Below are positions 1 to 64,000 of a stretch of DNA of 64,000 nucleotides, piece after piece (position 1 is the first letter of the stretch; each line of letters begins with the position of its first letter). A program made the translations under genes and the position numbers. This DNA comes from Candidatus Undinarchaeota archaeon (lineage in GTDB: Archaea; SpSt-1190; JASMDC01), in the NCBI GenBank assembly GCA_964519305.1, contig CAZFHY010000016.1, positions 32,001 to 96,000 on the forward strand, in the 5' to 3' direction. Under the pieces are notes generated by a model. That model saw only the letters and a program-made list of their open reading frames with translations, had not been told where the DNA came from and made no database searches.

Positions 1-378
1 TGCCGCCGGGAGCTCTCCGGGGTCCTCGAGGGATGGAAGGAAGGGAGATGCTGGGTGGCAGAGGACGACGGCAAGGTCGTCGGCCTGGTGGGGATCATGC
101 GTGATGACGAGGTAGACGATATCGCCTGGCTCGGTTATTTCGCCGTGGACCCGGCCCACCATCGTCGGGGGCTGGGGAAGCAGCTCTTCGAGGTAGCGGT
201 GGCCGCAGCAAGGGAAGGCAACTACAGGCGCCTGTACGTTGACACGAGCTCGACCGCGCCCTTTACCGCGGCACGTGCCTTCTACAAGGCCATGGGACTG
301 TCCCTTGACGCGATGCTCCCCGGTTTCTACGGAAAAGGTGAGGACCAGCTGTTCTTTCGCCTGTCCCTGCGTGACTGA
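1..378 (+). CDS. GNAT family N-acetyltransferase (probably 5'-truncated by window edge)
   Basis: AVDPAHHRRGLGKQL acetyl-CoA binding motif A; ARAFYKAMG motif B; frame open to window start. Confidence 0.85.
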   Translation, partial: CRRELSGVLEGWKEGRCWVAEDDGKVVGLVGIMRDDEVDDIAWLGYFAVDPAHHRRGLGKQLFEVAVAAAREGNYRRLYVDTSSTAPFTAARAFYKAMGLSLDAMLPGFYGKGEDQLFFRLSLRD

Positions 379-421
379 GGCCAGTGGATTTTTATAGGAT
401 CGGGTCCTTGAGTAATGCATC

Positions 422-730
422 GTGTTCCGCGGACTGGGCCAGTGTCCTCATTGCGGTCGTATGGTCGCGATCTACGGCGATGTCCGTCCGTACGATCCTG
501 ACCAGCTCACGGCGGGTACGTCGTTACCGACTGGCCCACCCTCATCCGGGGAACCACCTCCGCCACCGGCCGGCGATGGTGCGAAGCAGGAGACATCGGG
601 TGGCATATTCTCCAAGATACAATCAATTTTCAACTCGGGCATAGTGATGTCGGTCCGCAAGGTCCTGAACCTGGCGCTCTTCGCCCTGATCGTGGCCATA
701 CTGGGCTATTACAGCCTCGGGTACGGATAG
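422..730 (+). CDS. small membrane protein (N-terminal CPHC, Pro-rich linker, C-terminal TM helix)
   Basis: TTTTATA about 30 nt upstream of GTG; CPHCG; hydrophobic C-terminus. Confidence 0.6.
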   Translation: MFRGLGQCPHCGRMVAIYGDVRPYDPDQLTAGTSLPTGPPSSGEPPPPPAGDGAKQETSGGIFSKIQSIFNSGIVMSVRKVLNLALFALIVAILGYYSLGYG

Positions 731-825
731 CGGTCCCTTCCGAGCGTTGACCGTGAGGGAAAAACAATAAATACAGGCTAACCTGCTAGAAATGGCTGTA
801 AAGAGAGATAGGAGGGAGAAATACC

Positions 826-1086
826 GTGGATGATAACACACGAGTGGTCGAGCGGGTCGTTGGCGAGGCTGTCGGTACGAAGTGTCGGAAACACAAGCAT
901 CATGATCCGAAGGTCAAGCTGAACATACCCACGGACGCCGCAATCTGTCTCGACGATACCCTCAAGGGGCGCATAAAGTCACTGTGCACCGAGAAGGAGG
1001 ATATCTCCTCAGACGTACAAGAGACGATGGAGGACTCCGTTTCCTTGTGGGTGGAGGGGCTCGGTCGCTCCATGGACAGTGAGTGA
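826..1086 (+). CDS. hypothetical protein
   Basis: GGAGGGAG SD-like element upstream of GTG; fills intergenic gap. Confidence 0.5.
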   Translation: MDDNTRVVERVVGEAVGTKCRKHKHHDPKVKLNIPTDAAICLDDTLKGRIKSLCTEKEDISSDVQETMEDSVSLWVEGLGRSMDSE

Positions 1087-1139
1087 GCGCTCCGGCCGGG
1101 GCAACCTTTTTTAATACTCTCACGTTCTTCCATCACACA

Positions 1140-1640
1140 ATGGACGACAAGATCCGATTGGGTGGACGTAAGCTTCCTCTGCTTGAGCTATCGCGAGGAG
1201 GTGTCGACCTCGAGGATGCGGCCAAAGGGGTGGGCCCCAGTGCTTCCTCGCAGGACCTTGCCTTCCAGGCGGTACACCGCGCGACAGAGCGTCTCAAGGA
1301 GAACGGCTTCATCGGCCGGGACGAGAAGCAGTTACGCGAGCGGGACCAACAGGTGGCCGAGGCCTTCGAGCGGAAGGAACGGTTCGTCCTGGCCGAGGTG
1401 TCCCCCGTACCATCTGATGCTCTCGTACGGGCGCTCGATGACCTCCGCGCAGGTCGCACAGGGCCCATGAAGCACGTCGTGCGTCACACCCTTGCCCTGA
1501 GCGGCAAGGCCGACCGACGTCTCCTTGCAGAAGCGGTCCACCTCGATGTGGAGCATCTATCCCCTCTCGTGGACGAACTTGTGCGCGAGGGCAGGATCGA
1601 GGACCATGACGGGGAGCTTTCGCTCCCGGACCGGACATAA
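1140..1640 (+). CDS. hypothetical protein with possible C-terminal winged helix
   Basis: TTTTTAAT box about 30 nt upstream of ATG 1140; C-terminal LAEAVHLDVEHLSPLVDELVREGRI is wHTH-like. Confidence 0.55.
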   Translation: MDDKIRLGGRKLPLLELSRGGVDLEDAAKGVGPSASSQDLAFQAVHRATERLKENGFIGRDEKQLRERDQQVAEAFERKERFVLAEVSPVPSDALVRALDDLRAGRTGPMKHVVRHTLALSGKADRRLLAEAVHLDVEHLSPLVDELVREGRIEDHDGELSLPDRT

Positions 1641-1697
1641 GGTCCACAAAAGGTATTATCACATCCACCCTCTCAGGTGGAACGGGAGGATGACCCA

Positions 1698-3176
1698 ATG
1701 AGCGACATAGTGCTTGTCCAGCCGCATATAGCCATGCTCGATGAGCTGCTCGACCGCTCCACGCTCCCCATCTCTCTCCTCGTGGCCGCCTCGGTGGTGG
1801 CCCAGGACCATCGGGTAGTCCTCATCGACCAGCGCACCAGCCGTGACTGGGAGGGCGAGCTGCGTGCCGCGGTGCGCTCTGGACCAACGTGCGTGGGCCT
1901 CACGGCAATGACGGGTGCCCAGATTACGGGCGCGCTCGCCGCGTCTGCTGTGGTGAAGGACGAGGACCCCGATGTCCCTGTCGTGTGGGGAGGGCCTCAT
2001 CCGACCCTCGATCCCGAGGGCACCGTCCGCCATCCGTTGGTGGACGTGGCCGTCGTGGGCGATGGTGAGCACACCCTGGTGGACCTCGTGAACGCCCTCG
2101 AGACGGGCAGGCCCCTGTCCACAGTGAAGGGCATCGTGTACGCGGACGGAGAAGCGGTGCGCGTGAACCCGCGCCGGCCCCACACGGACCTCGACGAGAT
2201 TCCCGACCCGCCCTTTCACCTGGTGGACATCGAGCAGTATATCATCCGGCGCAGGGACCGACGCTGCCTTAGTCTATGCACCTCGCGGGGGTGTCCCTAC
2301 CGGTGCACCTACTGCTTTTCATCCGTGGAGTGCAACGGACGATGGCGCGCAATGTCGGCGTCGCGGACCCTGGACCTGGTGACCTCCGCAGTAGAGCGGT
2401 TCGACCTCGGATTCGTGTGGTTCGCCGAGCAGAACGCCTTCGTCGACCGACGGCGCATGCTCGATATCTGCCAGGGTTTCGTGGACCGCGGACTGGACAT
2501 CCTCTGGGAGGCAGAGGCCCATGTCACCGGCATGTCCCGATTCACCGATGACGAGCTGGACCTGGTGGCGCGCGCCGGATTGGCCGACATCGTAATCGGC
2601 GTGGAGACAGGCTCCCAACGGATCGCCGACATGATCAGGAAGGACCTCAGGCTTGACACCGTGGCCCCCTTCAACCGTCGTCTCGCACAACACTCTTTCC
2701 ACCCTCGCTACTGCTTCATGACCGCTTACCCAGGCGAGACCGAGGAGGAGCTTGCCGACACCGTCCGGCTCATGCACACACTCCTGGAAGAGAATCCGCG
2801 CGCATCGACCACATGCCTTAATCCCGTGATCCCATATCCGAACTCGGCCTACCTCGCCGAGGCGGAGCAGTGGGGCCTTTCCCCCCCTGACTCGCTGGAG
2901 GGGTGGGTGCGGTACGACGCCTATGTGGTGCTGCAGGACGGCCTCGAGCGGTCCTTCCCCTGGGTAACACCGGAGCGCGCAGGGCTGCTCAAACGCCTGT
3001 ATATGCTCTCCTCGTTCACCGATGACAAGCTGGACTTCGTCGGGGACCCGGTCATCCGGCTCCTCTATCGGCTCTACCGGCCAATAGCACGCACGAGGCT
3101 CTTCAGTATGAACACGGACCTCATGGGCGTCGAGGAGATGGCCTACCGAGTGGGGTACGAGTTCAAGAGCTCCTGA
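1698..3176 (+). CDS. B12-binding domain radical SAM protein
   Basis: N-terminal cobalamin-binding region (VVWGGPHPT); TSRGCPYRCTYC CxxxCxxC; GVETGSQ. Confidence 0.92.
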   Translation: MSDIVLVQPHIAMLDELLDRSTLPISLLVAASVVAQDHRVVLIDQRTSRDWEGELRAAVRSGPTCVGLTAMTGAQITGALAASAVVKDEDPDVPVVWGGPHPTLDPEGTVRHPLVDVAVVGDGEHTLVDLVNALETGRPLSTVKGIVYADGEAVRVNPRRPHTDLDEIPDPPFHLVDIEQYIIRRRDRRCLSLCTSRGCPYRCTYCFSSVECNGRWRAMSASRTLDLVTSAVERFDLGFVWFAEQNAFVDRRRMLDICQGFVDRGLDILWEAEAHVTGMSRFTDDELDLVARAGLADIVIGVETGSQRIADMIRKDLRLDTVAPFNRRLAQHSFHPRYCFMTAYPGETEEELADTVRLMHTLLEENPRASTTCLNPVIPYPNSAYLAEAEQWGLSPPDSLEGWVRYDAYVVLQDGLERSFPWVTPERAGLLKRLYMLSSFTDDKLDFVGDPVIRLLYRLYRPIARTRLFSMNTDLMGVEEMAYRVGYEFKSS

Positions 3177-3186
3177 GGCGGTCCGC

Positions 3187-3612
3187 TCACGACAGCATAT
3201 CGGCGTACAGACAGATCGGGGGTTTGGCCATACCGTCAGCGAGTATGAAGGTCAGCCTGTCATCTGCGCGGGCGATGGACAGGGAGCGGCCGTCGAGAAC
3301 ATCGGACCCCACGTAGAACCCGCTCTCGTTGCGGACGTAGCTGCCCGTATCGACGATGACATCGAGCCACTCATCCTCGGAGATGTCGTCCCCCCTGCCT
3401 TCGATATGGAGCCCGACCTCATCCTCATAGATGAACATCTTGGGCGCCTCAGGAAGGTAACCTCCAGCAGATACCACATAGCCGTTCCATGTCTCGATGT
3501 AGGTGCCCTGATTGAACACCTCTTCGATGCGTCCGAGGCTGGCCTCGAGATCGTCGATGATCCCGTAGGAGGATAGCGGTCCACCTACTTCTGAGTATAA
3601 GAAATCCATCAT
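3187..3612 (-). CDS. hypothetical acidic protein
   Basis: Portion of the 3187..4002 ORF that does not overlap the + strand gene; start MMDFLY with AGGTGA SD. Confidence 0.55.
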   Translation of the reverse strand: MMDFLYSEVGGPLSSYGIIDDLEASLGRIEEVFNQGTYIETWNGYVVSAGGYLPEAPKMFIYEDEVGLHIEGRGDDISEDEWLDVIVDTGSYVRNESGFYVGSDVLDGRSLSIARADDRLTFILADGMAKPPICLYADMLS

Positions 3613-3748
3613 CTCTTTCACCTGGGGGGGTAGGATTGAAAGGTGCGTCAATCGTTTATAAAACCGCCCTGACATATGGTGCCACGGAACACTGTGCGAG
3701 GAGTGCTCGTTTTTTAAACTCCCGCTCTCTCGGGACCGGGTACCGATA

Positions 3749-5245
3749 ATGGTCGACGTCGTGCTTGTCCAGCCCAAGGTCGCCATACAGGACGAGCTGC
3801 AGGACCGTCCCACGCTCCCGCTCTCGCTCATGATGGCCGCGTCGCTCGTATGCCGCGAGCGCTCGGTGAGCCTGATCGACCAGCGGGTGACGCCCGGCTG
3901 GGAGCAGGAACTACGCAACGCGGTGCGCTCGGGACCGGTGTGCGTAGGGGTGACCGCCATGACAGGCCCCCAGATCATGCGTGCGCTCGAGGTGGCAGAC
4001 ATCGTGCGGGACGAGGACCCCGAGATACCGGTCGTGTGGGGAGGGCCTCATGCGACGCTGGATCCCGACGGGACGGTGCGACATCCTCTGGTGGATGCCG
4101 TCGTTATCGGTGACGGGGAGGTGACGCTGTGGGAGTACGTCCGTGCCCTGGAGGACGGAAGCGACCTCGGTAACGTGCACGGGCTCGCGCATTTACGGAA
4201 CGGGAAGGTACGCATCGCCCCCCGACGCCCTAATATCGGCCTGGACGAGCTGCCCGATCCACCCTTCCACCTCCTGGACGCCGAGCGATACGTGTTCAAG
4301 CGTCGTGGCCGAAGATGCATGAACCTCTCTACCGTTCGCGGCTGTCCCCACCAGTGCACGTTCTGCTACTCTCCCGTGGAGTGCCATGGCAGATGGCGTG
4401 CCCTCTCTGCTGCCCGGACGCTCGATCTCACCGAGTCCGTCGTGGAGCGGTACCGACTGGGCTTCGTGTGGTACATGGAGCAGAACTCGCTCGTGGACCG
4501 CGAACGGGCACTGGCCATCGGCAAAGGGCTCCTGGACCGGGGATTGGACGTGCTCTGGGAGGCCGAGGCCCACGTGAGCAGCATCAAGCGTCTCACCGAC
4601 GAAGATCTCGCCCTGCTGGCCAGGAGCGGTCTATCTGACGTGGTCATCGGCGTGGAGTCGGGCTCACAGCATATGGTGGACCTGCTGCAAAAGGGCATCC
4701 GCGTCGACGACGTGGTTGCGCTCAACCGCAGGCTGGCCCGGTATCCGTTCAATCCCCGGTTCAGCTTCATGTGCGGATTCCCTGGAGAGACCGAAGAGAT
4801 GCTGCACGCCACGCTGTCGCTGATCGTAGGCCTCCACAGGGACAATCCTCTCACCTCCACGTCCTGCCTGAACCCTGCCATACCGTTCCCCGGGACACCG
4901 TACCTGGAGCTCGCCATGCGTCACGGGCTGGAGCCTCCAACGGACCTGGCCGGTTGGGCAGCCTATACCCCGCACGAGGCGCTGGCCCAAGGGCTGGACA
5001 CGCTCCTGCCATGGATCGACCTGGAGCGTGCCGACCTGCTGCGCCGATTGTACGTCGCCTCATCGTTCATGGACGACAAATCCGTGTACGTCGAAGGCCG
5101 TATCCTCCAGCTACTGTCCCGTGCCTACCGTCCTATTGCCAAAGCACGGTTGGCCTCAGGTAACACGGAGATGATGGAGCTCGAGGACGCTCTGTACTGG
5201 GAAGGACGCGAGCTTGTGTCCGGTCGTCGACGCGCGGCCCGTTGA
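3749..5245 (+). CDS. B12-binding domain radical SAM protein (paralog of 1698..3176)
   Basis: VVWGGPHAT; TVRGCPHQCTFC; colinear with the upstream paralog over the full length. Confidence 0.92.
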   Translation: MVDVVLVQPKVAIQDELQDRPTLPLSLMMAASLVCRERSVSLIDQRVTPGWEQELRNAVRSGPVCVGVTAMTGPQIMRALEVADIVRDEDPEIPVVWGGPHATLDPDGTVRHPLVDAVVIGDGEVTLWEYVRALEDGSDLGNVHGLAHLRNGKVRIAPRRPNIGLDELPDPPFHLLDAERYVFKRRGRRCMNLSTVRGCPHQCTFCYSPVECHGRWRALSAARTLDLTESVVERYRLGFVWYMEQNSLVDRERALAIGKGLLDRGLDVLWEAEAHVSSIKRLTDEDLALLARSGLSDVVIGVESGSQHMVDLLQKGIRVDDVVALNRRLARYPFNPRFSFMCGFPGETEEMLHATLSLIVGLHRDNPLTSTSCLNPAIPFPGTPYLELAMRHGLEPPTDLAGWAAYTPHEALAQGLDTLLPWIDLERADLLRRLYVASSFMDDKSVYVEGRILQLLSRAYRPIAKARLASGNTEMMELEDALYWEGRELVSGRRRAAR

Positions 5246-5309
5246 GCGCGGAACGCTCTACACAGGTATCGCTCTGCGATGGGACTCTCTGCAGCACCCG
5301 GGGGTCGGA

Positions 5310-6089
5310 CTACCGGCGCCGTCGCCTAGATCGCGTGGGTTTATCCGCGGTACTCTCCGTTTTCTTGTCCGCTGTCTTCGCTACGAGGATGGGATTGCCC
5401 CTGGCATCGTCCTTGAGCTCGATGTACCCGCGGTTCGCGGCCTCCTTCACGAAGGCCTTGAACTGCTTGAACCCGTACTCACGCTCGTTGAACGATGGGT
5501 CCTTGCGCAGCAGGTGGTTCTTGATACCGAAGAGGCGGATGTCCTCTCCATCGGTCGTGGTCAGGACATCGACCAGGAACTTGAACCCGGCGTCCGCGTC
5601 CTGCTTGACCGTTCCCAGCATCGAGTCGTACGAGATGAACTCGTCCGAGTTCGAGATGAGGAGCGCGGAGGTGCGGTCCTTGACACCCACGGTTATGACG
5701 TACTTGCCGTTCTCGCGCAGGCGGGAGACCATCGGAGCGAAGTCCGAGTCGCCCGATAGGATGACGAATATGTCGATGAGCGGGTTCTGGTACACAATCT
5801 CCAACGCGTCCACAGCGATACGGATATCGGCGTTGTTCTTGTTGGAGCCGGGATGTGTGGGAAGATGGACCATCTCCACGGCGCTGGACGTCAGTGTGTC
5901 CTGGTACCAGCGTCCCCAGCGCTTCCAGTCGGCGTAAGCGCGCTTGACGATGAGACGTCCCCTGTCACGGATCGTGTCGATGACCTTGGTGACATCGAAC
6001 CGCTCTTTCTTGAACGTGGTTTCGACCCCGATGGCCATGTTATCATAATCGACGAGGAGAGCGATGTTTGAGACCTTTTGATCTGCCAT
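5310..6089 (-). CDS. NYN (LabA/DUF88) domain protein with C-terminal OST-HTH/LOTUS domain
   Basis: VDYDN, KNNADIRIAVD, LSGDSDF NYN motifs; KDPSFNEREYGFKQF LOTUS motif. Confidence 0.9.
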   Translation of the reverse strand: MADQKVSNIALLVDYDNMAIGVETTFKKERFDVTKVIDTIRDRGRLIVKRAYADWKRWGRWYQDTLTSSAVEMVHLPTHPGSNKNNADIRIAVDALEIVYQNPLIDIFVILSGDSDFAPMVSRLRENGKYVITVGVKDRTSALLISNSDEFISYDSMLGTVKQDADAGFKFLVDVLTTTDGEDIRLFGIKNHLLRKDPSFNEREYGFKQFKAFVKEAANRGYIELKDDARGNPILVAKTADKKTESTADKPTRSRRRRR

Positions 6090-6183
6090 ATAAATCGTCC
6101 AAAAGGGTTTTCTTTATAAGGGCACCCCTTGGTCCCCCGCGCGAGGAGAAAGGGTTATATCGTTTGTAGTACACATATATTCC

Positions 6184-6432
6184 ATGGACGGGGAGAAGAA
6201 CCTCGGCGAAGCCATCCGCTTCCTCACGACGCTTGACGACCGTGTCAAGAACCTCGATGCTCTCGACTATGGTCTCGTCAAGTGGAGCGCTTTCATCTCG
6301 GGAGCCCTGTGGGGTGCGCATCTCAGCGGCCTGGTCAAACGCCGACGATTCAAGCTATTCGGTATCGCTCTCGCTCTAAGTATCAGACCCACAGTGAAGA
6401 TGCTCCTTATACCGCCACCGCCCAGGGAATAG
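6184..6432 (+). CDS. small membrane protein
   Basis: TTATAT upstream; two hydrophobic segments. Confidence 0.55.
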   Translation: MDGEKNLGEAIRFLTTLDDRVKNLDALDYGLVKWSAFISGALWGAHLSGLVKRRRFKLFGIALALSIRPTVKMLLIPPPPRE

Positions 6433-6445
6433 GGCCGCAGCAGCC

Positions 6446-7636
6446 TCAGTACGCCAACAGACGTGCGGTCCAGCTCACGGCCTGTGGACCGATGAGGTTG
6501 AGTATGAACACTACCAGAAGGAAACTGGAGAGCATCTTGGCCGCTGTCGTCCTGATGCCACCACCATATTCCTCGGCGATATCCACCAGGATCCGCCCGC
6601 CGTCCAACGGGAACACGGGCAGGAGGTTGATAAGCCCGATCGAGAGGTGGAGGATGAAGATGTACGTGAACAGACCGACGCTCTTCTCGATGGCCCAGCG
6701 TCCAGAATCTCCGAGCGTCCCGGACCATTCAGGCCGGACCTCGCGCTTGCCTCTCGGATCGACGATGACGCCGAGATAGCCATGCTCGGGATTGTCCGGA
6801 TGAGCCGTGGTCATGACGCTGAAGGCGCCGCGATCGCTCGAGAGCTGGACCGTCTCGTTCGGCTTGACCTCTGCGAGCGCACCTGTGAACGTGTCGAAGT
6901 TGGATACGTCCACACCGTTGACCGCCGTGATGACCGTACCGTTGGGTATCCCTGCGAGCGCGGCAGGGAGCCCCTCGGTCGTGTCGAGGACCTCGATACC
7001 AACGGACATGGTCAATGCCTGGAACGCGGGGACTAGGACGAAGTTGATGAGCAGTGCAGCGGTCACGGCCGTGACCACGTTGGCGAAGGAACCGGCAGCA
7101 TAGATGTCCATACGTGCTCGCAGGCTCTTGCGCATGATCTTCGTCTCGTCCAGCTCCACACCCGCGCCGGGGATGACGATGAGGAGGAATAGCCAGAGGG
7201 TCTTGGGCTTGACTCCATGGGCCGCGGCGAAGATACCATGGGAGAACTCGTGGATGACCATCACCGTGATGATGGCGATCAGACCCTCGAACAAGGGGAT
7301 GTAGAATGGTGCGCCTGGAACACGGATGCCCGGTACCACGATGCCTACCGTGGCGGCGGGATTAACGGTCGGGGCGTTGAAGATGGTCCATACACCGTGG
7401 ACGAGGGCGGCCGATGCCAGGACCATGATCAGGAGGGAGATCCGGACGGAAAAGTAGCCTACGATCTTCAGGAGTCTGGCATGCTTCGTCCCGAACGCGT
7501 CGATGGCAGCAACACCCTCATCGGTCCGCTTGAGGAACAGGAGGCCGTTGCGCTCGATCTTGTTCCGCCACACGACGAGCATGAGGAACAGCAGGGACCC
7601 ATAGAAGGCAATGGCCATCTGCGACTGCGGGTCCAC
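6446..7636 (-). CDS. site-2 protease (peptidase M50) with PDZ domain
   Basis: HEFSH zinc motif; AGSFAN; PDZ-like PAALAGIPNGTVITAVNG; NLLPVFPLDGG. Confidence 0.93.
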   Translation of the reverse strand: MDPQSQMAIAFYGSLLFLMLVVWRNKIERNGLLFLKRTDEGVAAIDAFGTKHARLLKIVGYFSVRISLLIMVLASAALVHGVWTIFNAPTVNPAATVGIVVPGIRVPGAPFYIPLFEGLIAIITVMVIHEFSHGIFAAAHGVKPKTLWLFLLIVIPGAGVELDETKIMRKSLRARMDIYAAGSFANVVTAVTAALLINFVLVPAFQALTMSVGIEVLDTTEGLPAALAGIPNGTVITAVNGVDVSNFDTFTGALAEVKPNETVQLSSDRGAFSVMTTAHPDNPEHGYLGVIVDPRGKREVRPEWSGTLGDSGRWAIEKSVGLFTYIFILHLSIGLINLLPVFPLDGGRILVDIAEEYGGGIRTTAAKMLSSFLLVVFILNLIGPQAVSWTARLLAY

Positions 7637-7690
7637 GGGCGGAGGACGAATCGGATGCTTTATAGGGTTTTGCCTTACGCGAGCGGCGTT

Positions 7691-8599
7691 CTAGAGCTCT
7701 ACGAAGCTGACCTCGATGCGTCGTACGCCCCCGCTCTCGTAAACATCGACGTCCAGGCAGTCCGAGTAGGAGTGCGGATGACCGAGCGAGCCGGGATTGA
7801 GGAAGCAGGTGAGGTCGTACTGGTCCTTATCGTACTCGATGACCACCTTGTTCGGATGGGCAGGGTCCAAGCCGTCCACCTGGTACACGCGGAGGGCATC
7901 GGGATCGGGAGGCCGGTCCTTTGAGCGGGCCTTGGCCACGAAATCGATGGCCTTGTCCGAACTGTAGCCCGCCTGGTGGGAGTGGCCCGAGATGACCAGA
8001 CCTATGTCCGAATGTGCGTCGTACACCTCGCGGATCGCAGCGGAACCGAGCTCCTGGCCCACGTGACCCCTGCTGAGATACCCGCGGACGGGCTGGTGGG
8101 TGACGAGGACGCAGTCCTTGTTGTCGTCCACGCCAGCGAGAAGCGCCTCCATCCCGTTGGAGATGTGATCGGGAGAATAGTAGTGCCCCATCTTGAAGGT
8201 CTCGAAGATGGGATCCGAGTGCTCCATCCCGCCCCAACCGACGACCGTGAACCCGTCACCGATTACATCGGTGCCCTGGTGGATGTCGCGTAGTCCGCCT
8301 GTCGTTCGTGACAGCGCTTCCTGGTATACGGAGGGATGGTCGTGGTTGCCGGGGATGGCGTACGCGCCAAGGCCGGCAAGGATGTCGAGCTGTCCGACGG
8401 CCTCCTCCACACGCTCCTCGTGGTCGGAGAGGTCGTCAGCGACGTACGCACGAAGGTAATCACCGGCAGCGATGACCGAGCGTCCTTCGGACCGTGCGTG
8501 GTCGGCCAGCATTGAGAGCTTCGAAGTGTTCCCATGCAGGTCCGAGCACACGGTAAGGTGCAGCCGGTGCTCCTCATCGAGAACCCCCTGTGTTCCCAC
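7691..8599 (-). CDS. metallophosphoesterase (calcineurin-like)
   Basis: SDLHG, AGD, PGNHD, THQP, SGHSH motifs. Confidence 0.88.
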   Translation of the reverse strand: MGTQGVLDEEHRLHLTVCSDLHGNTSKLSMLADHARSEGRSVIAAGDYLRAYVADDLSDHEERVEEAVGQLDILAGLGAYAIPGNHDHPSVYQEALSRTTGGLRDIHQGTDVIGDGFTVVGWGGMEHSDPIFETFKMGHYYSPDHISNGMEALLAGVDDNKDCVLVTHQPVRGYLSRGHVGQELGSAAIREVYDAHSDIGLVISGHSHQAGYSSDKAIDFVAKARSKDRPPDPDALRVYQVDGLDPAHPNKVVIEYDKDQYDLTCFLNPGSLGHPHSYSDCLDVDVYESGGVRRIEVSFVEL

Positions 8600-8676
8600 G
8601 AGAAATGCAGCAGGTAAAGTTGGTTATAATGGTTTCGGTCCGGGCGCGGTCCGTCGTGCCACGGCTGCGAAGAGCC

Positions 8677-8709
8677 GGTCCCGCGGGGCCCGTCAGGACC
8701 CCGCGGACC
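8677..8709. terminator. GC-rich hairpin downstream of the 8724..9014 gene
   Basis: CCGCGGGG (8681-8688) pairs with CCCCGCGG (8699-8706); extendable by GGT/ACC. Confidence 0.35.
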
Positions 8710-8723
8710 AGACGAAAGCCTGT

Positions 8724-9014
8724 CTAATGGCTCTTGCGATAGAGGTCGTAGGCAGCTACGCCTACACCAGCGGCGACACCGGCGCCCCTGAAGGCGTACT
8801 CGACGTTCTCAGGAGCGGTGTCGAAGGCCTTGCCGAGGTACGTGTCAGCGTCGGTCATGCTGCAGAGGAAACCGCCGCCGATACCGCCCAGCATGCCACC
8901 GATGCCCACTTCGATGCAGGCGCTCATGACGTCCAGGTCGTCGGTCCGCTGGTAGCCGTCGGCCGCCGATGAGGCTCCGACCGCTGAGGTATCAAGGTCC
9001 ATGTCGTACATCAT
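8724..9014 (-). CDS. small Gly-rich membrane protein (glycine-zipper-like)
   Basis: AGGTGA SD before ATG; GIGGMLGGIGGG and GAGVAAGVGVAA helices. Confidence 0.55.
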   Translation of the reverse strand: MMYDMDLDTSAVGASSAADGYQRTDDLDVMSACIEVGIGGMLGGIGGGFLCSMTDADTYLGKAFDTAPENVEYAFRGAGVAAGVGVAAYDLYRKSH

Positions 9015-9191
9015 CTTCACCTTTTCTAGACTCCCGGCGCCCGAGGTCCGGCTTTTAAGCGTTTCCTTGGGCACCCCTTCTTCGGCCCCCTCTGTCCCCG
9101 TTCACCCAATACCTACGTCATGGGTACCTCGAATTTCGTCCCCCTGTCACAGTAACACTTAAAAGCCACCTGTCCCGCTCGTATTGACTGG

Positions 9192-10679
9192 ATGGGTAAT
9201 ACTGCGGACTTCAACTACGGAGAGCGCCGCGCCGTCAACGAGATGGAGTCAATCCTCCGTTCCCAGTGGGCCAACGGTATGCTGCCCCATATCCGCTTCA
9301 CTCCTGGCCAGACCGGTTATGGGCCTGACGCAGAGGAATGGGGCGTGACCCGGCAGATCTCGGGCAATCCCGACGTGGACACCTCAGGCATCACCCAGCC
9401 ACCCATCATCGCCGCGGGCATCTGGGAGGTCTACCAGAACGCCGAGCACAAGGAGGCCATGCTGGACAAGATGGAGGAATGGTTCCCCAAGGTCCAGGAC
9501 TACCACGACTTCCTGCTGCGGGAGCGCGATCCCGAGGGCGAACACCTTATCTTCATCGCTCATCCGTGGGCATCGGGCACCGACAACGCGCCCGACTTCG
9601 ACGACACGTTCCCGCGCATCCTCAAGGCCGTGGAGACCGGGGACGTCGACCTGGACAAGTTCACGCGCCGTGACCAGGACAACGTGGACCCTGACGAGCG
9701 GCCGTCAAAGGAGGCCTACGACTGCTTCTTCTACCTCGTGGGCAAGATGGACCAGCTGGGCTTCGACCAGGAGCGCATCTACAATGAGTCTCCCTTCGCT
9801 GTCCAGGACGTGCTGATCAACACGGTGTTGGCCGAGTCGGTCCGCTCAATGGGTCACATCGCAAACGAGCTCGCATTGAAGTACGAGAACCTGGCGGACA
9901 ACGATCCCATCCACCGCCAGGAGCACGAGGCACAGGCCGTCTATTATCGGGAACAGGCGCAGGCGAGCGACGCAGAAGCGGACCGTATAGGCGAGGCCAT
10001 CCGGACGAAGCTGTGGGACGAGGACGCGGGCATGTTCTTCAGCTACGATATGAAGGCAGGCAAGCACCTGGACCACCCGACCATCCGGTCGCTCATGCCG
10101 CTCTACGGTGGCGTGGCTAGCCCCGAGCAGGCACAACGCCTCCTTGCGCACCTGACGGACCCGGACGAGTTCTGGCCGGTGGACGGCACACCCATCCCCT
10201 CCACCCCCATGAACGCGCCCCGGTTCGATAACGCGCGCTACTGGAAGGGTCCCAGCTGGCCGGTCACCAACTGGATCCTCGCAAAGGGTCTGGACCACTA
10301 CAGTCCTACGCTGGCCGATGAGGTCCGCGAGCGGACAGTGGGGATGATCGCTGAGGGGTACGCGGACACGGACGCTGTCAAAAGGCAGGCCGCAGGCGTC
10401 ATGGAGTACAACAGCTTCGGCGAGGAGTTCACCACACCAGCGCATAAGCAGTACTGCCATGGCTGGCTGTGGGACTCAGTGTTCGCCGCCATCGGTTGGT
10501 CGAACGTGGACGAGAAGGTCCCGGCCTATGATGGTTCCTCGGACGACGGTCCGTCCTTTGCCGAGTACTATGCGCCACAGAGCGAGGGGAAGCACGAGGC
10601 GGGCGATCCTCTGGGTGCCCGGTACATGACCTGGACCGGCGCTCTGTACCTTGATCTGGTGGACGATATCGGGGCCTAG
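9192..10679 (+). CDS. GH63 / MGH1-like (alpha/alpha)6 glycoside hydrolase with rearranged segment order
   Basis: QWANGMLPHI, TSGITQPP, HPWASGTDN, YWKGPSW, WLWDSVF, FAEYY, TWTGALYLD motifs. Confidence 0.85.
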   Translation: MGNTADFNYGERRAVNEMESILRSQWANGMLPHIRFTPGQTGYGPDAEEWGVTRQISGNPDVDTSGITQPPIIAAGIWEVYQNAEHKEAMLDKMEEWFPKVQDYHDFLLRERDPEGEHLIFIAHPWASGTDNAPDFDDTFPRILKAVETGDVDLDKFTRRDQDNVDPDERPSKEAYDCFFYLVGKMDQLGFDQERIYNESPFAVQDVLINTVLAESVRSMGHIANELALKYENLADNDPIHRQEHEAQAVYYREQAQASDAEADRIGEAIRTKLWDEDAGMFFSYDMKAGKHLDHPTIRSLMPLYGGVASPEQAQRLLAHLTDPDEFWPVDGTPIPSTPMNAPRFDNARYWKGPSWPVTNWILAKGLDHYSPTLADEVRERTVGMIAEGYADTDAVKRQAAGVMEYNSFGEEFTTPAHKQYCHGWLWDSVFAAIGWSNVDEKVPAYDGSSDDGPSFAEYYAPQSEGKHEAGDPLGARYMTWTGALYLDLVDDIGA

Positions 10680-10747
10680 GTCCGTCGTTCGCCCCAAAAC
10701 CTAGATATTTAAACCGCCTTCCGGGCGCCAGCTCCTCCGGTGAGAGC

Positions 10748-11272
10748 ATGGACGATATCTACCTCACGCATGACCTTCGCGATTACATGGACTGCAACGA
10801 CCTCGACCGCATCGAGTCCGTGGAGGACCTTCATACCCACAACTATGCCTTCGTCCTGAAACGGGAGGACGACACCCACTACACCGTCATCGACATGCGC
10901 GACGTGGACCTCTACGACGAACTGGCCGTATCCACGGGCAACATCTACCGGGTCGAGCTCGACCAGGAGACCGAGGAGCATACCTTCTCCCACGACCGGG
11001 TGCGCATCACAAAGAAGGTGGAGCTCGAGCGTACCGAGGTCTCCCCCGGACGGTCCCGTGTCAAGACCTCCAGCTACTCCTACTCCATCAACGACAAGCA
11101 TCACATCGAGGTGATGAACGGCAACACCCTCAAGACACACGAGTACTGGGGTGTTGAGCGGGGGACGCCGCTCGTGCGGGCCTACACGCGCTACAAGCCT
11201 TTCATGCAGCGGTCCGAGGAGCTGAGCGAGATCGCCCACAAGCGCCGGATGCGTGTGTGGCGCGAGGACTGA
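10748..11272 (+). CDS. hypothetical protein
   Basis: TATTTAAA upstream; codon usage typical of the region. Confidence 0.65.
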   Translation: MDDIYLTHDLRDYMDCNDLDRIESVEDLHTHNYAFVLKREDDTHYTVIDMRDVDLYDELAVSTGNIYRVELDQETEEHTFSHDRVRITKKVELERTEVSPGRSRVKTSSYSYSINDKHHIEVMNGNTLKTHEYWGVERGTPLVRAYTRYKPFMQRSEELSEIAHKRRMRVWRED

Positions 11273-11328
11273 GCGCTCTCTCAGGGCTCGGGGAAACGTT
11301 TATAACCCCTCATAGACTTCGCCGTCGC

Positions 11329-12684
11329 ATGCCTGGGACCGTGCTCCGCGAGACGCAAGGCTTCTGTCCCACGTGCATGAAGGACCTTCCCGTACAGATA
11401 ATCGAGGAGGACGGCAAGGTCTATCAGGTAAAAGAGTGTCCCGAGCATGGCGAGGCCAAGGGACTGCTCTCCCGTGATGCCACCTACTACAAGGAGCTAT
11501 CCGACTACTACTTCCCCATCCTCTTCCCTGAAGGCCGTGAGGGGCCCAAACGCATCCTCAACTACTACAACTACTACATGACCCTGCGCTGCAACCTCAA
11601 CTGTCCCATCTGTCTCACGGACGCCAACGCGCCCAAGCGGGAGCCCACCCTGGACGAGATCGAGAGGACCATCAAGGACTTCAAGAACTTCAAGATCGGT
11701 ATGTGGGGCGGCGAGCCGACGATGCGCGACGACCTGATGAACGTCATCAGGATCATCCGTCGCACGGGCAACATCCCGGCCCTATACACGAACGGAATCA
11801 AGCTCAAGGACCCCCACTACCTCGACGGTCTCCTGAAGGCCGGGCTCGAGGTGGTCCACATGCAGTTCGACGGGTACGACGACGAGGGAGCTCTCGTGCT
11901 CAGGGGCGCGCCGATGGCCGACAACAGGCGGAAGGCCATGGACGTCCTCGAGGAGGCGGGCGTGCCCACCGTGCTCGAGACGACCCACGTCCGCGACGTG
12001 AACCTCGACCAGGTGGGTGACATATTCGAGGAGGCGGTCAAGCGGCCGAACGTGCGCGCGGTGCTGTTCAAGTCCTATTCGTACCTGGGCAAGGCGGGCG
12101 TCGACGTGGACCTCAAGGTCGCGCCCGAGGACCTCATGGACGTGCTCATCGAGCGCTTCGACGGACGGTTCTCCAGACAGGAGATCCTTGATTTCCAACG
12201 CGCGCTCATCGCCTTCTACGACATCCTACGTATGCACAGGTGCCTGTTCAACCACTACTACCTGGTGCTGCGGGACACTGATGCCAAGGACGGGTACCGC
12301 ACGGTGGGAGAGCTCATCGACCTCGCGGCCATCCAGCCCGCGCTCGAGGCGTACAAGGACCGTCATGTCAAGGGCAGTTCGCTGGCCGCACCGCTCCTGG
12401 TATTGTCCATGCTCCCCCATCTGCTCCGACCGCGGGCATGGCCGTTGCTCCGTGACGCGATCTCGACCACGCTCCACCGGCTGGTGTACGGCGAGCGGTT
12501 CACGGGCGCTACCATGTCCACACGCTCCCTGATCCTGGCCTTCGGCTCGGTGTGCGATCCGTACACCTATGACGCCCAGGCCTCCAAGTTCTGCATCGGT
12601 GGGGAGATCACCGTGGACGACGGCACGTTCCCCACGCTGTGGGCCAGCAACTTCCACCGCGAGCGCGATCTGCGGACCGAATGA
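11329..12684 (+). CDS. radical SAM protein with N-terminal CxxC...CPEHG zinc-ribbon (MJ0619-like architecture)
   Basis: FCPTC...KECPEHG; RCNLNCPIC; GGEPT; TTTATAA upstream. Confidence 0.88.
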   Translation: MPGTVLRETQGFCPTCMKDLPVQIIEEDGKVYQVKECPEHGEAKGLLSRDATYYKELSDYYFPILFPEGREGPKRILNYYNYYMTLRCNLNCPICLTDANAPKREPTLDEIERTIKDFKNFKIGMWGGEPTMRDDLMNVIRIIRRTGNIPALYTNGIKLKDPHYLDGLLKAGLEVVHMQFDGYDDEGALVLRGAPMADNRRKAMDVLEEAGVPTVLETTHVRDVNLDQVGDIFEEAVKRPNVRAVLFKSYSYLGKAGVDVDLKVAPEDLMDVLIERFDGRFSRQEILDFQRALIAFYDILRMHRCLFNHYYLVLRDTDAKDGYRTVGELIDLAAIQPALEAYKDRHVKGSSLAAPLLVLSMLPHLLRPRAWPLLRDAISTTLHRLVYGERFTGATMSTRSLILAFGSVCDPYTYDAQASKFCIGGEITVDDGTFPTLWASNFHRERDLRTE

Positions 12685-12755
12685 CGGTACGAAAGTGGGC
12701 GCACCCCAAGTCTAGACTTAAAAGGTACTTCCCGGGCCGGGCGGGTCATCACGAG

Positions 12756-13295
12756 ATGATTATCATGTACGGACTAGAGGAAGATATCCAGGAGGCCGTC
12801 GCAGGCCTCGAGGAGAGCCAGCAGATGACCGTGGGCCTTGCCCTTGCCAATGTCATGATGGAGACCCAGGAGGCCATCCAGGGATACGTGGAGGGCGGCG
12901 AGTTCGAGGACAAGTACGGCAACATCCATGAGCCGGACATCGACACACGCATCGACGTCCTCATGGACACGGTAGCGTACGGTCTCACGGCCTTCCAGAG
13001 CGCCTACGATGGTCGCGACGAGCTGGCCCTGCTGGGAGACAAGCGTGATACGATCCGCGACCAGCTTTCCACCAGCATCGAGCTGACCTACAAGCTCGCT
13101 GCAGCCTCGGACCTGTTCGGGGACTACATCCAGGAGAAGCTGGGCGACCTGCCCGACGACACTCCCAAGGATGAGGTCATCGCCAGGGCCAAGTCGACCA
13201 TGGGCGACTTCGTGGACAGGCTCGGCGGCATGGACGAGATCAAGCAGCCGCTGGAGCAGTTGATGGAGCTCTACCTGCGGATGATCGATCAGTAA
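12756..13295 (+). CDS. hypothetical acidic helical protein
   Basis: CTTAAAAG upstream; strong GC3 bias. Confidence 0.65.
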   Translation: MIIMYGLEEDIQEAVAGLEESQQMTVGLALANVMMETQEAIQGYVEGGEFEDKYGNIHEPDIDTRIDVLMDTVAYGLTAFQSAYDGRDELALLGDKRDTIRDQLSTSIELTYKLAAASDLFGDYIQEKLGDLPDDTPKDEVIARAKSTMGDFVDRLGGMDEIKQPLEQLMELYLRMIDQ

Positions 13296-13302
13296 GACAA
13301 CT

Positions 13303-14754
13303 TCACGGCCCGCCGAGAAGCCACCGCTTCAGCTTCAGCTCGAGCGGTGCGTCCAGGAACATGTTGCGCACCCGTGCCCGGGCGACGGGCGAGTAGATGC
13401 GCGCCAGCGCCTGCAGCTGGGGCGAGTCCAGGTCGTGTCGGTACTTCCTGTCCAGGAATAGCGAGTAGAAGTACAGTGATTCGAGCCGTCTGCGCTTCTC
13501 CTCGTCGAGCCACGGGACGTTGAGCTTGCTCCACTCGAAATCGGCCCATTTCTCGAGTTCACCGGGCGGTTCGAACCCGGCCTCCACCGCCTCGTCGAAA
13601 AGGGCGGTACCGGGGTACGGTGTGAAGCAGTAGAGCGGGGCAACCTCGGCCTGCGGGTTCTCGTCGAGGAGGCGGAACACCAGGTCGATGGTTGCCTGGA
13701 CCTCCTTGTCGGTCTCCCCTGGGAATCCGAGGATGAAGTTGTATGTGGGGATGATCTCGGTGTCGGCCAGAAGCTCGTTGGCCTTGAGCACCTTGTCGAC
13801 GGTGATGGCCTTGCCGATCGCCTTGAGCACACGGTCAGAACCGGACTCCACCCCGATGTACATGCGTCTGCACCCGGCGTTCTGCATGAGACCGAGGTTA
13901 CCCTCGCCCATGGCGAGCACGGACGTCGCATGCGTGCCCGGGACCTCCCAGGTGACATCGTTACCGGCATCCACCAGCCCCCGTGCTATGGCACGGGCGC
14001 GTGACATGTCCACGAAGAAGTTGTCATCAGCGAGCCATAGGTTCTCGGCGCCAAAGCGTTCGCTCATCGAAGCGAACACGTCAAGGACCCTTTCAGCGCT
14101 CTGACCACGCCACTTGGACCCGTTGTAGCAGGGGTTCACGCAGAACCTGCACGTGTGAGGGCATCCACGTGATGTCTGGACCACAAGTGTGCGTCTACCG
14201 TCGTACGTCTGGACGTACTCCTCGATATCGATCAGGTGGTACGGGAGGTCGGGCTGGGAGTCGAGGTCCACGAACGGCGCGGGCTTGGTGCGCACCGTGC
14301 GCTCGCCCTTCCTGAACGCGATACCGTCGATCCCGCTCAGGTCACGCCCCTTGGCCAGAGCGTAGATGAGCCGGGGGAACGTCTCGTCCCCGTCCCCTAT
14401 GACCACCACGTCGGCGAGACCGCTGGCCAGCGTCTGGTCGGGTAGGAGGCTTGCATGCACGCCACCCCACACGATGGGCACATCACTAAGCTCGCGTACC
14501 ATACTTGCCGCTTTCACGGCCGACCTGAGCTGGCTCCCGGTGATGGACGTGATGCCCACGCACACGGGCTCGGTGGCAAGGATTGTCTCCAGTCGTCCGC
14601 GCCAGTTATCGTCCACCCGCATATCGATGATGCGTACCGAATGCGTCCCCACGAGCCGGCTCGCGGCGGTCAGGAGGGCGAGGGGGAGCATGGGGCGCTG
14701 GACGGTCTCGGAGTACCCGCCGGCCTTTGGCTGGACGAGGATTATGTCCGCCAT
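13303..14754 (-). CDS. B12-binding domain radical SAM protein
   Basis: IVWGGVHAS; TSRGCPHTCRFC; ADDNF; GVESGS; starts 1 nt after the carbamoyltransferase stop. Confidence 0.92.
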   Translation of the reverse strand: MADIILVQPKAGGYSETVQRPMLPLALLTAASRLVGTHSVRIIDMRVDDNWRGRLETILATEPVCVGITSITGSQLRSAVKAASMVRELSDVPIVWGGVHASLLPDQTLASGLADVVVIGDGDETFPRLIYALAKGRDLSGIDGIAFRKGERTVRTKPAPFVDLDSQPDLPYHLIDIEEYVQTYDGRRTLVVQTSRGCPHTCRFCVNPCYNGSKWRGQSAERVLDVFASMSERFGAENLWLADDNFFVDMSRARAIARGLVDAGNDVTWEVPGTHATSVLAMGEGNLGLMQNAGCRRMYIGVESGSDRVLKAIGKAITVDKVLKANELLADTEIIPTYNFILGFPGETDKEVQATIDLVFRLLDENPQAEVAPLYCFTPYPGTALFDEAVEAGFEPPGELEKWADFEWSKLNVPWLDEEKRRRLESLYFYSLFLDRKYRHDLDSPQLQALARIYSPVARARVRNMFLDAPLELKLKRWLLGGP

Positions 14755-14755
14755 C

Positions 14756-16438
14756 TCACTCGGCCCCCCTTGCGAGGAACGGTCCCAGTGCGAGATGTTC
14801 GAGCCCCGCGCGAACGAACCCGCGCACGGCGTCCTCCGGTGACGACACGATGGGCTCCTCGTGCATGTTGAACGATGTATTGAGGACCGTCGGGATACCC
14901 GTGGCCTTGAAATATGTGCTGATCACGCGATGGTAGGACGGCGATACGTCGGAATGGACGAGCTGGGGGCGTGCCGTCCCGTCCACGTGGACCACGCCAG
15001 GACAGGTCTCTCTCATCCACTCGGTACAGTCGAATGTGATGGTCATGAACCGGGCGGCGTCCTCGGCACCATCCATCCCCTCATAGCACTTGTGCGCCTC
15101 TTCCGCCAGTGTCGACGGGGCGAACGGCATGAACTCGCTGCGCTGCAGCTTCTCGTTGAGCCAGTCGTTCACCGAGGTATCGCCCGCCGAGTAGAGGATG
15201 CTGCGGTTCCCGAGCGCGCGGGGCCCGTACTCCATCCGCCCCGTGTACCGGGCGACGACCCGTTCGTCGGCAAGCAGGAGCCCCACCATCTTGTCGATGT
15301 CGCGCTCACGCTTGTACTCGAGCTTGGCCTCCTTGAGCGCCCGCTCCATCTCATCGTCCCCGTACCGTGGACCGAGGTACGCGGCCTTCATGGTCTTGGT
15401 GGATTTTCCCTTGCAGGCGAACGATGCGGCCGCACCGAAACCAAGCCCTCCGTCGCCCATGTGCGGGTGGACGAAGACCGATTCGACAGAGTCGAGCTCG
15501 TGGAGACGCTGATTGAGCTTGACGTTAGCGAACAGACCGCCCGCAAGAGCAAGGTGCGGAAGATCACGTCGTCGGACCCAGTCGGAGACGAATACGCACA
15601 CGCACTCCTCGAGCACCTTCTGCACGGCGGCGGCCACGTCGGCCCGGTCCGTCCTCTGGAACAGTTCGAACAGGTCCGGACGGGAACGCTTGAGATTGTT
15701 GATCACGTTGAACTGGCCGTCCCTGTACGAGAGCACCTCGCGCATCTCGCTCAGGACCGTTGCAGGATTGCCCTTTGCTGCAAGCCCGACGACCTTTCCC
15801 TCATGTCGACCAGGCCGGAACTTCAGTAGCTCGGTGAACTCGGAGTAGTAGCCCCCGACGCCGTGACCGGCATCAGCTGCATGTATGCGCTCGAGATGGC
15901 CTCCGGACCCGACTGACACGCTGACGGACAGACCGTCGCCCATGTGGTCCATGGTGACCACCAGGACCTCGTCACGACCGCAGGTGTGGTAAGCGGCCGC
16001 GGCATGGGCCGCATGATGGTCGACCACGTCCAGCGGAGCGTGGATGTCGAGCCCTGCGAGCCTGCGACGTATGACGGCAGCGGCACCGGCCCCCTCGATG
16101 GAGCGGATGCCCGGGAGCTTGGTCGAGAGCACCTGATAGTTGCGGTAGAGGTCCATGGTAAGACCGAAGGCGGACAGGTCCTTCCGCTGCGCCTTGTAGG
16201 TCCGTTGGGAGAGCCGGAGCGGGAGCGACGGGGTCAGGTGCGACGCGAGCACAGCGCGACGAACGTCCCCGGGAGCTAGTTCGGCGATGCTCAGGCATTC
16301 GAGGATAGAATTGCGCGGGAACCCGGTCTGGAACTTCTCACGTGTAAGGCGTTCCTCGTTGCACGCAGCGACGACCTTGCCGTCGACGAACACGGCGGCC
16401 CCGGAATCGTGGCCATCGCATACCCCGAGCACCGCCAT
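14756..16438 (-). CDS. carbamoyltransferase (NodU/CmcH family)
   Basis: GHDSGAA, EERLTREK, DHHAAHAA, EYGPRALGNRSIL, HVDGTARPQ, LNTSFNMHEEPIV. Confidence 0.95.
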   Translation of the reverse strand: MAVLGVCDGHDSGAAVFVDGKVVAACNEERLTREKFQTGFPRNSILECLSIAELAPGDVRRAVLASHLTPSLPLRLSQRTYKAQRKDLSAFGLTMDLYRNYQVLSTKLPGIRSIEGAGAAAVIRRRLAGLDIHAPLDVVDHHAAHAAAAYHTCGRDEVLVVTMDHMGDGLSVSVSVGSGGHLERIHAADAGHGVGGYYSEFTELLKFRPGRHEGKVVGLAAKGNPATVLSEMREVLSYRDGQFNVINNLKRSRPDLFELFQRTDRADVAAAVQKVLEECVCVFVSDWVRRRDLPHLALAGGLFANVKLNQRLHELDSVESVFVHPHMGDGGLGFGAAASFACKGKSTKTMKAAYLGPRYGDDEMERALKEAKLEYKRERDIDKMVGLLLADERVVARYTGRMEYGPRALGNRSILYSAGDTSVNDWLNEKLQRSEFMPFAPSTLAEEAHKCYEGMDGAEDAARFMTITFDCTEWMRETCPGVVHVDGTARPQLVHSDVSPSYHRVISTYFKATGIPTVLNTSFNMHEEPIVSSPEDAVRGFVRAGLEHLALGPFLARGAE

Positions 16439-16491
16439 CGCTTCAGAGCCCTGCGTGGTTTTTTAAATAGCTTATGGCGGGCGTTCCCGGC

Positions 16492-17199
16492 TCAGAATGG
16501 GTAGCCGCGCTCTTCCATACCCTCGCGGAGCCGGTCGACGTAGTCGCCTGCCTTCTCGATGCGGTAGCCGGTGGGACCGCCGGTTGTAGCGGAGCCCGCT
16601 TCCTTGGCCATATCATCGAGCATGTTGTCCAGCGACTCTTCGGATGGTTTGGGCACAGAGTAATCGTTCTTCTGCCTGTCGGCCTTGCGCTCCCGGTACC
16701 CGTTGACCTCGGACTTGATCCCTCTGTAGAGTTCCTTTGCGTCCGTGATGCTCACGGGGGTCCCGATGGCGTAGTGGGCCAGTCCGGTCTGGGCCGCCTC
16801 GCTGAATAGGGCGTCCACGGTCTCGTGGGCCACCTCACGGGTCCCCTCGAGTCCGAACTCCTCTGCGGCCTCCTTCTTGCCATGGCCCTTCTTGAAGGTG
16901 TTGGTGATGTACCGCATCCCCATCTTGACAGGGACCTTGGCACCAGCGGCCGCGATGAACGAGGTCGTGCCGTGTGCGATGGCATCAGCGTAGGTCTGGA
17001 AAACAGGCATGTGCGTGGCCATGTAATCCTCGCACCCGGTGCCGTTAAGAATGGTACGTGCGCCGACATAGGCCCCGATACCGGCACCTACGGTACCGAT
17101 AGCGTTGTAGAGGTCCTCGTGCTTCTGGTAATGATCAACTACCTTATCCTTGATGGCACCATAAGCCCCAGGGATTCTCTCAAAGACCATGTCACGCAC
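16492..17199 (-). CDS. hypothetical protein with Gly-rich hydrophobic helices
   Basis: TATATAAA upstream; GTVGAGIGAYVG segment; fills gap. Confidence 0.6.
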   Translation of the reverse strand: MRDMVFERIPGAYGAIKDKVVDHYQKHEDLYNAIGTVGAGIGAYVGARTILNGTGCEDYMATHMPVFQTYADAIAHGTTSFIAAAGAKVPVKMGMRYITNTFKKGHGKKEAAEEFGLEGTREVAHETVDALFSEAAQTGLAHYAIGTPVSITDAKELYRGIKSEVNGYRERKADRQKNDYSVPKPSEESLDNMLDDMAKEAGSATTGGPTGYRIEKAGDYVDRLREGMEERGYPF

Positions 17200-17257
17200 C
17201 TATCTATACATAATGCGATATGCCTTTATATAGTTTACCACGGGGTAGTGGTAACAA

Positions 17258-18646
17258 CTAATGTCCGGGCCATCCCAGGGCCAGGGCGGCCTCGGCTGCT
17301 GTAAGGGCCCGGCGGGGACTGGTGAGGAACGTAGGGAGATGTTCGAGCACCTTGCCCGGCCGGAAGTAGAACCGGCGGACAGCGTCGCGGCGTGCCGCTT
17401 CGACCTCCTCCGGGGAGATCCCGTCCATGGACACGACGGGCTCTTTGAAGAAGCAGAAATCAGACCAGTCACTGGATAGGAGGTGTTCGGAGCACTGGGG
17501 GAAGCTGGCAGTCCCGGGGAACGGGACGAACACGCCGAAGTACGCATAGTCCGGGTCGAGCTCCAGTGCGAGATCGGTCGTGCGTTGAGCGGACTCAGGG
17601 GTCTCTCCGGGAAGGCCGTAGATGAAGAAACCCTTGGACCTGATCCCTGAACCGCGCAGATTACGGAACGCCTGACGGAGCTGGTCAACTGTCACTCCTT
17701 TACCGATTGTGTCGAGCACGCGCTGGTCACCTGATTCCACGCCGACCTGGACCTCGACACATCCTGCATCGTGCATGGCAGAGAGGGTATCACTATCGAG
17801 GCGGTCGGCACGCGCGAGGCATGCCCAGCGCAGACCGAGACCGGAGTCGCGGATACGACGACACAGGGCGCGGGTCCGGGCCGTGTCGAGGGTGAACGTG
17901 TCGTCGAAGAAGAACACGAAGCCCACACCTTCCCGGGATAGGAGGCGGAGCTCGTCCATCACCGAATCAACGGAGCGGTACCTTACCCTGCGTCCGAATG
18001 TAAGTGACGTGGCACAGAACGTGCACTTGTGAGGGCAGCCCCGGGACGTCATCACCGAGGCATAGGGCTCGTCCTCGCCAGGATAGGCGAACGAGTAGGC
18101 ATCACGGGGGAACAGGTGTCGGGCTGGGAACGGGAGCCTGTCCAGTGGATCGATCAGGGCACGGGGAGCGGTCGGGACCGCACGATGGCCGCGTAACACG
18201 GCGAGCCCCGGTATGCTCTCGGGACGGACATCGCCCGCAGCCCAGCGGGATATATCCAAAACGGTGTCCTCGGCCTCGCCGATCACGCATGCGTCGACGT
18301 GTGGAAGAATGTCTTCGGGCCGTGCGGTTGGATGTGGTCCGCCGCAAACGCGGATGGCGTCCGGGAGACGTTCGGCGACCCGGTCGAATAGCCCTTGCAC
18401 CCATGGGACCAGCGGTGTCGGGCAGGTAGCGCCGACAACGTTAGGAGCGAGCGTCTCGAGACGGGCGACCACCTGGTCCATGGACAGGTCGTTGCCCATG
18501 GCATCAACGATGTGGACCTCGTGCCCCCGTGCCTGGAGAACAGCGGCGATGTACGCGAGCCCGAGGGGCATCTCCCCGTAGTCGGTCCGCGACACAGGGC
18601 CGAAGACCTCCCTGTAGGAAGGGTGCACTAGCGCCCATCGCACCAT
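17258..18646 (-). CDS. B12-binding domain radical SAM protein (BchE/HpnJ-like class)
   Basis: MPLGLAYIAA; CGGPHPT; TSRGCPHKCTFC; FDDTFT; GVESG. Confidence 0.92.
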   Translation of the reverse strand: MVRWALVHPSYREVFGPVSRTDYGEMPLGLAYIAAVLQARGHEVHIVDAMGNDLSMDQVVARLETLAPNVVGATCPTPLVPWVQGLFDRVAERLPDAIRVCGGPHPTARPEDILPHVDACVIGEAEDTVLDISRWAAGDVRPESIPGLAVLRGHRAVPTAPRALIDPLDRLPFPARHLFPRDAYSFAYPGEDEPYASVMTSRGCPHKCTFCATSLTFGRRVRYRSVDSVMDELRLLSREGVGFVFFFDDTFTLDTARTRALCRRIRDSGLGLRWACLARADRLDSDTLSAMHDAGCVEVQVGVESGDQRVLDTIGKGVTVDQLRQAFRNLRGSGIRSKGFFIYGLPGETPESAQRTTDLALELDPDYAYFGVFVPFPGTASFPQCSEHLLSSDWSDFCFFKEPVVSMDGISPEEVEAARRDAVRRFYFRPGKVLEHLPTFLTSPRRALTAAEAALALGWPGH

Positions 18647-18677
18647 TACCGGTACAAGGCGCTGCAGGTTTAAATAA

Positions 18678-20297
18678 TCAGCGAGAGCGGTAGATGAAGT
18701 ACCGGTCCTCGCCGCACCTCTTCACCGTCGTCACGGACGATACGTCACGCCCGAAGAGGACGTTCGGGACCACAGACAAGATATCCTCACGCGTCCCCTG
18801 CTCGCCCGGAGCCAGTATCCGCAGGTCAGGCTCGTCCTTCTTCTCCTGGTCCATCAGCGTCGCGACGATGACGGCCGGACCGGTCCCGACGGGCCCCTGT
18901 ACGTCCAGTCCCGAACCTTCGAACCCTCTGGTCTGATAGTCGGAAGGATCGAGCGCTGTGTAGAACGCTGCATGGACGGGACCCTCGTGTACGTTGCGAG
19001 TGAGCACGACCAGCTCATCCGTCCGTGCAGAAGAGACGGCAGTGGTGATGGCCTCTCCAAGCCCGGCGCGCCAGTTGTAGAGCGAGACCTCCTCGCAGGG
19101 ATACTCGATCAGGTAGCTGTGCATCTCGACCGCGGCCGAGAGGACGATACCGAGGCAGAGGATGGCGATGATGGACCGGTCCTTGCGTGCGAGAGCGAGC
19201 CCCCGGGCGGCAAGGATGTGCACGAGCGGTAGGACGACGATCAACCTCTGATGGCTTGTGACCTGGTCGGTGAGCGACGCAGGCAGCGGCGCGAGAAGTA
19301 ACCAGACGATGAGGAGCGCCGCCTCTGGAGAGCGTCGGCGGACGCGGACGGTCGCCCAGATGCCCGCGAGCGCAAGGAGCGCATGCACGGGGAGGAGAGC
19401 TCGATGGAACGGAGGGATGCCCATCGCATCGCTGTCCACCTGTCTAAAGAGCGGTCCCGAGAGGGTATAGTGGAGGTAGTTACGTGCCGCGCCCGCAACT
19501 GAGAGCAGGTGACCGGGGAGCCCGGAAAGGCCCGGATAGGTGCGCACGAGGTTGTCACGCGCCTGCGGTCCGAACACGGATACCTGCCAGAACCGTGCTT
19601 CCGCGGCCCCGGGCTCGGATACCTGGAACAGGAACGAGGGTAGGACGAGGAGTGTGAAGACGATCACGGCGGGCGCCAGCGCGCGGGACCGGGCGATCCT
19701 TCTTCGATAAGGCCACAGGACCGTGGCGACGAGGAACGGTGCGACGACCTTGCCCACGGCATAGGCGTAGAACAGGAGCGCCGCCGGTACCGCAGCGTAT
19801 ACGAGATGACGGCTCTTCCGCTTCACGAGATAGAGGTGGTAGAGCATCGTCGTCAGCAGGAACGGTACGACGATGGCGTCCGGTGACGACCGGGACAGAT
19901 GGATGTGCATCGGACTGAGAGCGAGGAATAGAGCTACGACGTCCGCCGGCCATGTGCCCCAGACAACTGCCACGAAGGCGTAGGCGGAGGCGATGCCGAG
20001 CATACCGTACATCACGCCCGCGAGCCGGACGGCGTTCTCGCCCAGTCCGGTCGCCATCACGAATGGGACCACTGAGTAGACGGTGAGCGCCGGTTTATAG
20101 TCGCCCCAAGAGCGGAATAGAAGTGGATAGGTGACGCCGTGCGAGTCCTTCCCGGTCAGCAGCACCGAGTACGCGTCGTACCCCTCGTACACGTGATCAT
20201 AGTTGAACCCCGGTGGGACCGCGTCGAGCCAGGCGGTGCGCAGGATGGCGGCCACGATGAGAATGGCCAGCACACGCGCCCGGGGCGGGAGCCTCAT
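18678..20297 (-). CDS. GT-C fold glycosyltransferase (ArnT/PMT, GT39-like)
   Basis: PPGFNYD...GYDAYSVLLTGKDSHG...P; multiple TM helices; GENAVRL. Confidence 0.82.
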   Translation of the reverse strand: MRLPPRARVLAILIVAAILRTAWLDAVPPGFNYDHVYEGYDAYSVLLTGKDSHGVTYPLLFRSWGDYKPALTVYSVVPFVMATGLGENAVRLAGVMYGMLGIASAYAFVAVVWGTWPADVVALFLALSPMHIHLSRSSPDAIVVPFLLTTMLYHLYLVKRKSRHLVYAAVPAALLFYAYAVGKVVAPFLVATVLWPYRRRIARSRALAPAVIVFTLLVLPSFLFQVSEPGAAEARFWQVSVFGPQARDNLVRTYPGLSGLPGHLLSVAGAARNYLHYTLSGPLFRQVDSDAMGIPPFHRALLPVHALLALAGIWATVRVRRRSPEAALLIVWLLLAPLPASLTDQVTSHQRLIVVLPLVHILAARGLALARKDRSIIAILCLGIVLSAAVEMHSYLIEYPCEEVSLYNWRAGLGEAITTAVSSARTDELVVLTRNVHEGPVHAAFYTALDPSDYQTRGFEGSGLDVQGPVGTGPAVIVATLMDQEKKDEPDLRILAPGEQGTREDILSVVPNVLFGRDVSSVTTVKRCGEDRYFIYRSR

Positions 20298-20409
20298 GAC
20301 GTGAGGTGCGCGCTCAACACATAAAAAGGCCATGTCGGCGCCTCGGCCTCACGGTCCCGGCCCACCCGAGCGTAACTTTATATAGGAAACGAACCGCCCA
20401 CGGGGAGCA

Positions 20410-21456
20410 ATGGGCTACGCCAACCCCAAGGTTCAACAGATTCACGACCAGACCGTGATGTTCGCACGGTCGGTCTATTCGGTCTTCATCCTCGGGTTGA
20501 TGACCCAGCTCATGGCAACGTCACGCGGTCTTGCCGACGCACTCTACATGGGCTTCACCTACATGCGCTGGCTGGACGACATCTGCGACGAGTCGCCCAT
20601 GCCCATGGAGGAGAAGCTCGCCCTCCTCGAGGAGAACATCTCCCGGCTCCGGCGCTGGAAGACCGAGGACCTCGACGAGGTCGGCCTCTTCACCCTTCGC
20701 GTCGAGGAACGGTGCGCGTACTTCTTCGTGAAGGACTCGATCCAGGTGCTGAAGGCGCGTGGCATGAGGGACAAGCGTATCGACGAGTATCTGGAGAACT
20801 TCTTCGAGATGATCACGTCCATCGAGGTGGACACCAAGAACCACGGGCGGATCATCCCCTCCAAGGAGTTCTACGAGCACGTCTACTACAAGCGCGCTGG
20901 CGTCGGGTTCATGACCTCGCCCTACCTCACGCTCAACGAACCCTCGGACAACCTCATCAAGGCCTTCGAGTACTTCGGCTACCTCTGGCAGGTCAACAAC
21001 GACAACATCGGTATCGCCAAGGACCTGAACTGCGACATGTACAACATCACCAAGGAGGAGGTCGAGAAGCACAACATCGACTTCGACAGCTTCCGGGGGG
21101 ACTACAACCAGCTGGTCCTGTACCTCGGTCGCGAGACCACCTTCTTCGAGGACCGGGTCAACCTCCTCAAGCGCTGGGGCACCATCGTGAAAGATAACAT
21201 CGGCGATCTGCCCTTCTTCCAGCGGGTCCTCGCGCGACGCGCGGTGAACCTCATGACGCCCGACGACTTCAAGCCGGGATCGACCCACTACGATCTGCTG
21301 ATCGCCATCTACTCGTTCAACAAGGACAAGTACCAATACATGGCCTGGATATCCACCATATTCATGCCCGAGTGGTTCGAGCTGTTCCTGCTACGTCACG
21401 TGATAGGGGTCGGGCCGGCCAGTACTACCGCCACCGACGCGGTCACCACGGCCTGA
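20410..21456 (+). CDS. class I isoprenoid synthase, squalene/phytoene synthase-like
   Basis: YMRWLDDICDE (DDxxD); second motif WQVNNDNIGIAKDL...YNI resembles QLTN..RD..ED...R.YL. Confidence 0.65.
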   Translation: MGYANPKVQQIHDQTVMFARSVYSVFILGLMTQLMATSRGLADALYMGFTYMRWLDDICDESPMPMEEKLALLEENISRLRRWKTEDLDEVGLFTLRVEERCAYFFVKDSIQVLKARGMRDKRIDEYLENFFEMITSIEVDTKNHGRIIPSKEFYEHVYYKRAGVGFMTSPYLTLNEPSDNLIKAFEYFGYLWQVNNDNIGIAKDLNCDMYNITKEEVEKHNIDFDSFRGDYNQLVLYLGRETTFFEDRVNLLKRWGTIVKDNIGDLPFFQRVLARRAVNLMTPDDFKPGSTHYDLLIAIYSFNKDKYQYMAWISTIFMPEWFELFLLRHVIGVGPASTTATDAVTTA

Positions 21457-21463
21457 GCGGTCC

Positions 21464-22123
21464 CTACCGGGGACGGCCCATCCACTTGCCCGGGAACCTG
21501 GCAGCACGCAACAGCTGCACGTGCACCCGGGTGACGAGGGATATCTCGCTGCCCCCTGCGTGGACGCGACCCTTCCGCAGGTGCTCGAGCACATCATCGA
21601 CGCTATCCGCCGACGGGACCTCGGTCCATCCCGCTCCCACCTGGGCCGTGACATGTGCATCGCTCCCGCCGGTGCCCATGAGACCGAGCCGGTGCGCATT
21701 GGTCCGGGCCTCATGGTTGCTCCCGGGGAACAGCGAGGCGTTGAACACCTCGAGCCCGTCAAGGGGTAGCTTTTCAACGAGCGTGCCCAGGCCGTGCTTG
21801 TTGCGGAGGATGCCGGTGAACGGGTGCGGGGCGACGGCCACGCCGCCCTGGTCATGGATCGACTCGATGACCTCTTCTGGTGTTCCCGAGGGGACACTGG
21901 TGACACCGTAGGCGAGGATCTCTCCGACGTGGGTCATGACCTCGACACCGGGGATAATGAGACAAGGACCGTTCACGGGCCGCTTATGGGCCGCCAGCGT
22001 GCCATGGTCGGTGATGGCGATGCCGGCGAGCCCGTGGGCAACAGCAGCGCGGAGTAGGGCGCGTGGATCGTCGACGCCGTCACGGCTGTGACAGGAGTGG
22101 GTATGGAGATCGAGCCGTGGCAT
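21464..22123 (-). CDS. PHP domain protein
   Basis: DLHTHS, AITDH, GVE, APHP, GGSDAH. Confidence 0.92.
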   Translation of the reverse strand: MPRLDLHTHSCHSRDGVDDPRALLRAAVAHGLAGIAITDHGTLAAHKRPVNGPCLIIPGVEVMTHVGEILAYGVTSVPSGTPEEVIESIHDQGGVAVAPHPFTGILRNKHGLGTLVEKLPLDGLEVFNASLFPGSNHEARTNAHRLGLMGTGGSDAHVTAQVGAGWTEVPSADSVDDVLEHLRKGRVHAGGSEISLVTRVHVQLLRAARFPGKWMGRPR

Positions 22124-22159
22124 CCCGGTGTTGGGGATGTTGCGTCGAGGTTAAATACC

Positions 22160-22672
22160 CTACGTCCAGGAGCTGATGGCCTCTTCCATATGGTCGATAT
22201 AGGAACTGATCTCCTCCGCTACGAAGGAGTTGTCGACCATGTCCAGACGATCGCCACAGTCCGGGCAGCTGAACTCCATCTCGAACGCGTTCTCGAACGC
22301 TACACGAGTGCATCCAGTATCACACGTGAACATGTTCTCATGCGTCTCGTTCATCAGCTTCTCCCGTAGCATGTTGATGGTCTGACGCCGTCTCTCCACC
22401 AGGATATGTGACAGCTTGGACTCGTTCAGGCTCCAGATATACATGAGCTTCTCGGTCTTTTCGCACTTCCGCTTCTCGAAGCCCACTACGTTCTTGTCGT
22501 ACAGCCGATAGAGAATGCCCCTTGCCTTGTTCCAGGACAGTCCCATGACCTGTGCCAGATTGAAATCCGAGATCTCGCCTTTGGTCCGTAGGATCCGTAC
22601 TACGTCCAAGGCCTTCAGCCCTCCGATTCCCGTCAGCACCTCTACCAGCATTGGATCAGCAAATATCTCCAT
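22160..22672 (-). CDS. tfe: transcription factor E (TFIIE-alpha homolog)
   Basis: N-terminal wHTH (ARGILYRLYD...YIWSLN); Zn-ribbon C..GC.R..FE.A.E.EFSCPDCG..L. Confidence 0.92.
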   Translation of the reverse strand: MEIFADPMLVEVLTGIGGLKALDVVRILRTKGEISDFNLAQVMGLSWNKARGILYRLYDKNVVGFEKRKCEKTEKLMYIWSLNESKLSHILVERRRQTINMLREKLMNETHENMFTCDTGCTRVAFENAFEMEFSCPDCGDRLDMVDNSFVAEEISSYIDHMEEAISSWT

Positions 22673-22764
22673 ATTAAACCCTCCGTCACTACTCTCCAGT
22701 TGTACATACTATTGTTGGAAGTTGTATATAAAGGTTTCGTTTATTTACCATTCCAGAGTAGTAA

Positions 22765-24138
22765 CTACTTCCGAAGGATCCCCTTGCCAGCAAGGATACC
22801 GGTCGCAGCGGCCCCGACGATGCCTCTTGACACACCTGCACCGTCGCCGGCAACGAACATCCCCTTGAGGGATGTTTCCATGGACGGGCCGACCTTCATG
22901 CGCATGGCGTGGAACTTGACCTCCGGTGCGTAGAGCAGGGTAGCGTCCGAGGCCACGCCCGGTACGGTGTGGTCGAGCATGTCGAGCCCCTCCGTGATCC
23001 CGGTCACGATGCGGCTGGGCAGGGCCATGGAGATGTCGCCCGGTGTCACCGAGTGGAGCGTGGGCCGCACGTAGCTGCGTTCGATCCGGCTCGTGCTGGA
23101 GCGGCGTCCCTTGCGCAGGTCGCCCAGGCGCTGGAGGATGGGCTTACCCCCGCCGATGGTGGAGGCGAGCTTGGCGATAGAGCTGCCGTAGGCGATGGTG
23201 TTCTCCATAGGTTCTGTGAGCCCTATGCGGGTGAGGAAGGCGAAGTTGGTGTTCTGCGAGTGACGGCCGCGCATGGAATGACCGTTGACGAGCACGAAGT
23301 CGTCATGGCGCTCTTCCACGACGTACCCTCCGGGACACGTGCAGAACGTACGCACGAAGTCGTCGTACGTACCGGTGCGGATGTGGAACTTAGGGTCCCA
23401 GTTGATCTCGGTGACGTCGTGCATGATGACCTCGGGCACCTCGACACGTACGCCAACGTCGATGGGATTGTAGGTGACGTCGATACCGAGCGTACGGGCC
23501 TGGTTGTCCAGCCATTTGGCGCCCACGCGTCCGGTGGCTATTAGGAGGTTATCGCACTTGATGGTCGAACCGTCGATCTTGATGCCCTTCACGCGCCCCT
23601 TATCAGCGACGATGTCAGATGCCTCGTTCTTGAGCAGGAAGTCGATCCCGTCGGCCTTGAGCTCGTTCATGAGGTTGGTTATGACCGAGGGCAGGTGGTC
23701 CGAACCGATGTGACGCTGCTTGATGGGGATGAACCTGATGCCGTTCTTTGCCGCGTGCTTGGCGAGCCGGCGGGTGGCGGCCTTGTCGAAGCTGAGCTCG
23801 TCGGGCGCACCGTGGCGGATGAAGACCTTGTCCACCTCGTCGATGAGGCCGTAAGCCTCCTCGTCGGTCTTTGTGAACTCGGTGAGGTCGCCCCCGATAC
23901 GGGGGTCGAGATTGAGCTTCCCGTCGGAGAACAGCCCTGATCCGCCGACCCCGTACATGAGGTCGCAGGAATTACAGTTGTGGCAGAAGCCCTTGTCGAC
24001 CTCCGGGCAGTGGCGTTTGTTGGGTTCCTTACCCCTGTCGACGACCAGTATCTTGAGGCCTTTTCCGGCAAGGGTGTGAGCGGCCAGAAGTCCGCCAGGA
24101 CCGGCACCCACTATCACCACGTCATATGAGCGTGTCAC
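22765..24138 (-). CDS. FAD-dependent oxidoreductase (COG2509-like)
   Basis: VGAGPGG Rossmann; GSGLFSDGKL; VRTFCTCPGG; AGDGAGVSRG. Confidence 0.9.
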   Translation of the reverse strand: MTRSYDVVIVGAGPGGLLAAHTLAGKGLKILVVDRGKEPNKRHCPEVDKGFCHNCNSCDLMYGVGGSGLFSDGKLNLDPRIGGDLTEFTKTDEEAYGLIDEVDKVFIRHGAPDELSFDKAATRRLAKHAAKNGIRFIPIKQRHIGSDHLPSVITNLMNELKADGIDFLLKNEASDIVADKGRVKGIKIDGSTIKCDNLLIATGRVGAKWLDNQARTLGIDVTYNPIDVGVRVEVPEVIMHDVTEINWDPKFHIRTGTYDDFVRTFCTCPGGYVVEERHDDFVLVNGHSMRGRHSQNTNFAFLTRIGLTEPMENTIAYGSSIAKLASTIGGGKPILQRLGDLRKGRRSSTSRIERSYVRPTLHSVTPGDISMALPSRIVTGITEGLDMLDHTVPGVASDATLLYAPEVKFHAMRMKVGPSMETSLKGMFVAGDGAGVSRGIVGAAATGILAGKGILRK

Positions 24139-24240
24139 GGGCCTTCCGTCCCCTCTAAACATTTATTAATGTGCCGGGGACGGCACCGGCCTTCCGCACC
24201 CCGCAGAAAGGTTTAAGACCGTTGGCCCCGAGGCCCTTGG

Positions 24241-24519
24241 ATGACGAAGTCGGGACCTCGGTTCCTGCTCGTTCTGGTGGGAGCGACGGCGATGCTGTAC
24301 GCTCTCGACCGGATCACCGGGATGGACCCGGCGTTCTACCAGAGCGTGCTGTTCCTGTTCGTCCTGACGGCGTCGTCGGCGTACATATTCCTTGGAGGCG
24401 AACGTGATGAAGGAGAAGACGAAGGTACTACTGATCATCTGCGACGGGCTGGGCGGACGTCCGGTGGAGGCACTGGGGGGTCTGACCCCTCTGGAGGTCG
24501 CACGGACGCCGAACCTTGA
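24241..24519 (+). CDS. small two-TM protein, 3' end overlapping apgM
   Basis: TTTAAG about 28 nt upstream of ATG; two hydrophobic helices in first 52 aa. Confidence 0.45.
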   Translation: MTKSGPRFLLVLVGATAMLYALDRITGMDPAFYQSVLFLFVLTASSAYIFLGGERDEGEDEGTTDHLRRAGRTSGGGTGGSDPSGGRTDAEP

Positions 24520-25636
24520 CCGGTTGGCGGCCAACGGTATCAGCGGTCTGATGGACACCATCCGTCCCGGCGTGGTGCCGGGCAGCGACGTGGCCCATCT
24601 GGCCATCCTCGGGTACGATCCTTACGAGGTCTACACGGGGCGCGGGCCGTTCGAGGCAGCCGGAGTGGGCATCGAGCTCAAGGCCGGTGACATAGCGTTC
24701 CGCTGCAACTTCGGTTCCGTGGACGATGCCGGGACCGTGACCGACCGACGCGCGGGAAGGATCAAGGACGCCTCGCCGTTCGATGACGTGCTCGGCGCAA
24801 TAGAGCTCGACGGTGCAACGCTGCAGTTCAAGGCGGGCACCGAGCACCGGGGAGCGTTGGTGCTCAGGGGCGAAGGTCTTTCTGCGGCCGTGGGCCCGCT
24901 CGATCCAAAGAAGGAGGGCAAGCCGCTCAAGGAGTGCAAACCACTGGACGACACTCCCGAGGCCGCCAGGACGGCCAACATCCTCAACCAGTTCTCGGAC
25001 AAGGCGCGCGAGGCGCTCGGGGCCCATCCTCTCAATGAACAGCGTCTTGCCGAGGGCAAGCTGCCCGCCAACGCGCTGCTCATCCGCGGCGCGGGTGTCG
25101 TACCGCACATCCCCGACTTCGAGGAGCGGTTCGAGCTCAAGGCGGCCTGTATCTCGGGCGCTGCCTTCTATGCCGGTATCGCCCGGTCCATGGGCATGGA
25201 CATCGTGAAGGTCAAGGGTGCCACCGGCGGGCTGGACACGGACGTGAGCGTCAAGATAGATGGGGCCTGCAAGCTTCTGGTCAAGGGCTACGACCTGGTG
25301 TTCGTGCACGTCAAGGCGACCGACAACCTCGGCCACGACGGGAAGGCCGTCGAGAAGGCGGAGATGATCGAACGCATCGACGACGCGCTGGACGAAATGC
25401 CCCCCGAGGGGACGCTCATCGTACTGACCGGCGACCACTCGACGCCGTGCGAGATGCGCGACCACTCGGCCGATCCCGTACCCATCGTCATGAGCGGTCC
25501 GGGTGTGCGCCCCGACGCGGTGGACTCGTTCGGGGAGAGGCCTGCAATGGCAGGCGGTCTGGGCCGTCTCAGAGGCATCGAGGTGATACCCACCATCCTG
25601 GGCATTACCGGACGTGCCAAGAAGTACGGTGCCTGA
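24407..25636 (+). CDS. apgM: 2,3-bisphosphoglycerate-independent phosphoglycerate mutase, archaeal type
   Basis: DGLGGRP, TPLEVARTPNLD, PGSDVAHL, GRGPFEA, TGDHSTP, HSADPVP. Confidence 0.95.
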   Translation: MKEKTKVLLIICDGLGGRPVEALGGLTPLEVARTPNLDRLAANGISGLMDTIRPGVVPGSDVAHLAILGYDPYEVYTGRGPFEAAGVGIELKAGDIAFRCNFGSVDDAGTVTDRRAGRIKDASPFDDVLGAIELDGATLQFKAGTEHRGALVLRGEGLSAAVGPLDPKKEGKPLKECKPLDDTPEAARTANILNQFSDKAREALGAHPLNEQRLAEGKLPANALLIRGAGVVPHIPDFEERFELKAACISGAAFYAGIARSMGMDIVKVKGATGGLDTDVSVKIDGACKLLVKGYDLVFVHVKATDNLGHDGKAVEKAEMIERIDDALDEMPPEGTLIVLTGDHSTPCEMRDHSADPVPIVMSGPGVRPDAVDSFGERPAMAGGLGRLRGIEVIPTILGITGRAKKYGA

Positions 25637-25647
25637 GGCGAGAACGC

Positions 25648-26547
25648 GTGCGTATCCTCTACCTCTCCGACATACACGGCAACCTCCTCCTCCTGCGTCG
25701 CGCGCTTGCGATCGCGCAGGAGAAGAAGGCCGACCTGGTGGTGCTCGGCGGCGACCTGTGCTGCCGGCTCGACCTCCACATAGTCGTGTCCGAGGGGGAC
25801 GCGCACGTGCACTTCGACGAGGAGCTGGAGGACGGCGAGGATATCGAGGACCCGCAGGAGGTGGAGAGGTCCCTTTGGGAGCAGGGCATACCATGCATGG
25901 TGGTCGATGTGGAGGAGCTCGAGGCCTTGCAGGAGGAGCTTGCTGATCCCGAACTGGGGGCCGGTTTCTACGACGGGCTCCAGATGCAATCACTGCAATT
26001 GGTGGCCGACGCGATCAATGCATCGCCCGTACCCGTCGTGTGCATACCCGGTAACGATGATCCCGAAGGCACGGACGCCATGCTCAAGAAGCTGAAGGTG
26101 ACCAGCCTCCACGGCCGTACCAAGCGCGTGAAGGGATACACCTTCGTCGGTTTCGGAGGTATCAATTTCACACCATTGCGGACCACCAACCTCGAGTTCG
26201 AGGAGCTGGAGCTGAGAGAACAGATCGTCAAGACGTCGAAGAAGGCCAAGCCGCCTGTCGTGCTCGTCGTCCACGCACCGCCGCTGAACACCAACCTCGA
26301 CGAGGTGCCCTCGGGCAGGCACGTTGGGAGCTCGGGAGTGCGGGACGCGATCAAGGACGTGAAGCCCGTGCTCTCCCTGCACGGCCATATCCACGAATCG
26401 GTTGGGATGGACCGTATAGGTCCGACGATGTGCGTGAACACCGGCAGTTTCTACGAGGACGACCTGCTCTCGGCCGCCGTTATCGAGCTTTCGGGCAAGG
26501 ACGTGAGCGTCAAGTTCCTGTCGGAGGAATGCGAGCCCGGGAAATGA
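25648..26547 (+). CDS. metallophosphoesterase (Icc-related)
   Basis: SDIHGN, GGDL, PGNDD, HAPP, HVGS, HGHIHES. Confidence 0.9.
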   Translation: MRILYLSDIHGNLLLLRRALAIAQEKKADLVVLGGDLCCRLDLHIVVSEGDAHVHFDEELEDGEDIEDPQEVERSLWEQGIPCMVVDVEELEALQEELADPELGAGFYDGLQMQSLQLVADAINASPVPVVCIPGNDDPEGTDAMLKKLKVTSLHGRTKRVKGYTFVGFGGINFTPLRTTNLEFEELELREQIVKTSKKAKPPVVLVVHAPPLNTNLDEVPSGRHVGSSGVRDAIKDVKPVLSLHGHIHESVGMDRIGPTMCVNTGSFYEDDLLSAAVIELSGKDVSVKFLSEECEPGK

Positions 26548-26612
26548 GCCTTCCGGCCGGCAATCCCAAGCTTATTTAAAAGAACAACCTCTTTTGGTTG
26601 GAGGGAGTAGGT

Positions 26613-27332
26613 ATGTCAGGTAGCGTCATCATCATCGACCGGTGCGGGGACATCTCGCTGACCTCGTCCGAGCCTGGGGGCATCTCTGTCATGGTCGAGG
26701 CCCTCCAGAGCAGGGATATCGAGGTCCGTATCTTCCGGGACAGGGAGTTCATCCAGACCGACCTCGACTGCGACTGCGTGTTCATCGCTTATCCCACGGC
26801 GTCCTTCACCGAGACCGAGATAACCGCGCTCCACCGCTACGTCAACGCCGGTGGCGGTCTCTTCCTCATCGGCGAGTGGGGGAACACATCGAACAACACC
26901 AGCATCCTCAACTCTATCGCGGAAAAGTACTCTGTCGCCTTCAATCCCGACCGCATCTGCGATCCGCAGTACTTCATCCGGGACGGTTTCCAGTCCAAGA
27001 TCTACGATGTGAAGGTATTCAACCTGCGCCAGCACCCCATCACCCGCGGTGTGCGCGAGTTCCGCATCGTGGCCGCATGCTCTCTCAACGCCCCGTACGA
27101 CAACGTCATCGCGTGGGCTTCCAAGGCCTCTTTCGGCGACCTCGACTTCGACTCGGAGCAGGACGCCTACGAGGCCGGACAGTACCTGCCCGTAATGGCC
27201 ACCGTTGAGTACGGCCGGGGGCGTGTGGCGTTCATCGGCGACCTGTCGTTCATGTCCAACCAGCACATCCTGAACATGAACAATGGTCAGTTGCTCATGA
27301 ACATCATCCTCTTCCTCATGAAGAAGCTCTAG
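26613..27332 (+). CDS. DUF4350 / GIFT (IFT52/GldG-like) domain protein
   Basis: FT..EI.AL..YV..GGGLFLIGE; HPITRGV; YGRGRVAFIGD; N..LLMNII.FL. Confidence 0.7.
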   Translation: MSGSVIIIDRCGDISLTSSEPGGISVMVEALQSRDIEVRIFRDREFIQTDLDCDCVFIAYPTASFTETEITALHRYVNAGGGLFLIGEWGNTSNNTSILNSIAEKYSVAFNPDRICDPQYFIRDGFQSKIYDVKVFNLRQHPITRGVREFRIVAACSLNAPYDNVIAWASKASFGDLDFDSEQDAYEAGQYLPVMATVEYGRGRVAFIGDLSFMSNQHILNMNNGQLLMNIILFLMKKL

Positions 27333-27342
27333 GCTGGCCGGG

Positions 27343-28068
27343 ATGGAGCTCCTCCTCCTTGGCACGGGCAACGCTTTCACTCCACAGGGCAGACTGTGGT
27401 CGGGAGCGCTCCTCGACGGCCGTCTCCTCCTCGACTGCCCGGCCACCACGCTCCCCCGCCTGCGCGAGCACGGAATAGATCCCTGTTGCATAGATGGCGT
27501 CGTTCTATCGCATGGGCACTTCGACCATATCGCCGGCCTGCCCTTCCTGCTCCTCGAGTACCGCTTCCGGACGCCGCGGGACGGGCCGCTGACAGTGGCC
27601 TGCCATCCGGGGACCTGGGCCGCGGTACAACGCCTCATCGAGCTCTCGTATCCCGGTACGTTCCCTCCCGACTTGCTGGAGGGGCTGTTGCTGCATCATC
27701 CGGGAAAGGAGGGTGCAGTTGCGGGCATCGATTTCCATCGCATGCCGGTCCACCACACGTCGCATCTGCCCTGCTGTGGCTACCGTCTGTCGTGCGGTCC
27801 GACGACGCTCGCCTATACGGGGGATACAGGCCCCGGACCCGAGCTCGACGCCCTTCTTGACGGTGCGGACGTGGCGCTCATCGAGGTGGGCGAGCGCGAA
27901 CCGGTGGGCGGGCACTGCTGCCCGGCGACCATCCGGGAGCTGGCCGGTCGTTTCGGGAGCTGCCGCTTCCTGCTCACCCACGTGCACGAGGACGATGGTG
28001 CTCTGACCTCGCTGGAGGACCTGTCAAACGTCCACCTGCTCAGTGACGGGGAGCGTGTGCAGCTCTAG
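27343..28068 (+). CDS. MBL-fold metallo-hydrolase (RNase Z-like)
   Basis: LLGTG, LLDC, SHGHFDH, YTGDT, LTH. Confidence 0.88.
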   Translation: MELLLLGTGNAFTPQGRLWSGALLDGRLLLDCPATTLPRLREHGIDPCCIDGVVLSHGHFDHIAGLPFLLLEYRFRTPRDGPLTVACHPGTWAAVQRLIELSYPGTFPPDLLEGLLLHHPGKEGAVAGIDFHRMPVHHTSHLPCCGYRLSCGPTTLAYTGDTGPGPELDALLDGADVALIEVGEREPVGGHCCPATIRELAGRFGSCRFLLTHVHEDDGALTSLEDLSNVHLLSDGERVQL

Positions 28069-29402
28069 AACTTACCTGCCACCAGGTCGGCGGCGATCTT
28101 GCTCGCGCGTGAGGCCAGTTCTGCAGAGATCGTCCCATCTTCCACGGCCGCGCTCAGCTGCTCCTCGTTGACTATCTTGCGCTCACCTTCTTTCTCCACG
28201 ACAGCGATGCCGAAGCTCACGTAGGACACGCCCTGCGGCCTGAGCTCGATGGGCGTACAGATAGTATGGTTGCGGAACGTCTCGTTCCCCTCCGGATCGA
28301 AGTAGATGGTGGGGAACGTCCATGCACCCTGTTGGATCTCCACTAGGGCAAGGTCGCCCACGTGGGTCGGGCCCATGAGCATGAGGTCGGTACCGTCGAA
28401 CGAGCGCACGTCGACCTCCCACGCCCGGCGCTTGCCGGTGACGGTCAGCTCCTCGATCTCGATAGTGGCCCCCGGACGCAGCTTCTGCAGCGCACGGCGG
28501 AGTATGGCGGAAGCACCCCGCTCACCCTTCTCGCCCAGCTCCTCGATGACCTCGATGGCGAACCCCGCCTCGGGTCCGAGAGAGGACAGGAAGTGGTGGT
28601 GCGGTATGGTGGGCGTCGAGACCGCACGCAGCTCGTCCAGACCCTCCATGGCCTCATAGGGGAAGAGCACCTTGAGGAAGTCGTGGGGCGAGTACAGCAG
28701 ACCCACCTCGTCGTCGCCTTCCATGAGCTGCTCGAGCCGCTCGAGGATCTCCCGCTTCTCGATGACCTCTTTCTCCAGCGTCTTCACGTTGGCGTTCTGT
28801 GCCTCGATCTTCCAGTGGATGCCCCAGCTCACGGGCCGGAGTGTCTCTCCCAGCTGGATGAGCACGTCGGACCGCTCGGGGTCCATGCCATCGGCCGCGG
28901 TGACGTCCGTCACCGATGAGAACACGAGGTGCCGGGACGGGACCGATATGGTCTGGCTGACGATGGGACGCAGCGGTGGACGCGGGACGTCAACGACCTG
29001 TATGATGGGCCGGTCGCCCTGCTCGAAGGACTGGTGTGTGAACTTGAACGGGAGGTAGCCTTCGCACACGTCCAGGTCCACGATAGCGCCCTCGTTGAGA
29101 AGATGGAGCACCTCGCCCCGGTAGATGTTGCCGATCTCGACGTAGTCGGTAGGGACGAGCGCACCGAGCCGGTCACGGATCGCGTTCGCGACCGCGTCCC
29201 GCTCCGGACCCACCACGGACACACCGCGGTGGCTGGGAAGATGATGTACTATGTTATCGCCCGGGCTCTCGGCCCCACCGGTCACGGGCGCGAACCCGGC
29301 ATCGGTGAGTAGCCTAGTCAGCGGCGTCGAAAAGGCGCCGCTGAGCCTGACCCGCGGGACGTTCTTCCCTTTGTTCTTCGTCTTCCCTTTGCTCGGGCTC
29401 AT
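28065..29402 (-). CDS. FAU-1-like RNA-binding protein/ribonuclease (S1 + DUF402-like)
   Basis: RVRLSGAFSTPLTRLL.DAGF resembles FAU-1 N-terminus; S1-like region; PTIPHHH; ICTPIEL.P..V.Y. Confidence 0.72.
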   Translation of the reverse strand: MSPSKGKTKNKGKNVPRVRLSGAFSTPLTRLLTDAGFAPVTGGAESPGDNIVHHLPSHRGVSVVGPERDAVANAIRDRLGALVPTDYVEIGNIYRGEVLHLLNEGAIVDLDVCEGYLPFKFTHQSFEQGDRPIIQVVDVPRPPLRPIVSQTISVPSRHLVFSSVTDVTAADGMDPERSDVLIQLGETLRPVSWGIHWKIEAQNANVKTLEKEVIEKREILERLEQLMEGDDEVGLLYSPHDFLKVLFPYEAMEGLDELRAVSTPTIPHHHFLSSLGPEAGFAIEVIEELGEKGERGASAILRRALQKLRPGATIEIEELTVTGKRRAWEVDVRSFDGTDLMLMGPTHVGDLALVEIQQGAWTFPTIYFDPEGNETFRNHTICTPIELRPQGVSYVSFGIAVVEKEGERKIVNEEQLSAAVEDGTISAELASRASKIAADLVAGKF

Positions 29403-29913
29403 GATGCATTTCCTCCCTTGTCCGTTCCTCGTGGCCCCCACTGACCTGGCGCCGCCCTTCGGCGGTGAGCTCCAGGTAATCGCCGTCCCAGCGGAGACGG
29501 TGTGAGCGGACGAGGACCTCGACGAGACGTCTTGCCTGGAACGCCTCGCCCACGACCCGGTTCTCGACCAGGAATCCCGCGGCCATGTCGCCGCGCACCC
29601 TCTTGGCCTGCTGGAACGCCTCCAGCGCCCGGACCATCCTGTCGGGCCGTCGTCGTCCGGCACCCAGCTCTTCTACGACCTGCTCGATATGCTTGTCCTC
29701 CTCCTCCACCTTCAGGCTGAGGGCCCTGAAGGACGGGCGGAGCTTGAGCACGATTAGGTCGGATAGGTCCTGGATGAAGGTCTCCAGATGTAGCGCGCGC
29801 CGTTCCCGCGACGAGAGCGCCCTGTCGAGCGCATCCGCGGCGGAGCGGAGCATACGGTCCTCGCGTTCCTGCTCTGAAAGGTCTCCGTCCAGCACGATGC
29901 CCCTCGGGAGCAT
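29314..29913 (-). CDS. hypothetical protein, possible C-terminal winged helix
   Basis: TTTTATA upstream of ATG; YLELTAEGR wing motif; overlaps next gene by about 90 nt. Confidence 0.5.
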   Translation of the reverse strand: MLPRGIVLDGDLSEQEREDRMLRSAADALDRALSSRERRALHLETFIQDLSDLIVLKLRPSFRALSLKVEEEDKHIEQVVEELGAGRRRPDRMVRALEAFQQAKRVRGDMAAGFLVENRVVGEAFQARRLVEVLVRSHRLRWDGDYLELTAEGRRQVSGGHEERTREEMHHEPEQREDEEQREERPAGQAQRRLFDAAD

Positions 29914-29968
29914 GGCGTGAGAGGATATAAAAAGCTATCCCCACACCCCACGCCCACGGGTGTCCGTT

Positions 29969-32251
29969 ATGCCAGACGACGCGATCGAACTACGGGTTGG
30001 AGAGATCCCAACGACCATGCAGCAGGACGTGGGGAGGGGGATAGTCCGCCTCGACACGAACACCATGGGCACGCTGGGGATCAGCCCCGGGGCCGTCGTG
30101 GAGATCGAGGGCAAGCGGACGACCGCCGCCATCGCGGACCGCGCCTACCCCAGCGACGTCGGTATGCGCATCGTCCGGATGGACGGTCTCACCCGGCGTA
30201 ACGCAGGCACCACCATCGGCGACACCATCACGGTACGTGCGGCCGAGTTCAACGAAGCGGACCACATCAGCATCGCGCCCGCCCAGGAAGGCGTCACCGT
30301 GCGCATGCCCGGCGAGGTCGTGGCAAAGACGCTCATCGGCCGGTCCGCCGTCAAGGGCGACGTCATCGAGCTGCGCTCGCTGGCCGCTCCGCACCCGTCC
30401 CATCCTTTCGACGAGTTCTACGAGTTCCTCTCCGACGAGCTGGCGTTCGGCAGGCTCGGCATGGGCCAGTCACGCTTCATGGTCGTTAGCACGGCGCCCA
30501 AGGGCGTTGTGCGCATCACCGAGTCCACCAAGATCGAGGTGCTCCCCGAGGCCGCTGAGGTCGAGAGCGAGCGCATCCCCGAGGTTACCTACGAGGACAT
30601 CGGCGGCCTATCCACGGAAGTGCGCCGGGTCCGCGAGATGATCGAGCTCCCGCTCAAGCATCCCGAGCTCTTCGAGCGCCTGGGCATCGATCCGCCCACG
30701 GGCGTGCTCCTGTACGGCCCTCCGGGCACCGGAAAGACCCTGCTCGCCAAGGCCGTGGCCAACGAGTCCAACGCCAACTTCGTGTCCATCAACGGTCCCG
30801 AGATCATGTCCAAGTACGTGGGCGAGGCCGAGAAACGGCTCCGCGAGCTGTTCGAGGAGGCGCAGAAGAACGCGCCCTCCATCATCTTCATCGACGAGAT
30901 CGACGCCATCGCGCCCAAGCGCGAGGACGTGGTCGGCGGCGTGGAGGGCCGAGTGGTGGCCCAGATGCTGGCCTCCATGGACGGTATCAACTCCCGCGGC
31001 CAGGTCATCGTAATCGCGGCCACCAACCGCGAGACCGCCATGGACCCTGCGCTCCGCCGCGGGGGCCGGTTCGACCGCGAGATCGAGATCGGTGTCCCCG
31101 ATCGCAAGGGCCGGAAAGAGGTCCTGCAGATCCACACCCGCAACATGCCGCTCGCCGAGGACGTTAGCCTCGACGAGATCGCCAACACCGCACACGGCTT
31201 TGTCGGCAGCGACCTCCAGGGACTGTGCAAGGAAGCGGCCATGAGCGCTCTGCGACGTATCCTCCCGGAGATCAACATCGACGACGACGAGCGACTGCCC
31301 CGCGAGGTGCTGGAGAAGCTCATCGTCAACCGGCAGGACTACGTCGAAGGCCTCAAGGTCGTCCGTCCGTCCGCCATGCGCGAGGTACTGGTCGAGGTAC
31401 CGAACATCACGTGGGGCGACATCGGCGGCTGCGACGATATCAAACAGGAGCTGGTCGAGGCCGTGGAATGGCCGCTGAAGAACAAGGCGGCGTTCGACCG
31501 TCTGGGCATCAGGCCCCCCACGGGCATCCTCCTCTACGGTCCTCCGGGCACGGGAAAGACCCTGCTAGCAAAGGCCGTCTCCAACGAGAGCGAGGCCAAC
31601 TTCATCCTGGTCAAGGGCCCCGAGGTGCTTTCCAAGTGGCTCGGTGAGTCCGAGAAGGCCATCCGCGAGATCTTCCGCAAGGCGCGCCAGGTGGCGCCCA
31701 CGGTCGTGTTCTTCGACGAGCTCGACGCCATCGCATCATCGCGCGGCCAGGAGGGCTCGCACAAGGCAGAAGAACGCGTGGTCAACCAGATGCTCACCGA
31801 GATCGACGGACTGGAGGACCTCCAGGACGTCGTGATCATCGGCGCGACCAACCGCCCCGATATCATCGACCGCGGTCTCATGCGCGCGGGCCGGTTCGAC
31901 CGCCACATCCTCGTTGGCGCTCCCGACGAGGCCGCCCGTCTCGAGATCCTGAAGGTGCACACCAAGGGCATGCCGCTGGCCAAGGACGTCGACCTCAAGA
32001 AGCTGGCGAAAGAGACCGAGAACTGCGTGGGCAGCGACCTCGAGTCCATCTGTCGCGAGGCCGCGATCTTTGCGCTCCGCAAGGACATGGAGGCCAAGGA
32101 GGTCAAATTGGCCCAGTTCGAGGAGGCCCGCGAGAAGGTGCACCCCTCCCTCACAAAGGAGGTCAAGAAGTTCTACGAGCTCGTGCAGAAGGCGCTCGCT
32201 GCTCCACAGATCAAGGAAGAGCCAGCAGACGACCTCTTCTACATGCGGTGA
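29969..32251 (+). CDS. cdc48: CDC48/VAT family AAA+ ATPase
   Basis: N-domain plus two AAA modules (GPPGTGKT twice, IFIDEID, FFDELD, GRFDR). Confidence 0.97.
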
Positions 32252-32262
32252 GGTAGTCGGCC

Positions 32263-32958
32263 GTGACGCGCCTGACGGTGCTGTACGACAACCGGGTAGC
32301 TCCCGGTGTATCTGACACGCTCCGCTGCGGGTGGGGCTTTTCCTGCCTGGCCGAGGAGTCCAGCGGGAAGGTGCTCTTCGACGCCGGGTTCGACGGAGGC
32401 ATCCTGCTCGAGAACATGGCGACGCTCGGTATAGAGCCCCGGTCCGTCGACGCCGTGGTGCTGTCGCACACCCACTGGGACCATCTGGGCGGCCTGGCCC
32501 GGTTCCTCGAGTCCCGGGGGGATGTACCGCTGTACGTTCCCGAGGGCATCCCGCGCCATCTGCGCATCGAGCTTTCTAACCGCGCCGACGTGACGGTGAC
32601 CGGGACGGAGGACGGCAGCAGGGTGGTTCCGGGCATCCGCACGACAGCTTCTATCGGGGACAAGCTGAAGGAGCAGGCGCTCGTGGTGGACGCCGGTAGC
32701 GGTGTGCTGGTGGTCACCGGCTGCTGTCATCCCGGGCTAGGTCCGACACTCGAGGCGGCGTCGCTCCACGGCCGCGTCAGGGGTATACTGGGCGGGCTGC
32801 ACGAGGCGAAGGGGCCGGAGCAGCTTTCCGGTCTGTCACTGGTAGCACCGTGCCATTGCACGAAGGAACCGGACCGGTTCCCGGAGCTGTTCCCACGGGC
32901 ATACCAGCAGGTGGGCGTGGGGAGCGTCGTTGCGGTGGAGACCGCGCCCGGCCGGTGA
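32263..32958 (+). CDS. MBL-fold metallo-hydrolase (COG1237-like)
   Basis: GWGFSCL, LFDAG, SHTHWDHLGG, TGCCHPG, GGLH, PCHCT. Confidence 0.88.
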   Translation: MTRLTVLYDNRVAPGVSDTLRCGWGFSCLAEESSGKVLFDAGFDGGILLENMATLGIEPRSVDAVVLSHTHWDHLGGLARFLESRGDVPLYVPEGIPRHLRIELSNRADVTVTGTEDGSRVVPGIRTTASIGDKLKEQALVVDAGSGVLVVTGCCHPGLGPTLEAASLHGRVRGILGGLHEAKGPEQLSGLSLVAPCHCTKEPDRFPELFPRAYQQVGVGSVVAVETAPGR

Positions 32959-32983
32959 CCGGGACTGTATCCCGTCGATCGGC

Positions 32984-33685
32984 CTATGCCCGGCCGAACT
33001 GCTTGGGTTCCGTGGCCGATGCCGAGCTCGCCACGTGGATGTACTCCTGCTCCTGGTACTCCGTGAGCGGTACGGCACCGACCGCGAACATCCAGGTGAT
33101 CGGGTCCATCGTCACCGGGTCCGCGTCATCGACGAATAAGTTCAGCTCGCCGCCCGCCCTCAGCACCTGGGCGTTGAGCTTCTTATCGTCGGTGTGGAAG
33201 GCCTTGTAGTATCGCCCCGCAACGGGATCGTAGTCGTAGACGGTGAACGACACCTCCATGTCGGTGTTGGACATGCTCGTTTGGAGCAGGCCGACGATCT
33301 GGTTCTTGTTATCGGTGGATACCAGGGTGGAGAACTGGAGCGGGTCGGTGTACCCTCCACCCCAGTACATGTCCGCGCCGACACCGATCACCTTGATGGG
33401 CTGACCGGTCGTGGGATCGGCGACGGTGAGGTCCGACCTCATCTGCTGGCCCGCGATCTTGAGGGAGTTGACGTGGAACACCGTGCCCTGGTAGCCTTGA
33501 TCGAAGTTGAAGACCTGTTCCATGTCACAGGTGTACATGTACTCCACGTTCGCAGGTGGTGCCTTCGCTTCCTCTCCGGGCGCGGCCGGGCTCAGGTACC
33601 CGCTGTTGATCACGATAGCGACAACGACGAGGCATACAGCCACCAGCGCGTACTTGGCATGTTCATCCATTCCCACGGTAATCAT
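32984..33685 (-). CDS. PPAN-leader protein with conserved beta-rich hypothetical domain
   Basis: Hydrophobic leader ...VAIVINSGYL...APPAN then globular domain; start MITVG (33685) or MDEH (33670); TTTTTAT about 30 nt upstream. Confidence 0.75.
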   Translation of the reverse strand: MITVGMDEHAKYALVAVCLVVVAIVINSGYLSPAAPGEEAKAPPANVEYMYTCDMEQVFNFDQGYQGTVFHVNSLKIAGQQMRSDLTVADPTTGQPIKVIGVGADMYWGGGYTDPLQFSTLVSTDNKNQIVGLLQTSMSNTDMEVSFTVYDYDPVAGRYYKAFHTDDKKLNAQVLRAGGELNLFVDDADPVTMDPITWMFAVGAVPLTEYQEQEYIHVASSASATEPKQFGRA

Positions 33686-33860
33686 CTCACGCCGACCGCT
33701 CGTGGTCAACACATAAAAAACCGACCTCATCCCGCACCGTCCGTCCGGCGAGGTCGGGAGTTCCGTGAACGTTGAACGGGGGCCCCAAAAGGCCTCGGAA
33801 TGAGGTCTTTTTTTCATCCAGCACCTATTTATGGCAGCCACACCATGACTTACCGTACGT

Positions 33861-34586
33861 ATGGTCGACACCAGATACGTACTGGCTGCGGTCGGGCTCC
33901 TTATCCTCGGTGCTATCCTCTCCATCAACTGCACGACCGGAGTGGACGTCGCAGCGATCGGGAGCGACGACGCTAGCGTCGAGGTCATCGGCGGCAAGTA
34001 CGAGCTGGAACTGTTCACAGCAGAGATAGGTCACGGCCCTGCTGCACGCGAGATCACACGGATGCGGTACACAGTGGGCAACCGCACCATCGTCCCCGAC
34101 CAGACGCTCCCGCGCTCCATGCGCCCCGGCCTCGACTGGCTGCAGAGGAACACGCTGGAGGGCGACTATGTCCTTGCCTGGTGGGACTACGGTCATGCAA
34201 TCCGCGCCTACGGCGAACGCGAGCCGGTGATCGATGCGCCCTCGAAGGAGCTTATGCCGCTGACGGTGTCCAAGTACATCGGGATGTCCGCGGACGACAT
34301 TATCTGCCCCGACTGTGCGCCCCACGCGCTCGTCCGGGACGTGGCAAAAGCCCTGCTCACCGACGATCCCGCCGTTACTAGAAAGATCATGAAGTCCCAC
34401 GGTGCACGGTACCTGTACATACACGCCGATGACGCCACCAAGGCGGACGCTTTCTTCATCGCAGCAGGACGTGAGCCGGGGCAGGTGAAGGGGACGGTCC
34501 TGGGCAAGGCGTTCGTCGGATCACGGCTCGACGGGTACTGGCTGGTGTACTCGGACGCCACGGTGCACATCTACGAGATCGCGTGA
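33861..34586 (+). CDS. stand-alone AglB/STT3 C-terminal (WWDYG) domain with N-terminal signal/TM
   Basis: LDWLQRNT...VLAWWDYGH.I....R; DVAKALLTDD...GARYL; lacks the multi-TM catalytic domain. Confidence 0.82.
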   Translation: MVDTRYVLAAVGLLILGAILSINCTTGVDVAAIGSDDASVEVIGGKYELELFTAEIGHGPAAREITRMRYTVGNRTIVPDQTLPRSMRPGLDWLQRNTLEGDYVLAWWDYGHAIRAYGEREPVIDAPSKELMPLTVSKYIGMSADDIICPDCAPHALVRDVAKALLTDDPAVTRKIMKSHGARYLYIHADDATKADAFFIAAGREPGQVKGTVLGKAFVGSRLDGYWLVYSDATVHIYEIA

Positions 34587-34590
34587 GCGC

Positions 34591-34959
34591 CTACGGCGGC
34601 TTTCTCATCTTTTCCCACTCAATATCATCGGTCCGGTATCCTGCCAGCCAGATTCTCTCTAATAGGTCCGCTCTTTCCGCGCTCGTAAGCTCCTGGCTCG
34701 ACTCGGCCCAGTCCATCAGGTTATCCAGTTGGAACAGGAAATCATCCCTTTCTTTTTCAGTGAACCCCCACCCAACCTTATTACGCAACGTCATCTCGAT
34801 GTATTGTAATTGCTGAATGTTCTCGAACTTGGTCCAGCTGTTCGCCGGAGGTGCCTGTTCCTGGTCCCGTGTACCCAGGCTCTTGAGGACGAGCACGTTG
34901 GACGCGAGCGACAGCACGGTGAGCACGAGGACGGTGCGGAGAAGGGTCCGGTCGTTCAT
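34591..34959 (-). CDS. PPAN-leader small secreted/membrane protein (helical cargo)
   Basis: MNDRTLL...SLASNVLVLK...APPAN leader. Confidence 0.8.
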   Translation of the reverse strand: MNDRTLLRTVLVLTVLSLASNVLVLKSLGTRDQEQAPPANSWTKFENIQQLQYIEMTLRNKVGWGFTEKERDDFLFQLDNLMDWAESSQELTSAERADLLERIWLAGYRTDDIEWEKMRKPP

Positions 34960-35027
34960 GATGTGTGTGCGAGCGTTCGGTTTTTTATGTGCGATGCCGG
35001 CGGGGTCCGCGTCTACCGCCGCTACCG

Positions 35028-35375
35028 TCAGCTGTTCGCTTCCACGACCGTGCTCAGGTTATCGATTATCGATCGCAGCTGGACCTTTTCCACTTCATTG
35101 AGCTGTTTACTCGAGATGATCCTTTCTTTCAGGTCGTTCAGTTGGTCCAGGATATCATCCCTGTCGCCCTCGCTGATGTTCCCGTTGGAGATCAGCTGCT
35201 GCACACTGGACTTGATCTGCAGTATTTCGCGGAAGAAGGCTGCTGACGCGGCGCTGTTCGCCGGTGGCGCTATCTCCTGCTCCTGCGTGCCCAGGCTCTT
35301 GAGGACTAGCACGTTGGACGCGAGCGACAGCACTGCGAGCACGAGGACTGCGTGGAGAAGGGATCGGTCGTTCAT
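35028..35375 (-). CDS. PPAN-leader small secreted/membrane protein (helical cargo)
   Basis: MNDRSLL...SLASNVLVLK...APPAN leader. Confidence 0.8.
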   Translation of the reverse strand: MNDRSLLHAVLVLAVLSLASNVLVLKSLGTQEQEIAPPANSAASAAFFREILQIKSSVQQLISNGNISEGDRDDILDQLNDLKERIISSKQLNEVEKVQLRSIIDNLSTVVEANS

Positions 35376-35418
35376 GGTGTGTGTGCGAGCGTTCTGTTTT
35401 TTATGTGCGATGTCAGGA

Positions 35419-35826
35419 TCAGCCCCGGAACCCCAGACCCCTGAGGAGGTCCCTGAGCTCCCAGATCACGGCCTTCACGTCCTCCTTCGAACGCTGGTCC
35501 ATGACGAGCTCCCTCAGTTTGCGGGCGGTCTGGTCTAATTCGAGATGTACGGGCGATCTCGGAAGGTTATCGAGACGGTTCTCGAACTCGAACACCTCCA
35601 TCAGGACCTCGTCGGTCCCGTTGTTGGTGAGGAGCATTCCCTCGTCGACCATGACCTCGATCTTGAACAGCATCCTCTCCAGATCTCCCACCATGTAGGG
35701 GAGGTAGTTCGCCGGCGGCGTCAATGCATCCTCGGAGGCCCTCAGGTCCTTGAGTACGAGCACGTTGGTCGCGAGCGACAGCACGGCGAGCACGAGGACG
35801 GCGCGAAGAAGGGAGCGGTCGTTCAT
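35419..35826 (-). CDS. PPAN-leader small secreted/membrane protein (helical cargo)
   Basis: MNDRSLL...SLATNVLVLK...TPPAN leader. Confidence 0.8.
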   Translation of the reverse strand: MNDRSLLRAVLVLAVLSLATNVLVLKDLRASEDALTPPANYLPYMVGDLERMLFKIEVMVDEGMLLTNNGTDEVLMEVFEFENRLDNLPRSPVHLELDQTARKLRELVMDQRSKEDVKAVIWELRDLLRGLGFRG

Positions 35827-35922
35827 GGTGCGGGTGTGGGCGGTACCCTTTTTATGTCCGACACCCCCGGGGAAGGCTTAAATACCCGGGTCCGGCGCGC
35901 GGTCTGTCAGGACGGAGTTCAC

Positions 35923-36396
35923 ATGGGATACTGCGCACTTACCGAGTACGGCGGCGAGGCCGTCAACATGATCCACGGCGACGGTTACGCCGAGTTCACC
36001 ATGGACGCAGGCAAGTTCCTTGGCCTGTTCGGCAAGGGCATGGACGAGCAGGAGATCAACAAGGGCTACCGTTCGGCCGAGTTCGCCCTCGAGCTGGCCA
36101 ACAAGGACCTGGGCCTCGACCTCGAGGTCGGTCACGACGAGCGCAATCCCATCTACATGAACTTCAAGTTCGAGCCCGCCGATCCCCCGGACGACCACTA
36201 CATCCACACGGTCGCCAAGGGTACTATCCAGTACGAGCGCGGCGGTACCTTCAGCTCTGACAAGGTGAACGTGTCGGTCGAGTTCCGGCGCTCCAAGATG
36301 GACGAGGTGGCGTTCCACGACCTTGCGGCAGCGCTGGAGGACCGCGGGTTCGAGAACACCACCACCCCCATCTGGGTGTACGGCAGCTTCTCGTAG
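35923..36396 (+). CDS. hypothetical protein
   Basis: CTTAAATA box, GGAG SD, strong GC3 bias. Confidence 0.7.
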   Translation: MGYCALTEYGGEAVNMIHGDGYAEFTMDAGKFLGLFGKGMDEQEINKGYRSAEFALELANKDLGLDLEVGHDERNPIYMNFKFEPADPPDDHYIHTVAKGTIQYERGGTFSSDKVNVSVEFRRSKMDEVAFHDLAAALEDRGFENTTTPIWVYGSFS

Positions 36397-36454
36397 TGAC
36401 GCCCGCTCCGGTAACGAGTGGTTTTTTATTGATTAGAGCCCTTCTGCGGTAGCG

Positions 36455-37531
36455 GTGGAAGGGAAGAAGGAGCCAAAGACCGAGCCTGAGCCCGAGTCTA
36501 GGTCAAAGCCTGATGCTAAGCCCGTGCCCAAGCCCCCGCCCGTGCCCGAGCCTGAACCCGAGCCCGGGGAGGATGTAGCAGGGCCGGACCGACCTCCGAA
36601 ATGGAAGGAGGGCATGAGGAAGGGGTTCGTCATCGGGATCATTCTTTCACTGGTCTCCATCGGTGTCTTCGGCGAGAGCACGATACATCATCATATCAAT
36701 GATCCCATCTGTACCTACCTGGGTTTCATCTCTGACTGTGATACCTGGGTCGGGTCCTGTCCCAGTGATACTTGTAGGTACGTTCTAAAGCCCCTCCTGC
36801 TGATCATCGAGTTCGCCCTGGTCGGCGCATTCCTTGGCTGGGCCCTCTACGAATTGAGCAGCACCGTCCTCCCCTCCTGGAAGAAGGGCATGGTCGTGTT
36901 CTTCGGGATCGGATGTGGCCTCTCGGTGTTCGATCCTCTCTACCTGTACTACCCGATCAAGAAGGTCATCGGTTACCTGGTCCTGTTCCCCGTCCTGGGA
37001 GCGTTCGTCGCCTGGCTCATTGAGAAGGAGTGGCGTCATGAAGCGAGCGATGTCACGGTGGGACCGGACTGGTTGAAGGGCCTCCTGCTCGGCATCGTTC
37101 TCGCCCTCGTGGCCACCATCGTTCTGTCCGAGACCCAGAATGACACCCATATCATGCAGGTACAGTTCACGCTCTATGTCCTCCCGAGCCCGCTGCTCTT
37201 CGCCTGCGCCAGCTGGCTCATCGGCAAGAAGTGGTACGACGGGGACCGGGGCGTTGTCGGTCAGGCGTTCTGGAAGAAGAGCCTGACGGCAGGTCTCGTG
37301 CTCGGTCTCCTTCTTGCGGTCATGCCCAGGGACAGCCTCTTGATCCTCGTCCTGCTGATGGATTCTCTGGTCTTCATACCATTCGCCATCATCGGATGCG
37401 GCACGGGCATCCTCTGCTTCGGGCACGGGGCCGAAGCGATCGTGTTCTACCTCGCACCGTTCACGCTCCCCGTCGGATGCGCCATGATCGGCGCGTTCGC
37501 CGGCTGGGTGTTCGACAAGTGGTACACCTGA
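36455..37531 (+). CDS. polytopic membrane protein with four internal repeats
   Basis: Pro/Glu/Lys-rich N-terminus; repeated W-x-K-G...G-A-F-x-x-W units. Confidence 0.75.
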   Translation: MEGKKEPKTEPEPESRSKPDAKPVPKPPPVPEPEPEPGEDVAGPDRPPKWKEGMRKGFVIGIILSLVSIGVFGESTIHHHINDPICTYLGFISDCDTWVGSCPSDTCRYVLKPLLLIIEFALVGAFLGWALYELSSTVLPSWKKGMVVFFGIGCGLSVFDPLYLYYPIKKVIGYLVLFPVLGAFVAWLIEKEWRHEASDVTVGPDWLKGLLLGIVLALVATIVLSETQNDTHIMQVQFTLYVLPSPLLFACASWLIGKKWYDGDRGVVGQAFWKKSLTAGLVLGLLLAVMPRDSLLILVLLMDSLVFIPFAIIGCGTGILCFGHGAEAIVFYLAPFTLPVGCAMIGAFAGWVFDKWYT

Positions 37532-37636
37532 CCGCGGAAGAGGATCACGGATTTTCTACGGATACCGGTGGTATCACCGGTCGAGCCACGTGCGCACCGC
37601 ACGTGAGAACAGCCGCTTCCTCCTCGGTCCTTGCGC

Positions 37637-38230
37637 TCATGCAAGCTCCTCCAGATGACGTTGGTGCTCGCCGTACTCCTCAAGGACGGACTTGATGAAG
37701 AGCGCGTCGTCGAAGGACGACCGCGCCCAGAGCACCTTGTGGTTGCGGGCGAGCGTCGCCCTGATCCTGATGGGCAGGTGGTTGATGATCGTCACCTCCA
37801 CTTTTTTAGGGAGCTCGCCATATAAGCGCAGCAGCGCTTTCGTACCACTTTCGGATGAGGGCTCCTCCCGGAACAGGATGCCGATGTCGACGTCCGAGCG
37901 CCAGATAGCGGTGCCGTCGGCATAAGAGCCAAACAGCACGATGGCCAGTACATCTGGGAACACCTCGTCCTCCTGAATGGCGCACACGCTCTTATCGATG
38001 ATGCGCTTGATCGTCTGCCCGGACTTGAGCTCTAGCTCGTCAGGCGCAAGTTCCCTGCACGCCGCGATGAACCTGAACTTCGCCCGGATGTCCCGTGAGA
38101 GACGGTTTCGCTCCGACTGGGTGAGCGGGAGGCCAAGAAGCTGCCTGCGGACGATGGCGATCTCCCGGGCACCGAGGACCTTTCGGGCCTCGGGTAGCTC
38201 GAGGAGGCGTTCAAGTCTCATTATAACCAT
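37637..38230 (-). CDS. nucleotidyltransferase (MNT/Pol-beta-like) with N-terminal extension
   Basis: LFGSYADGTA..RSDVDIG; N-terminal LTQSERNRLSRDIR. Confidence 0.85.
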   Translation of the reverse strand: MVIMRLERLLELPEARKVLGAREIAIVRRQLLGLPLTQSERNRLSRDIRAKFRFIAACRELAPDELELKSGQTIKRIIDKSVCAIQEDEVFPDVLAIVLFGSYADGTAIWRSDVDIGILFREEPSSESGTKALLRLYGELPKKVEVTIINHLPIRIRATLARNHKVLWARSSFDDALFIKSVLEEYGEHQRHLEELA

Positions 38231-38401
38231 TATTTAGGTTATTTTTCTATATATAGCTATCCCCGACGTATGGAGGAGGACCGTAGGACTACCGCCGGTC
38301 GTCACTGAAGCATATAGTTCGGTACGGACACTTCTATCACTAGGTGATCATAAGGCGAATGTATATAACTACGGATATACTATGAATATTGAGGCATTTT
38401 T

Positions 38402-38653
38402 ATGACATCCGTTACGATCCGGTTCCATGGTGTGCAGGAGCAGATACTCGAGCGTATCCTGGAGAGCGGTATCGCGGAGACGAAGAGCGAGGCGATCCGG
38501 ATGGCCGTGCTGAAGTTCGGCATGGATATGGGTCTCATATCGGACCTGACCGTGTTCCATACCATACAGGACGACTTGGAGTCCAGGAAGCAACCGATCC
38601 GGAGAGTGCTCGAGGATATCGAGCGGGTGAAGGATGAGACTACTGTTCGATAG
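38402..38653 (+). CDS. ribbon-helix-helix protein (antitoxin-like)
   Basis: VTIRF...ILERILESGIAETKSEAIRMAV RHH pattern. Confidence 0.75.
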   Translation: MTSVTIRFHGVQEQILERILESGIAETKSEAIRMAVLKFGMDMGLISDLTVFHTIQDDLESRKQPIRRVLEDIERVKDETTVR

Positions 38654-38687
38654 CTCTGTCAAGAGCGTGTATCCGAGCGATTACTGA
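38634..38687 (+). pseudogene. truncated PIN/VapC toxin remnant
   Basis: ATG overlapping the RHH gene 3' end reads MRLLFDSSVKSVYPSDY*, a PIN-like first strand. Confidence 0.45.
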
Positions 38688-38698
38688 GTAGAGCCGTT

Positions 38699-39184
38699 TC
38701 ATCGCTTCCCGGCAAGTCGCCCCAGCTCGTCGCCGGTCAGCCGGTACACGGTCCACTCGTCCATGGCCTTGGCCCCGATCGCCTCGTAGAAGTCGATGGC
38801 AGGCTTGTTCCAGTCCAGCACCCACCACTCCAGCCGCCCGCACCCCCTATCCACGGCAAGGGCTGCAAGGTGTGCGAGCAGTTTCTTCCCGAAACCCTTC
38901 CCGCGGTGGGCAGGCCGGACGTACAGGTCCTCGATGTAGAGGCCGTGACGACCGAGGAACGTGGAGTAGTTATGGAAGAACAGGGCGTGCCCCACGGGCT
39001 TTCCGTCGAGCTCGGCGATGACGACCTCGGCCTCCTTGCGGTCGAAGATGGAAGCTTCGATGGCCTCTACGTCGGCAACGACCTCGTGAAGGAGCTTCTC
39101 GTACTCGGCCAGCTCCCGGATGAACCCGAGGATGGTCGCGGCGTCGGTCCGTACCGCAGGCCTGATGGTGAACCCGTCGTCCAT
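38699..39184 (-). CDS. GNAT acetyltransferase (SSAT/PaiA-like)
   Basis: IRELAEYEK, NYSTFLG, YIEDLYVRP.HRGKGFG, VLDWNKPAIDFY. Confidence 0.93.
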   Translation of the reverse strand: MDDGFTIRPAVRTDAATILGFIRELAEYEKLLHEVVADVEAIEASIFDRKEAEVVIAELDGKPVGHALFFHNYSTFLGRHGLYIEDLYVRPAHRGKGFGKKLLAHLAALAVDRGCGRLEWWVLDWNKPAIDFYEAIGAKAMDEWTVYRLTGDELGRLAGKR

Positions 39185-39269
39185 GGTGTGATGTGGGGAT
39201 GTAATCAATAAGAAGTTACGGTCTTCGTTCGTTGCGCCCCTGAGCGCGTTCGGGGCGTCAGGTGGAGTT

Positions 39270-42060
39270 TGTGATTTCCTGCTTGGATTGGGTGGTGGGT
39301 TATGGATAATTTCTATTCAGCTATGTGTGAGCTAATGCTATTTAATTTCATAATATTCTTAAATGTAAATATATCTATACTCTTCATATTCAATAATGAT
39401 GTGATTGGTTAAATTCGAAATTTATTAAAACAAGGTCTGGTCTGTTATTTCCTTACCCAAGGAAGGAAAGCAGGATGTGCAAAATGAACAGAAGTAACTT
39501 CCTTTTAGAAGTCAGTCTTCTCGTAATAATCCTTTTTTATGCTCCTGTGATTGTCGGAGGTCTTGAGACATCGGAGTCAATCTCCACTAACGGAGAAAAC
39601 CAAAAGACTATATCATTGGACACATCTATCAACATATTATTCTCTCTTGAATGGGGGCGGGAAGGCAGGGACGATGGCGAATTCGATTTACCCATAGATG
39701 TCGCAGTTGATAATGAAGGGAGAGTCTACATCGCAGATGCAGACAATGACCGGATTCAAGTGTTCGATAATGAGGGAAGGTTCATTACTAAATGGGGTTC
39801 TCGGGGACGATCTCAAAGTGACTTATGGAATCCTCATAGTGTGGCTGTCGATAAGGATGGCAATGTCTATGTCGTAGACCAGATGAACGAACATGTTAAG
39901 GTCTTTAATCCCGAGGGTGCCTTGGAAAAGGTATGGGATCATGTCGAAATGAGACCTATGTACGTTGCTGTCGGACAAAATGATAGAATATATGTAGTCG
40001 AATTCATTAGTCATAGGATTAGGGTCTTTTCCCCGGATGGTACATTATTGCAGACATGGAACCGTGGAAGAGGGGTGAGTCGGTTGACTTATCCGCACGG
40101 GATTGCGGTTAATGGGAACGGTACTGCGTTTGTTGTTGATCGTAATGACCGTATTTTAGTATTCGATAAGAAAGGTAACTTCATAAGAGCAATGGGCCAG
40201 CCTGGCTCTGAAGACGGCGAATTCGAGACTATCCTTGATATTGCATTAGATAATAATGGGAATCTCTTCTTGGTTGATAAAGGAAATAGTCGGATTCAGG
40301 TGTTGGATCAGAACGGTACTTTTCTCATGAAATGGGGTATTCTTGGGAGTGAAGAAGGTGAGTTCAATTATCCTTCTGGAATAGCGATTGATAAGAATAA
40401 CAATGTATACATAGCGGACAGGAAGAATTATCGTATCCAGAAGTTCATTCGAGTTAATACCGAGACCGATTGTTACACTGATAATGACTGTGCCCATGAC
40501 AAGGAATGCATGAACGGAAGATGCATACCATTAGTCTGTGATGTCGATACGATAGCTTGTGATCACCAATGCATGAATCAAGAGGGTGGGCGCTGTTGTG
40601 ATGGTGAGTGGCGTCATGATGTCGAGTGTTGTAGGAATGAGGAATGTAAAGGTGGCTTCTTATGCATCTCCAATACATGTATGAGGACTGGTTCTTTCTC
40701 ACCAGAGGAAGCCAGTCCGTGGCTCCGGGATGTACTGGAGTTCAATCATTATGAGCTCTTACATGGCATCACAGATGGTTACGTCGCATTCTTACTTGCC
40801 CGCGAGCGTGATCAATCTCTTACCTATGGAAACAAGACTCGGATAATTATCCGTGTCGAACTGTTCAACGATGATCTCTTGTATCGGGTCATTGGAGAGG
40901 TATATGGAACAAACAGTATGGCCTTCACTCGCCCAGACCTCATTATACTCAATGATGAATGGGGACATATCCAGCGGATTATTCGTATGAACGACACAGT
41001 ATTGACTCAGGAGCATGAATTGCGAATTGATAATACTACATCAGTGTCATCAGATGGATTACGGTTCTTACTGCATAGGCCAAAGAGAATAACTTACGTA
41101 GAGAGCGTGGCGCCATATAGGATTATCAAGAATATTCCACTCGAATTCGAATCCTACTTCTGCTCAAGTTATGGTAATATGGTCGCGGTGGTGCCCTTCA
41201 ACGAAAGACGCGTTGATGTCTACAACAACACAAATCATTCTATGATACTGTCCTCGCCGGAATTCAATGAGGGACTCACGTCAGTACTCGTCCACGACAA
41301 TCGTGCATATGGTGGTACACAAAAGGGACGTCTTGTAGCATGGAACCTTACAAGCGAATCTGGGGAGCGGGTGATGTCGGGGCATACAGGCGCTCTACAG
41401 GCACTTGTAGCTGACGATCTTTACGTGTACTCTGGTGGGGTTGATGGTGTTATCATCGTCCGTGAAACCGACACGCTTTTCGGACGCTTCAGACTGCGGG
41501 GTCACGAGGCGCCAGTAAAAGGAATCATTCCCCTAGGCGAACGAATTCTTACATTCGATAACACTACAATACGATTGTGGGAGCGACCGCGACGTCATAG
41601 CCCAACAGTCGTGACTCCGGCGATAAACATCACGCAAAGACCAATCCTGACCCCAAATGAGACTCTCGATCAGAATGTCACCGATGCCTTATCTATTAAC
41701 GACGTCACGAGTCACCCTATAGAACGAGAATCCGTTTGCGGTGATGGTATGTGTGGTGACAGTGAGAGCTCTGAAGCATGTTGTCAGGATTGCGGCTGTT
41801 CTCCCGGAATGAAGTGCGTCGATGATGTCTGTAGAACATCCTCGGTACCAATATGGATCACACCAGATCCCGATGAGGGTATCCATACTGATTCGGAAGA
41901 ATCCACTCACTCATCCGACCTAAGGCCCGCAGCGGGAACGATTAGTGTATTATTACTATTGGGAATTGTGGCAAGTTCGCAACTAATAATGAAGAAAGGA
42001 TAGTGTAGTGGGAACTCCCTTGTACAAAAAGGATGTGTAGGATTGATACGTCTGCACTTC
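39270..42060. other. low-GC island
   Basis: Abruptly AT-richer sequence and codon usage; very AT-rich at 39300-39450. Confidence 0.75.
39475..42003 (+). CDS. surface protein: signal peptide, NHL-repeat propeller, Cys-rich repeats, WD40-like repeats, C-terminal TM
   Basis: Repeats of F..P.DVAVD..G.VYIAD..N.RIQVF; GHTG/GHEA WD-like units; CGDGMC..ES...CCQDC; C-terminal hydrophobic helix + KKG. Confidence 0.88.
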   Translation: MCKMNRSNFLLEVSLLVIILFYAPVIVGGLETSESISTNGENQKTISLDTSINILFSLEWGREGRDDGEFDLPIDVAVDNEGRVYIADADNDRIQVFDNEGRFITKWGSRGRSQSDLWNPHSVAVDKDGNVYVVDQMNEHVKVFNPEGALEKVWDHVEMRPMYVAVGQNDRIYVVEFISHRIRVFSPDGTLLQTWNRGRGVSRLTYPHGIAVNGNGTAFVVDRNDRILVFDKKGNFIRAMGQPGSEDGEFETILDIALDNNGNLFLVDKGNSRIQVLDQNGTFLMKWGILGSEEGEFNYPSGIAIDKNNNVYIADRKNYRIQKFIRVNTETDCYTDNDCAHDKECMNGRCIPLVCDVDTIACDHQCMNQEGGRCCDGEWRHDVECCRNEECKGGFLCISNTCMRTGSFSPEEASPWLRDVLEFNHYELLHGITDGYVAFLLARERDQSLTYGNKTRIIIRVELFNDDLLYRVIGEVYGTNSMAFTRPDLIILNDEWGHIQRIIRMNDTVLTQEHELRIDNTTSVSSDGLRFLLHRPKRITYVESVAPYRIIKNIPLEFESYFCSSYGNMVAVVPFNERRVDVYNNTNHSMILSSPEFNEGLTSVLVHDNRAYGGTQKGRLVAWNLTSESGERVMSGHTGALQALVADDLYVYSGGVDGVIIVRETDTLFGRFRLRGHEAPVKGIIPLGERILTFDNTTIRLWERPRRHSPTVVTPAINITQRPILTPNETLDQNVTDALSINDVTSHPIERESVCGDGMCGDSESSEACCQDCGCSPGMKCVDDVCRTSSVPIWITPDPDEGIHTDSEESTHSSDLRPAAGTISVLLLLGIVASSQLIMKKG

Positions 42061-42110
42061 CGAACCCTCAGCAATCCTTATATACCGGCCATCGTGCCGC
42101 ACGCATCCTC

Positions 42111-42962
42111 ATGACGGTGAACGCTGGCGACCTGTCGTACGCCGACCTTATCGACAGTGCTGCTGACATGCTCACCGATATCGCGGACCATAACACCAGC
42201 AACTACCGCGAGTCCCCGACAGAGTATGCACTTGACGCCGTGCTCCGGTACGACGACCTTCCCACGTACGACACCGTGCTGAAGAGCCGGCCTGCCATAA
42301 CGTCGGTGGCGTCCAGCCTCTACCATATCAAAGAGGACCACATCGGTTTCGACGACGATATCGACCGCAACTTCTACAGGCGGGTATCACGGATAGGTGT
42401 GGACGTGTTCGGCAGGCACCGTGACCTCTACGTCAAGCAGTCATGGGAAGGGCTCCACAAGGAAGCGATCGGGCTCGAGCTGTCCAACCTCCTTACCGAT
42501 ACGAACACGAAGTACGTGATCACCGACGACATGCTCGTGACCGAAGAGATCCAGGGCGATCCCAGCTACGGACGTGCCGTGGACGTTTCCGATCCGGGGT
42601 ACGCGTACGAGTTCGGGAAATGGGAGGCCTTTGCCGAGCTGATGCACTTTTCCGACAGGCAGCCTGCCAACGTCCGCTGGGACGGGGAGCACCTGAACGA
42701 TATCGATTACGGGCAGTTCATGTCGTACACGTTCAAGCACAGCCTTCCCGAACCGGATCCTTCAATGTCAGGACACGTGCGGGCGGGCAGGGACGATGCA
42801 CGACGGACGATCGTCGAGAACATCAACAAGCACAGTTACAGGGTGAAGAGCCTGTTCACGGCCATGGTCGAGGACTATCACAACGGCGAGAGGAAATTGT
42901 GCTTCGGGACACCCGAGAAACAGTTACGAAGGATAGCCGACACGCTGCGCGGGTGGAAGTAG
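42111..42962 (+). CDS. atypical kinase-like protein (PI3/PI4K/HipA-like motifs)
   Basis: YVK...KE...; FSDRQPANV...IDYG; TTATATA upstream. Confidence 0.5.
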   Translation: MTVNAGDLSYADLIDSAADMLTDIADHNTSNYRESPTEYALDAVLRYDDLPTYDTVLKSRPAITSVASSLYHIKEDHIGFDDDIDRNFYRRVSRIGVDVFGRHRDLYVKQSWEGLHKEAIGLELSNLLTDTNTKYVITDDMLVTEEIQGDPSYGRAVDVSDPGYAYEFGKWEAFAELMHFSDRQPANVRWDGEHLNDIDYGQFMSYTFKHSLPEPDPSMSGHVRAGRDDARRTIVENINKHSYRVKSLFTAMVEDYHNGERKLCFGTPEKQLRRIADTLRGWK

Positions 42963-42981
42963 GGACTTCGGGCCGGATGGC

Positions 42982-44028
42982 TCAACTGAGACAGTCGCGG
43001 GGCCGTTCCCAGAACAGCCTGGTCGGTTCGCCGGTCCTGCACAGACCCTTCACGTTCGCAGGAGCCTCATCGATATCAATAGAGGACTCCTCATCCATAG
43101 AGGGGTCCATCTTGACCATGGGGCTCCCGGTCAGGCTCCCACGAACGTCGATGTCGGGGCAGGTGAACAGCTCGAGCCTATCGAAATCGAGGACCAGGGT
43201 GTCCATGGGATGGAGCAGTAACGGCCTGTTAGTAGTAGAGACCGATGAGATCACCACGTCACCGAGCACGTAGCTCATGAGCAGCTGTTCCGGGTCCTTT
43301 GCAGACACTACGTTGATGTACATCCTTTCGATCGTCTTCCCGGCCCCCGCCAGTTCGTAGAGGGGAAGCGTCGTCGAGTCGCTCAGCTTGGTGATGGTGA
43401 GCGGCCCGAACGCCATGGGGCAGGGGGGCGGGGTCGGCTCTGGTTTCTTGGTGGGTGCGGGGGCCACCCTGGTGATGGTGCCTTTGATGGTACCGGTCCC
43501 CGTGCTCTCCTCGGGCACCTCGTTGAACTTGTAGGTCCCGTCCCATCCCCCGTTCGAGCTCGACCCCGACGTCGTCGTATGGGTCGTCCCCGACACTCCG
43601 GTGGTCAGCATGGTCGATCCCTGGGTATGCAGTCCTATCGTTCCCTCGAACATGAGGCCTGTAAGGTCGACCGACACGGACGGGCCCGCATCGGGCGAGG
43701 AAAGCTCGGGCGGGGCCAGTGACAGGTCGACGGCGGCCGCCGCGATCCAGTTCCCGGACGTGGTGGACGTCCTGGTCGTCCTGTACGGGTGATCGAAGAA
43801 GTACTTGGCAGTACCCTTGATCCCCTGTATGTGAACGTACACGGCCGAGGGCAGGGACCCCTTTACCGGAGCGAGCACCGCAGAGTTGTCCGGTGCGGTG
43901 TTAGCGGGTGGTGCATCTGGCGCCGTGGTGCTGTCCGCAGAGCGGGTCTCGTTGAGCACCAGGCCGTTGGACACCAGCGAGAGCGCGGCGATGACAAGGA
44001 CAATATGGAGGAGCGTGCGGTCGTTCAT
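42982..44028 (-). CDS. PPAN-leader protein with Hcp-like domain interrupted by a Thr/Gly/Pro-rich insert
   Basis: MNDRTLL...SNGLVL...APPAN; VYVHIQGIKG; NWI; FGPLTITKLSDSTTLPLY...GKTI; YVLGDVVISSVS; PMDTLVLDFDRLE. Confidence 0.7.
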   Translation of the reverse strand: MNDRTLLHIVLVIAALSLVSNGLVLNETRSADSTTAPDAPPANTAPDNSAVLAPVKGSLPSAVYVHIQGIKGTAKYFFDHPYRTTRTSTTSGNWIAAAAVDLSLAPPELSSPDAGPSVSVDLTGLMFEGTIGLHTQGSTMLTTGVSGTTHTTTSGSSSNGGWDGTYKFNEVPEESTGTGTIKGTITRVAPAPTKKPEPTPPPCPMAFGPLTITKLSDSTTLPLYELAGAGKTIERMYINVVSAKDPEQLLMSYVLGDVVISSVSTTNRPLLLHPMDTLVLDFDRLELFTCPDIDVRGSLTGSPMVKMDPSMDEESSIDIDEAPANVKGLCRTGEPTRLFWERPRDCLS

Positions 44029-44153
44029 GATGCGTCACGACGGGGGGAAGGGATAAAAGCCTATTGACGAGCGTCGGCGCGTGGTCCTGAGCGCATCTGC
44101 CTATTTACCTGATACGCCCCTCGTGCTGGCCAGGACGTCGAGGGGACCGGCTC

Positions 44154-44504
44154 TCATGCTGTACGCTGGAGGATCTCACTGAAGTAACGACATGCACTCT
44201 TATCTTTTGGCGACGTGACACTTCCTAAGCATTTGCCTTGCCACTCGATCGACTTCGAGTAGCACGTCCTGTAACAACCGTTCACGTTCATAATTTCATC
44301 GAACGTGGGCTCGGCGAACGTGTAGCTCCTCTGTAGTCTATTGCAGATCTTGTTGCACCCCGAGTCAAAAAGGGTGTTCGCGGGCGGGAGCACGGGGTCC
44401 TCGGCAGCGACCGTGGTCTTCAGCTCCTTGAGCGTCAGGCCGTTGATGGCAAGCATCAGCAGGCAGAGCACGAGCACCACCCGGAGAAGCGTCTTATCGT
44501 TCAT
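44154..44504 (-). CDS. PPAN-leader Cys-rich small protein
   Basis: MNDKTLL...AINGLTLK...LPPAN; 6 Cys in cargo; TTTATAA upstream. Confidence 0.78.
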   Translation of the reverse strand: MNDKTLLRVVLVLCLLMLAINGLTLKELKTTVAAEDPVLPPANTLFDSGCNKICNRLQRSYTFAEPTFDEIMNVNGCYRTCYSKSIEWQGKCLGSVTSPKDKSACRYFSEILQRTA

Positions 44505-44650
44505 GGCCGGTACGTGCGATACGCATCGTTATAAAGGGATGTCAGGCCGTGCCGTGCCCATCTGATCCCTGGTCGAGCGTGTACCCGGTATATCCCGGCC
44601 TGCGCACCCCCGGTCATATACATAAAGGATAGTGCCCGGATCACCTGACC

Positions 44651-44962
44651 ATGGATGATCGCACGTTGATACGTTTCGCGCTGGTGATGAGCGTTCTCGC
44701 GCTCGTGGCGAACGGGATAGTAATGAACAGACAGATGACACTTGTTAGCACCCTTGATGATGCGAGCGTGCAGCCACCATTGAATGATGCTTGCGCTTCT
44801 TACGATGTAACTCAATGTTTGGCTACAGAAAGATACTGTGAATGGGACTCTAGTCAAAGGAAATGCTATGATCATGGATGCCACAGATACAGAGCCTTGA
44901 GCGCAGAATGCCGTTCTGCTGAAGGATGTTACACAAAGTGCTTTTGTGATGGAGCATCATAA
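44651..44962 (+). CDS. PPAN-like (PPLN) leader Cys-rich small protein
   Basis: MDDRTLI...VANGIVMN...QPPLN; 9 Cys in 58-aa cargo. Confidence 0.75.
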   Translation: MDDRTLIRFALVMSVLALVANGIVMNRQMTLVSTLDDASVQPPLNDACASYDVTQCLATERYCEWDSSQRKCYDHGCHRYRALSAECRSAEGCYTKCFCDGAS

Positions 44963-45174
44963 CACCGGGACTGGTGACAAGACGGTCGGATCGGTCCTCT
45001 TGGACTAGGAAAGCAGTTGTGGGGACATTGGTGTTCATTCCAGCAAAAGCCGGCAATATCCCCACAACAGGTCCGTTAGGACAATGGATGGCCGGACCTC
45101 ACGAACGTATAAAGGTTCCGGCTCCCGGCCGGCGCACCCCACTTCCTGAACTATAAGGTACTTGACCCCGGAGA

Positions 45175-45477
45175 TCAGGTGAAGAGAAGGAGGTAGACCT
45201 TCTGCCGGTTCGAGAACGGTCTGTGACCCACGCTCTCGCTGGTCTCTCCCCGGAATTTTGAATGGCGACAATAACGTCTGCGTAGCTTGTCCTCGATCTC
45301 TTTGGACCTGTCGTTCGTACAATAATCCGTTAGTACTATGACCCTGTTGGCGCCTTCTTCTTTCTTTCGTTCTTCGGGCTTCTCGCCCCTGCCGATGTCA
45401 AAGCCCTTAACGCTCGCAGGTTTGATCTTGACCTCGATTATCCCTACACATTTTGCCAAAAGCAAGGTATTGTCCAT
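45175..45477 (-). CDS. hypothetical low-GC protein
   Basis: ORF in AT-richer gap; TATAAG about 20 nt upstream. Confidence 0.4.
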   Translation of the reverse strand: MDNTLLLAKCVGIIEVKIKPASVKGFDIGRGEKPEERKKEEGANRVIVLTDYCTNDRSKEIEDKLRRRYCRHSKFRGETSESVGHRPFSNRQKVYLLLFT

Positions 45478-45638
45478 TCGATCTGCTTCCCCCTTATACC
45501 TGGTCTTCCGTGAGCTGTATGGATTGTCTGTATCTCGCCATTGATATAGCTTGGCGATTGACGCCTCATGAGCTCTGCCGCGGACCGCTTTGCAGGGGGC
45601 CTCGTTCGTGTCCCTCTACGACACTCCAAGGACCATAT

Positions 45639-46745
45639 CTAGATGATCCGTGCCACCGCGGGGACGCGACGGATGGCGGCGCTCGATCCCCAACTGAGCA
45701 TCAACGTTCCTGCGAACACCACAGCGGCCTTATGGACCGCGTGAAGGTCGGCTGCGAGCATACCGTACTGGAGCCAGGACGAGAACACGTAGTGGAAGAT
45801 GTAGATACCGTAGGCGTTGTCGCTGAGACTGTCCATGATACTGGTCCGCTGTTGCGCGAACCGGAGGAAGGCCCCGATGACGCCGAACACGACGGCCGCG
45901 CAGGAAACGGTGAACAGGAGATAGAACGGTTGGATGTTCACCCAGGCGATAATGCCCGCGAGCAGCCAGAGCCACCAGTATTTTGCGGGCGCGCTCTTGG
46001 ACGTGAGCCAGGTGTCCTCAAGTCCGTAGGCACCCACCATGGTACCTGCAAGGAAGTACACCACGTAGAGAATGATACGACTGGTCTGGAAGTGGAAGGG
46101 ACCGATGACCGTCCAATGGAACGCGCCGAAGACGGATGCCAGAGGGAGCCACGCGATGGTCGAGGCCAGGGTCAGGGTCCAGAAGAACGTCGTGGGACGG
46201 GCCATGATAAAGGCAGCCCGTGATCTGATGATATCGGCGGCGTGGGGCGCGAGCCGGTACAGTACGGCGGCAAGGACATTGAACGACAGCAGCACCCACA
46301 GGAACCAGAGGTGACCGTCCGTCCTGAAACCGGTCCTGGCCATGCCGGACCAGAACTCATAAAGACCGGCGCCCGGGCCGCGGGCTATCAGCTGCGCGGG
46401 GAATATGGCAAGGGGGATGAGCAATGGGACGCCGATGACGTACGGTATCCCGAGCCGGACGAGCCTGTCACGCAGGAACGACCGGGGCCCCTTGCGCTCG
46501 AGCGATCCCCACACGAACAGCCCCGAGACGAAGAACAGCAATGACATGAACCAGGTATCGTTGAACAATACTATCAGGTCGAAGCCGAGCCACTGTCGAT
46601 CGTCATCGACCGGGTTGGTGTTCGCCACAGGGTCCACGGAATTGAACTCCATGAACGTGGTGTACGCAAGCGTGGAGTGATGGAGGACGACAAGGACTAT
46701 TACGAACGCGCGAAGATAGTCGAAGGCCGGTATCCTTGATGTCAT
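45639..46745 (-). CDS. acyltransferase-3 (OpgC-like) membrane O-acyltransferase
   Basis: FDYLRA..IVLVVLHH; FMSLLFFVSG; RLVRLGIP; GHLWFL; YGIYIFH. Confidence 0.92.
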   Translation of the reverse strand: MTSRIPAFDYLRAFVIVLVVLHHSTLAYTTFMEFNSVDPVANTNPVDDDRQWLGFDLIVLFNDTWFMSLLFFVSGLFVWGSLERKGPRSFLRDRLVRLGIPYVIGVPLLIPLAIFPAQLIARGPGAGLYEFWSGMARTGFRTDGHLWFLWVLLSFNVLAAVLYRLAPHAADIIRSRAAFIMARPTTFFWTLTLASTIAWLPLASVFGAFHWTVIGPFHFQTSRIILYVVYFLAGTMVGAYGLEDTWLTSKSAPAKYWWLWLLAGIIAWVNIQPFYLLFTVSCAAVVFGVIGAFLRFAQQRTSIMDSLSDNAYGIYIFHYVFSSWLQYGMLAADLHAVHKAAVVFAGTLMLSWGSSAAIRRVPAVARII

Positions 46746-46775
46746 GTTCTCTTCACTCTCTTGCGGACCTCGGTC

Positions 46776-47702
46776 CTAATGGGCCACGGTCACGACGACG
46801 TGTCCCTTCTTGTGCCCGTTCTCGACATACCTGTGGCCCTCTACGATCTGGTCCAGCGTATAGGTCCTGTCTATGACGGTCCGTATCTTACCCGCCTCGA
46901 CAAGCTCCTTGAGGAAGTCAAGGTCCTCGGTCTTTATGTCGTCGCCGGAATCCCAGTTGACGTTGAGATAGATGCCGGCCGGTCTGACAGCTTTCTTGGC
47001 TTGCGAGGACGAGAACTTGTCGACCGCGTCAAAGACCACATCGTAGGTCTCACCGCTCTTGGTGAAATCGTCCTTGGTGTAGTCGATGACCTTGTCGGCC
47101 CCAAGAGAGCTCACCATCTCCAGATTGGACGTGCTGCACACACCGGTGACCTCTGCCCCATAGTGCTTGGCGAGCTGTACCGCAAAGACACCAACGCTGC
47201 CGGAAGCGCCATAGATCAGGACCTCCTGTCCGCTCTTGATGTCCGCCTTCTTGAGAACGTTCAATGCCGTGATCCCACCGGTAGCGACGCCGGCGGCTGC
47301 TTCCTCATAGGTCATGTTGGCAGGTTTCCGGACCAGCAGTCCGTCCTCGGGCATACATTTGTACTCGGCATGACCGCCAAAAGCTTCTTTGCCCGGGTAT
47401 AGCATCGCAAGAACGCTGTCACCTTTCGCAAAACGTGTTACGTCCTTGCCCACTGCTTCGATATCCCCGGCGAGCTCCATCCCCAGTACGGGTCTCCTTG
47501 GTCCCAGGACGCCCAGGTACAGTCGCGCAAAGAGCCATTGCCAGCGGGGGACGTCGAACCTTCGCATCCTCGTATCCCCCACGTGCACCGTTGTCGCGAC
47601 TATCCTGATGAGCACCTCATCGTCCTTGGGAACGGGTTTGGGGACCTCTTCGATCTTCACGACCTCGGGCGGTCCGTACCTTCTGTAGACGGCGGCTTTC
47701 AT
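46776..47702 (-). CDS. MDR-family NAD(P)-dependent oxidoreductase
   Basis: [26 protein letters not shown]. Confidence 0.93.
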
Positions 47703-47809
47703 GAGTCTCCTTCCTTGAATGGATGATCGTGTTTTTTAAGACTGTCCGAAAGCGTCATCTAACGGGCTCGGGCCCTGGCCGGCGGCGCGTCCTGCCCTCA
47801 GCCCCGCCG

Positions 47810-49351
47810 TCACTGCTCCACGGCCATGAAGTGGCCGCCCCTGCGCGAGTCGCCGGCGCCGGTGCGTCCCGTGGTCATGTGGACGCCGCCGAACCAGCGG
47901 TCGATACGGTCCCACTCGTTGACCTCGAACTTCCCCTTCAACTTCCCGACAGTGGCCGCGGGGAAGCCGGCCTCCATATTGAGGATACCGCCCTCGTAGT
48001 GCGCCCGGGGCGACTCCACGGACGTCGGTGCGTCCAGGCCGAACAGACCGTGGTTGAGCGACACCTGCACGATGGCGGTGATGATCCTGCTCGACCCACC
48101 GGTCCCCAGCACGCCGATGACCTCACCGTCAGAGAGCATCATCGACGGCGACATGGAAGAGGGCAGCCTTTTACCGACCGGGTTCGCCTGGCAGCCGTCG
48201 GGGTTCAGGTCGCTCTCGCCCAGCATGTTGTTGTAGAGCACGCCGGTGCCGGGGATGGTGTAGCCCGTGCTCTCGCCGCTGGTGGTCGTCAGCGACACGG
48301 CGTTGCCCTTGGCGTCGGTCACCGAGATCTGGGTTGTGTTGCCTGCCGACCGGGGCGGTTCGACGATCTTGGAAGTACCGGTAAAGCGGTCAAGGCACAC
48401 TTCCGAGAGCACTTCTTCGGCAAGGTGCTTGTCGTGGACGTGGCCGTCCATCACCTCGCTGCGCATGGCGTCGGTGGCGGCCTGGCTCTGTGCGAGCAGC
48501 TCGATGTACTCCGGTGTTGCCGGGTCCATTCCCGAAAGACCGTTGCGCTCCATGAGCTTGAGCAGGAAGGCGATCCGAAGCCCGCCGATGGACGGGGGGG
48601 GCGTGGTGATGAGGTCGAAGCCCATGCACGATATCTCAAGGGGACTGCGCTCGATGGTCCGGTAGTGGTCGAGGTCGGCCGCTGTGATGAGGCCGGGTGC
48701 CTCCTCCATGTGCTTGAGGATGGGTGCGTAGAACTCGGTGGCAAGCGTCTCTCTCCAGTCTCCGGGACCGAACTTCGAAAGCAGACGTGCCAGCAGGGGG
48801 TTGGTGAGCAGCTCGCCCAGCTTCACGGTCTCTCCGTTACGGAAGAAGATCTTGCGGGCCTCTGCGCCAAGGCCCAGGAGGTCACGGAACAGGTAGAGGC
48901 ATCTGGCCTGGAACGGTGTGATCACAACGCCCTCGCGCGCGACGCGTATCGCGGGCGCAAGGACGTCGTTCAACGGGAGCGTGCCCAGCTCCTCGTGGAT
49001 GTGCAGGATGCCCGGGAGCACGCCCGGGAGCGCAGCTGATCCCATACCGACCAGATACGTCTCCAGCGCACCCTCGTAGTCGACCACGACCTCCTCGAAC
49101 CCGGAGAATTCCAGCTCGTCAAGACCAAGGCCGGGCATGTCGGGGAAGAAGTCGAAGACACGGTTGCGGCCGCTCTCCCCCTCGTGCACGACGGCAAGAC
49201 CTCCCCCGCCAAGACTGGTGAGGCCTGGCTCGGTGACACAGCTCACAGCGCTAGCTGCAAGTGCCGCGTCGACGGCGGTCCCTCCCTTGCGCAGCAGGCT
49301 CGCTCCCGCTTCGGAGGTGACCGGATGCCCCGAGCTGATGACGCCCCGCAT
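47810..49351 (-). CDS. ggt: gamma-glutamyltransferase
   Basis: GGTAVDAA, SLGGGG, TTQISV (nucleophile Thr), NNMLGE, SSMSP, GTGGSSRI, DSRRGG. Confidence 0.92.
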   Translation of the reverse strand: MRGVISSGHPVTSEAGASLLRKGGTAVDAALAASAVSCVTEPGLTSLGGGGLAVVHEGESGRNRVFDFFPDMPGLGLDELEFSGFEEVVVDYEGALETYLVGMGSAALPGVLPGILHIHEELGTLPLNDVLAPAIRVAREGVVITPFQARCLYLFRDLLGLGAEARKIFFRNGETVKLGELLTNPLLARLLSKFGPGDWRETLATEFYAPILKHMEEAPGLITAADLDHYRTIERSPLEISCMGFDLITTPPPSIGGLRIAFLLKLMERNGLSGMDPATPEYIELLAQSQAATDAMRSEVMDGHVHDKHLAEEVLSEVCLDRFTGTSKIVEPPRSAGNTTQISVTDAKGNAVSLTTTSGESTGYTIPGTGVLYNNMLGESDLNPDGCQANPVGKRLPSSMSPSMMLSDGEVIGVLGTGGSSRIITAIVQVSLNHGLFGLDAPTSVESPRAHYEGGILNMEAGFPAATVGKLKGKFEVNEWDRIDRWFGGVHMTTGRTGAGDSRRGGHFMAVEQ

Positions 49352-49477
49352 GGACCAGAGAAAGCCGGGGGGGTTTATAAGGATTGGGGGCAGGCGGTCG
49401 GACAGGGTTCCAGTGTCTTATCTGGAGCTTGCCTGGATCCTTCTTCCCCTGTTCGAGCGGGACCGCCCGCTTCGTAG

Positions 49478-49654
49478 CTACTCCTCTTCGTACGTGATGA
49501 AAACGCGGAGCGTCCCGGTCGTGCCGATGTAATTGATCGACATGTTGACCAGGTTCTCCCGGCCGATCTTGTTGAGGAACTTCTCTGCCTCGGCAAGGGT
49601 CTTATCGTTCGAGCCAGGGAGTATACTGCCACCAAATCCGATAATCTTGATCAT
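49478..49654 (-). CDS. 58-aa protein (below ORF-track cutoff), small beta-alpha-beta-beta fold
   Basis: Manual translation MIKIIGFGGSILPGSNDKTLAEAEKFLNKIGRENLVNMSINYIGTTGTLRVFITYEEE*; CATATAA upstream. Confidence 0.65.
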   Translation of the reverse strand: MIKIIGFGGSILPGSNDKTLAEAEKFLNKIGRENLVNMSINYIGTTGTLRVFITYEEE

Positions 49655-49909
49655 GTTGCCACCGTTTTCAGATGAGATACCGCACAGTTATATGAACCTT
49701 ATGATAAGGGTAGCCAAGACCGTTCCTGTTCTCAGTTAACATTGTTAAGTCGATAATGCGGAGAAAAGATTATCCGATCCGGCCGATATCCGCGTTACCA
49801 GGACCGTCTTTCACGCTCTGACGCGATCGATCATGACTTCTACGCGGACGTCCCCCCTTCCAACAATATTCAAATAACTGAACCTCCTACAACTGCACTG
49901 GGAAGGTAA

Positions 49910-50797
49910 ATGGTGGACGATCTATCGGTTTTCAAGTCCGACGAGGGGAAGTCCGACTACCTGGCCGCCTACGACCGCACGCTGGATACATGGCCCGTGC
50001 CCTACGAGTCACGGTTCATCGAGACCAGGTACGCGGACACGCACGTATTGATCTCCGGACCCGAGGACGGCGAGCCTCTGGTGCTCATGCACGGCAAGGG
50101 GGGCTCGGCCACCATGTGGGTGTCCAATATCGTGGGTCTGTCCTGCGATTACAGGGTCTACTGCATCGACATGCTGGGCGACGTTGGGAAGACCACGACG
50201 AAGGAGTTCTTCACCGACAGGGCCGGGTTCGCAGAGTGGCTCACAGAGGTCCTCGACGGGCTCGGGATCGACAAGGCCAACATGATGGGCCTCTCGATGG
50301 GCAGCTATCTTACCGCCTGCTACGCGCTGGAGCGGCCGGACCGACTGAAAAAGATCGTGCTGCTGGCCCCGGCGGCCACCTTCTCCCCCTTCAGCAGGGG
50401 GTTCACGCTCAAGGCGATTCTATCCAACGTGATCGGGTCCGATTATTTCATCAGGAAGTTCCTCCTGGCAATGAGCTCCACGGACAGCTACTTCGACGGC
50501 GAGATGATGTCACAGATGGTCCTTGGTCTGAGGTACGACCGGTTCAGTATGAAGTGGGGTCTTCCGGAGATCATGCCCGACGAGGAGCTGGCGGCCATTG
50601 CGGTGCCCACCCTGCTCATGGTCGGCGAGAAAGAGTCGGTCAACCGGTTAGCCCCGACCCGGGTCATCGAGCGGGCCGAGAAGCTGGTCCCGGGCATACA
50701 GACCAGGCTCGTCCCCGACGCGGTCCATATGCTCAACGAGGAGGCGCCGGCGATGGTCGAGAACGTGGTGCTGGCGTTCCTCGCACAGGACGAGTAG
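49910..50797 (+). CDS. alpha/beta hydrolase
   Basis: HG oxyanion motif, GLSMG nucleophile elbow, C-terminal His. Confidence 0.92.
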   Translation: MVDDLSVFKSDEGKSDYLAAYDRTLDTWPVPYESRFIETRYADTHVLISGPEDGEPLVLMHGKGGSATMWVSNIVGLSCDYRVYCIDMLGDVGKTTTKEFFTDRAGFAEWLTEVLDGLGIDKANMMGLSMGSYLTACYALERPDRLKKIVLLAPAATFSPFSRGFTLKAILSNVIGSDYFIRKFLLAMSSTDSYFDGEMMSQMVLGLRYDRFSMKWGLPEIMPDEELAAIAVPTLLMVGEKESVNRLAPTRVIERAEKLVPGIQTRLVPDAVHMLNEEAPAMVENVVLAFLAQDE

Positions 50798-50857
50798 GTC
50801 TCTTTCTGCATTTAAAGTATGGATGCACTGGGACATGAGCTAGTAAAGGTGATCATC

Positions 50858-51292
50858 ATGCAGGAGACCAAGGAACAGAACAAGTCGATGGTGAAGCGCT
50901 ACTTCCAGGCCTGGAACAACAGGGACTTCAAGGCCATGAGGGAGATGCTGGCACCCGACTATCAGTTCACGCTTCTCACCAACCCTCCCAACACCATCTC
51001 CCGTGAGAAGATGCTGGGGTTCGCGCAGAGCATGACCCTGGGCATCCCCGACCTGAAGGTGAACATCCACCAGATGGTGGCCGAGGGCGACACTGTGGTG
51101 GTCAGGTCCACGCTCACCGGCACCCATGAGGGCGATTTCCAGGGACAGCCGGCCACAGGTAATAGGATCGAGGTCTCATCCATGTTCACCTGCCGCGTCA
51201 AGAACGGCCGCATCGTGGACGAGAAGGAGATCGTGGACACTCTCGGCTTCTCAGAGCAGCTCAAGCCGAAAGAGGAACGGCCCGAAGTATAA
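50858..51292 (+). CDS. SnoaL-like ester cyclase
   Basis: PDL..NIHQMVAEGD.V..R...GTH.G.F.G.PATG..I. Confidence 0.9.
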   Translation: MQETKEQNKSMVKRYFQAWNNRDFKAMREMLAPDYQFTLLTNPPNTISREKMLGFAQSMTLGIPDLKVNIHQMVAEGDTVVVRSTLTGTHEGDFQGQPATGNRIEVSSMFTCRVKNGRIVDEKEIVDTLGFSEQLKPKEERPEV

Positions 51293-51294
51293 GG

Positions 51295-52266
51295 TCACCC
51301 GGAGACCGTCAGGTCCTGGTACCGGCTGTGGTCCTCGGGCTGCACCTTGTTCCCCTCACCGTCCAGATGGAACACCCGCACGACGAACCCGAACTCTCCC
51401 GTGGGGGCCGTGCTCGGTGTGAGCCTGTAGGCCTGCACGGTCTTCGAGGCGCCCGGGTCCAGGGTGAAGGTGAGGTCCTTCTCCTCAAGGGTCCACCCCG
51501 AGTTCTTGGTTACGACCACGAGCCCCTTGTTGCGGAGGAAGAAACCTGTGAGCACGAACGTGCCCGCTTCCGTGCCGTAGTTGGTCACCGTGGCCGAGAG
51601 CGTCCCCGGGCCGTTCAGGGTGTACTCCGTGGGGCCCCAGGTGTCGATCCGGGCGTACGGCCCTTCCCTGGTGGTCGCCATGGTGTTCATGACGTAGACC
51701 GCGACAAGGACGACCAGGATGAAGCCCCCGGCCACGAGCGGGTCCACGTAAAGCCCCTTCTTCTCGGGGGCGGGCGCCTTCACCGGTGTCTCCTTCACCT
51801 CCGCCTTCGGTGCGTGCACGGAGGGTCTGGCCTCGGGTGCCTTCTCGACCGGTGCCTCGACCTTCTCGGCTGTCGGTCCCTTCCCGGTAAGCTCTCCTAG
51901 TGCGCTGTGGTTGAGCACCACGAGGATGAGCCCCAGGGCGGCGAAGGTGCGGGCGAACTCACGAAGGTTACTGGTCCTCACGCTCAGAGGGCTGCCCAGG
52001 TCCTGCTCCTCGGCCGCAGCATTTGCCGCGTCGTAGTACAGGGCCCCGAGGATGCCCGGGACCAGCAGGAGCACACCGATGACGGCCAGCCCCCGTCGCA
52101 GCCGGGCGTTCTCTGCAGGAGGCCGCCCTAAAATGGCGCCCACGAGCATGAGCGGACCACCTATCACGTACCCCCGCGCACCTGCGACAGGGAACCAGAA
52201 GATGAACATCCCGATAAGGAGGATGACCACGCCCACGACAGCGCGGACGGCGTAGGTGAGGCCCAT
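51295..52266 (-). CDS. membrane protein with C-terminal Ig-like domain
   Basis: Several TM helices, Pro/Ala/Glu/Lys linker, TVTNYG...TLDPGASKTV. Confidence 0.65.
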   Translation of the reverse strand: MGLTYAVRAVVGVVILLIGMFIFWFPVAGARGYVIGGPLMLVGAILGRPPAENARLRRGLAVIGVLLLVPGILGALYYDAANAAAEEQDLGSPLSVRTSNLREFARTFAALGLILVVLNHSALGELTGKGPTAEKVEAPVEKAPEARPSVHAPKAEVKETPVKAPAPEKKGLYVDPLVAGGFILVVLVAVYVMNTMATTREGPYARIDTWGPTEYTLNGPGTLSATVTNYGTEAGTFVLTGFFLRNKGLVVVTKNSGWTLEEKDLTFTLDPGASKTVQAYRLTPSTAPTGEFGFVVRVFHLDGEGNKVQPEDHSRYQDLTVSG

Positions 52267-52369
52267 GGCGGACGTGTGCCCGACAGATGATAAAAAGGTT
52301 ACATGCCGGGCTACGTGCCCCGTTCAGAGCGCTCACGCTGACCGGTAGGTCCTTATACGGACGTCCGCA

Positions 52370-54514
52370 CTACGCGATGACCATCGAGACCTTGTCCTTC
52401 ATGGACTTCAGGGTCTCTCCGAGCTTCTTCTGGCGAACACGCAGTCGGATGACGTCCTTCTTGACGTCCTCGAGGTCCGCTGCTGCCGAGATGGCGTCGC
52501 CCATGGAGAGCCGGATGCTCTCGTTCTCGGTCTTGACCACACGCATCTCCTTCTCGAACACTTCGAGGCGCCGCTCGACCTTGTGGACCACGTCGTCCAT
52601 GAGGTCGGTCCCGCTACCGAGCGTCTTCTGGAACGCGCCGATCTTCTTGGCCAGCTCCTCGCCGGTGTACAGCACCTTCTGCTGGAGGCGGAACAGGTCG
52701 TCGATGCGCTTGTCGTGCTCGTCGATGGTCTTGCCGATCTCGCGGGAGCGCAGTGAGCCCAGCTCCAGGTCGTTGCGGTTGGCCAGCTTGGTGACGTCGC
52801 CCAGCGCCTTGGTGAGGGTGGTCATCGCCTCCTCGGCACGGTCGATACGCTTGAGCTCGCGCTCGTTCTTCGAGATGCGGCTCTCCACGCCGGTCACGAG
52901 CCGGCCGACCTTCCGGGTCATGGTGACCACGTTCTGGAAGTCGGCGCGCAGGGGGTCGAGGTTCTCGACCTTGAGCTCGAGCTTGGTGACCCTGGGCGGT
53001 AATGCGTTGAGCCCCTTGAACTGGTCCAGGAGCTTGGAAGATATGGCGATGAGGTCCTTGATCTGTGTGCCGTGCTCGTTGAGGTCCTCGCGGATGGCGG
53101 CGGTCTCCAGGCTGGTGGCGGCCTTGGACATGAACTCCTTGACCCGCATGAGGTCCTTGGAGATGGGGTCGATACCGTCGTTCTTGACGTCCTCGATCCG
53201 GTTGAGGGCCTCTACCTGGTTCGACTTGGTGAGCACCTCGACCGAGTTGAGCCGGTCGGTCAGCACCTTGGTGGAGTCGCCCAGCTGGTCCTCGATACGG
53301 GACACGCGTCCGACCAGCACCTCGCTGGTCCGTGACCTCTCGTCCAGCTCGGTGAGCTTGGAATCGACGCCGGAGAAGCGGTCGTCCATGATGGTGTTCA
53401 TGGTGCCCATGCGCTCGCCAAGGCGGTTCTCGGCAGCGCTCATCCGGGCGTCCACGCGTTCTTCGAGGCGGTTGACGGAGTCGTCCACGTCCACGCCGAG
53501 CGAAGTCTCGAGCGCGGAGAGCTTGTCGCCCAGCGGTGAGATCTGGCTCTCCACCAGACCTTCCAGCCGGGTGAGGCGGGCCTCGAGGTCGGGCGTCGAC
53601 TGGAGCTTCTTCTCCACGCCCTCGACCTTCTTGTTCAGGCCGCTGACCCAGGTCGAAAGCGGGTCGAGCTTGCCGTCCACACGCGATTCCAGGCGGGACA
53701 TGGTCTTGTCGACATCGAGCGTGACCTTCTCCTTGATCATGGCCACGTCATCGCGGAGCGGGCTGACCTGCTTGTTCAGGCTGTCCTCCAGCGTGTCGAC
53801 GCGCTTGGTGAGGTCGCTGAACGTGGCTGCCCGTTTCTCCAGAGCCTCCATACGCGCGCCGATGCGGGCGTCGATCCGTTCCTCGATGGAGCTCTGGGAG
53901 TGGGTGATTGCCTCGGGCACGAAGTCCTTGATGGACCCGGTGATCTCCTCGACGCGGGCGATCCGCTCCTCCAGGCCTTCCTGGACGTTGACGATACGCT
54001 CACCCAGCCCCTCCTGGACCGTGTCGATGCGGCCCGAGATGGGCTGCAGCTGGTTGTTCACCAGCTTCTCCAATAGCGTGATGCGGTCGCGCACCGCTGC
54101 GATGGACTCCTGACCCTTCTCGATGGGCTCGAGCCGGGTGACGACCTTCTTCTCGACCTTGGCCGATGACTTGTAGATCTCGATCTCCAGCGACTCGCGG
54201 AGCGAACGCAGCTCGTCAGAGATGGCCTTGATGGCGCCCTCGTTCTCCTGCGACGTGCGGCCCATCCGCTCTTCGACGGCCAGATAGTCCTCGGTGGACT
54301 TGAGCCCTTCCTGTTCGATCTTGACGAACCGGCCCTCGAGGTTGTTGAAACGCTCCACGAGAGCGGACGTCTTGTCCCCCTCGCTCAGCGCTTTGAGCAG
54401 TACCTGTCGCTGTTGGTTGGAGAACGCCTCGATGGCCTGGATGGCCTTGGAGAATGCGTGCATCTTATCCTCGATGGACAGGATTCTTTTATCGAGAGCA
54501 ATATCAGGAACCAC
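52370..54514 (-). CDS. long coiled-coil protein (714 aa)
   Basis: Continuous heptad-like E/K/L/R pattern; no ATPase motifs or TM. Confidence 0.8.
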   Translation of the reverse strand: MVPDIALDKRILSIEDKMHAFSKAIQAIEAFSNQQRQVLLKALSEGDKTSALVERFNNLEGRFVKIEQEGLKSTEDYLAVEERMGRTSQENEGAIKAISDELRSLRESLEIEIYKSSAKVEKKVVTRLEPIEKGQESIAAVRDRITLLEKLVNNQLQPISGRIDTVQEGLGERIVNVQEGLEERIARVEEITGSIKDFVPEAITHSQSSIEERIDARIGARMEALEKRAATFSDLTKRVDTLEDSLNKQVSPLRDDVAMIKEKVTLDVDKTMSRLESRVDGKLDPLSTWVSGLNKKVEGVEKKLQSTPDLEARLTRLEGLVESQISPLGDKLSALETSLGVDVDDSVNRLEERVDARMSAAENRLGERMGTMNTIMDDRFSGVDSKLTELDERSRTSEVLVGRVSRIEDQLGDSTKVLTDRLNSVEVLTKSNQVEALNRIEDVKNDGIDPISKDLMRVKEFMSKAATSLETAAIREDLNEHGTQIKDLIAISSKLLDQFKGLNALPPRVTKLELKVENLDPLRADFQNVVTMTRKVGRLVTGVESRISKNERELKRIDRAEEAMTTLTKALGDVTKLANRNDLELGSLRSREIGKTIDEHDKRIDDLFRLQQKVLYTGEELAKKIGAFQKTLGSGTDLMDDVVHKVERRLEVFEKEMRVVKTENESIRLSMGDAISAAADLEDVKKDVIRLRVRQKKLGETLKSMKDKVSMVIA

Positions 54515-54575
54515 AGCTCTAACCCATTGGAAGATACCTACTCTTCCTTTATAAAATGTTGGGCGCGGCCGCCGT

Positions 54576-56720
54576 TTACTCTCCCTGACCGGTGAAGTAG
54601 AACCGCTCTGCCCAGGGTTTGGGGAGCTGGGCGACGTCCCGGTGGCTCATGCCGCCTGCCCACATACCAGGCGCGACGGCCTTCTGGGCACCTGCTGTGC
54701 TGTACAGCGACTCCATGAACGTGGCCCGTGCGCCCTGGTAGAGGAACGAGCGGTCCATGGCCGAGTAGAGACCCTCGTTGGGGTACTCGCTCAGGCTCTG
54801 CTGTTCCGCCTTCTCCTTGTAGTACTCGCCCGAGGCCTGGTCGTAGCCCCACTCCTTGGCCACACCGAGCTCGGACCCGTACTTGGCGTAGAAAGGCTCG
54901 GCACCCGCGGTGACCCAGTTGGCGAGCGTCTGCTCGGTGTCCTCGGTACCGCCCTCGCCGGGCTCGATCGTGATGACGGGCACGTCCTCGATGATGCCCT
55001 TGCTCTTGGCCTCCTTGAGCTTCTTCTTGATGTCGTCCATGAGGCCGGGGTGCTTCTGGGTGATGGCATCGCCCCGCGAACCCATGGCCACGTGCTGGTG
55101 AGCTGTCCCACCGTAGGCGTTCACGGGTCCACCAGAAACGTGGACGTTGAAGAGCGGAACGCCGGGGAGCTTTTCCCCGGTCTCGGGGTCGACCTCCGGC
55201 TTCTGCAGCTCCTCCATGAACTTGACCGGGTCCTTTCCGGTGGACGCGTGGAGGATGTCGTAGGTCATCCCGATGACCTTCTCCGGGTTCTTGATGCCCT
55301 TGCGCTTGGCGATCGCCCAGATCTGCTTGAGCGCCTTCTTGAAGTGGATGGGCTGGGAGAAGTACGGCGAACCCAGCACACCGGTGGCGAGGTTCGTCAT
55401 CTCCATGTTCTCGAGGCCGATCTTGGTCTCGCCCTCGTTGAGCACGGACTTGATGTCCTCGTCGTCCAGAAGGATCTCGAAGGACTTGGTGAGCGTGGTG
55501 AGGAACGTCTTCTCGGTAATGGGCTTGTACCGCGCGTCGAACCCTCGAAGGCCGGGGTTCCACTTGTTGGCCTGCTCGCGCAGGTGCTTGAGCCCGGTCT
55601 TGCCGTCTTTCAGCAGGTAGTCCTCGACGAGGTCGGGGGTGAGATGGAGCTGGTTCACGTCGACTCCCTGGTCGTTGGCGATCTGCTCCTTGATAGAGGC
55701 CAGCTGCTTGCCCACGGTGTCGACGACGTTGTTATCGCCGCCGGGACCACCGCCTCCGCCACCGCCGCCCGCGCCGCCACCGAGGAAGGGTGCAAAAGCA
55801 CGTTCCGCGTACGGCCGCACGTGTGCCGGCGAGGCGTCCTGGTAGGGTCCCCGGTCCGACAGGGCGGAACGGAACCCGGCCTTGGCCAGCGCCGTGATCT
55901 CGGCCTTCTTCTCCTCCTCGGAGAGCTTGGGGTTCTCGGCGATCTTGGCCGACATGTGAACGAAATTGTTGAAGTGCTCCTGGGCTATGGCCATGGGGAG
56001 ATGGTTCTCCTTGGCCTCTTTGTAGAACCCGAAGAGCTGGGTCATACCCTGCAGGAACTTCATGTACAGCTCGATGCCCGTAGAGTAGATGGCTGCATCG
56101 ACCTCTGCGGCCCCCTTGCCGAAGGCCTGTTCCAGGGTCCGGCGCATGTGCGCCTTACGCCAGGCTTCCATCTGCTTGAAGTACTGTGGAGTGTACCAGC
56201 CCACCCGCTCGGCGGTCTCGTTGCGCTGGCTCATTTCCGCCTCGCCGCCGCCGTACCATGGCGCGCGGGTCTCGGGCGTGAAGAGAACGGTGTCGAAGAA
56301 GGCATTGCCGCCCTGCATGGTGGTGGGATGGACGGTGACCACGTTGGCCTTGATATCCCGGGCATATAGAAGGGTGTGTTTCAGCTCCCGGATCGACTGC
56401 ATTCTCTTGTTGGGCGTGGGCCAGGTAAGGTCCACCGATAGACCTGCGTGGACGGTGGCCTCGCCACCCATCTCCTCCACGATCTCGCGTACCTGCTGGC
56501 GCTGCCAGATCGGGACGTCCTCTGCCTTGGTGTCCTCCGGACCCTTTCCGGTCCACCGGAACATGCCGATTTCGGCGTTGACGACGCCCGTCTCGAAGGT
56601 CTTGCGCAACCGGTCGAGGATCATACCTTCCTCGGTCTTCGGAGTGACCGACGCCGACGGCCTTGTCGGCAGGTCCTTCATCCAGTTCTTGGCACGCTTC
56701 TTCAGCTCTTCGAAGCCCAT
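54576..56720 (-). CDS. xylose-isomerase-like/AP-endonuclease-2 TIM-barrel protein with large insertions
   Basis: EIG, TVHA, VTVHP, IGLENM, GMTYDILHA, NVHVS, ITIEP metal-site pattern. Confidence 0.65.
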   Translation of the reverse strand: MGFEELKKRAKNWMKDLPTRPSASVTPKTEEGMILDRLRKTFETGVVNAEIGMFRWTGKGPEDTKAEDVPIWQRQQVREIVEEMGGEATVHAGLSVDLTWPTPNKRMQSIRELKHTLLYARDIKANVVTVHPTTMQGGNAFFDTVLFTPETRAPWYGGGEAEMSQRNETAERVGWYTPQYFKQMEAWRKAHMRRTLEQAFGKGAAEVDAAIYSTGIELYMKFLQGMTQLFGFYKEAKENHLPMAIAQEHFNNFVHMSAKIAENPKLSEEEKKAEITALAKAGFRSALSDRGPYQDASPAHVRPYAERAFAPFLGGGAGGGGGGGGPGGDNNVVDTVGKQLASIKEQIANDQGVDVNQLHLTPDLVEDYLLKDGKTGLKHLREQANKWNPGLRGFDARYKPITEKTFLTTLTKSFEILLDDEDIKSVLNEGETKIGLENMEMTNLATGVLGSPYFSQPIHFKKALKQIWAIAKRKGIKNPEKVIGMTYDILHASTGKDPVKFMEELQKPEVDPETGEKLPGVPLFNVHVSGGPVNAYGGTAHQHVAMGSRGDAITQKHPGLMDDIKKKLKEAKSKGIIEDVPVITIEPGEGGTEDTEQTLANWVTAGAEPFYAKYGSELGVAKEWGYDQASGEYYKEKAEQQSLSEYPNEGLYSAMDRSFLYQGARATFMESLYSTAGAQKAVAPGMWAGGMSHRDVAQLPKPWAERFYFTGQGE

Positions 56721-56816
56721 CTGGGTTCACGTCCTTGTCTATCCGGTCCTTCTTATCCGTTCGTTCTGTTCTTTACAGTGGTACCTCCGCTAGATAAGGT
56801 TTGTGGTTCCTGGTCC

Positions 56817-57662
56817 TTAGACCGCCAGGTACTTGAAGACGCTCTCGTTGCGCATCTCGAAGTCGTGTCCACCGGACACCTGCGGGTTCTTCACGGGCTC
56901 CATCCACTTGAACGACTGGCTTTCTGTGTCGTACACGGGGGTGTATGGCTGGCGCTTGACGCGCACGCCGTCGTGGTAGTCGGAGTCCATGGCCGACCAG
57001 GACTTGCGGTCGGTGGGCCGGAGGTCCATATCCATCTCGGCGAAGTCGGCCGAGTAGCAGTTGATACCCTTCGCGACGGGCTCCCCCCAGGGGTTAAGGA
57101 GGTAAGACTCGCCTATACCGAGGTACACGCTCTGCTTGTCGCTGTCCTCGCTCACGGGCTGAGTGACCGTGACGAGGTCAAAGTAGTTGACCTGGATCTT
57201 GGCGCCATCCGGCGTTTCCATTTCGATGACTATGTCATCGGCCTTGTCGAGTTCGTCATCCTTGAGGACGCGGCCCTTGTCGTCCAGGGCGTAGGCCCTG
57301 GCGTTCTTGGCCTCTACGTACTTGCCGTCCTTGTTAGGCATGACAAAGTGACCGTTCTCTGCGACGTACTTGATACCGACCCCGTCCTTGGTGCCGGCGT
57401 AAAGGTTAGCGGTGACGTTACCCTCTAGGTAATCCTTGGGCTCGGCCCCGAAAAGGGCAGAGTAGGCGTTGTCCTTGTAGACGTCGTAGACGTTGCGAAG
57501 GAGAGAGAGAGGGCCACGGTAAATGGACTTCTGGATGTCGTTTGTAATAGGATCTGACCCCCCCCGCTCGCGGTCCATCTCCGCGCGGTACGAGTCAACC
57601 CATCCATCAAGGCCATCCATCATAATTTGTAACCCCCGTTCGTCACCAGACGATAGTAACAT
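56817..57662 (-). CDS. hypothetical acidic protein (start may be 57623)
   Basis: Long ORF with TATATAAG upstream, co-oriented with two downstream genes. Confidence 0.65.
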   Translation of the reverse strand: MLLSSGDERGLQIMMDGLDGWVDSYRAEMDRERGGSDPITNDIQKSIYRGPLSLLRNVYDVYKDNAYSALFGAEPKDYLEGNVTANLYAGTKDGVGIKYVAENGHFVMPNKDGKYVEAKNARAYALDDKGRVLKDDELDKADDIVIEMETPDGAKIQVNYFDLVTVTQPVSEDSDKQSVYLGIGESYLLNPWGEPVAKGINCYSADFAEMDMDLRPTDRKSWSAMDSDYHDGVRVKRQPYTPVYDTESQSFKWMEPVKNPQVSGGHDFEMRNESVFKYLAV

Positions 57663-57765
57663 AGTGTCGTTTGTTCTTTATATAGTTTTCCTATTAACCC
57701 CCTTTTCGAACCAATCTAGTTATAATCTTCGCACCGATAAATACCTTTCCCATGGGTGGTATCGC

Positions 57766-58002
57766 ATGAAGCTGGACGGATTTCTCGAATCTCGTATCAA
57801 CGACCTCGGCCCGGATGATGTAGTTGAGATCATTGTGATCGTGCAGGGGGACCTGAGTATGGACGAGATAAGGCCTGCACTCTCCGAGTACGACGTCGTG
57901 GAGGAGTACCCCTTCAGCCGCTCGTTCCTTATTCGGGCCAACCGTGCAGCTATCCGTGCTCTCGAGGGCAAGGATTTCGTGGAGGCCATCAACGAGGCGT
58001 GA
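57766..58002 (+). CDS. stand-alone subtilisin-propeptide/I9-like small protein
   Basis: VEIIV...YDVVEEYPFSRSF.I......IRALE..DFVEAI pattern; GATAAATA upstream. Confidence 0.55.
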   Translation: MKLDGFLESRINDLGPDDVVEIIVIVQGDLSMDEIRPALSEYDVVEEYPFSRSFLIRANRAAIRALEGKDFVEAINEA

Positions 58003-58124
58003 CACTCTGTCACTCATTTCGTATCCTCTCATTATTCAGTTGCATTTAAAATTCGGAAGAATTGGCTGAATTGGGCTCTAAATCGGATGTGAACGGCGTA
58101 TTAAGCTCTGGTTCTTTAAGGAGC

Positions 58125-58181
58125 GAGTCTAGATTTATAAACAACGAATCTCGCAGGCGAAGGACTTTTAAATCTAGGCTC
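58125..58181. promoter_or_regulatory. 16-bp imperfect inverted repeat upstream of wHTH gene
   Basis: GAGTCTAGATTTATAA (58125-58140) versus TTTTAAATCTAGGCTC (58166-58181); 14/16 complementary; 25-nt spacer. Confidence 0.55.
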
Positions 58182-58245
58182 TGACTAAGATTTGCTACGA
58201 GGGGAAAGCAATTTCCCCCTCACCCCCAGCAAGGAAGGAAATACT

Positions 58246-58557
58246 ATGGCTAGAGAGGAGAAGGACGAATTATTGGGCCTCTTTTTCAAAAAGAAGGCTA
58301 CAAAGATCTTTCTTTCGCTAAATGGAGGCGGTCCTCCCGTGCGCTACGTTCGTGCCATCTCGAAGTGCGCCGATACGGAGTACGCCCACACGCTGCGCGT
58401 CCTTCAACGGTTCCGGGAAATGGGGCTGGCTAGCACCATCAAGCTGGGTCGGACCAGGCTCTACGAGCCTACCGAAAAGGGTGAAGAGGTCGCTGACCTT
58501 ATCGATAGTGTCATCGAGACCGCGGACGACCACGCCGAGCACAAGCACCACAACTAG
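58246..58557 (+). CDS. winged-helix transcriptional regulator
   Basis: YVRAISK..DTEYAHTLRVL......GL....KLGR.R....TEKGEEVA. Confidence 0.82.
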   Translation: MAREEKDELLGLFFKKKATKIFLSLNGGGPPVRYVRAISKCADTEYAHTLRVLQRFREMGLASTIKLGRTRLYEPTEKGEEVADLIDSVIETADDHAEHKHHN

Positions 58558-58618
58558 CACCGCGTTCGGCGACAACGTACCTCTACCGTGGCAGGATCAC
58601 CGTTGTCGTTATACTGCA

Positions 58619-59284
58619 CTAGATCGGTGCGTTCAGATTGATGTCCCAGCCGAACTCCACGTCCCCCATGGCAGCGCCGGTCCTGTGGTCGGTCTCCGTG
58701 TAGGCTATCTTGATGGTACCGGGATTGAACCTGATCTCCTCGAGCATGCGGGGGCCGCTGCTGCTGGTTGCGGACATCACCACGTACGTGACAAAGACGT
58801 CCTTGAGCTCCATTCTGAAGTACACCGCCTTATCGGTCGTGGGCCGGGCCAATTCGATGACCACCTTCTCGACGTGACTTCCCTTGGTGGAGGCTTCGAA
58901 GAGCTTCACGCTGGACTTGTCAAGCCACTTGGTGATGATGACCTCGTGGATATCGGCCCTCTCGGAGGAGCGGGCGCCGCCGCTGCTGCGGGTACTGGCC
59001 TGTGACTGTGTTACGCCGAAGGTGAGGGCGTTTGCCTCGATCCATCCAGGATGATTGTGATCCGTCGACCCTCCCGGGATATCGGCGATCTGGACGAATA
59101 TGTCGGCCCCGCCCCCAAATGAGCCACCCACGTTGGAGGGCGGGTTAAGGGGGTTGACCGACGCTTCCATCCCGCTCTCGCGGGCGGGTGCGCCGGAAAC
59201 GGTACCTGCCATGTAGGCGAACAGCCCGAGGTTGAGCAGACACACGACGAGTATCAGATAGAGCAGCTTCTCGCTGGATGACAT
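58619..59284 (-). CDS. Hcp (T6SS tube)-family domain fused to PPSN leader
   Basis: DIFVQIADIPGGSTDHNHPGWIE...FGV.Q; ITKWLDKSSVKLFEA..KG.H; YFRMELKDVFVT; EEIRFN...IKIAY; FGWDI..N; CATATAAAG about 25 nt upstream of ATG 59284. Confidence 0.9.
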   Translation of the reverse strand: MSSSEKLLYLILVVCLLNLGLFAYMAGTVSGAPARESGMEASVNPLNPPSNVGGSFGGGADIFVQIADIPGGSTDHNHPGWIEANALTFGVTQSQASTRSSGGARSSERADIHEVIITKWLDKSSVKLFEASTKGSHVEKVVIELARPTTDKAVYFRMELKDVFVTYVVMSATSSSGPRMLEEIRFNPGTIKIAYTETDHRTGAAMGDVEFGWDINLNAPI

Positions 59285-59315
59285 GAGTCCGCGGTGCGCG
59301 AGCATCCTTTATATG

Positions 59316-59606
59316 TCAGTCCGCCGGGGCTTCGGCGGGCCCGAACAGTGTTTCGCATACCTGAAGCCCCGACTCTGTCAGGAGCACTTCCTTGTGGAGG
59401 AGCCTGACCAGACCCTTCCTCTCCAGGGAGCGGAGCGTGGGTTGGAAGCGGACGAGCTCGAGCTCGGCTGCATGCGGGCCATGGAACCCGTCCGCGTCCT
59501 CGAGGCCTTGAGCGAGCTCTTTGAGCGAGATCGCGTGGAACTTGCTCCCGCGATAGGCCACCTCGATGAGCTCGAGCTCCTTTTCGGTGAGGTAGGTCTT
59601 GAGCAC
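59316..59606 (-). CDS. small wHTH-like protein; possible upstream start 59693 with in-frame TGA
   Basis: LRSLERKGLV...LLTESG wing motif; directly downstream of dehydrogenase gene. Confidence 0.55.
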   Translation of the reverse strand: MLKTYLTEKELELIEVAYRGSKFHAISLKELAQGLEDADGFHGPHAAELELVRFQPTLRSLERKGLVRLLHKEVLLTESGLQVCETLFGPAEAPAD

Positions 59607-59700
59607 GTCGACCTCTTGGCCTTCGAGGCCGGCCTGCTCAAGATCCTCGATGATCGCCGTTCAGGCGACCCCCCACCTGTCTGTAGCGTCCATTGGTGGT

Positions 59701-60819
59701 CTACAGCTTGTCCGCGATGGCGCGGGCCACGTCGAGTGTCTTGGCGTCGCCCTTCATGTCGTAGGTGCGGACCTTGCCCTCCTTGATGACCTCGGCGATG
59801 GCCTTCTCCAGGCGCTCGGCCTTGTCGGACTCGTCGAGCCAGTCGAGCATCATCTTGGCCGTGAGGATCATGGCCAGAGGATTGACCTTGTACATGCCTG
59901 AGTACTTCGGGGCCGAGCCGTGCGTGGGCTCGAACACCGCGTAGTCGTCGCCGATGTTGCCCGAGCAGGCGAACCCGAGTCCGCCCACCAGCTGGCCGCA
60001 CAGGTCGCTGATGATGTCGCCGAACATGTTGGAGGCCACCAGAACGCCGTAGTCGTGCGGGTTCTTGATCAGCCACATGCACTGGGCGTCGATGTTCGTC
60101 TCCCAGAGGTCGATACCGTCGAACTCCTTGGCGATCTTGCGTGCCTCGCGCACCATGAGACCGCTGGTCTCGCGGATGACGTTGGGCTTCTCCACGATGG
60201 TGACCGCCGGGTAGCCGTGGGTCTTGGCGTACTCGAAGGCGTTGCGAACGATGCGCTGGCAGCCCGCGCGGGTGAAGATCCGGCACGAGATGGCCAGGTC
60301 GTCGGCCGCCGTGTCGTCGAACCGGCCCATCTTGGCGTTGTTGTCCTTGAGCGCGCCGCGGACGCCGTCGGGCACGGGGTGGAACTCCACACCCGCGTAC
60401 AATCCCTCGGTGTTCTCCCTGAACACGATCAGGTCGATCCCGTCCTTGAAGTTGAGGGGGTTGCCCTCGAAGGCCTTGCAGGGCCGTAGGTTGGTGTGCA
60501 GGTTGAACAGCTGGCGCAACCGCACGATGGGGCTGAAGTAGATCAGTCCCTTGCCCTGGAGCTCGGGGACGAGCTCCTTCTCTGCCTCCTCCTTCGGCTT
60601 GGACGTGATGGCGCCGAAGAGGCAGCAGTCGGTCTCTTTCAGGAGCTTGATGGTGCGCTCGGGGAGCGGATCGCCCTCCTTGCACCAGAACTCCCATCCG
60701 ATGTCGCCGTAGGTGTACTCGGCGTCCAGGCCGAGCTTGTCCAGGACGATCATAGCCGCTTCCGTGACTTCCTTGCCGATGCCGTCGCCCGGCAGGACCG
60801 CGATTTTGTACTTTGCCAT
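59701..60819 (-). CDS. isocitrate/isopropylmalate/homoisocitrate dehydrogenase family
   Basis: PGDGIGKEV, RENTEGLY, NMFGDIISD, FEPTHGSAP, NPLAMIL. Confidence 0.95.
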   Translation of the reverse strand: MAKYKIAVLPGDGIGKEVTEAAMIVLDKLGLDAEYTYGDIGWEFWCKEGDPLPERTIKLLKETDCCLFGAITSKPKEEAEKELVPELQGKGLIYFSPIVRLRQLFNLHTNLRPCKAFEGNPLNFKDGIDLIVFRENTEGLYAGVEFHPVPDGVRGALKDNNAKMGRFDDTAADDLAISCRIFTRAGCQRIVRNAFEYAKTHGYPAVTIVEKPNVIRETSGLMVREARKIAKEFDGIDLWETNIDAQCMWLIKNPHDYGVLVASNMFGDIISDLCGQLVGGLGFACSGNIGDDYAVFEPTHGSAPKYSGMYKVNPLAMILTAKMMLDWLDESDKAERLEKAIAEVIKEGKVRTYDMKGDAKTLDVARAIADKL

Positions 60820-60832
60820 TTTGGTGTCCTCC

Positions 60833-61330
60833 TTATTCCGTTCCGAGTTTTTTCTTCAGGCTGGGGATAAGGCCCCCGGCCGTGATAATGTCCATGATGA
60901 AGGGTGGTAGGGGCTTGGCCCTGTACTCCTTCCCTGTAGTAAGGTCCCGCACCAGTCCGTCCTCCAGCACGACCTCTACCTCGTCGCCGGGGTTGAGCTC
61001 GTCGACCTCGGGCAGGGTGAGGATGGGCAGGCCCTGGTTGATGCAGTTGCGGAAATAGATACGGGCGAACGATTTAGCGATTATGGCGCCCACGCCCGCG
61101 TACTTGGGTGCGGTGACCGCCTGCTCGCGCGATGAGCCGCAGCCGAAGTTCTTGCCGGCCACGATGATGTCGCCCTGCTGGACGCCCTTGGCGAACTCCG
61201 GATCGGCGTCCTCCATTGCGTGCTTGGCCATATCGGCGGGCTCGGTGACCGTGTAGGTGTACTTGCCCGGGAAGATGACGTCCGTGTTGACATCGTCGCC
61301 AAAGCGCCATACGCGGCCCTTGACGTTCAT
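60833..61330 (-). CDS. isopropylmalate isomerase/homoaconitase small subunit
   Basis: FGDDVNTD, NFGCGSSREQA, SFARIYFRN. Confidence 0.95.
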   Translation of the reverse strand: MNVKGRVWRFGDDVNTDVIFPGKYTYTVTEPADMAKHAMEDADPEFAKGVQQGDIIVAGKNFGCGSSREQAVTAPKYAGVGAIIAKSFARIYFRNCINQGLPILTLPEVDELNPGDEVEVVLEDGLVRDLTTGKEYRAKPLPPFIMDIITAGGLIPSLKKKLGTE

Positions 61331-62586
61331 GAGACCACCTCCCGTGGATCGGTGACCGCGCCCTTGAGAGCGGACGCCGCCACGGTGGCGGGCGATGCGA
61401 GGTAGATCTGGCCTTCCTTGCACCCCATCCGGCCCCTGAAGTTGCGGTTGGATGTGGAGATGGCGATCTCACCGGGAGCGAGCGCGCCCTGGTGAGCGCC
61501 CATGCAGGGCCCGCAGCCGGGATTGCACACGATCGCGCCGGACCGGGCCAGCTCGGCGAGCAGGCCGGAGTCCGAAGCGGCGATGTACTCCATGCGCGAG
61601 GCCGGGATGACCAGTAGCCGCACGTCCCGGTGGACCTCTTTGCCCTTGAGGATGGCGACAGCCTGTTCCAGGTCCTCAATGCGTCCGTTGGTGCAGGTGC
61701 CCAGCACGGCCTGGTTGATCTCGAGCCCGGCGATGTCAGACACGGGCTTCACGTTGTCGACCTTGTGCGGGCAGGCGATCTGCGGGACCAGTCCGGAAAC
61801 GTCGAAGTGCACCTCGCGCTCGACCGTGGCGTCGGGGTCCGAGACCACGGGCTCGACCGGCTTGTCGGTGCGTCCTTTGAGGTAGGCGGCGGTCGTCGCG
61901 TCGGCGGGGACGATGCCCGCCTTGGCGTCCATCTCGACCGCCATGTTGGAGAGGACCATGCGGCTCGACTGTGTCATGCGCTCCACCGTGGGACCGGTGT
62001 ACTCGGCGCACTTGTACGAACAGCCGTCGGCGCGGACTGTGCCGATGATGTTGAGGATGACGTCCTTGGCGCTGACCAGGGACGGGAGCTCGCCGTCGAC
62101 GATCATGCGGACCGTCTCCGGGACCTTCATCCAGATCTCACCGGTCGCGTACACGGCGGCCATCTCGGTGCGTCCGATACCTGAGGAGAAGGCGCCCAGG
62201 GCGCCGTAGGTGGTGGTGTGGGAGTCGCTGCCCACGATGAGCATGCCAGGGAGGACGTGGCCGTTCTCCGGGACCACCTGGTGGCACACGCCGCCCTTGA
62301 TGTCGTAGAAGTTGGTGATGCCCTGTTCCTTGACGAACTGGCGGGCCTCCTTGTGCTCGATGGCGTTCTTCTCGGCAGCCGCCGGCACGCAGTGATCGAT
62401 AGGGACGATGATGCGCTCGGGGTCCCAGACCCGCTCCACGCCGATCTTCTTGAATATGCGCGAGATGGGTCCGGTGTTCTCGTGCGTCATGGCGAGGTCG
62501 ACCCGTGCGTTAACGATGTCGCCCGCCGTAGCACCGGGTTGTCCGCCGGCGCGGGCAAGTATTTTCTCGGCTATCGTGTACCCCAT
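61327..62586 (-). CDS. isopropylmalate isomerase/homoaconitase large subunit
   Basis: DSHTTTYGA, GTCTNGR, CGPCMG, STSNRNFRGRMG; 4-nt overlap with small subunit. Confidence 0.95.
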   Translation of the reverse strand: MGYTIAEKILARAGGQPGATAGDIVNARVDLAMTHENTGPISRIFKKIGVERVWDPERIIVPIDHCVPAAAEKNAIEHKEARQFVKEQGITNFYDIKGGVCHQVVPENGHVLPGMLIVGSDSHTTTYGALGAFSSGIGRTEMAAVYATGEIWMKVPETVRMIVDGELPSLVSAKDVILNIIGTVRADGCSYKCAEYTGPTVERMTQSSRMVLSNMAVEMDAKAGIVPADATTAAYLKGRTDKPVEPVVSDPDATVEREVHFDVSGLVPQIACPHKVDNVKPVSDIAGLEINQAVLGTCTNGRIEDLEQAVAILKGKEVHRDVRLLVIPASRMEYIAASDSGLLAELARSGAIVCNPGCGPCMGAHQGALAPGEIAISTSNRNFRGRMGCKEGQIYLASPATVAASALKGAVTDPREVVS

Positions 62587-62685
62587 ATAGAGTCCCGCGG
62601 CACGGCAAAGTTTATACCTTTAATAATCTAATCAGGGGGCGTGACGGATGGTGGCACGGGCCACCGATCAAAAGGAGGCTGACAC

Positions 62686-63243
62686 ATGACCGACGATAAA
62701 AGGGCCTATATCGCATCACTCTTTCCAGAGCTCGAGCTGTTCGAGGACGACGACCTGCGCCAGCGCGTCATCGATGTGTGGGTGCGGGCCATGGAGAAGG
62801 GTGGCTGGGACGCCATCGACGAGATCCCCTTCACCAAGGCCGCACGGACCGACGCAACGCTGATATCGCACGTGAGGACGATAACACGGCTCGCTCATTC
62901 GTCCGCGGGCATACTCAACGAGCTCCACGGATACAACATCCCGCTCGACTGGATCCTTACCGGGGCGCTACTGCACGATGTTGGTAAGCTACTGGAGTAC
63001 GAGCTCGTGGACGGCGAGTACCGCATCTGCAGCGATGGGAAGCTGGTGCGCCATCCCATAACCGGGGCATGGCTCGCGCTGGAGGCAGGGATACCGGCCG
63101 GTATCGTGCACACGATATCCAACCACTCGCACGAGGGCGATCACGTCCCTCGCAGCCAGGAGGGAGTGATAATCCACCACATGGACTTCACGCATTTCGA
63201 GGTCGTAAAGGCCCGGAACCGGGCAGAGGAGGCGAAGAAGTGA
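62686..63243 (+). CDS. HD domain protein
   Basis: SHV...LLHDVGKLLEY; RHP; HHMD. Confidence 0.88.
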   Translation: MTDDKRAYIASLFPELELFEDDDLRQRVIDVWVRAMEKGGWDAIDEIPFTKAARTDATLISHVRTITRLAHSSAGILNELHGYNIPLDWILTGALLHDVGKLLEYELVDGEYRICSDGKLVRHPITGAWLALEAGIPAGIVHTISNHSHEGDHVPRSQEGVIIHHMDFTHFEVVKARNRAEEAKK

Positions 63244-63656
63244 TACGGATCGACAGGTTCCATGTGCTCCTGCTCGGCGTCGTGGTCCTCATGGCCACCG
63301 GGTCCATGACAGGGTTCGCCCAGAAGACCGACTCCTATATAGTGATCGGCGAGGAGGCCCAGCTGGGCGACCTGGTCGCGGCGCTCCATCTCGCTGAGGC
63401 CATGGGGATCCCGCTGCGGAACATCCTCATGGACTCCGACAACATCCCCGCGGCCCGACTCTTCCTTATCGGCGGGGGCAGCGTGAACAAGATGTCCGAC
63501 GAGGTGGGGTACGATATGACCAGCTTCATCCTCCAGCCCGTGATAATCGAGACAAAGGAGTACAAGGGTCATATGGTGACCATCCTTGCCGGGTACGAGG
63601 CAGCGGACACGCGGAGCGCCGTAGAGGCCTATATCGACTCGGCCGCGGCCACTTAG
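63240..63656 (+). CDS. minimal S-layer-like protein (S-layer N- and C-terminal motifs only)
   Basis: Signal peptide; IVIGEEA..GDLVAA; LFLIGGGSVN; LAGYEAADTRSA; GTGA overlap with HD gene. Confidence 0.65.
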   Translation: MIRIDRFHVLLLGVVVLMATGSMTGFAQKTDSYIVIGEEAQLGDLVAALHLAEAMGIPLRNILMDSDNIPAARLFLIGGGSVNKMSDEVGYDMTSFILQPVIIETKEYKGHMVTILAGYEAADTRSAVEAYIDSAAAT

Positions 63657-63719
63657 TCCGTGGGTCGGGAGCGGGCCGTCTCTGAAACATTGATAAAGAT
63701 TGCTCCCCTTCCGCGGCTC

Positions 63720-63995
63720 ATGGCAGACGAGCGGATCACGTTCGTGCCGCGGGAGTGCCCGCACTGCGGCGAGAAACTCGCTGTAAAGTGGAGCGGTGTA
63801 TGGGGCTACTACTGCGTTCGCGAGATGTTCTGGTGGGGCAAGATCGACGGGATGCCCGATGCGTCCGGTAAGAAGGCGGCCGCAAAACCGGCACCCAAGA
63901 AGAAGGCACCGCCCAAGAAGAAGGCACCGCCCAAGAAGAAGGCACCGCCCAAGAAGAAGGCGGCCCCCAAGAAGAAGTCCACGGCAAAGAAGTAA
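63720..63995 (+). CDS. small protein with Cys motif and Lys/Pro/Ala-rich tail
   Basis: CPHCG...YYC; PKKKAP repeats. Confidence 0.7.
   Translation: MADERITFVPRECPHCGEKLAVKWSGVWGYYCVREMFWWGKIDGMPDASGKKAAAKPAPKKKAPPKKKAPPKKKAPPKKKAAPKKKSTAKK
63894..63977 (+). repeat. 18-bp tandem repeat CCCAAGAAGAAGGCACCG, about 4.7 copies (coding PKKKAP)
   Basis: Directly visible; three perfect units, one variant, one partial. Confidence 0.9.
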
Positions 63996-64000
63996 GCGGT

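Follow-up and report, generated by a model that had tools for sequence, protein, structure and literature searches.

P-P-A-N leaders on unrelated cargos in an uncultured marine archaeon, and a legumain-type peptidase as their candidate reader

Introduction

The window analyzed here, a stretch of 64,000 nucleotides from the genome of an uncultured marine archaeon (G000), raises the question of what a short leader, made of a transmembrane (TM) helix and a tether closing in P-P-A-N, could do at the head of otherwise unrelated proteins. A preliminary description of the window had listed eight such genes. We confirmed all eight open reading frames and recomputed their motifs (PPAN in six cases, PPLN and PPSN in the others); the start M-[ND]-D-[RK]-[TS]-L that had been announced for six of them is indeed present in 6/8. 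The genes are named below after their start positions.

Results

Eight genes and their cargos

32984-33685, minus strand: 33685 gene, divergent member; TM helix, tether, PPAN at residues 43-46 (codons 33548-33559), beta-rich cargo
34591-34959, minus strand: 34959 gene, canonical leader at 34840-34959; PPAN at residues 37-40 (34840-34851), helical cargo of 80 residues
35028-35375, minus strand: 35375 gene, canonical leader at 35256-35375; PPAN at residues 37-40 (35256-35267), helical cargo
35419-35826, minus strand: 35826 gene, canonical leader at 35707-35826; PPAN at residues 37-40 (35707-35718), four-helix cargo
42982-44028, minus strand: 44028 gene, canonical leader at 43900-44028; PPAN at residues 40-43 (43900-43911), Hcp-like cargo
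44154-44504, minus strand: 44504 gene, canonical leader at 44376-44504; PPAN at residues 40-43 (44376-44387), cargo with 6 Cys past the Asn
44651-44962, plus strand: 44651 gene, canonical leader at 44651-44785; PPLN at residues 42-45 (44774-44785), cargo with 9 Cys past the Asn
58619-59284, minus strand: 59284 gene, probable distant member; N-terminal TM helix, tether, PPSN at residues 48-51 (59132-59143), Hcp cargo

The 33685 gene was assigned to the family because its cargo is homologous to cargos found behind canonical leaders (25-32% identity), with the PPAN aligned. Its AF2 model, which is weak (mean pLDDT 60), shows a helix at residues 8-29, a disordered tether around the PPAN and a beta-rich cargo from about residue 70. 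The model of the 35826 protein displays a leader helix (residues 3-32), a non-helical tether and cargo helices starting at residue 41, directly past Asn40. In both models the motif lies in an unstructured tether and the cargo fold begins just past it. The four-helix cargo of the 35826 protein reaches pLDDT values of 84-93, the cargos of the 34959 and 35375 genes align with it, and a protein from another assembly (P0017) is 60% identical to the 35826 protein. The beta-rich, helical and Cys-rich cargos of the preliminary description are thus recovered, the first of them from the weak model.

The 44028 gene is the best match of the leader HMM (E 1.3e-20). Its cargo, partially matched by the Hcp family (PF05638, E 3.5e-9, residues 206-285), contains a long Ser/Thr-rich insert and a second APAN close to the C-terminus. 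The 59284 protein is matched by the same family at E 4.8e-28 (residues 63-195) and has as its closest relatives ordinary Hcp proteins of 165 residues, 44-47% identical; its leader aligns weakly with those of the family (hhalign probability 34%, E 4.3e-4). We consider it a probable member on account of its architecture, of a parallel TM-APAN-Hcp gene found elsewhere and of its indel behavior, window positions 58540-59317 being a clean one-gene indel relative to the same-genus genome G001. The leader HMM matched neither this gene nor the 33685 gene. The seven genes other than 59284 are all missing at the syntenic site of G001. Each of the eight genes has its own TATA-like A/T-rich box, about 20-38 nt before the start in a DNA of 60% GC, as had been noticed earlier. 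None of the RNA runs searched for the stretch contains it.

The two Hcp cargos, confirmed here, had suggested an Hcp-based surface tube with effectors. This idea could not be upheld: they are the only two Hcp genes of G000, a genome that is 99.8% complete, and a search of it for families of phage-type sheath, VipB or gp25 baseplate proteins found none. Given that no sheath or baseplate was found, we regard Hcp as cargo only, one among many. Scans of the eight window proteins and of other family members revealed no known toxin domain.

A lineage-restricted leader under selection

Genome-wide, the leader HMM retrieved 29 genes from 51,117 six-frame ORFs of G000, to which about four more divergent leader genes can be added. 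The same leader gave 61 matches among 1.84 billion representatives and zero matches in 40 relatives, G001 included, relative to which the leader genes are clean indels; the family is lineage-restricted. No matching model was found in Pfam or NCBIfam, in agreement with the initial suggestion of a candidate new system.

Met1, the Pro at position -2 and the Asn are invariant in 24/24 aligned leaders. P-x-N ends the leader in 70/71 distinct sequences, so that the motif is indeed kept beyond this genome; the residue preceding it is P (47/70) or A (16/70), and the middle residue is A in 46/70. Similarity ends at the Asn, and the cargos behind it differ. The hydrophobic helix of about 21-23 residues contains a conserved Asn, and some members carry repeated P-x-N sites. 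Over 28 leaders, dS has a median of 0.97 and dN one of 0.45, with several synonymous codons used at the conserved residues. Since synonymous sites of these paralogues are saturated, the leader is maintained by selection at the protein level, as expected from the earlier view of a dedicated signal as opposed to recent duplicates. PPAN occurs 18 times in the crude proteome of G000 (3,128 ORFs, 1.08 million residues); 14 of these occurrences, 13 of them in family members, lie no further than residue 90.

Cargos are 12-303 residues long in 26/29 members of G000, the longest among the 71 distinct sequences extending 477 residues past the Asn. Most have even numbers of Cys, and Pro/Thr linkers and a CarboxypepD_reg-like domain are found. 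Leader-only relatives possess long N-terminal extensions rich in Lys and Glu, and analogous leaders from other lineages have a Lys-rich start. Altogether, these features indicate that the cargo is probably outside the cell.

A C13 peptidase linked to leader genes

The best candidate that we found for a reader of the PPAN motif is encoded at G000:C6:17724-19817. This gene specifies an exported peptidase of the legumain type (C13) to which a binding-protein domain is fused (PBP-C13), with PF01650 (E 1.8e-50) and PF13458 located behind an N-terminal basic stretch and a TM helix. It matches human legumain at E 1.8e-35 and, among solved structures of the PDB, peptide asparaginyl ligases and the GPI-anchor transamidase (E 1e-27 to 1e-33). 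Residues R458, H459, H558, C600, S626 and D641 align with legumain R44, H45, H148, C189, S216 and D231, and most of these six vary little or not at all among 20 homologues. H148 and C189, the counterparts of H558 and C600, are the catalytic residues of legumain. The other four form its Asn-specific S1 pocket (PMC4357240).

In G000, a Cache gene, PBP-C13, a 117-residue protein with a TM helix and APAN, and an NHL protein follow each other in an island, with three leader-only minigenes divergently upstream. This island is missing at the syntenic site of G001, where the C13 search gave no strong match (best score 30.7 bits, versus 175 in G000), a contrast between two related genomes only. Another assembly holds a peptidase 84% identical to PBP-C13, a leader-only orthologue and a leader protein with Cys, and their linkage in this second genome is deduced from the equal size of the longest contig of each (61,673 bases).

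The complex predicted for PBP-C13 and the 44028 leader, computed from our own alignments, puts the PPAN stretch into the active site, its Asn lying against the catalytic Cys/His and the residues of the S1 pocket. Its interface comprises leader residues 37 and 39-46, that is the PPAN stretch, and Asn43 contacts H558, C600, S626 and D641. The score was 0.63 (0.65, 0.63 and 0.59 in separate runs), a mark attained by 58/80 solved complexes and 2/110 mismatched pairs, and the highest of three controls reached 0.01. The runs share at least 80% of their contacts, with partner pLDDT values of 50-56. This score may reflect memory of solved legumain-peptide complexes.

Similar genes near PBP-C13 in other lineages

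The PBP-C13 architecture is widespread, with 176 proteins at E <= 1e-20 among 8,000 candidates scored. We searched 80 unrelated metagenome loci (841,399 bases) for a start codon followed by a TM helix and then [PA]P.N, a scan that recovers 16/29 known members. It gave 31 matches (36.8 per Mb), compared with 3.6 per Mb for the 13 non-family matches in 3.63 Mb of G000; the CDC48 loci (194,549 bases) gave a single match and the reversed loci none. Near PBP-C13, TM-linker-[AP]PxN genes are about tenfold enriched in these 80 loci. Sorted by eye from chance matches, 26/31, spread over 14 loci, fall into at least six sequence types that recur, often arranged in tandem at 0.4-3 kb from the peptidase. 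In one recurring leader type the Pro at -2 and the Asn are again invariant and similarity stops at the Asn. One locus (L166) has a TM-APAN-Hcp gene directly upstream of PBP-C13 (PF05638, E 5.3e-16). PBP-C13 nevertheless often lacks a neighbor of this kind, which, like its wide distribution, was counted against cleavage: scanning gave no TM-[PA]P.N gene in 27 loci (L199-L225), nor within 19 kb of PBP-C13 in G195 or 14.5 kb in G139; in G195 its neighbors are Cache/HAMP/STAS signaling genes. A1 and the second leader type have no detectable homology (hhalign probability 13%), which we likewise counted against cleavage.

Discussion

We propose that the leader acts as a signal-anchor at the N-terminus and carries its own processing site, cut after the Asn by a legumain-type C13 peptidase, and consider this probable. 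Each leader gene would be driven by a separate promoter. The short M-D-D-R end would stay in the cytoplasm, the helix of roughly 21 residues with its conserved Asn would cross the membrane, and the cargo would be held outside by a flexible tether of 10-20 residues closing in P-P-A-N right before the fold. PBP-C13, anchored in the membrane and facing outward, would bind P-P-A-N and cleave past the Asn, setting the cargo free and leaving the leader stub in the membrane. What is set free would be chiefly Cys-rich domains of the disulfide type, along with helical, beta-rich, Hcp and other ones. The preliminary description had seen in PPxN a cleavage or recognition site: a concrete candidate enzyme can now be put beside the motif, the cleavage itself being what we infer.

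Several observations speak against cleavage. A single gene for the peptidase would have to deal with about 33 substrates, of which the majority are unlinked to it. The conserved M-D-D-R, the Asn of the helix and a Glu past the helix are unaccounted for by cleavage, as are the leader-only minigenes.

One could also assume that the enzyme is mainly a transpeptidase, which would form an acyl-enzyme on the leader Asn and join the anchored stub to an acceptor amine, as plant peptide asparaginyl ligases and the GPI transamidase do; the cargos or short tails would then be leaving groups only. Ligase donor substrates have such a layout, with a short tail behind the Asn. Many partners do stop 1-13 residues past the Asn (the three minigenes of G000, P0052 and P0053), 17 short-tail cases are listed close to PBP-C13 genes elsewhere, and these same enzymes are among the PDB relatives. 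Against this reading, the sequence analyzed here does not separate a ligase from a protease, no acceptor is known, and large folded cargos of up to 477 residues better suit release; we think it unlikely. That short tails serve as peptide signals, freed from anchored precursors in the AgrD/AgrB manner and sensed by the fused PBP domain and the neighboring Cache sensor, with the large cargos of G000 secondary, seems to us very improbable. The tails past the Asn are short and aromatic or hydrophobic, and Cache genes adjoin PBP-C13 in G000 and G195, but certain tails have just 1-2 residues, cargos of 12 residues or more prevail in G000 and the link to a receptor is hypothetical.

The leader could also be a permanent type II anchor displaying surface cargos, with P-P-A-N as an uncut hinge or docking motif. 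The length of the helix and its conserved Asn, suited to helix-helix packing, would fit, and leader-only genes indicate a module able to stand alone. However, invariant P and N exactly where similarity stops are hard to square with a hinge, and the repeated sites of some members, the fact that several lineages link such genes to an Asn-specific peptidase and the position of the Asn in the S1 pocket of the model also speak against it, which makes such an anchor rather improbable. We give almost no credence to ordinary Sec signal peptides of recent paralogues, alike by simple descent. The genes are clustered and some have common promoter DNA, but key residues are kept despite saturated dS, the hydrophobic stretch exceeds the length of such a signal peptide, 15-25 residues separate the helix from the conserved site with no helix-adjacent small -3/-1 pair, and the cargos are unrelated.

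A parallel can be drawn with legumain itself, also called asparaginyl endopeptidase or vacuolar processing enzyme, which has the same C13 domain, His/Cys dyad and S1 residues (R44, H45, S216, D231), and whose maturation of pro-proteins, including Cys-rich plant peptides, recalls the invariant Asn at the candidate site and the many Cys-rich cargos. PBP-C13, known from its sequence, differs in being prokaryotic, fused to a PBP domain, predicted to be membrane-anchored and outward-facing, and in ending soon past the catalytic domain; its putative substrates have a dedicated N-terminal anchor and a candidate site N-terminal of the cargo. The GPI transamidase (GPI8) likewise combines a C13 enzyme (E about 1e-29 to 6e-33 to solved chains) at the membrane with a TM-containing signal, but there the signal sits at the C-terminus and a lipid anchor receives the protein, an acceptor without known counterpart here. 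AgrD/AgrB and double-glycine leaders with C39 peptidases also set small precursors with a conserved leader and a variable product beside a cysteine peptidase; the present leader has no Gly-Gly, is a true TM anchor, goes with another peptidase family and can precede whole folded cargos. Polymorphic toxins have a comparable layout, with a conserved N-terminal trafficking part, diverse C-termini and variable islands among toxin-antitoxin genes, whereas the genes here are small and stand alone, with no known toxin domain in the proteins scanned and no immunity genes identified. From type VI Hcp, the two Hcp cargos differ by their N-terminal anchor and P-x-N site, in a genome devoid of sheath, VipB and gp25 matches.

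Sortase, exosortase, archaeosortase and rhombosortase systems provide another comparison, as a whole family of otherwise unrelated domains, marked by a charged end, a TM helix and a short motif, appears to depend on one dedicated cysteine peptidase, the family being lineage-specific and expandable. Here the enzyme is a C13 peptidase, and the signal stands at the N-terminus with its parts in mirror order (charged end, helix, tether, motif). Unlike in sortase-type systems, the mature domain would be the leaving group, and release would be expected instead of anchoring.

Eight window genes with a membrane helix and a PP-x-N tether

The preliminary description had proposed that eight genes carry one leader, an N-terminal module made of a TM helix and a polar tether closing on P-P-x-N, in front of diverse cargos. 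All eight are present, and their coordinates and motifs were recomputed.

Window genes with the leader architecture (start, strand, main features)
33685, -: beta-rich cargo in an AF2 model (mean pLDDT 60)
34959, -: M-[ND]-D-[RK]-[TS]-L start
35375, -: M-[ND]-D-[RK]-[TS]-L start
35826, -: M-[ND]-D-[RK]-[TS]-L start; helical cargo, four helices in an AF2 model (pLDDT 84-93 across the cargo)
44028 (42982-44028), -: M-[ND]-D-[RK]-[TS]-L start; Hcp cargo (Pfam, E 3.5e-9 over part of the domain)
44504, -: M-[ND]-D-[RK]-[TS]-L start
44651, +: M-[ND]-D-[RK]-[TS]-L start
59284 (58619-59284), -: Hcp cargo (Pfam, E 4.8e-28)

As described, six of the eight share the M-[ND]-D-[RK]-[TS]-L start, all eight possess the helix, the polar tether and a PP-x-N motif (PPAN six times, PPLN and PPSN once each), and each has its own A/T-rich TATA-like box about 20-38 nt 5' of the start codon. 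The AF2 models of the 33685 and 35826 genes display the leader as a long helix followed by an unstructured PPAN tether, and the fold begins directly past the Asn.

A second A-P-A-N is found within the 44028 gene (window 43054-43065, - strand), 23 residues from the C-terminus and followed by a two-Cys tail. Double P-x-N sites are also observed in the gene at C26:30810-31565 and in the database proteins P0036 and P0048. Two such sites per protein suggest that some members could be cut twice.

A selected and lineage-restricted leader family

An HMM trained on 18 leaders was run on the 51,117 six-frame ORFs of the source genome (3.63 Mb, 42 contigs, with the window at 32001-96000 of contig C16). 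It detected 29 genes on ten contigs, and a separate profile search of genomes recovered the same 29. The conserved module is N-terminal in every one of them. In 24 aligned leaders, M1, the Asn and the Pro two positions before it are invariant, and D3, L6, L11 and L18 nearly so. The cargos are mostly Cys-rich (4-22 Cys, frequently with C-x3-C spacing); besides these, there are helical domains, Pro/Thr-rich ends and single Hcp-like and CarboxypepD_reg-like domains. A crude proteome of 3,128 ORFs contains PPAN 18 times, 14 of which fall within the first 90 residues, and family members account for 13 of these 14.

The 33685 and 59284 genes were missed by the HMM. The cargo of the former is homologous to cargos of canonical leaders, with PPAN aligned, so this gene is a member with a divergent helix. 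The leader of the latter aligns weakly with the family (probability 34%).

One could assume that these leaders are merely recent duplicates. This is contradicted by their divergence, with a median dS of 0.97 and a median dN of 0.45 among 28 leaders (342 of 378 pairs computable). Conserved residues are written in several synonymous codons, the Arg at position 4 in four different ones. Moreover, P-x-N is kept beyond the window genes, in 70 of the 71 distinct sequences obtained by pooling 61 database matches with the 29 genes, and neither Pfam nor NCBIfam holds a model for the leader. Altogether, this is a genuine leader family, kept by selection, confined to a lineage and not described in Pfam or NCBIfam.

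A promoter of about 40 nt is common to a subset of the family genes, some of which also share about 100 nt further upstream. Just 3' of one family gene lies an orphan promoter with the first leader codons (C26:31576-31640; about 11576-11640 in locus L121), which matches the start of the C26:35330 gene at 95% identity. This copy would reflect recombination or decay affecting the 5' module.

Distribution and neighborhood of the family

The leader profile gave 61 matches at E <= 0.001 among 1,835,955,588 representative proteins, 19 encoded by the source genome and 42 elsewhere. The latter come from few ENA/Logan assemblies, are rare (1-13 contigs each) and lie on contigs of few recurring sizes. 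No match to the leader occurs in 40 related genomes (one from the same genus, 15 from the same class, 24 from the same domain). Pattern scans with the leader alignment, limited to the M-D-D-R-T-L-L type, matched 13 stretches in genome_contigs and 22 in metagenome_contigs, none of which was confirmed. A profile of the leader-only minigenes described below retrieved just six sequences from 5.8 billion proteins, all already known or nearly identical.

Comparison with the same-genus genome (G001) reveals flanks 79-91% identical in DNA and the family genes missing: G001 lacks the 33685 gene, the trio at 34591-35826 and the block 39475-44962. Window 58540-59317, occupied solely by the 59284 Hcp gene with its promoter, differs cleanly by this one gene, and no target duplication is obvious. 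Neighbors of family genes are often toxin-antitoxin-like, as read from translations and one Pfam match, and NHL-repeat proteins recur near leader genes on contigs C6, C12 and C16.

The window is carried by eight DNA runs from two studies of marine/seawater metagenomes, seven of them possible sources of this DNA, and no RNA run is listed as containing the stretch. Contigs from four DNA runs cover it fully with no informative variant. One contig joins 35800 to 44049, its shorter side spanning 21 letters. This joint, like several loose ends, looks like other leader paralogues.

Concerning the genome itself, the CDC48 protein at window 29960-32251 is 95% identical to that of a Candidatus Undinarchaeales MAG. 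The 3.63 Mb and about 60% GC of the source genome compare with 0.6-1.2 Mb for 15 other sampled genomes of its class. The Undinarchaeales are a group known for small genomes, and a member with a large one would in itself be remarkable.

Comparison with known signals

A Sec/signal peptidase I substrate has a hydrophobic core of about 7-15 residues with small residues at -3/-1 within a few residues, whereas the hydrophobic stretch of the leader spans about 21-23 residues and its conserved site, P-P-A-N, lies 15-25 residues beyond. In agreement with the preliminary description, the alignment of 24 leaders contains no twin-Arg, no lipobox Cys and no class III [KR]-G/A site before the helix. Exosortase, archaeosortase and sortase signals consist of a C-terminal motif, a TM helix and a basic tail, whereas the present leader is N-terminal. 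What the leader does resemble is a legumain substrate, with an Asn before the putative cut in a tether that the models render as non-helical and of low confidence. We also considered an N-glycosylation sequon at the Asn; Ser stands two places on in only 4 of 70 sequences, Thr is outside the seven commonest residues there, and this candidate was rejected.

Polymorphic toxin systems pair a recognizable C-terminal toxin domain with an immunity gene beside it. Regarding the cargos, no toxin family was recognized by Pfam in the eight window proteins or by NCBIfam in ten members (five from the window, five from other contigs). A Cys-rich member gave no usable match in a protein atlas, and a fold search with the beta-rich cargo returned nothing at E <= 0.001 (best E 0.12). 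In hhalign comparisons, the beta-rich family and both Hcp proteins aligned at the leader only, so that a relation of this cargo to Hcp is not shown. In the literature searched, nothing relevant emerged on Cys-rich proteins of Undinarchaeota or on archaeal Hcp and polymorphic toxins.

PBP-C13, a candidate legumain-type peptidase

Since the conserved Asn marks the end of similarity, we looked for an Asn-specific peptidase. Pfam analysis of family-gene neighbors pointed to PBP-C13, which combines a periplasmic-binding domain with a legumain-type peptidase.

Features of the PBP-C13 region (contig C6 of the source genome)
15643-17235, -: NHL protein, 3' of the peptidase (10643-12235 in locus L122)
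17724-19817: PBP-C13, 697 aa; basic N-terminus and TM helix, PF13458 (E 2.5e-31), Peptidase_C13 PF01650 (E 1.8e-50)
21084-21625: three tandem leader-only minigenes (locus L004), ending 1, 2 and 6 residues past the Asn

PBP-C13 aligns with human legumain at E 1.8e-35, and its residues R458, H459, H558, C600, S626 and D641 correspond to legumain R44, H45, H148, C189, S216 and D231. H148 and C189 are the catalytic residues of legumain. Their counterparts H558 and C600 are invariant across 20 homologues. A review (PMC4357240) attributes the Asn specificity of legumain to R44, H45, S216 and D231. In the alignment, the His/Cys dyad and the Asn-specific S1 residues of the C13 family are both in place.

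The peptidase gene stands in an operon-like row made of a Cache gene, PBP-C13, a 117-aa protein and the NHL protein, and the three minigenes are divergent and upstream of this row. A Lys/Glu-rich stretch of about 40 residues extends the first minigene product at its N-terminus, and this minigene has an orthologue in another assembly (P0052). The 117-aa protein contains a TM helix, a tether, APAN and then Ca-binding-type repeats. The start of the NHL protein resembles, by its sequence, an archaeal class III (pilin-like) signal. The whole island is absent from the syntenic site in the same-genus genome, where no strong C13 match exists (best 30.7 bits vs 175 in the source genome). In another assembly, an 84%-identical peptidase (P0066), the leader-only orthologue P0052 and a leader-plus-Cys protein (P0185) each have a longest contig of 61,673 bases; these equal lengths suggest the same peptidase-leader linkage in a second genome.

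We then modelled the C13 domain (residues 430-697, alignment of 20 sequences) together with the leader encoded by the 44028 gene (50 residues, alignment of 24). The complex scored 0.63 (runs 0.65, 0.63 and 0.59), and the best of three controls 0.01; among solved complexes 58 of 80 attain that mark, among mismatched pairs 2 of 110. The runs share at least 80% of contacts, with a partner pLDDT of 50-56. The confident interface in the model is formed by leader residues 37 and 39-46, around PPAN. The modelled Asn43 contacts H558, C600, S626 and D641, and the next residue contacts C600, as a substrate would. This pass may reflect memory of solved legumain complexes. The model supports, but does not show, binding of the leader by PBP-C13.

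PBP-C13 loci in other lineages

Fusions of the PBP-C13 type occur widely: of the 8,000 candidates scored, 176 reached E <= 1e-20, and the named carriers include Methanoregula, Methanospirillum, Thermoplasmata and Chloroflexota. We scanned 80 metagenome loci with PBP-C13 (841,399 bases) for a start codon, a 19-residue hydrophobic window in the first 30 residues and [PA]P.N 3-34 residues on. This gave 31 matches, or 36.8 per Mb. Outside the family, the source genome (3.63 Mb) produced 13 matches, or 3.6 per Mb, and five or more of these resemble distant members; the reversed PBP-C13 loci produced none, and 80 CDC48 loci one match in 194,549 bases. Since the scan recovers 16 of the 29 known members, it undercounts.

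All 31 matches fall within 19 of the 53 closer loci (L146-L198), and the 27 loci L199-L225 gave none. Sorted by eye, 26 of the 31, spread over 14 loci, represent at least six sequence types that recur; they frequently stand in tandem, at 0.4-3 kb from the peptidase. Many stop 1-13 residues past the Asn, and others run into Cys-rich domains. In one leader type (12 sequences, seven loci), Pro and Asn are invariant and similarity stops at the Asn. This second leader type (A8) displays no detectable homology to the leader of the source genome (A1; hhalign probability 13%). L157, L161, L164 and L167 each encode, some 720-780 nt away from the peptidase, a Yip1-domain membrane protein ending in P-x-N plus 2-3 residues; L177 has a copy about 3.3 kb away. 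The most telling cross-lineage observation comes from L166, where a TM-APAN-Hcp gene (PF05638, E 5.3e-16), of the same architecture as the 59284 gene, lies directly upstream of the peptidase. The Lys-rich starts of the other leaders would put the N-terminus within the cell and leave P-x-N exposed outside, the side on which the peptidase also lies.

In L165, a frameshifted second-type leader and a second C13 C-terminus fragment (3697-3876 and 4706-4906) stand beside intact genes, which points to local duplication and decay.

Among 301 genomes searched, two, both of Thermoplasmatota, have the peptidase. No TM-linker-PxN neighbor is present within 19 kb of it in one (G195), which has signalling genes beside the peptidase, or within 14.5 kb in the other (G139). 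The peptidase family is thus not tied to PxN partners everywhere.

Proposed role of the leader

We propose that the leader probably acts as a signal-anchor and carries a processing site of legumain type that the PBP-C13 peptidase reads. The preliminary idea of a processing signal gains support from the invariant Asn, the C13 candidate enzyme and the score of the complex; cleavage itself, like the topology and purpose of the system, is what we infer. Cleavage does not explain why M-D-D-R, the helix Asn and a post-helix Glu are conserved, and these residues may serve in insertion, packing or docking. Another hypothesis is an undescribed archaeal/bacterial ligation by legumain chemistry, in which an exported PBP-C13 would use anchored peptides with P-x-N and a short tail as acyl donors. 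The anchored stub would then be joined to amine acceptors, or cargos swapped on anchors, a sortase-like or GPI-transamidase-like function with an N-terminal anchor for which the 29-gene family would be the largest known client set. The leader-only minigenes would suit a ligase donor, and they fit a decoy or a signalling precursor equally well; we regard ligation as rather improbable.

If the link between the leader and PBP-C13 as its processing peptidase holds, it would constitute a new pairing of sorting/processing signal and enzyme, ranking beside sortase/LPXTG and archaeosortase/PGF-CTERM, with a different enzyme family and the opposite polarity. The literature searched yielded no work on substrates of any prokaryotic C13 (legumain-type) peptidase. 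A role would also be provided for an unexplained fusion gene widespread in methanogens, Thermoplasmata, Chloroflexota and others, and membrane-anchored Hcp genes in organisms without type VI secretion would be accounted for. Such a system would further point to an uncultured marine archaeon whose repertoire of secreted Cys-rich proteins changes rapidly. Asn-specific peptidases and ligases are prized in protein engineering, so microbial versions with defined motifs could be useful.

Hcp and other genes near the family

The Hcp-based surface tube imagined in the preliminary description was not supported. The source genome, 99.83% complete, has two Hcp genes, both inside the window, and no match to PF04984 (sheath), PF05943 (VipB) or PF04965 (gp25). 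With a tube protein but none of these three sheath and baseplate families in the genome, Hcp is not part of a type VI or other contractile injection machine here. The 59284 Hcp domain is closest to ordinary Hcp proteins of 165 aa (44-47% identity); one relative bears a normal signal peptide.

Other genes near family members (window coordinates, strand)
33861-34586, +: AglB-like protein, 241 aa; N-terminal TM helix, WWDYG-type stretch, PF21436 (E 1.9e-6)
36455-37531, +: multi-pass membrane protein, 358 aa, no Pfam match; beside the leader trio
37637-38230, -: nucleotidyltransferase, PF18765 (E 4.9e-12); beside the leader trio
39475-42003, +: NHL-repeat and WD40-like protein, 842 aa; Cys-rich segments, C-terminal TM helix
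within 52370-57662, -: coiled-coil protein, 714 aa
within 52370-57662, -: protein of 714 aa; weak xylose-isomerase-like TIM match, poly-Gly run
within 52370-57662, -: protein of 281 aa

The AglB-like product matches the STT3/PglB/AglB core only (PF21436) and resembles the outer part of an oligosaccharyltransferase encoded on its own. It was rejected as a family-specific gene, being kept (79% DNA identity) in the same-genus genome, which is without the family. The membrane protein and the nucleotidyltransferase have no DNA match in that genome. The three large genes at 52370-57662 adjoin the Hcp indel and are about 90% identical in DNA there. Finally, GC content drops to 46-51% around window 38000-42000, compared with about 61%, and the low-GC NHL/WD40-like gene, absent from the same-genus genome, was probably acquired.
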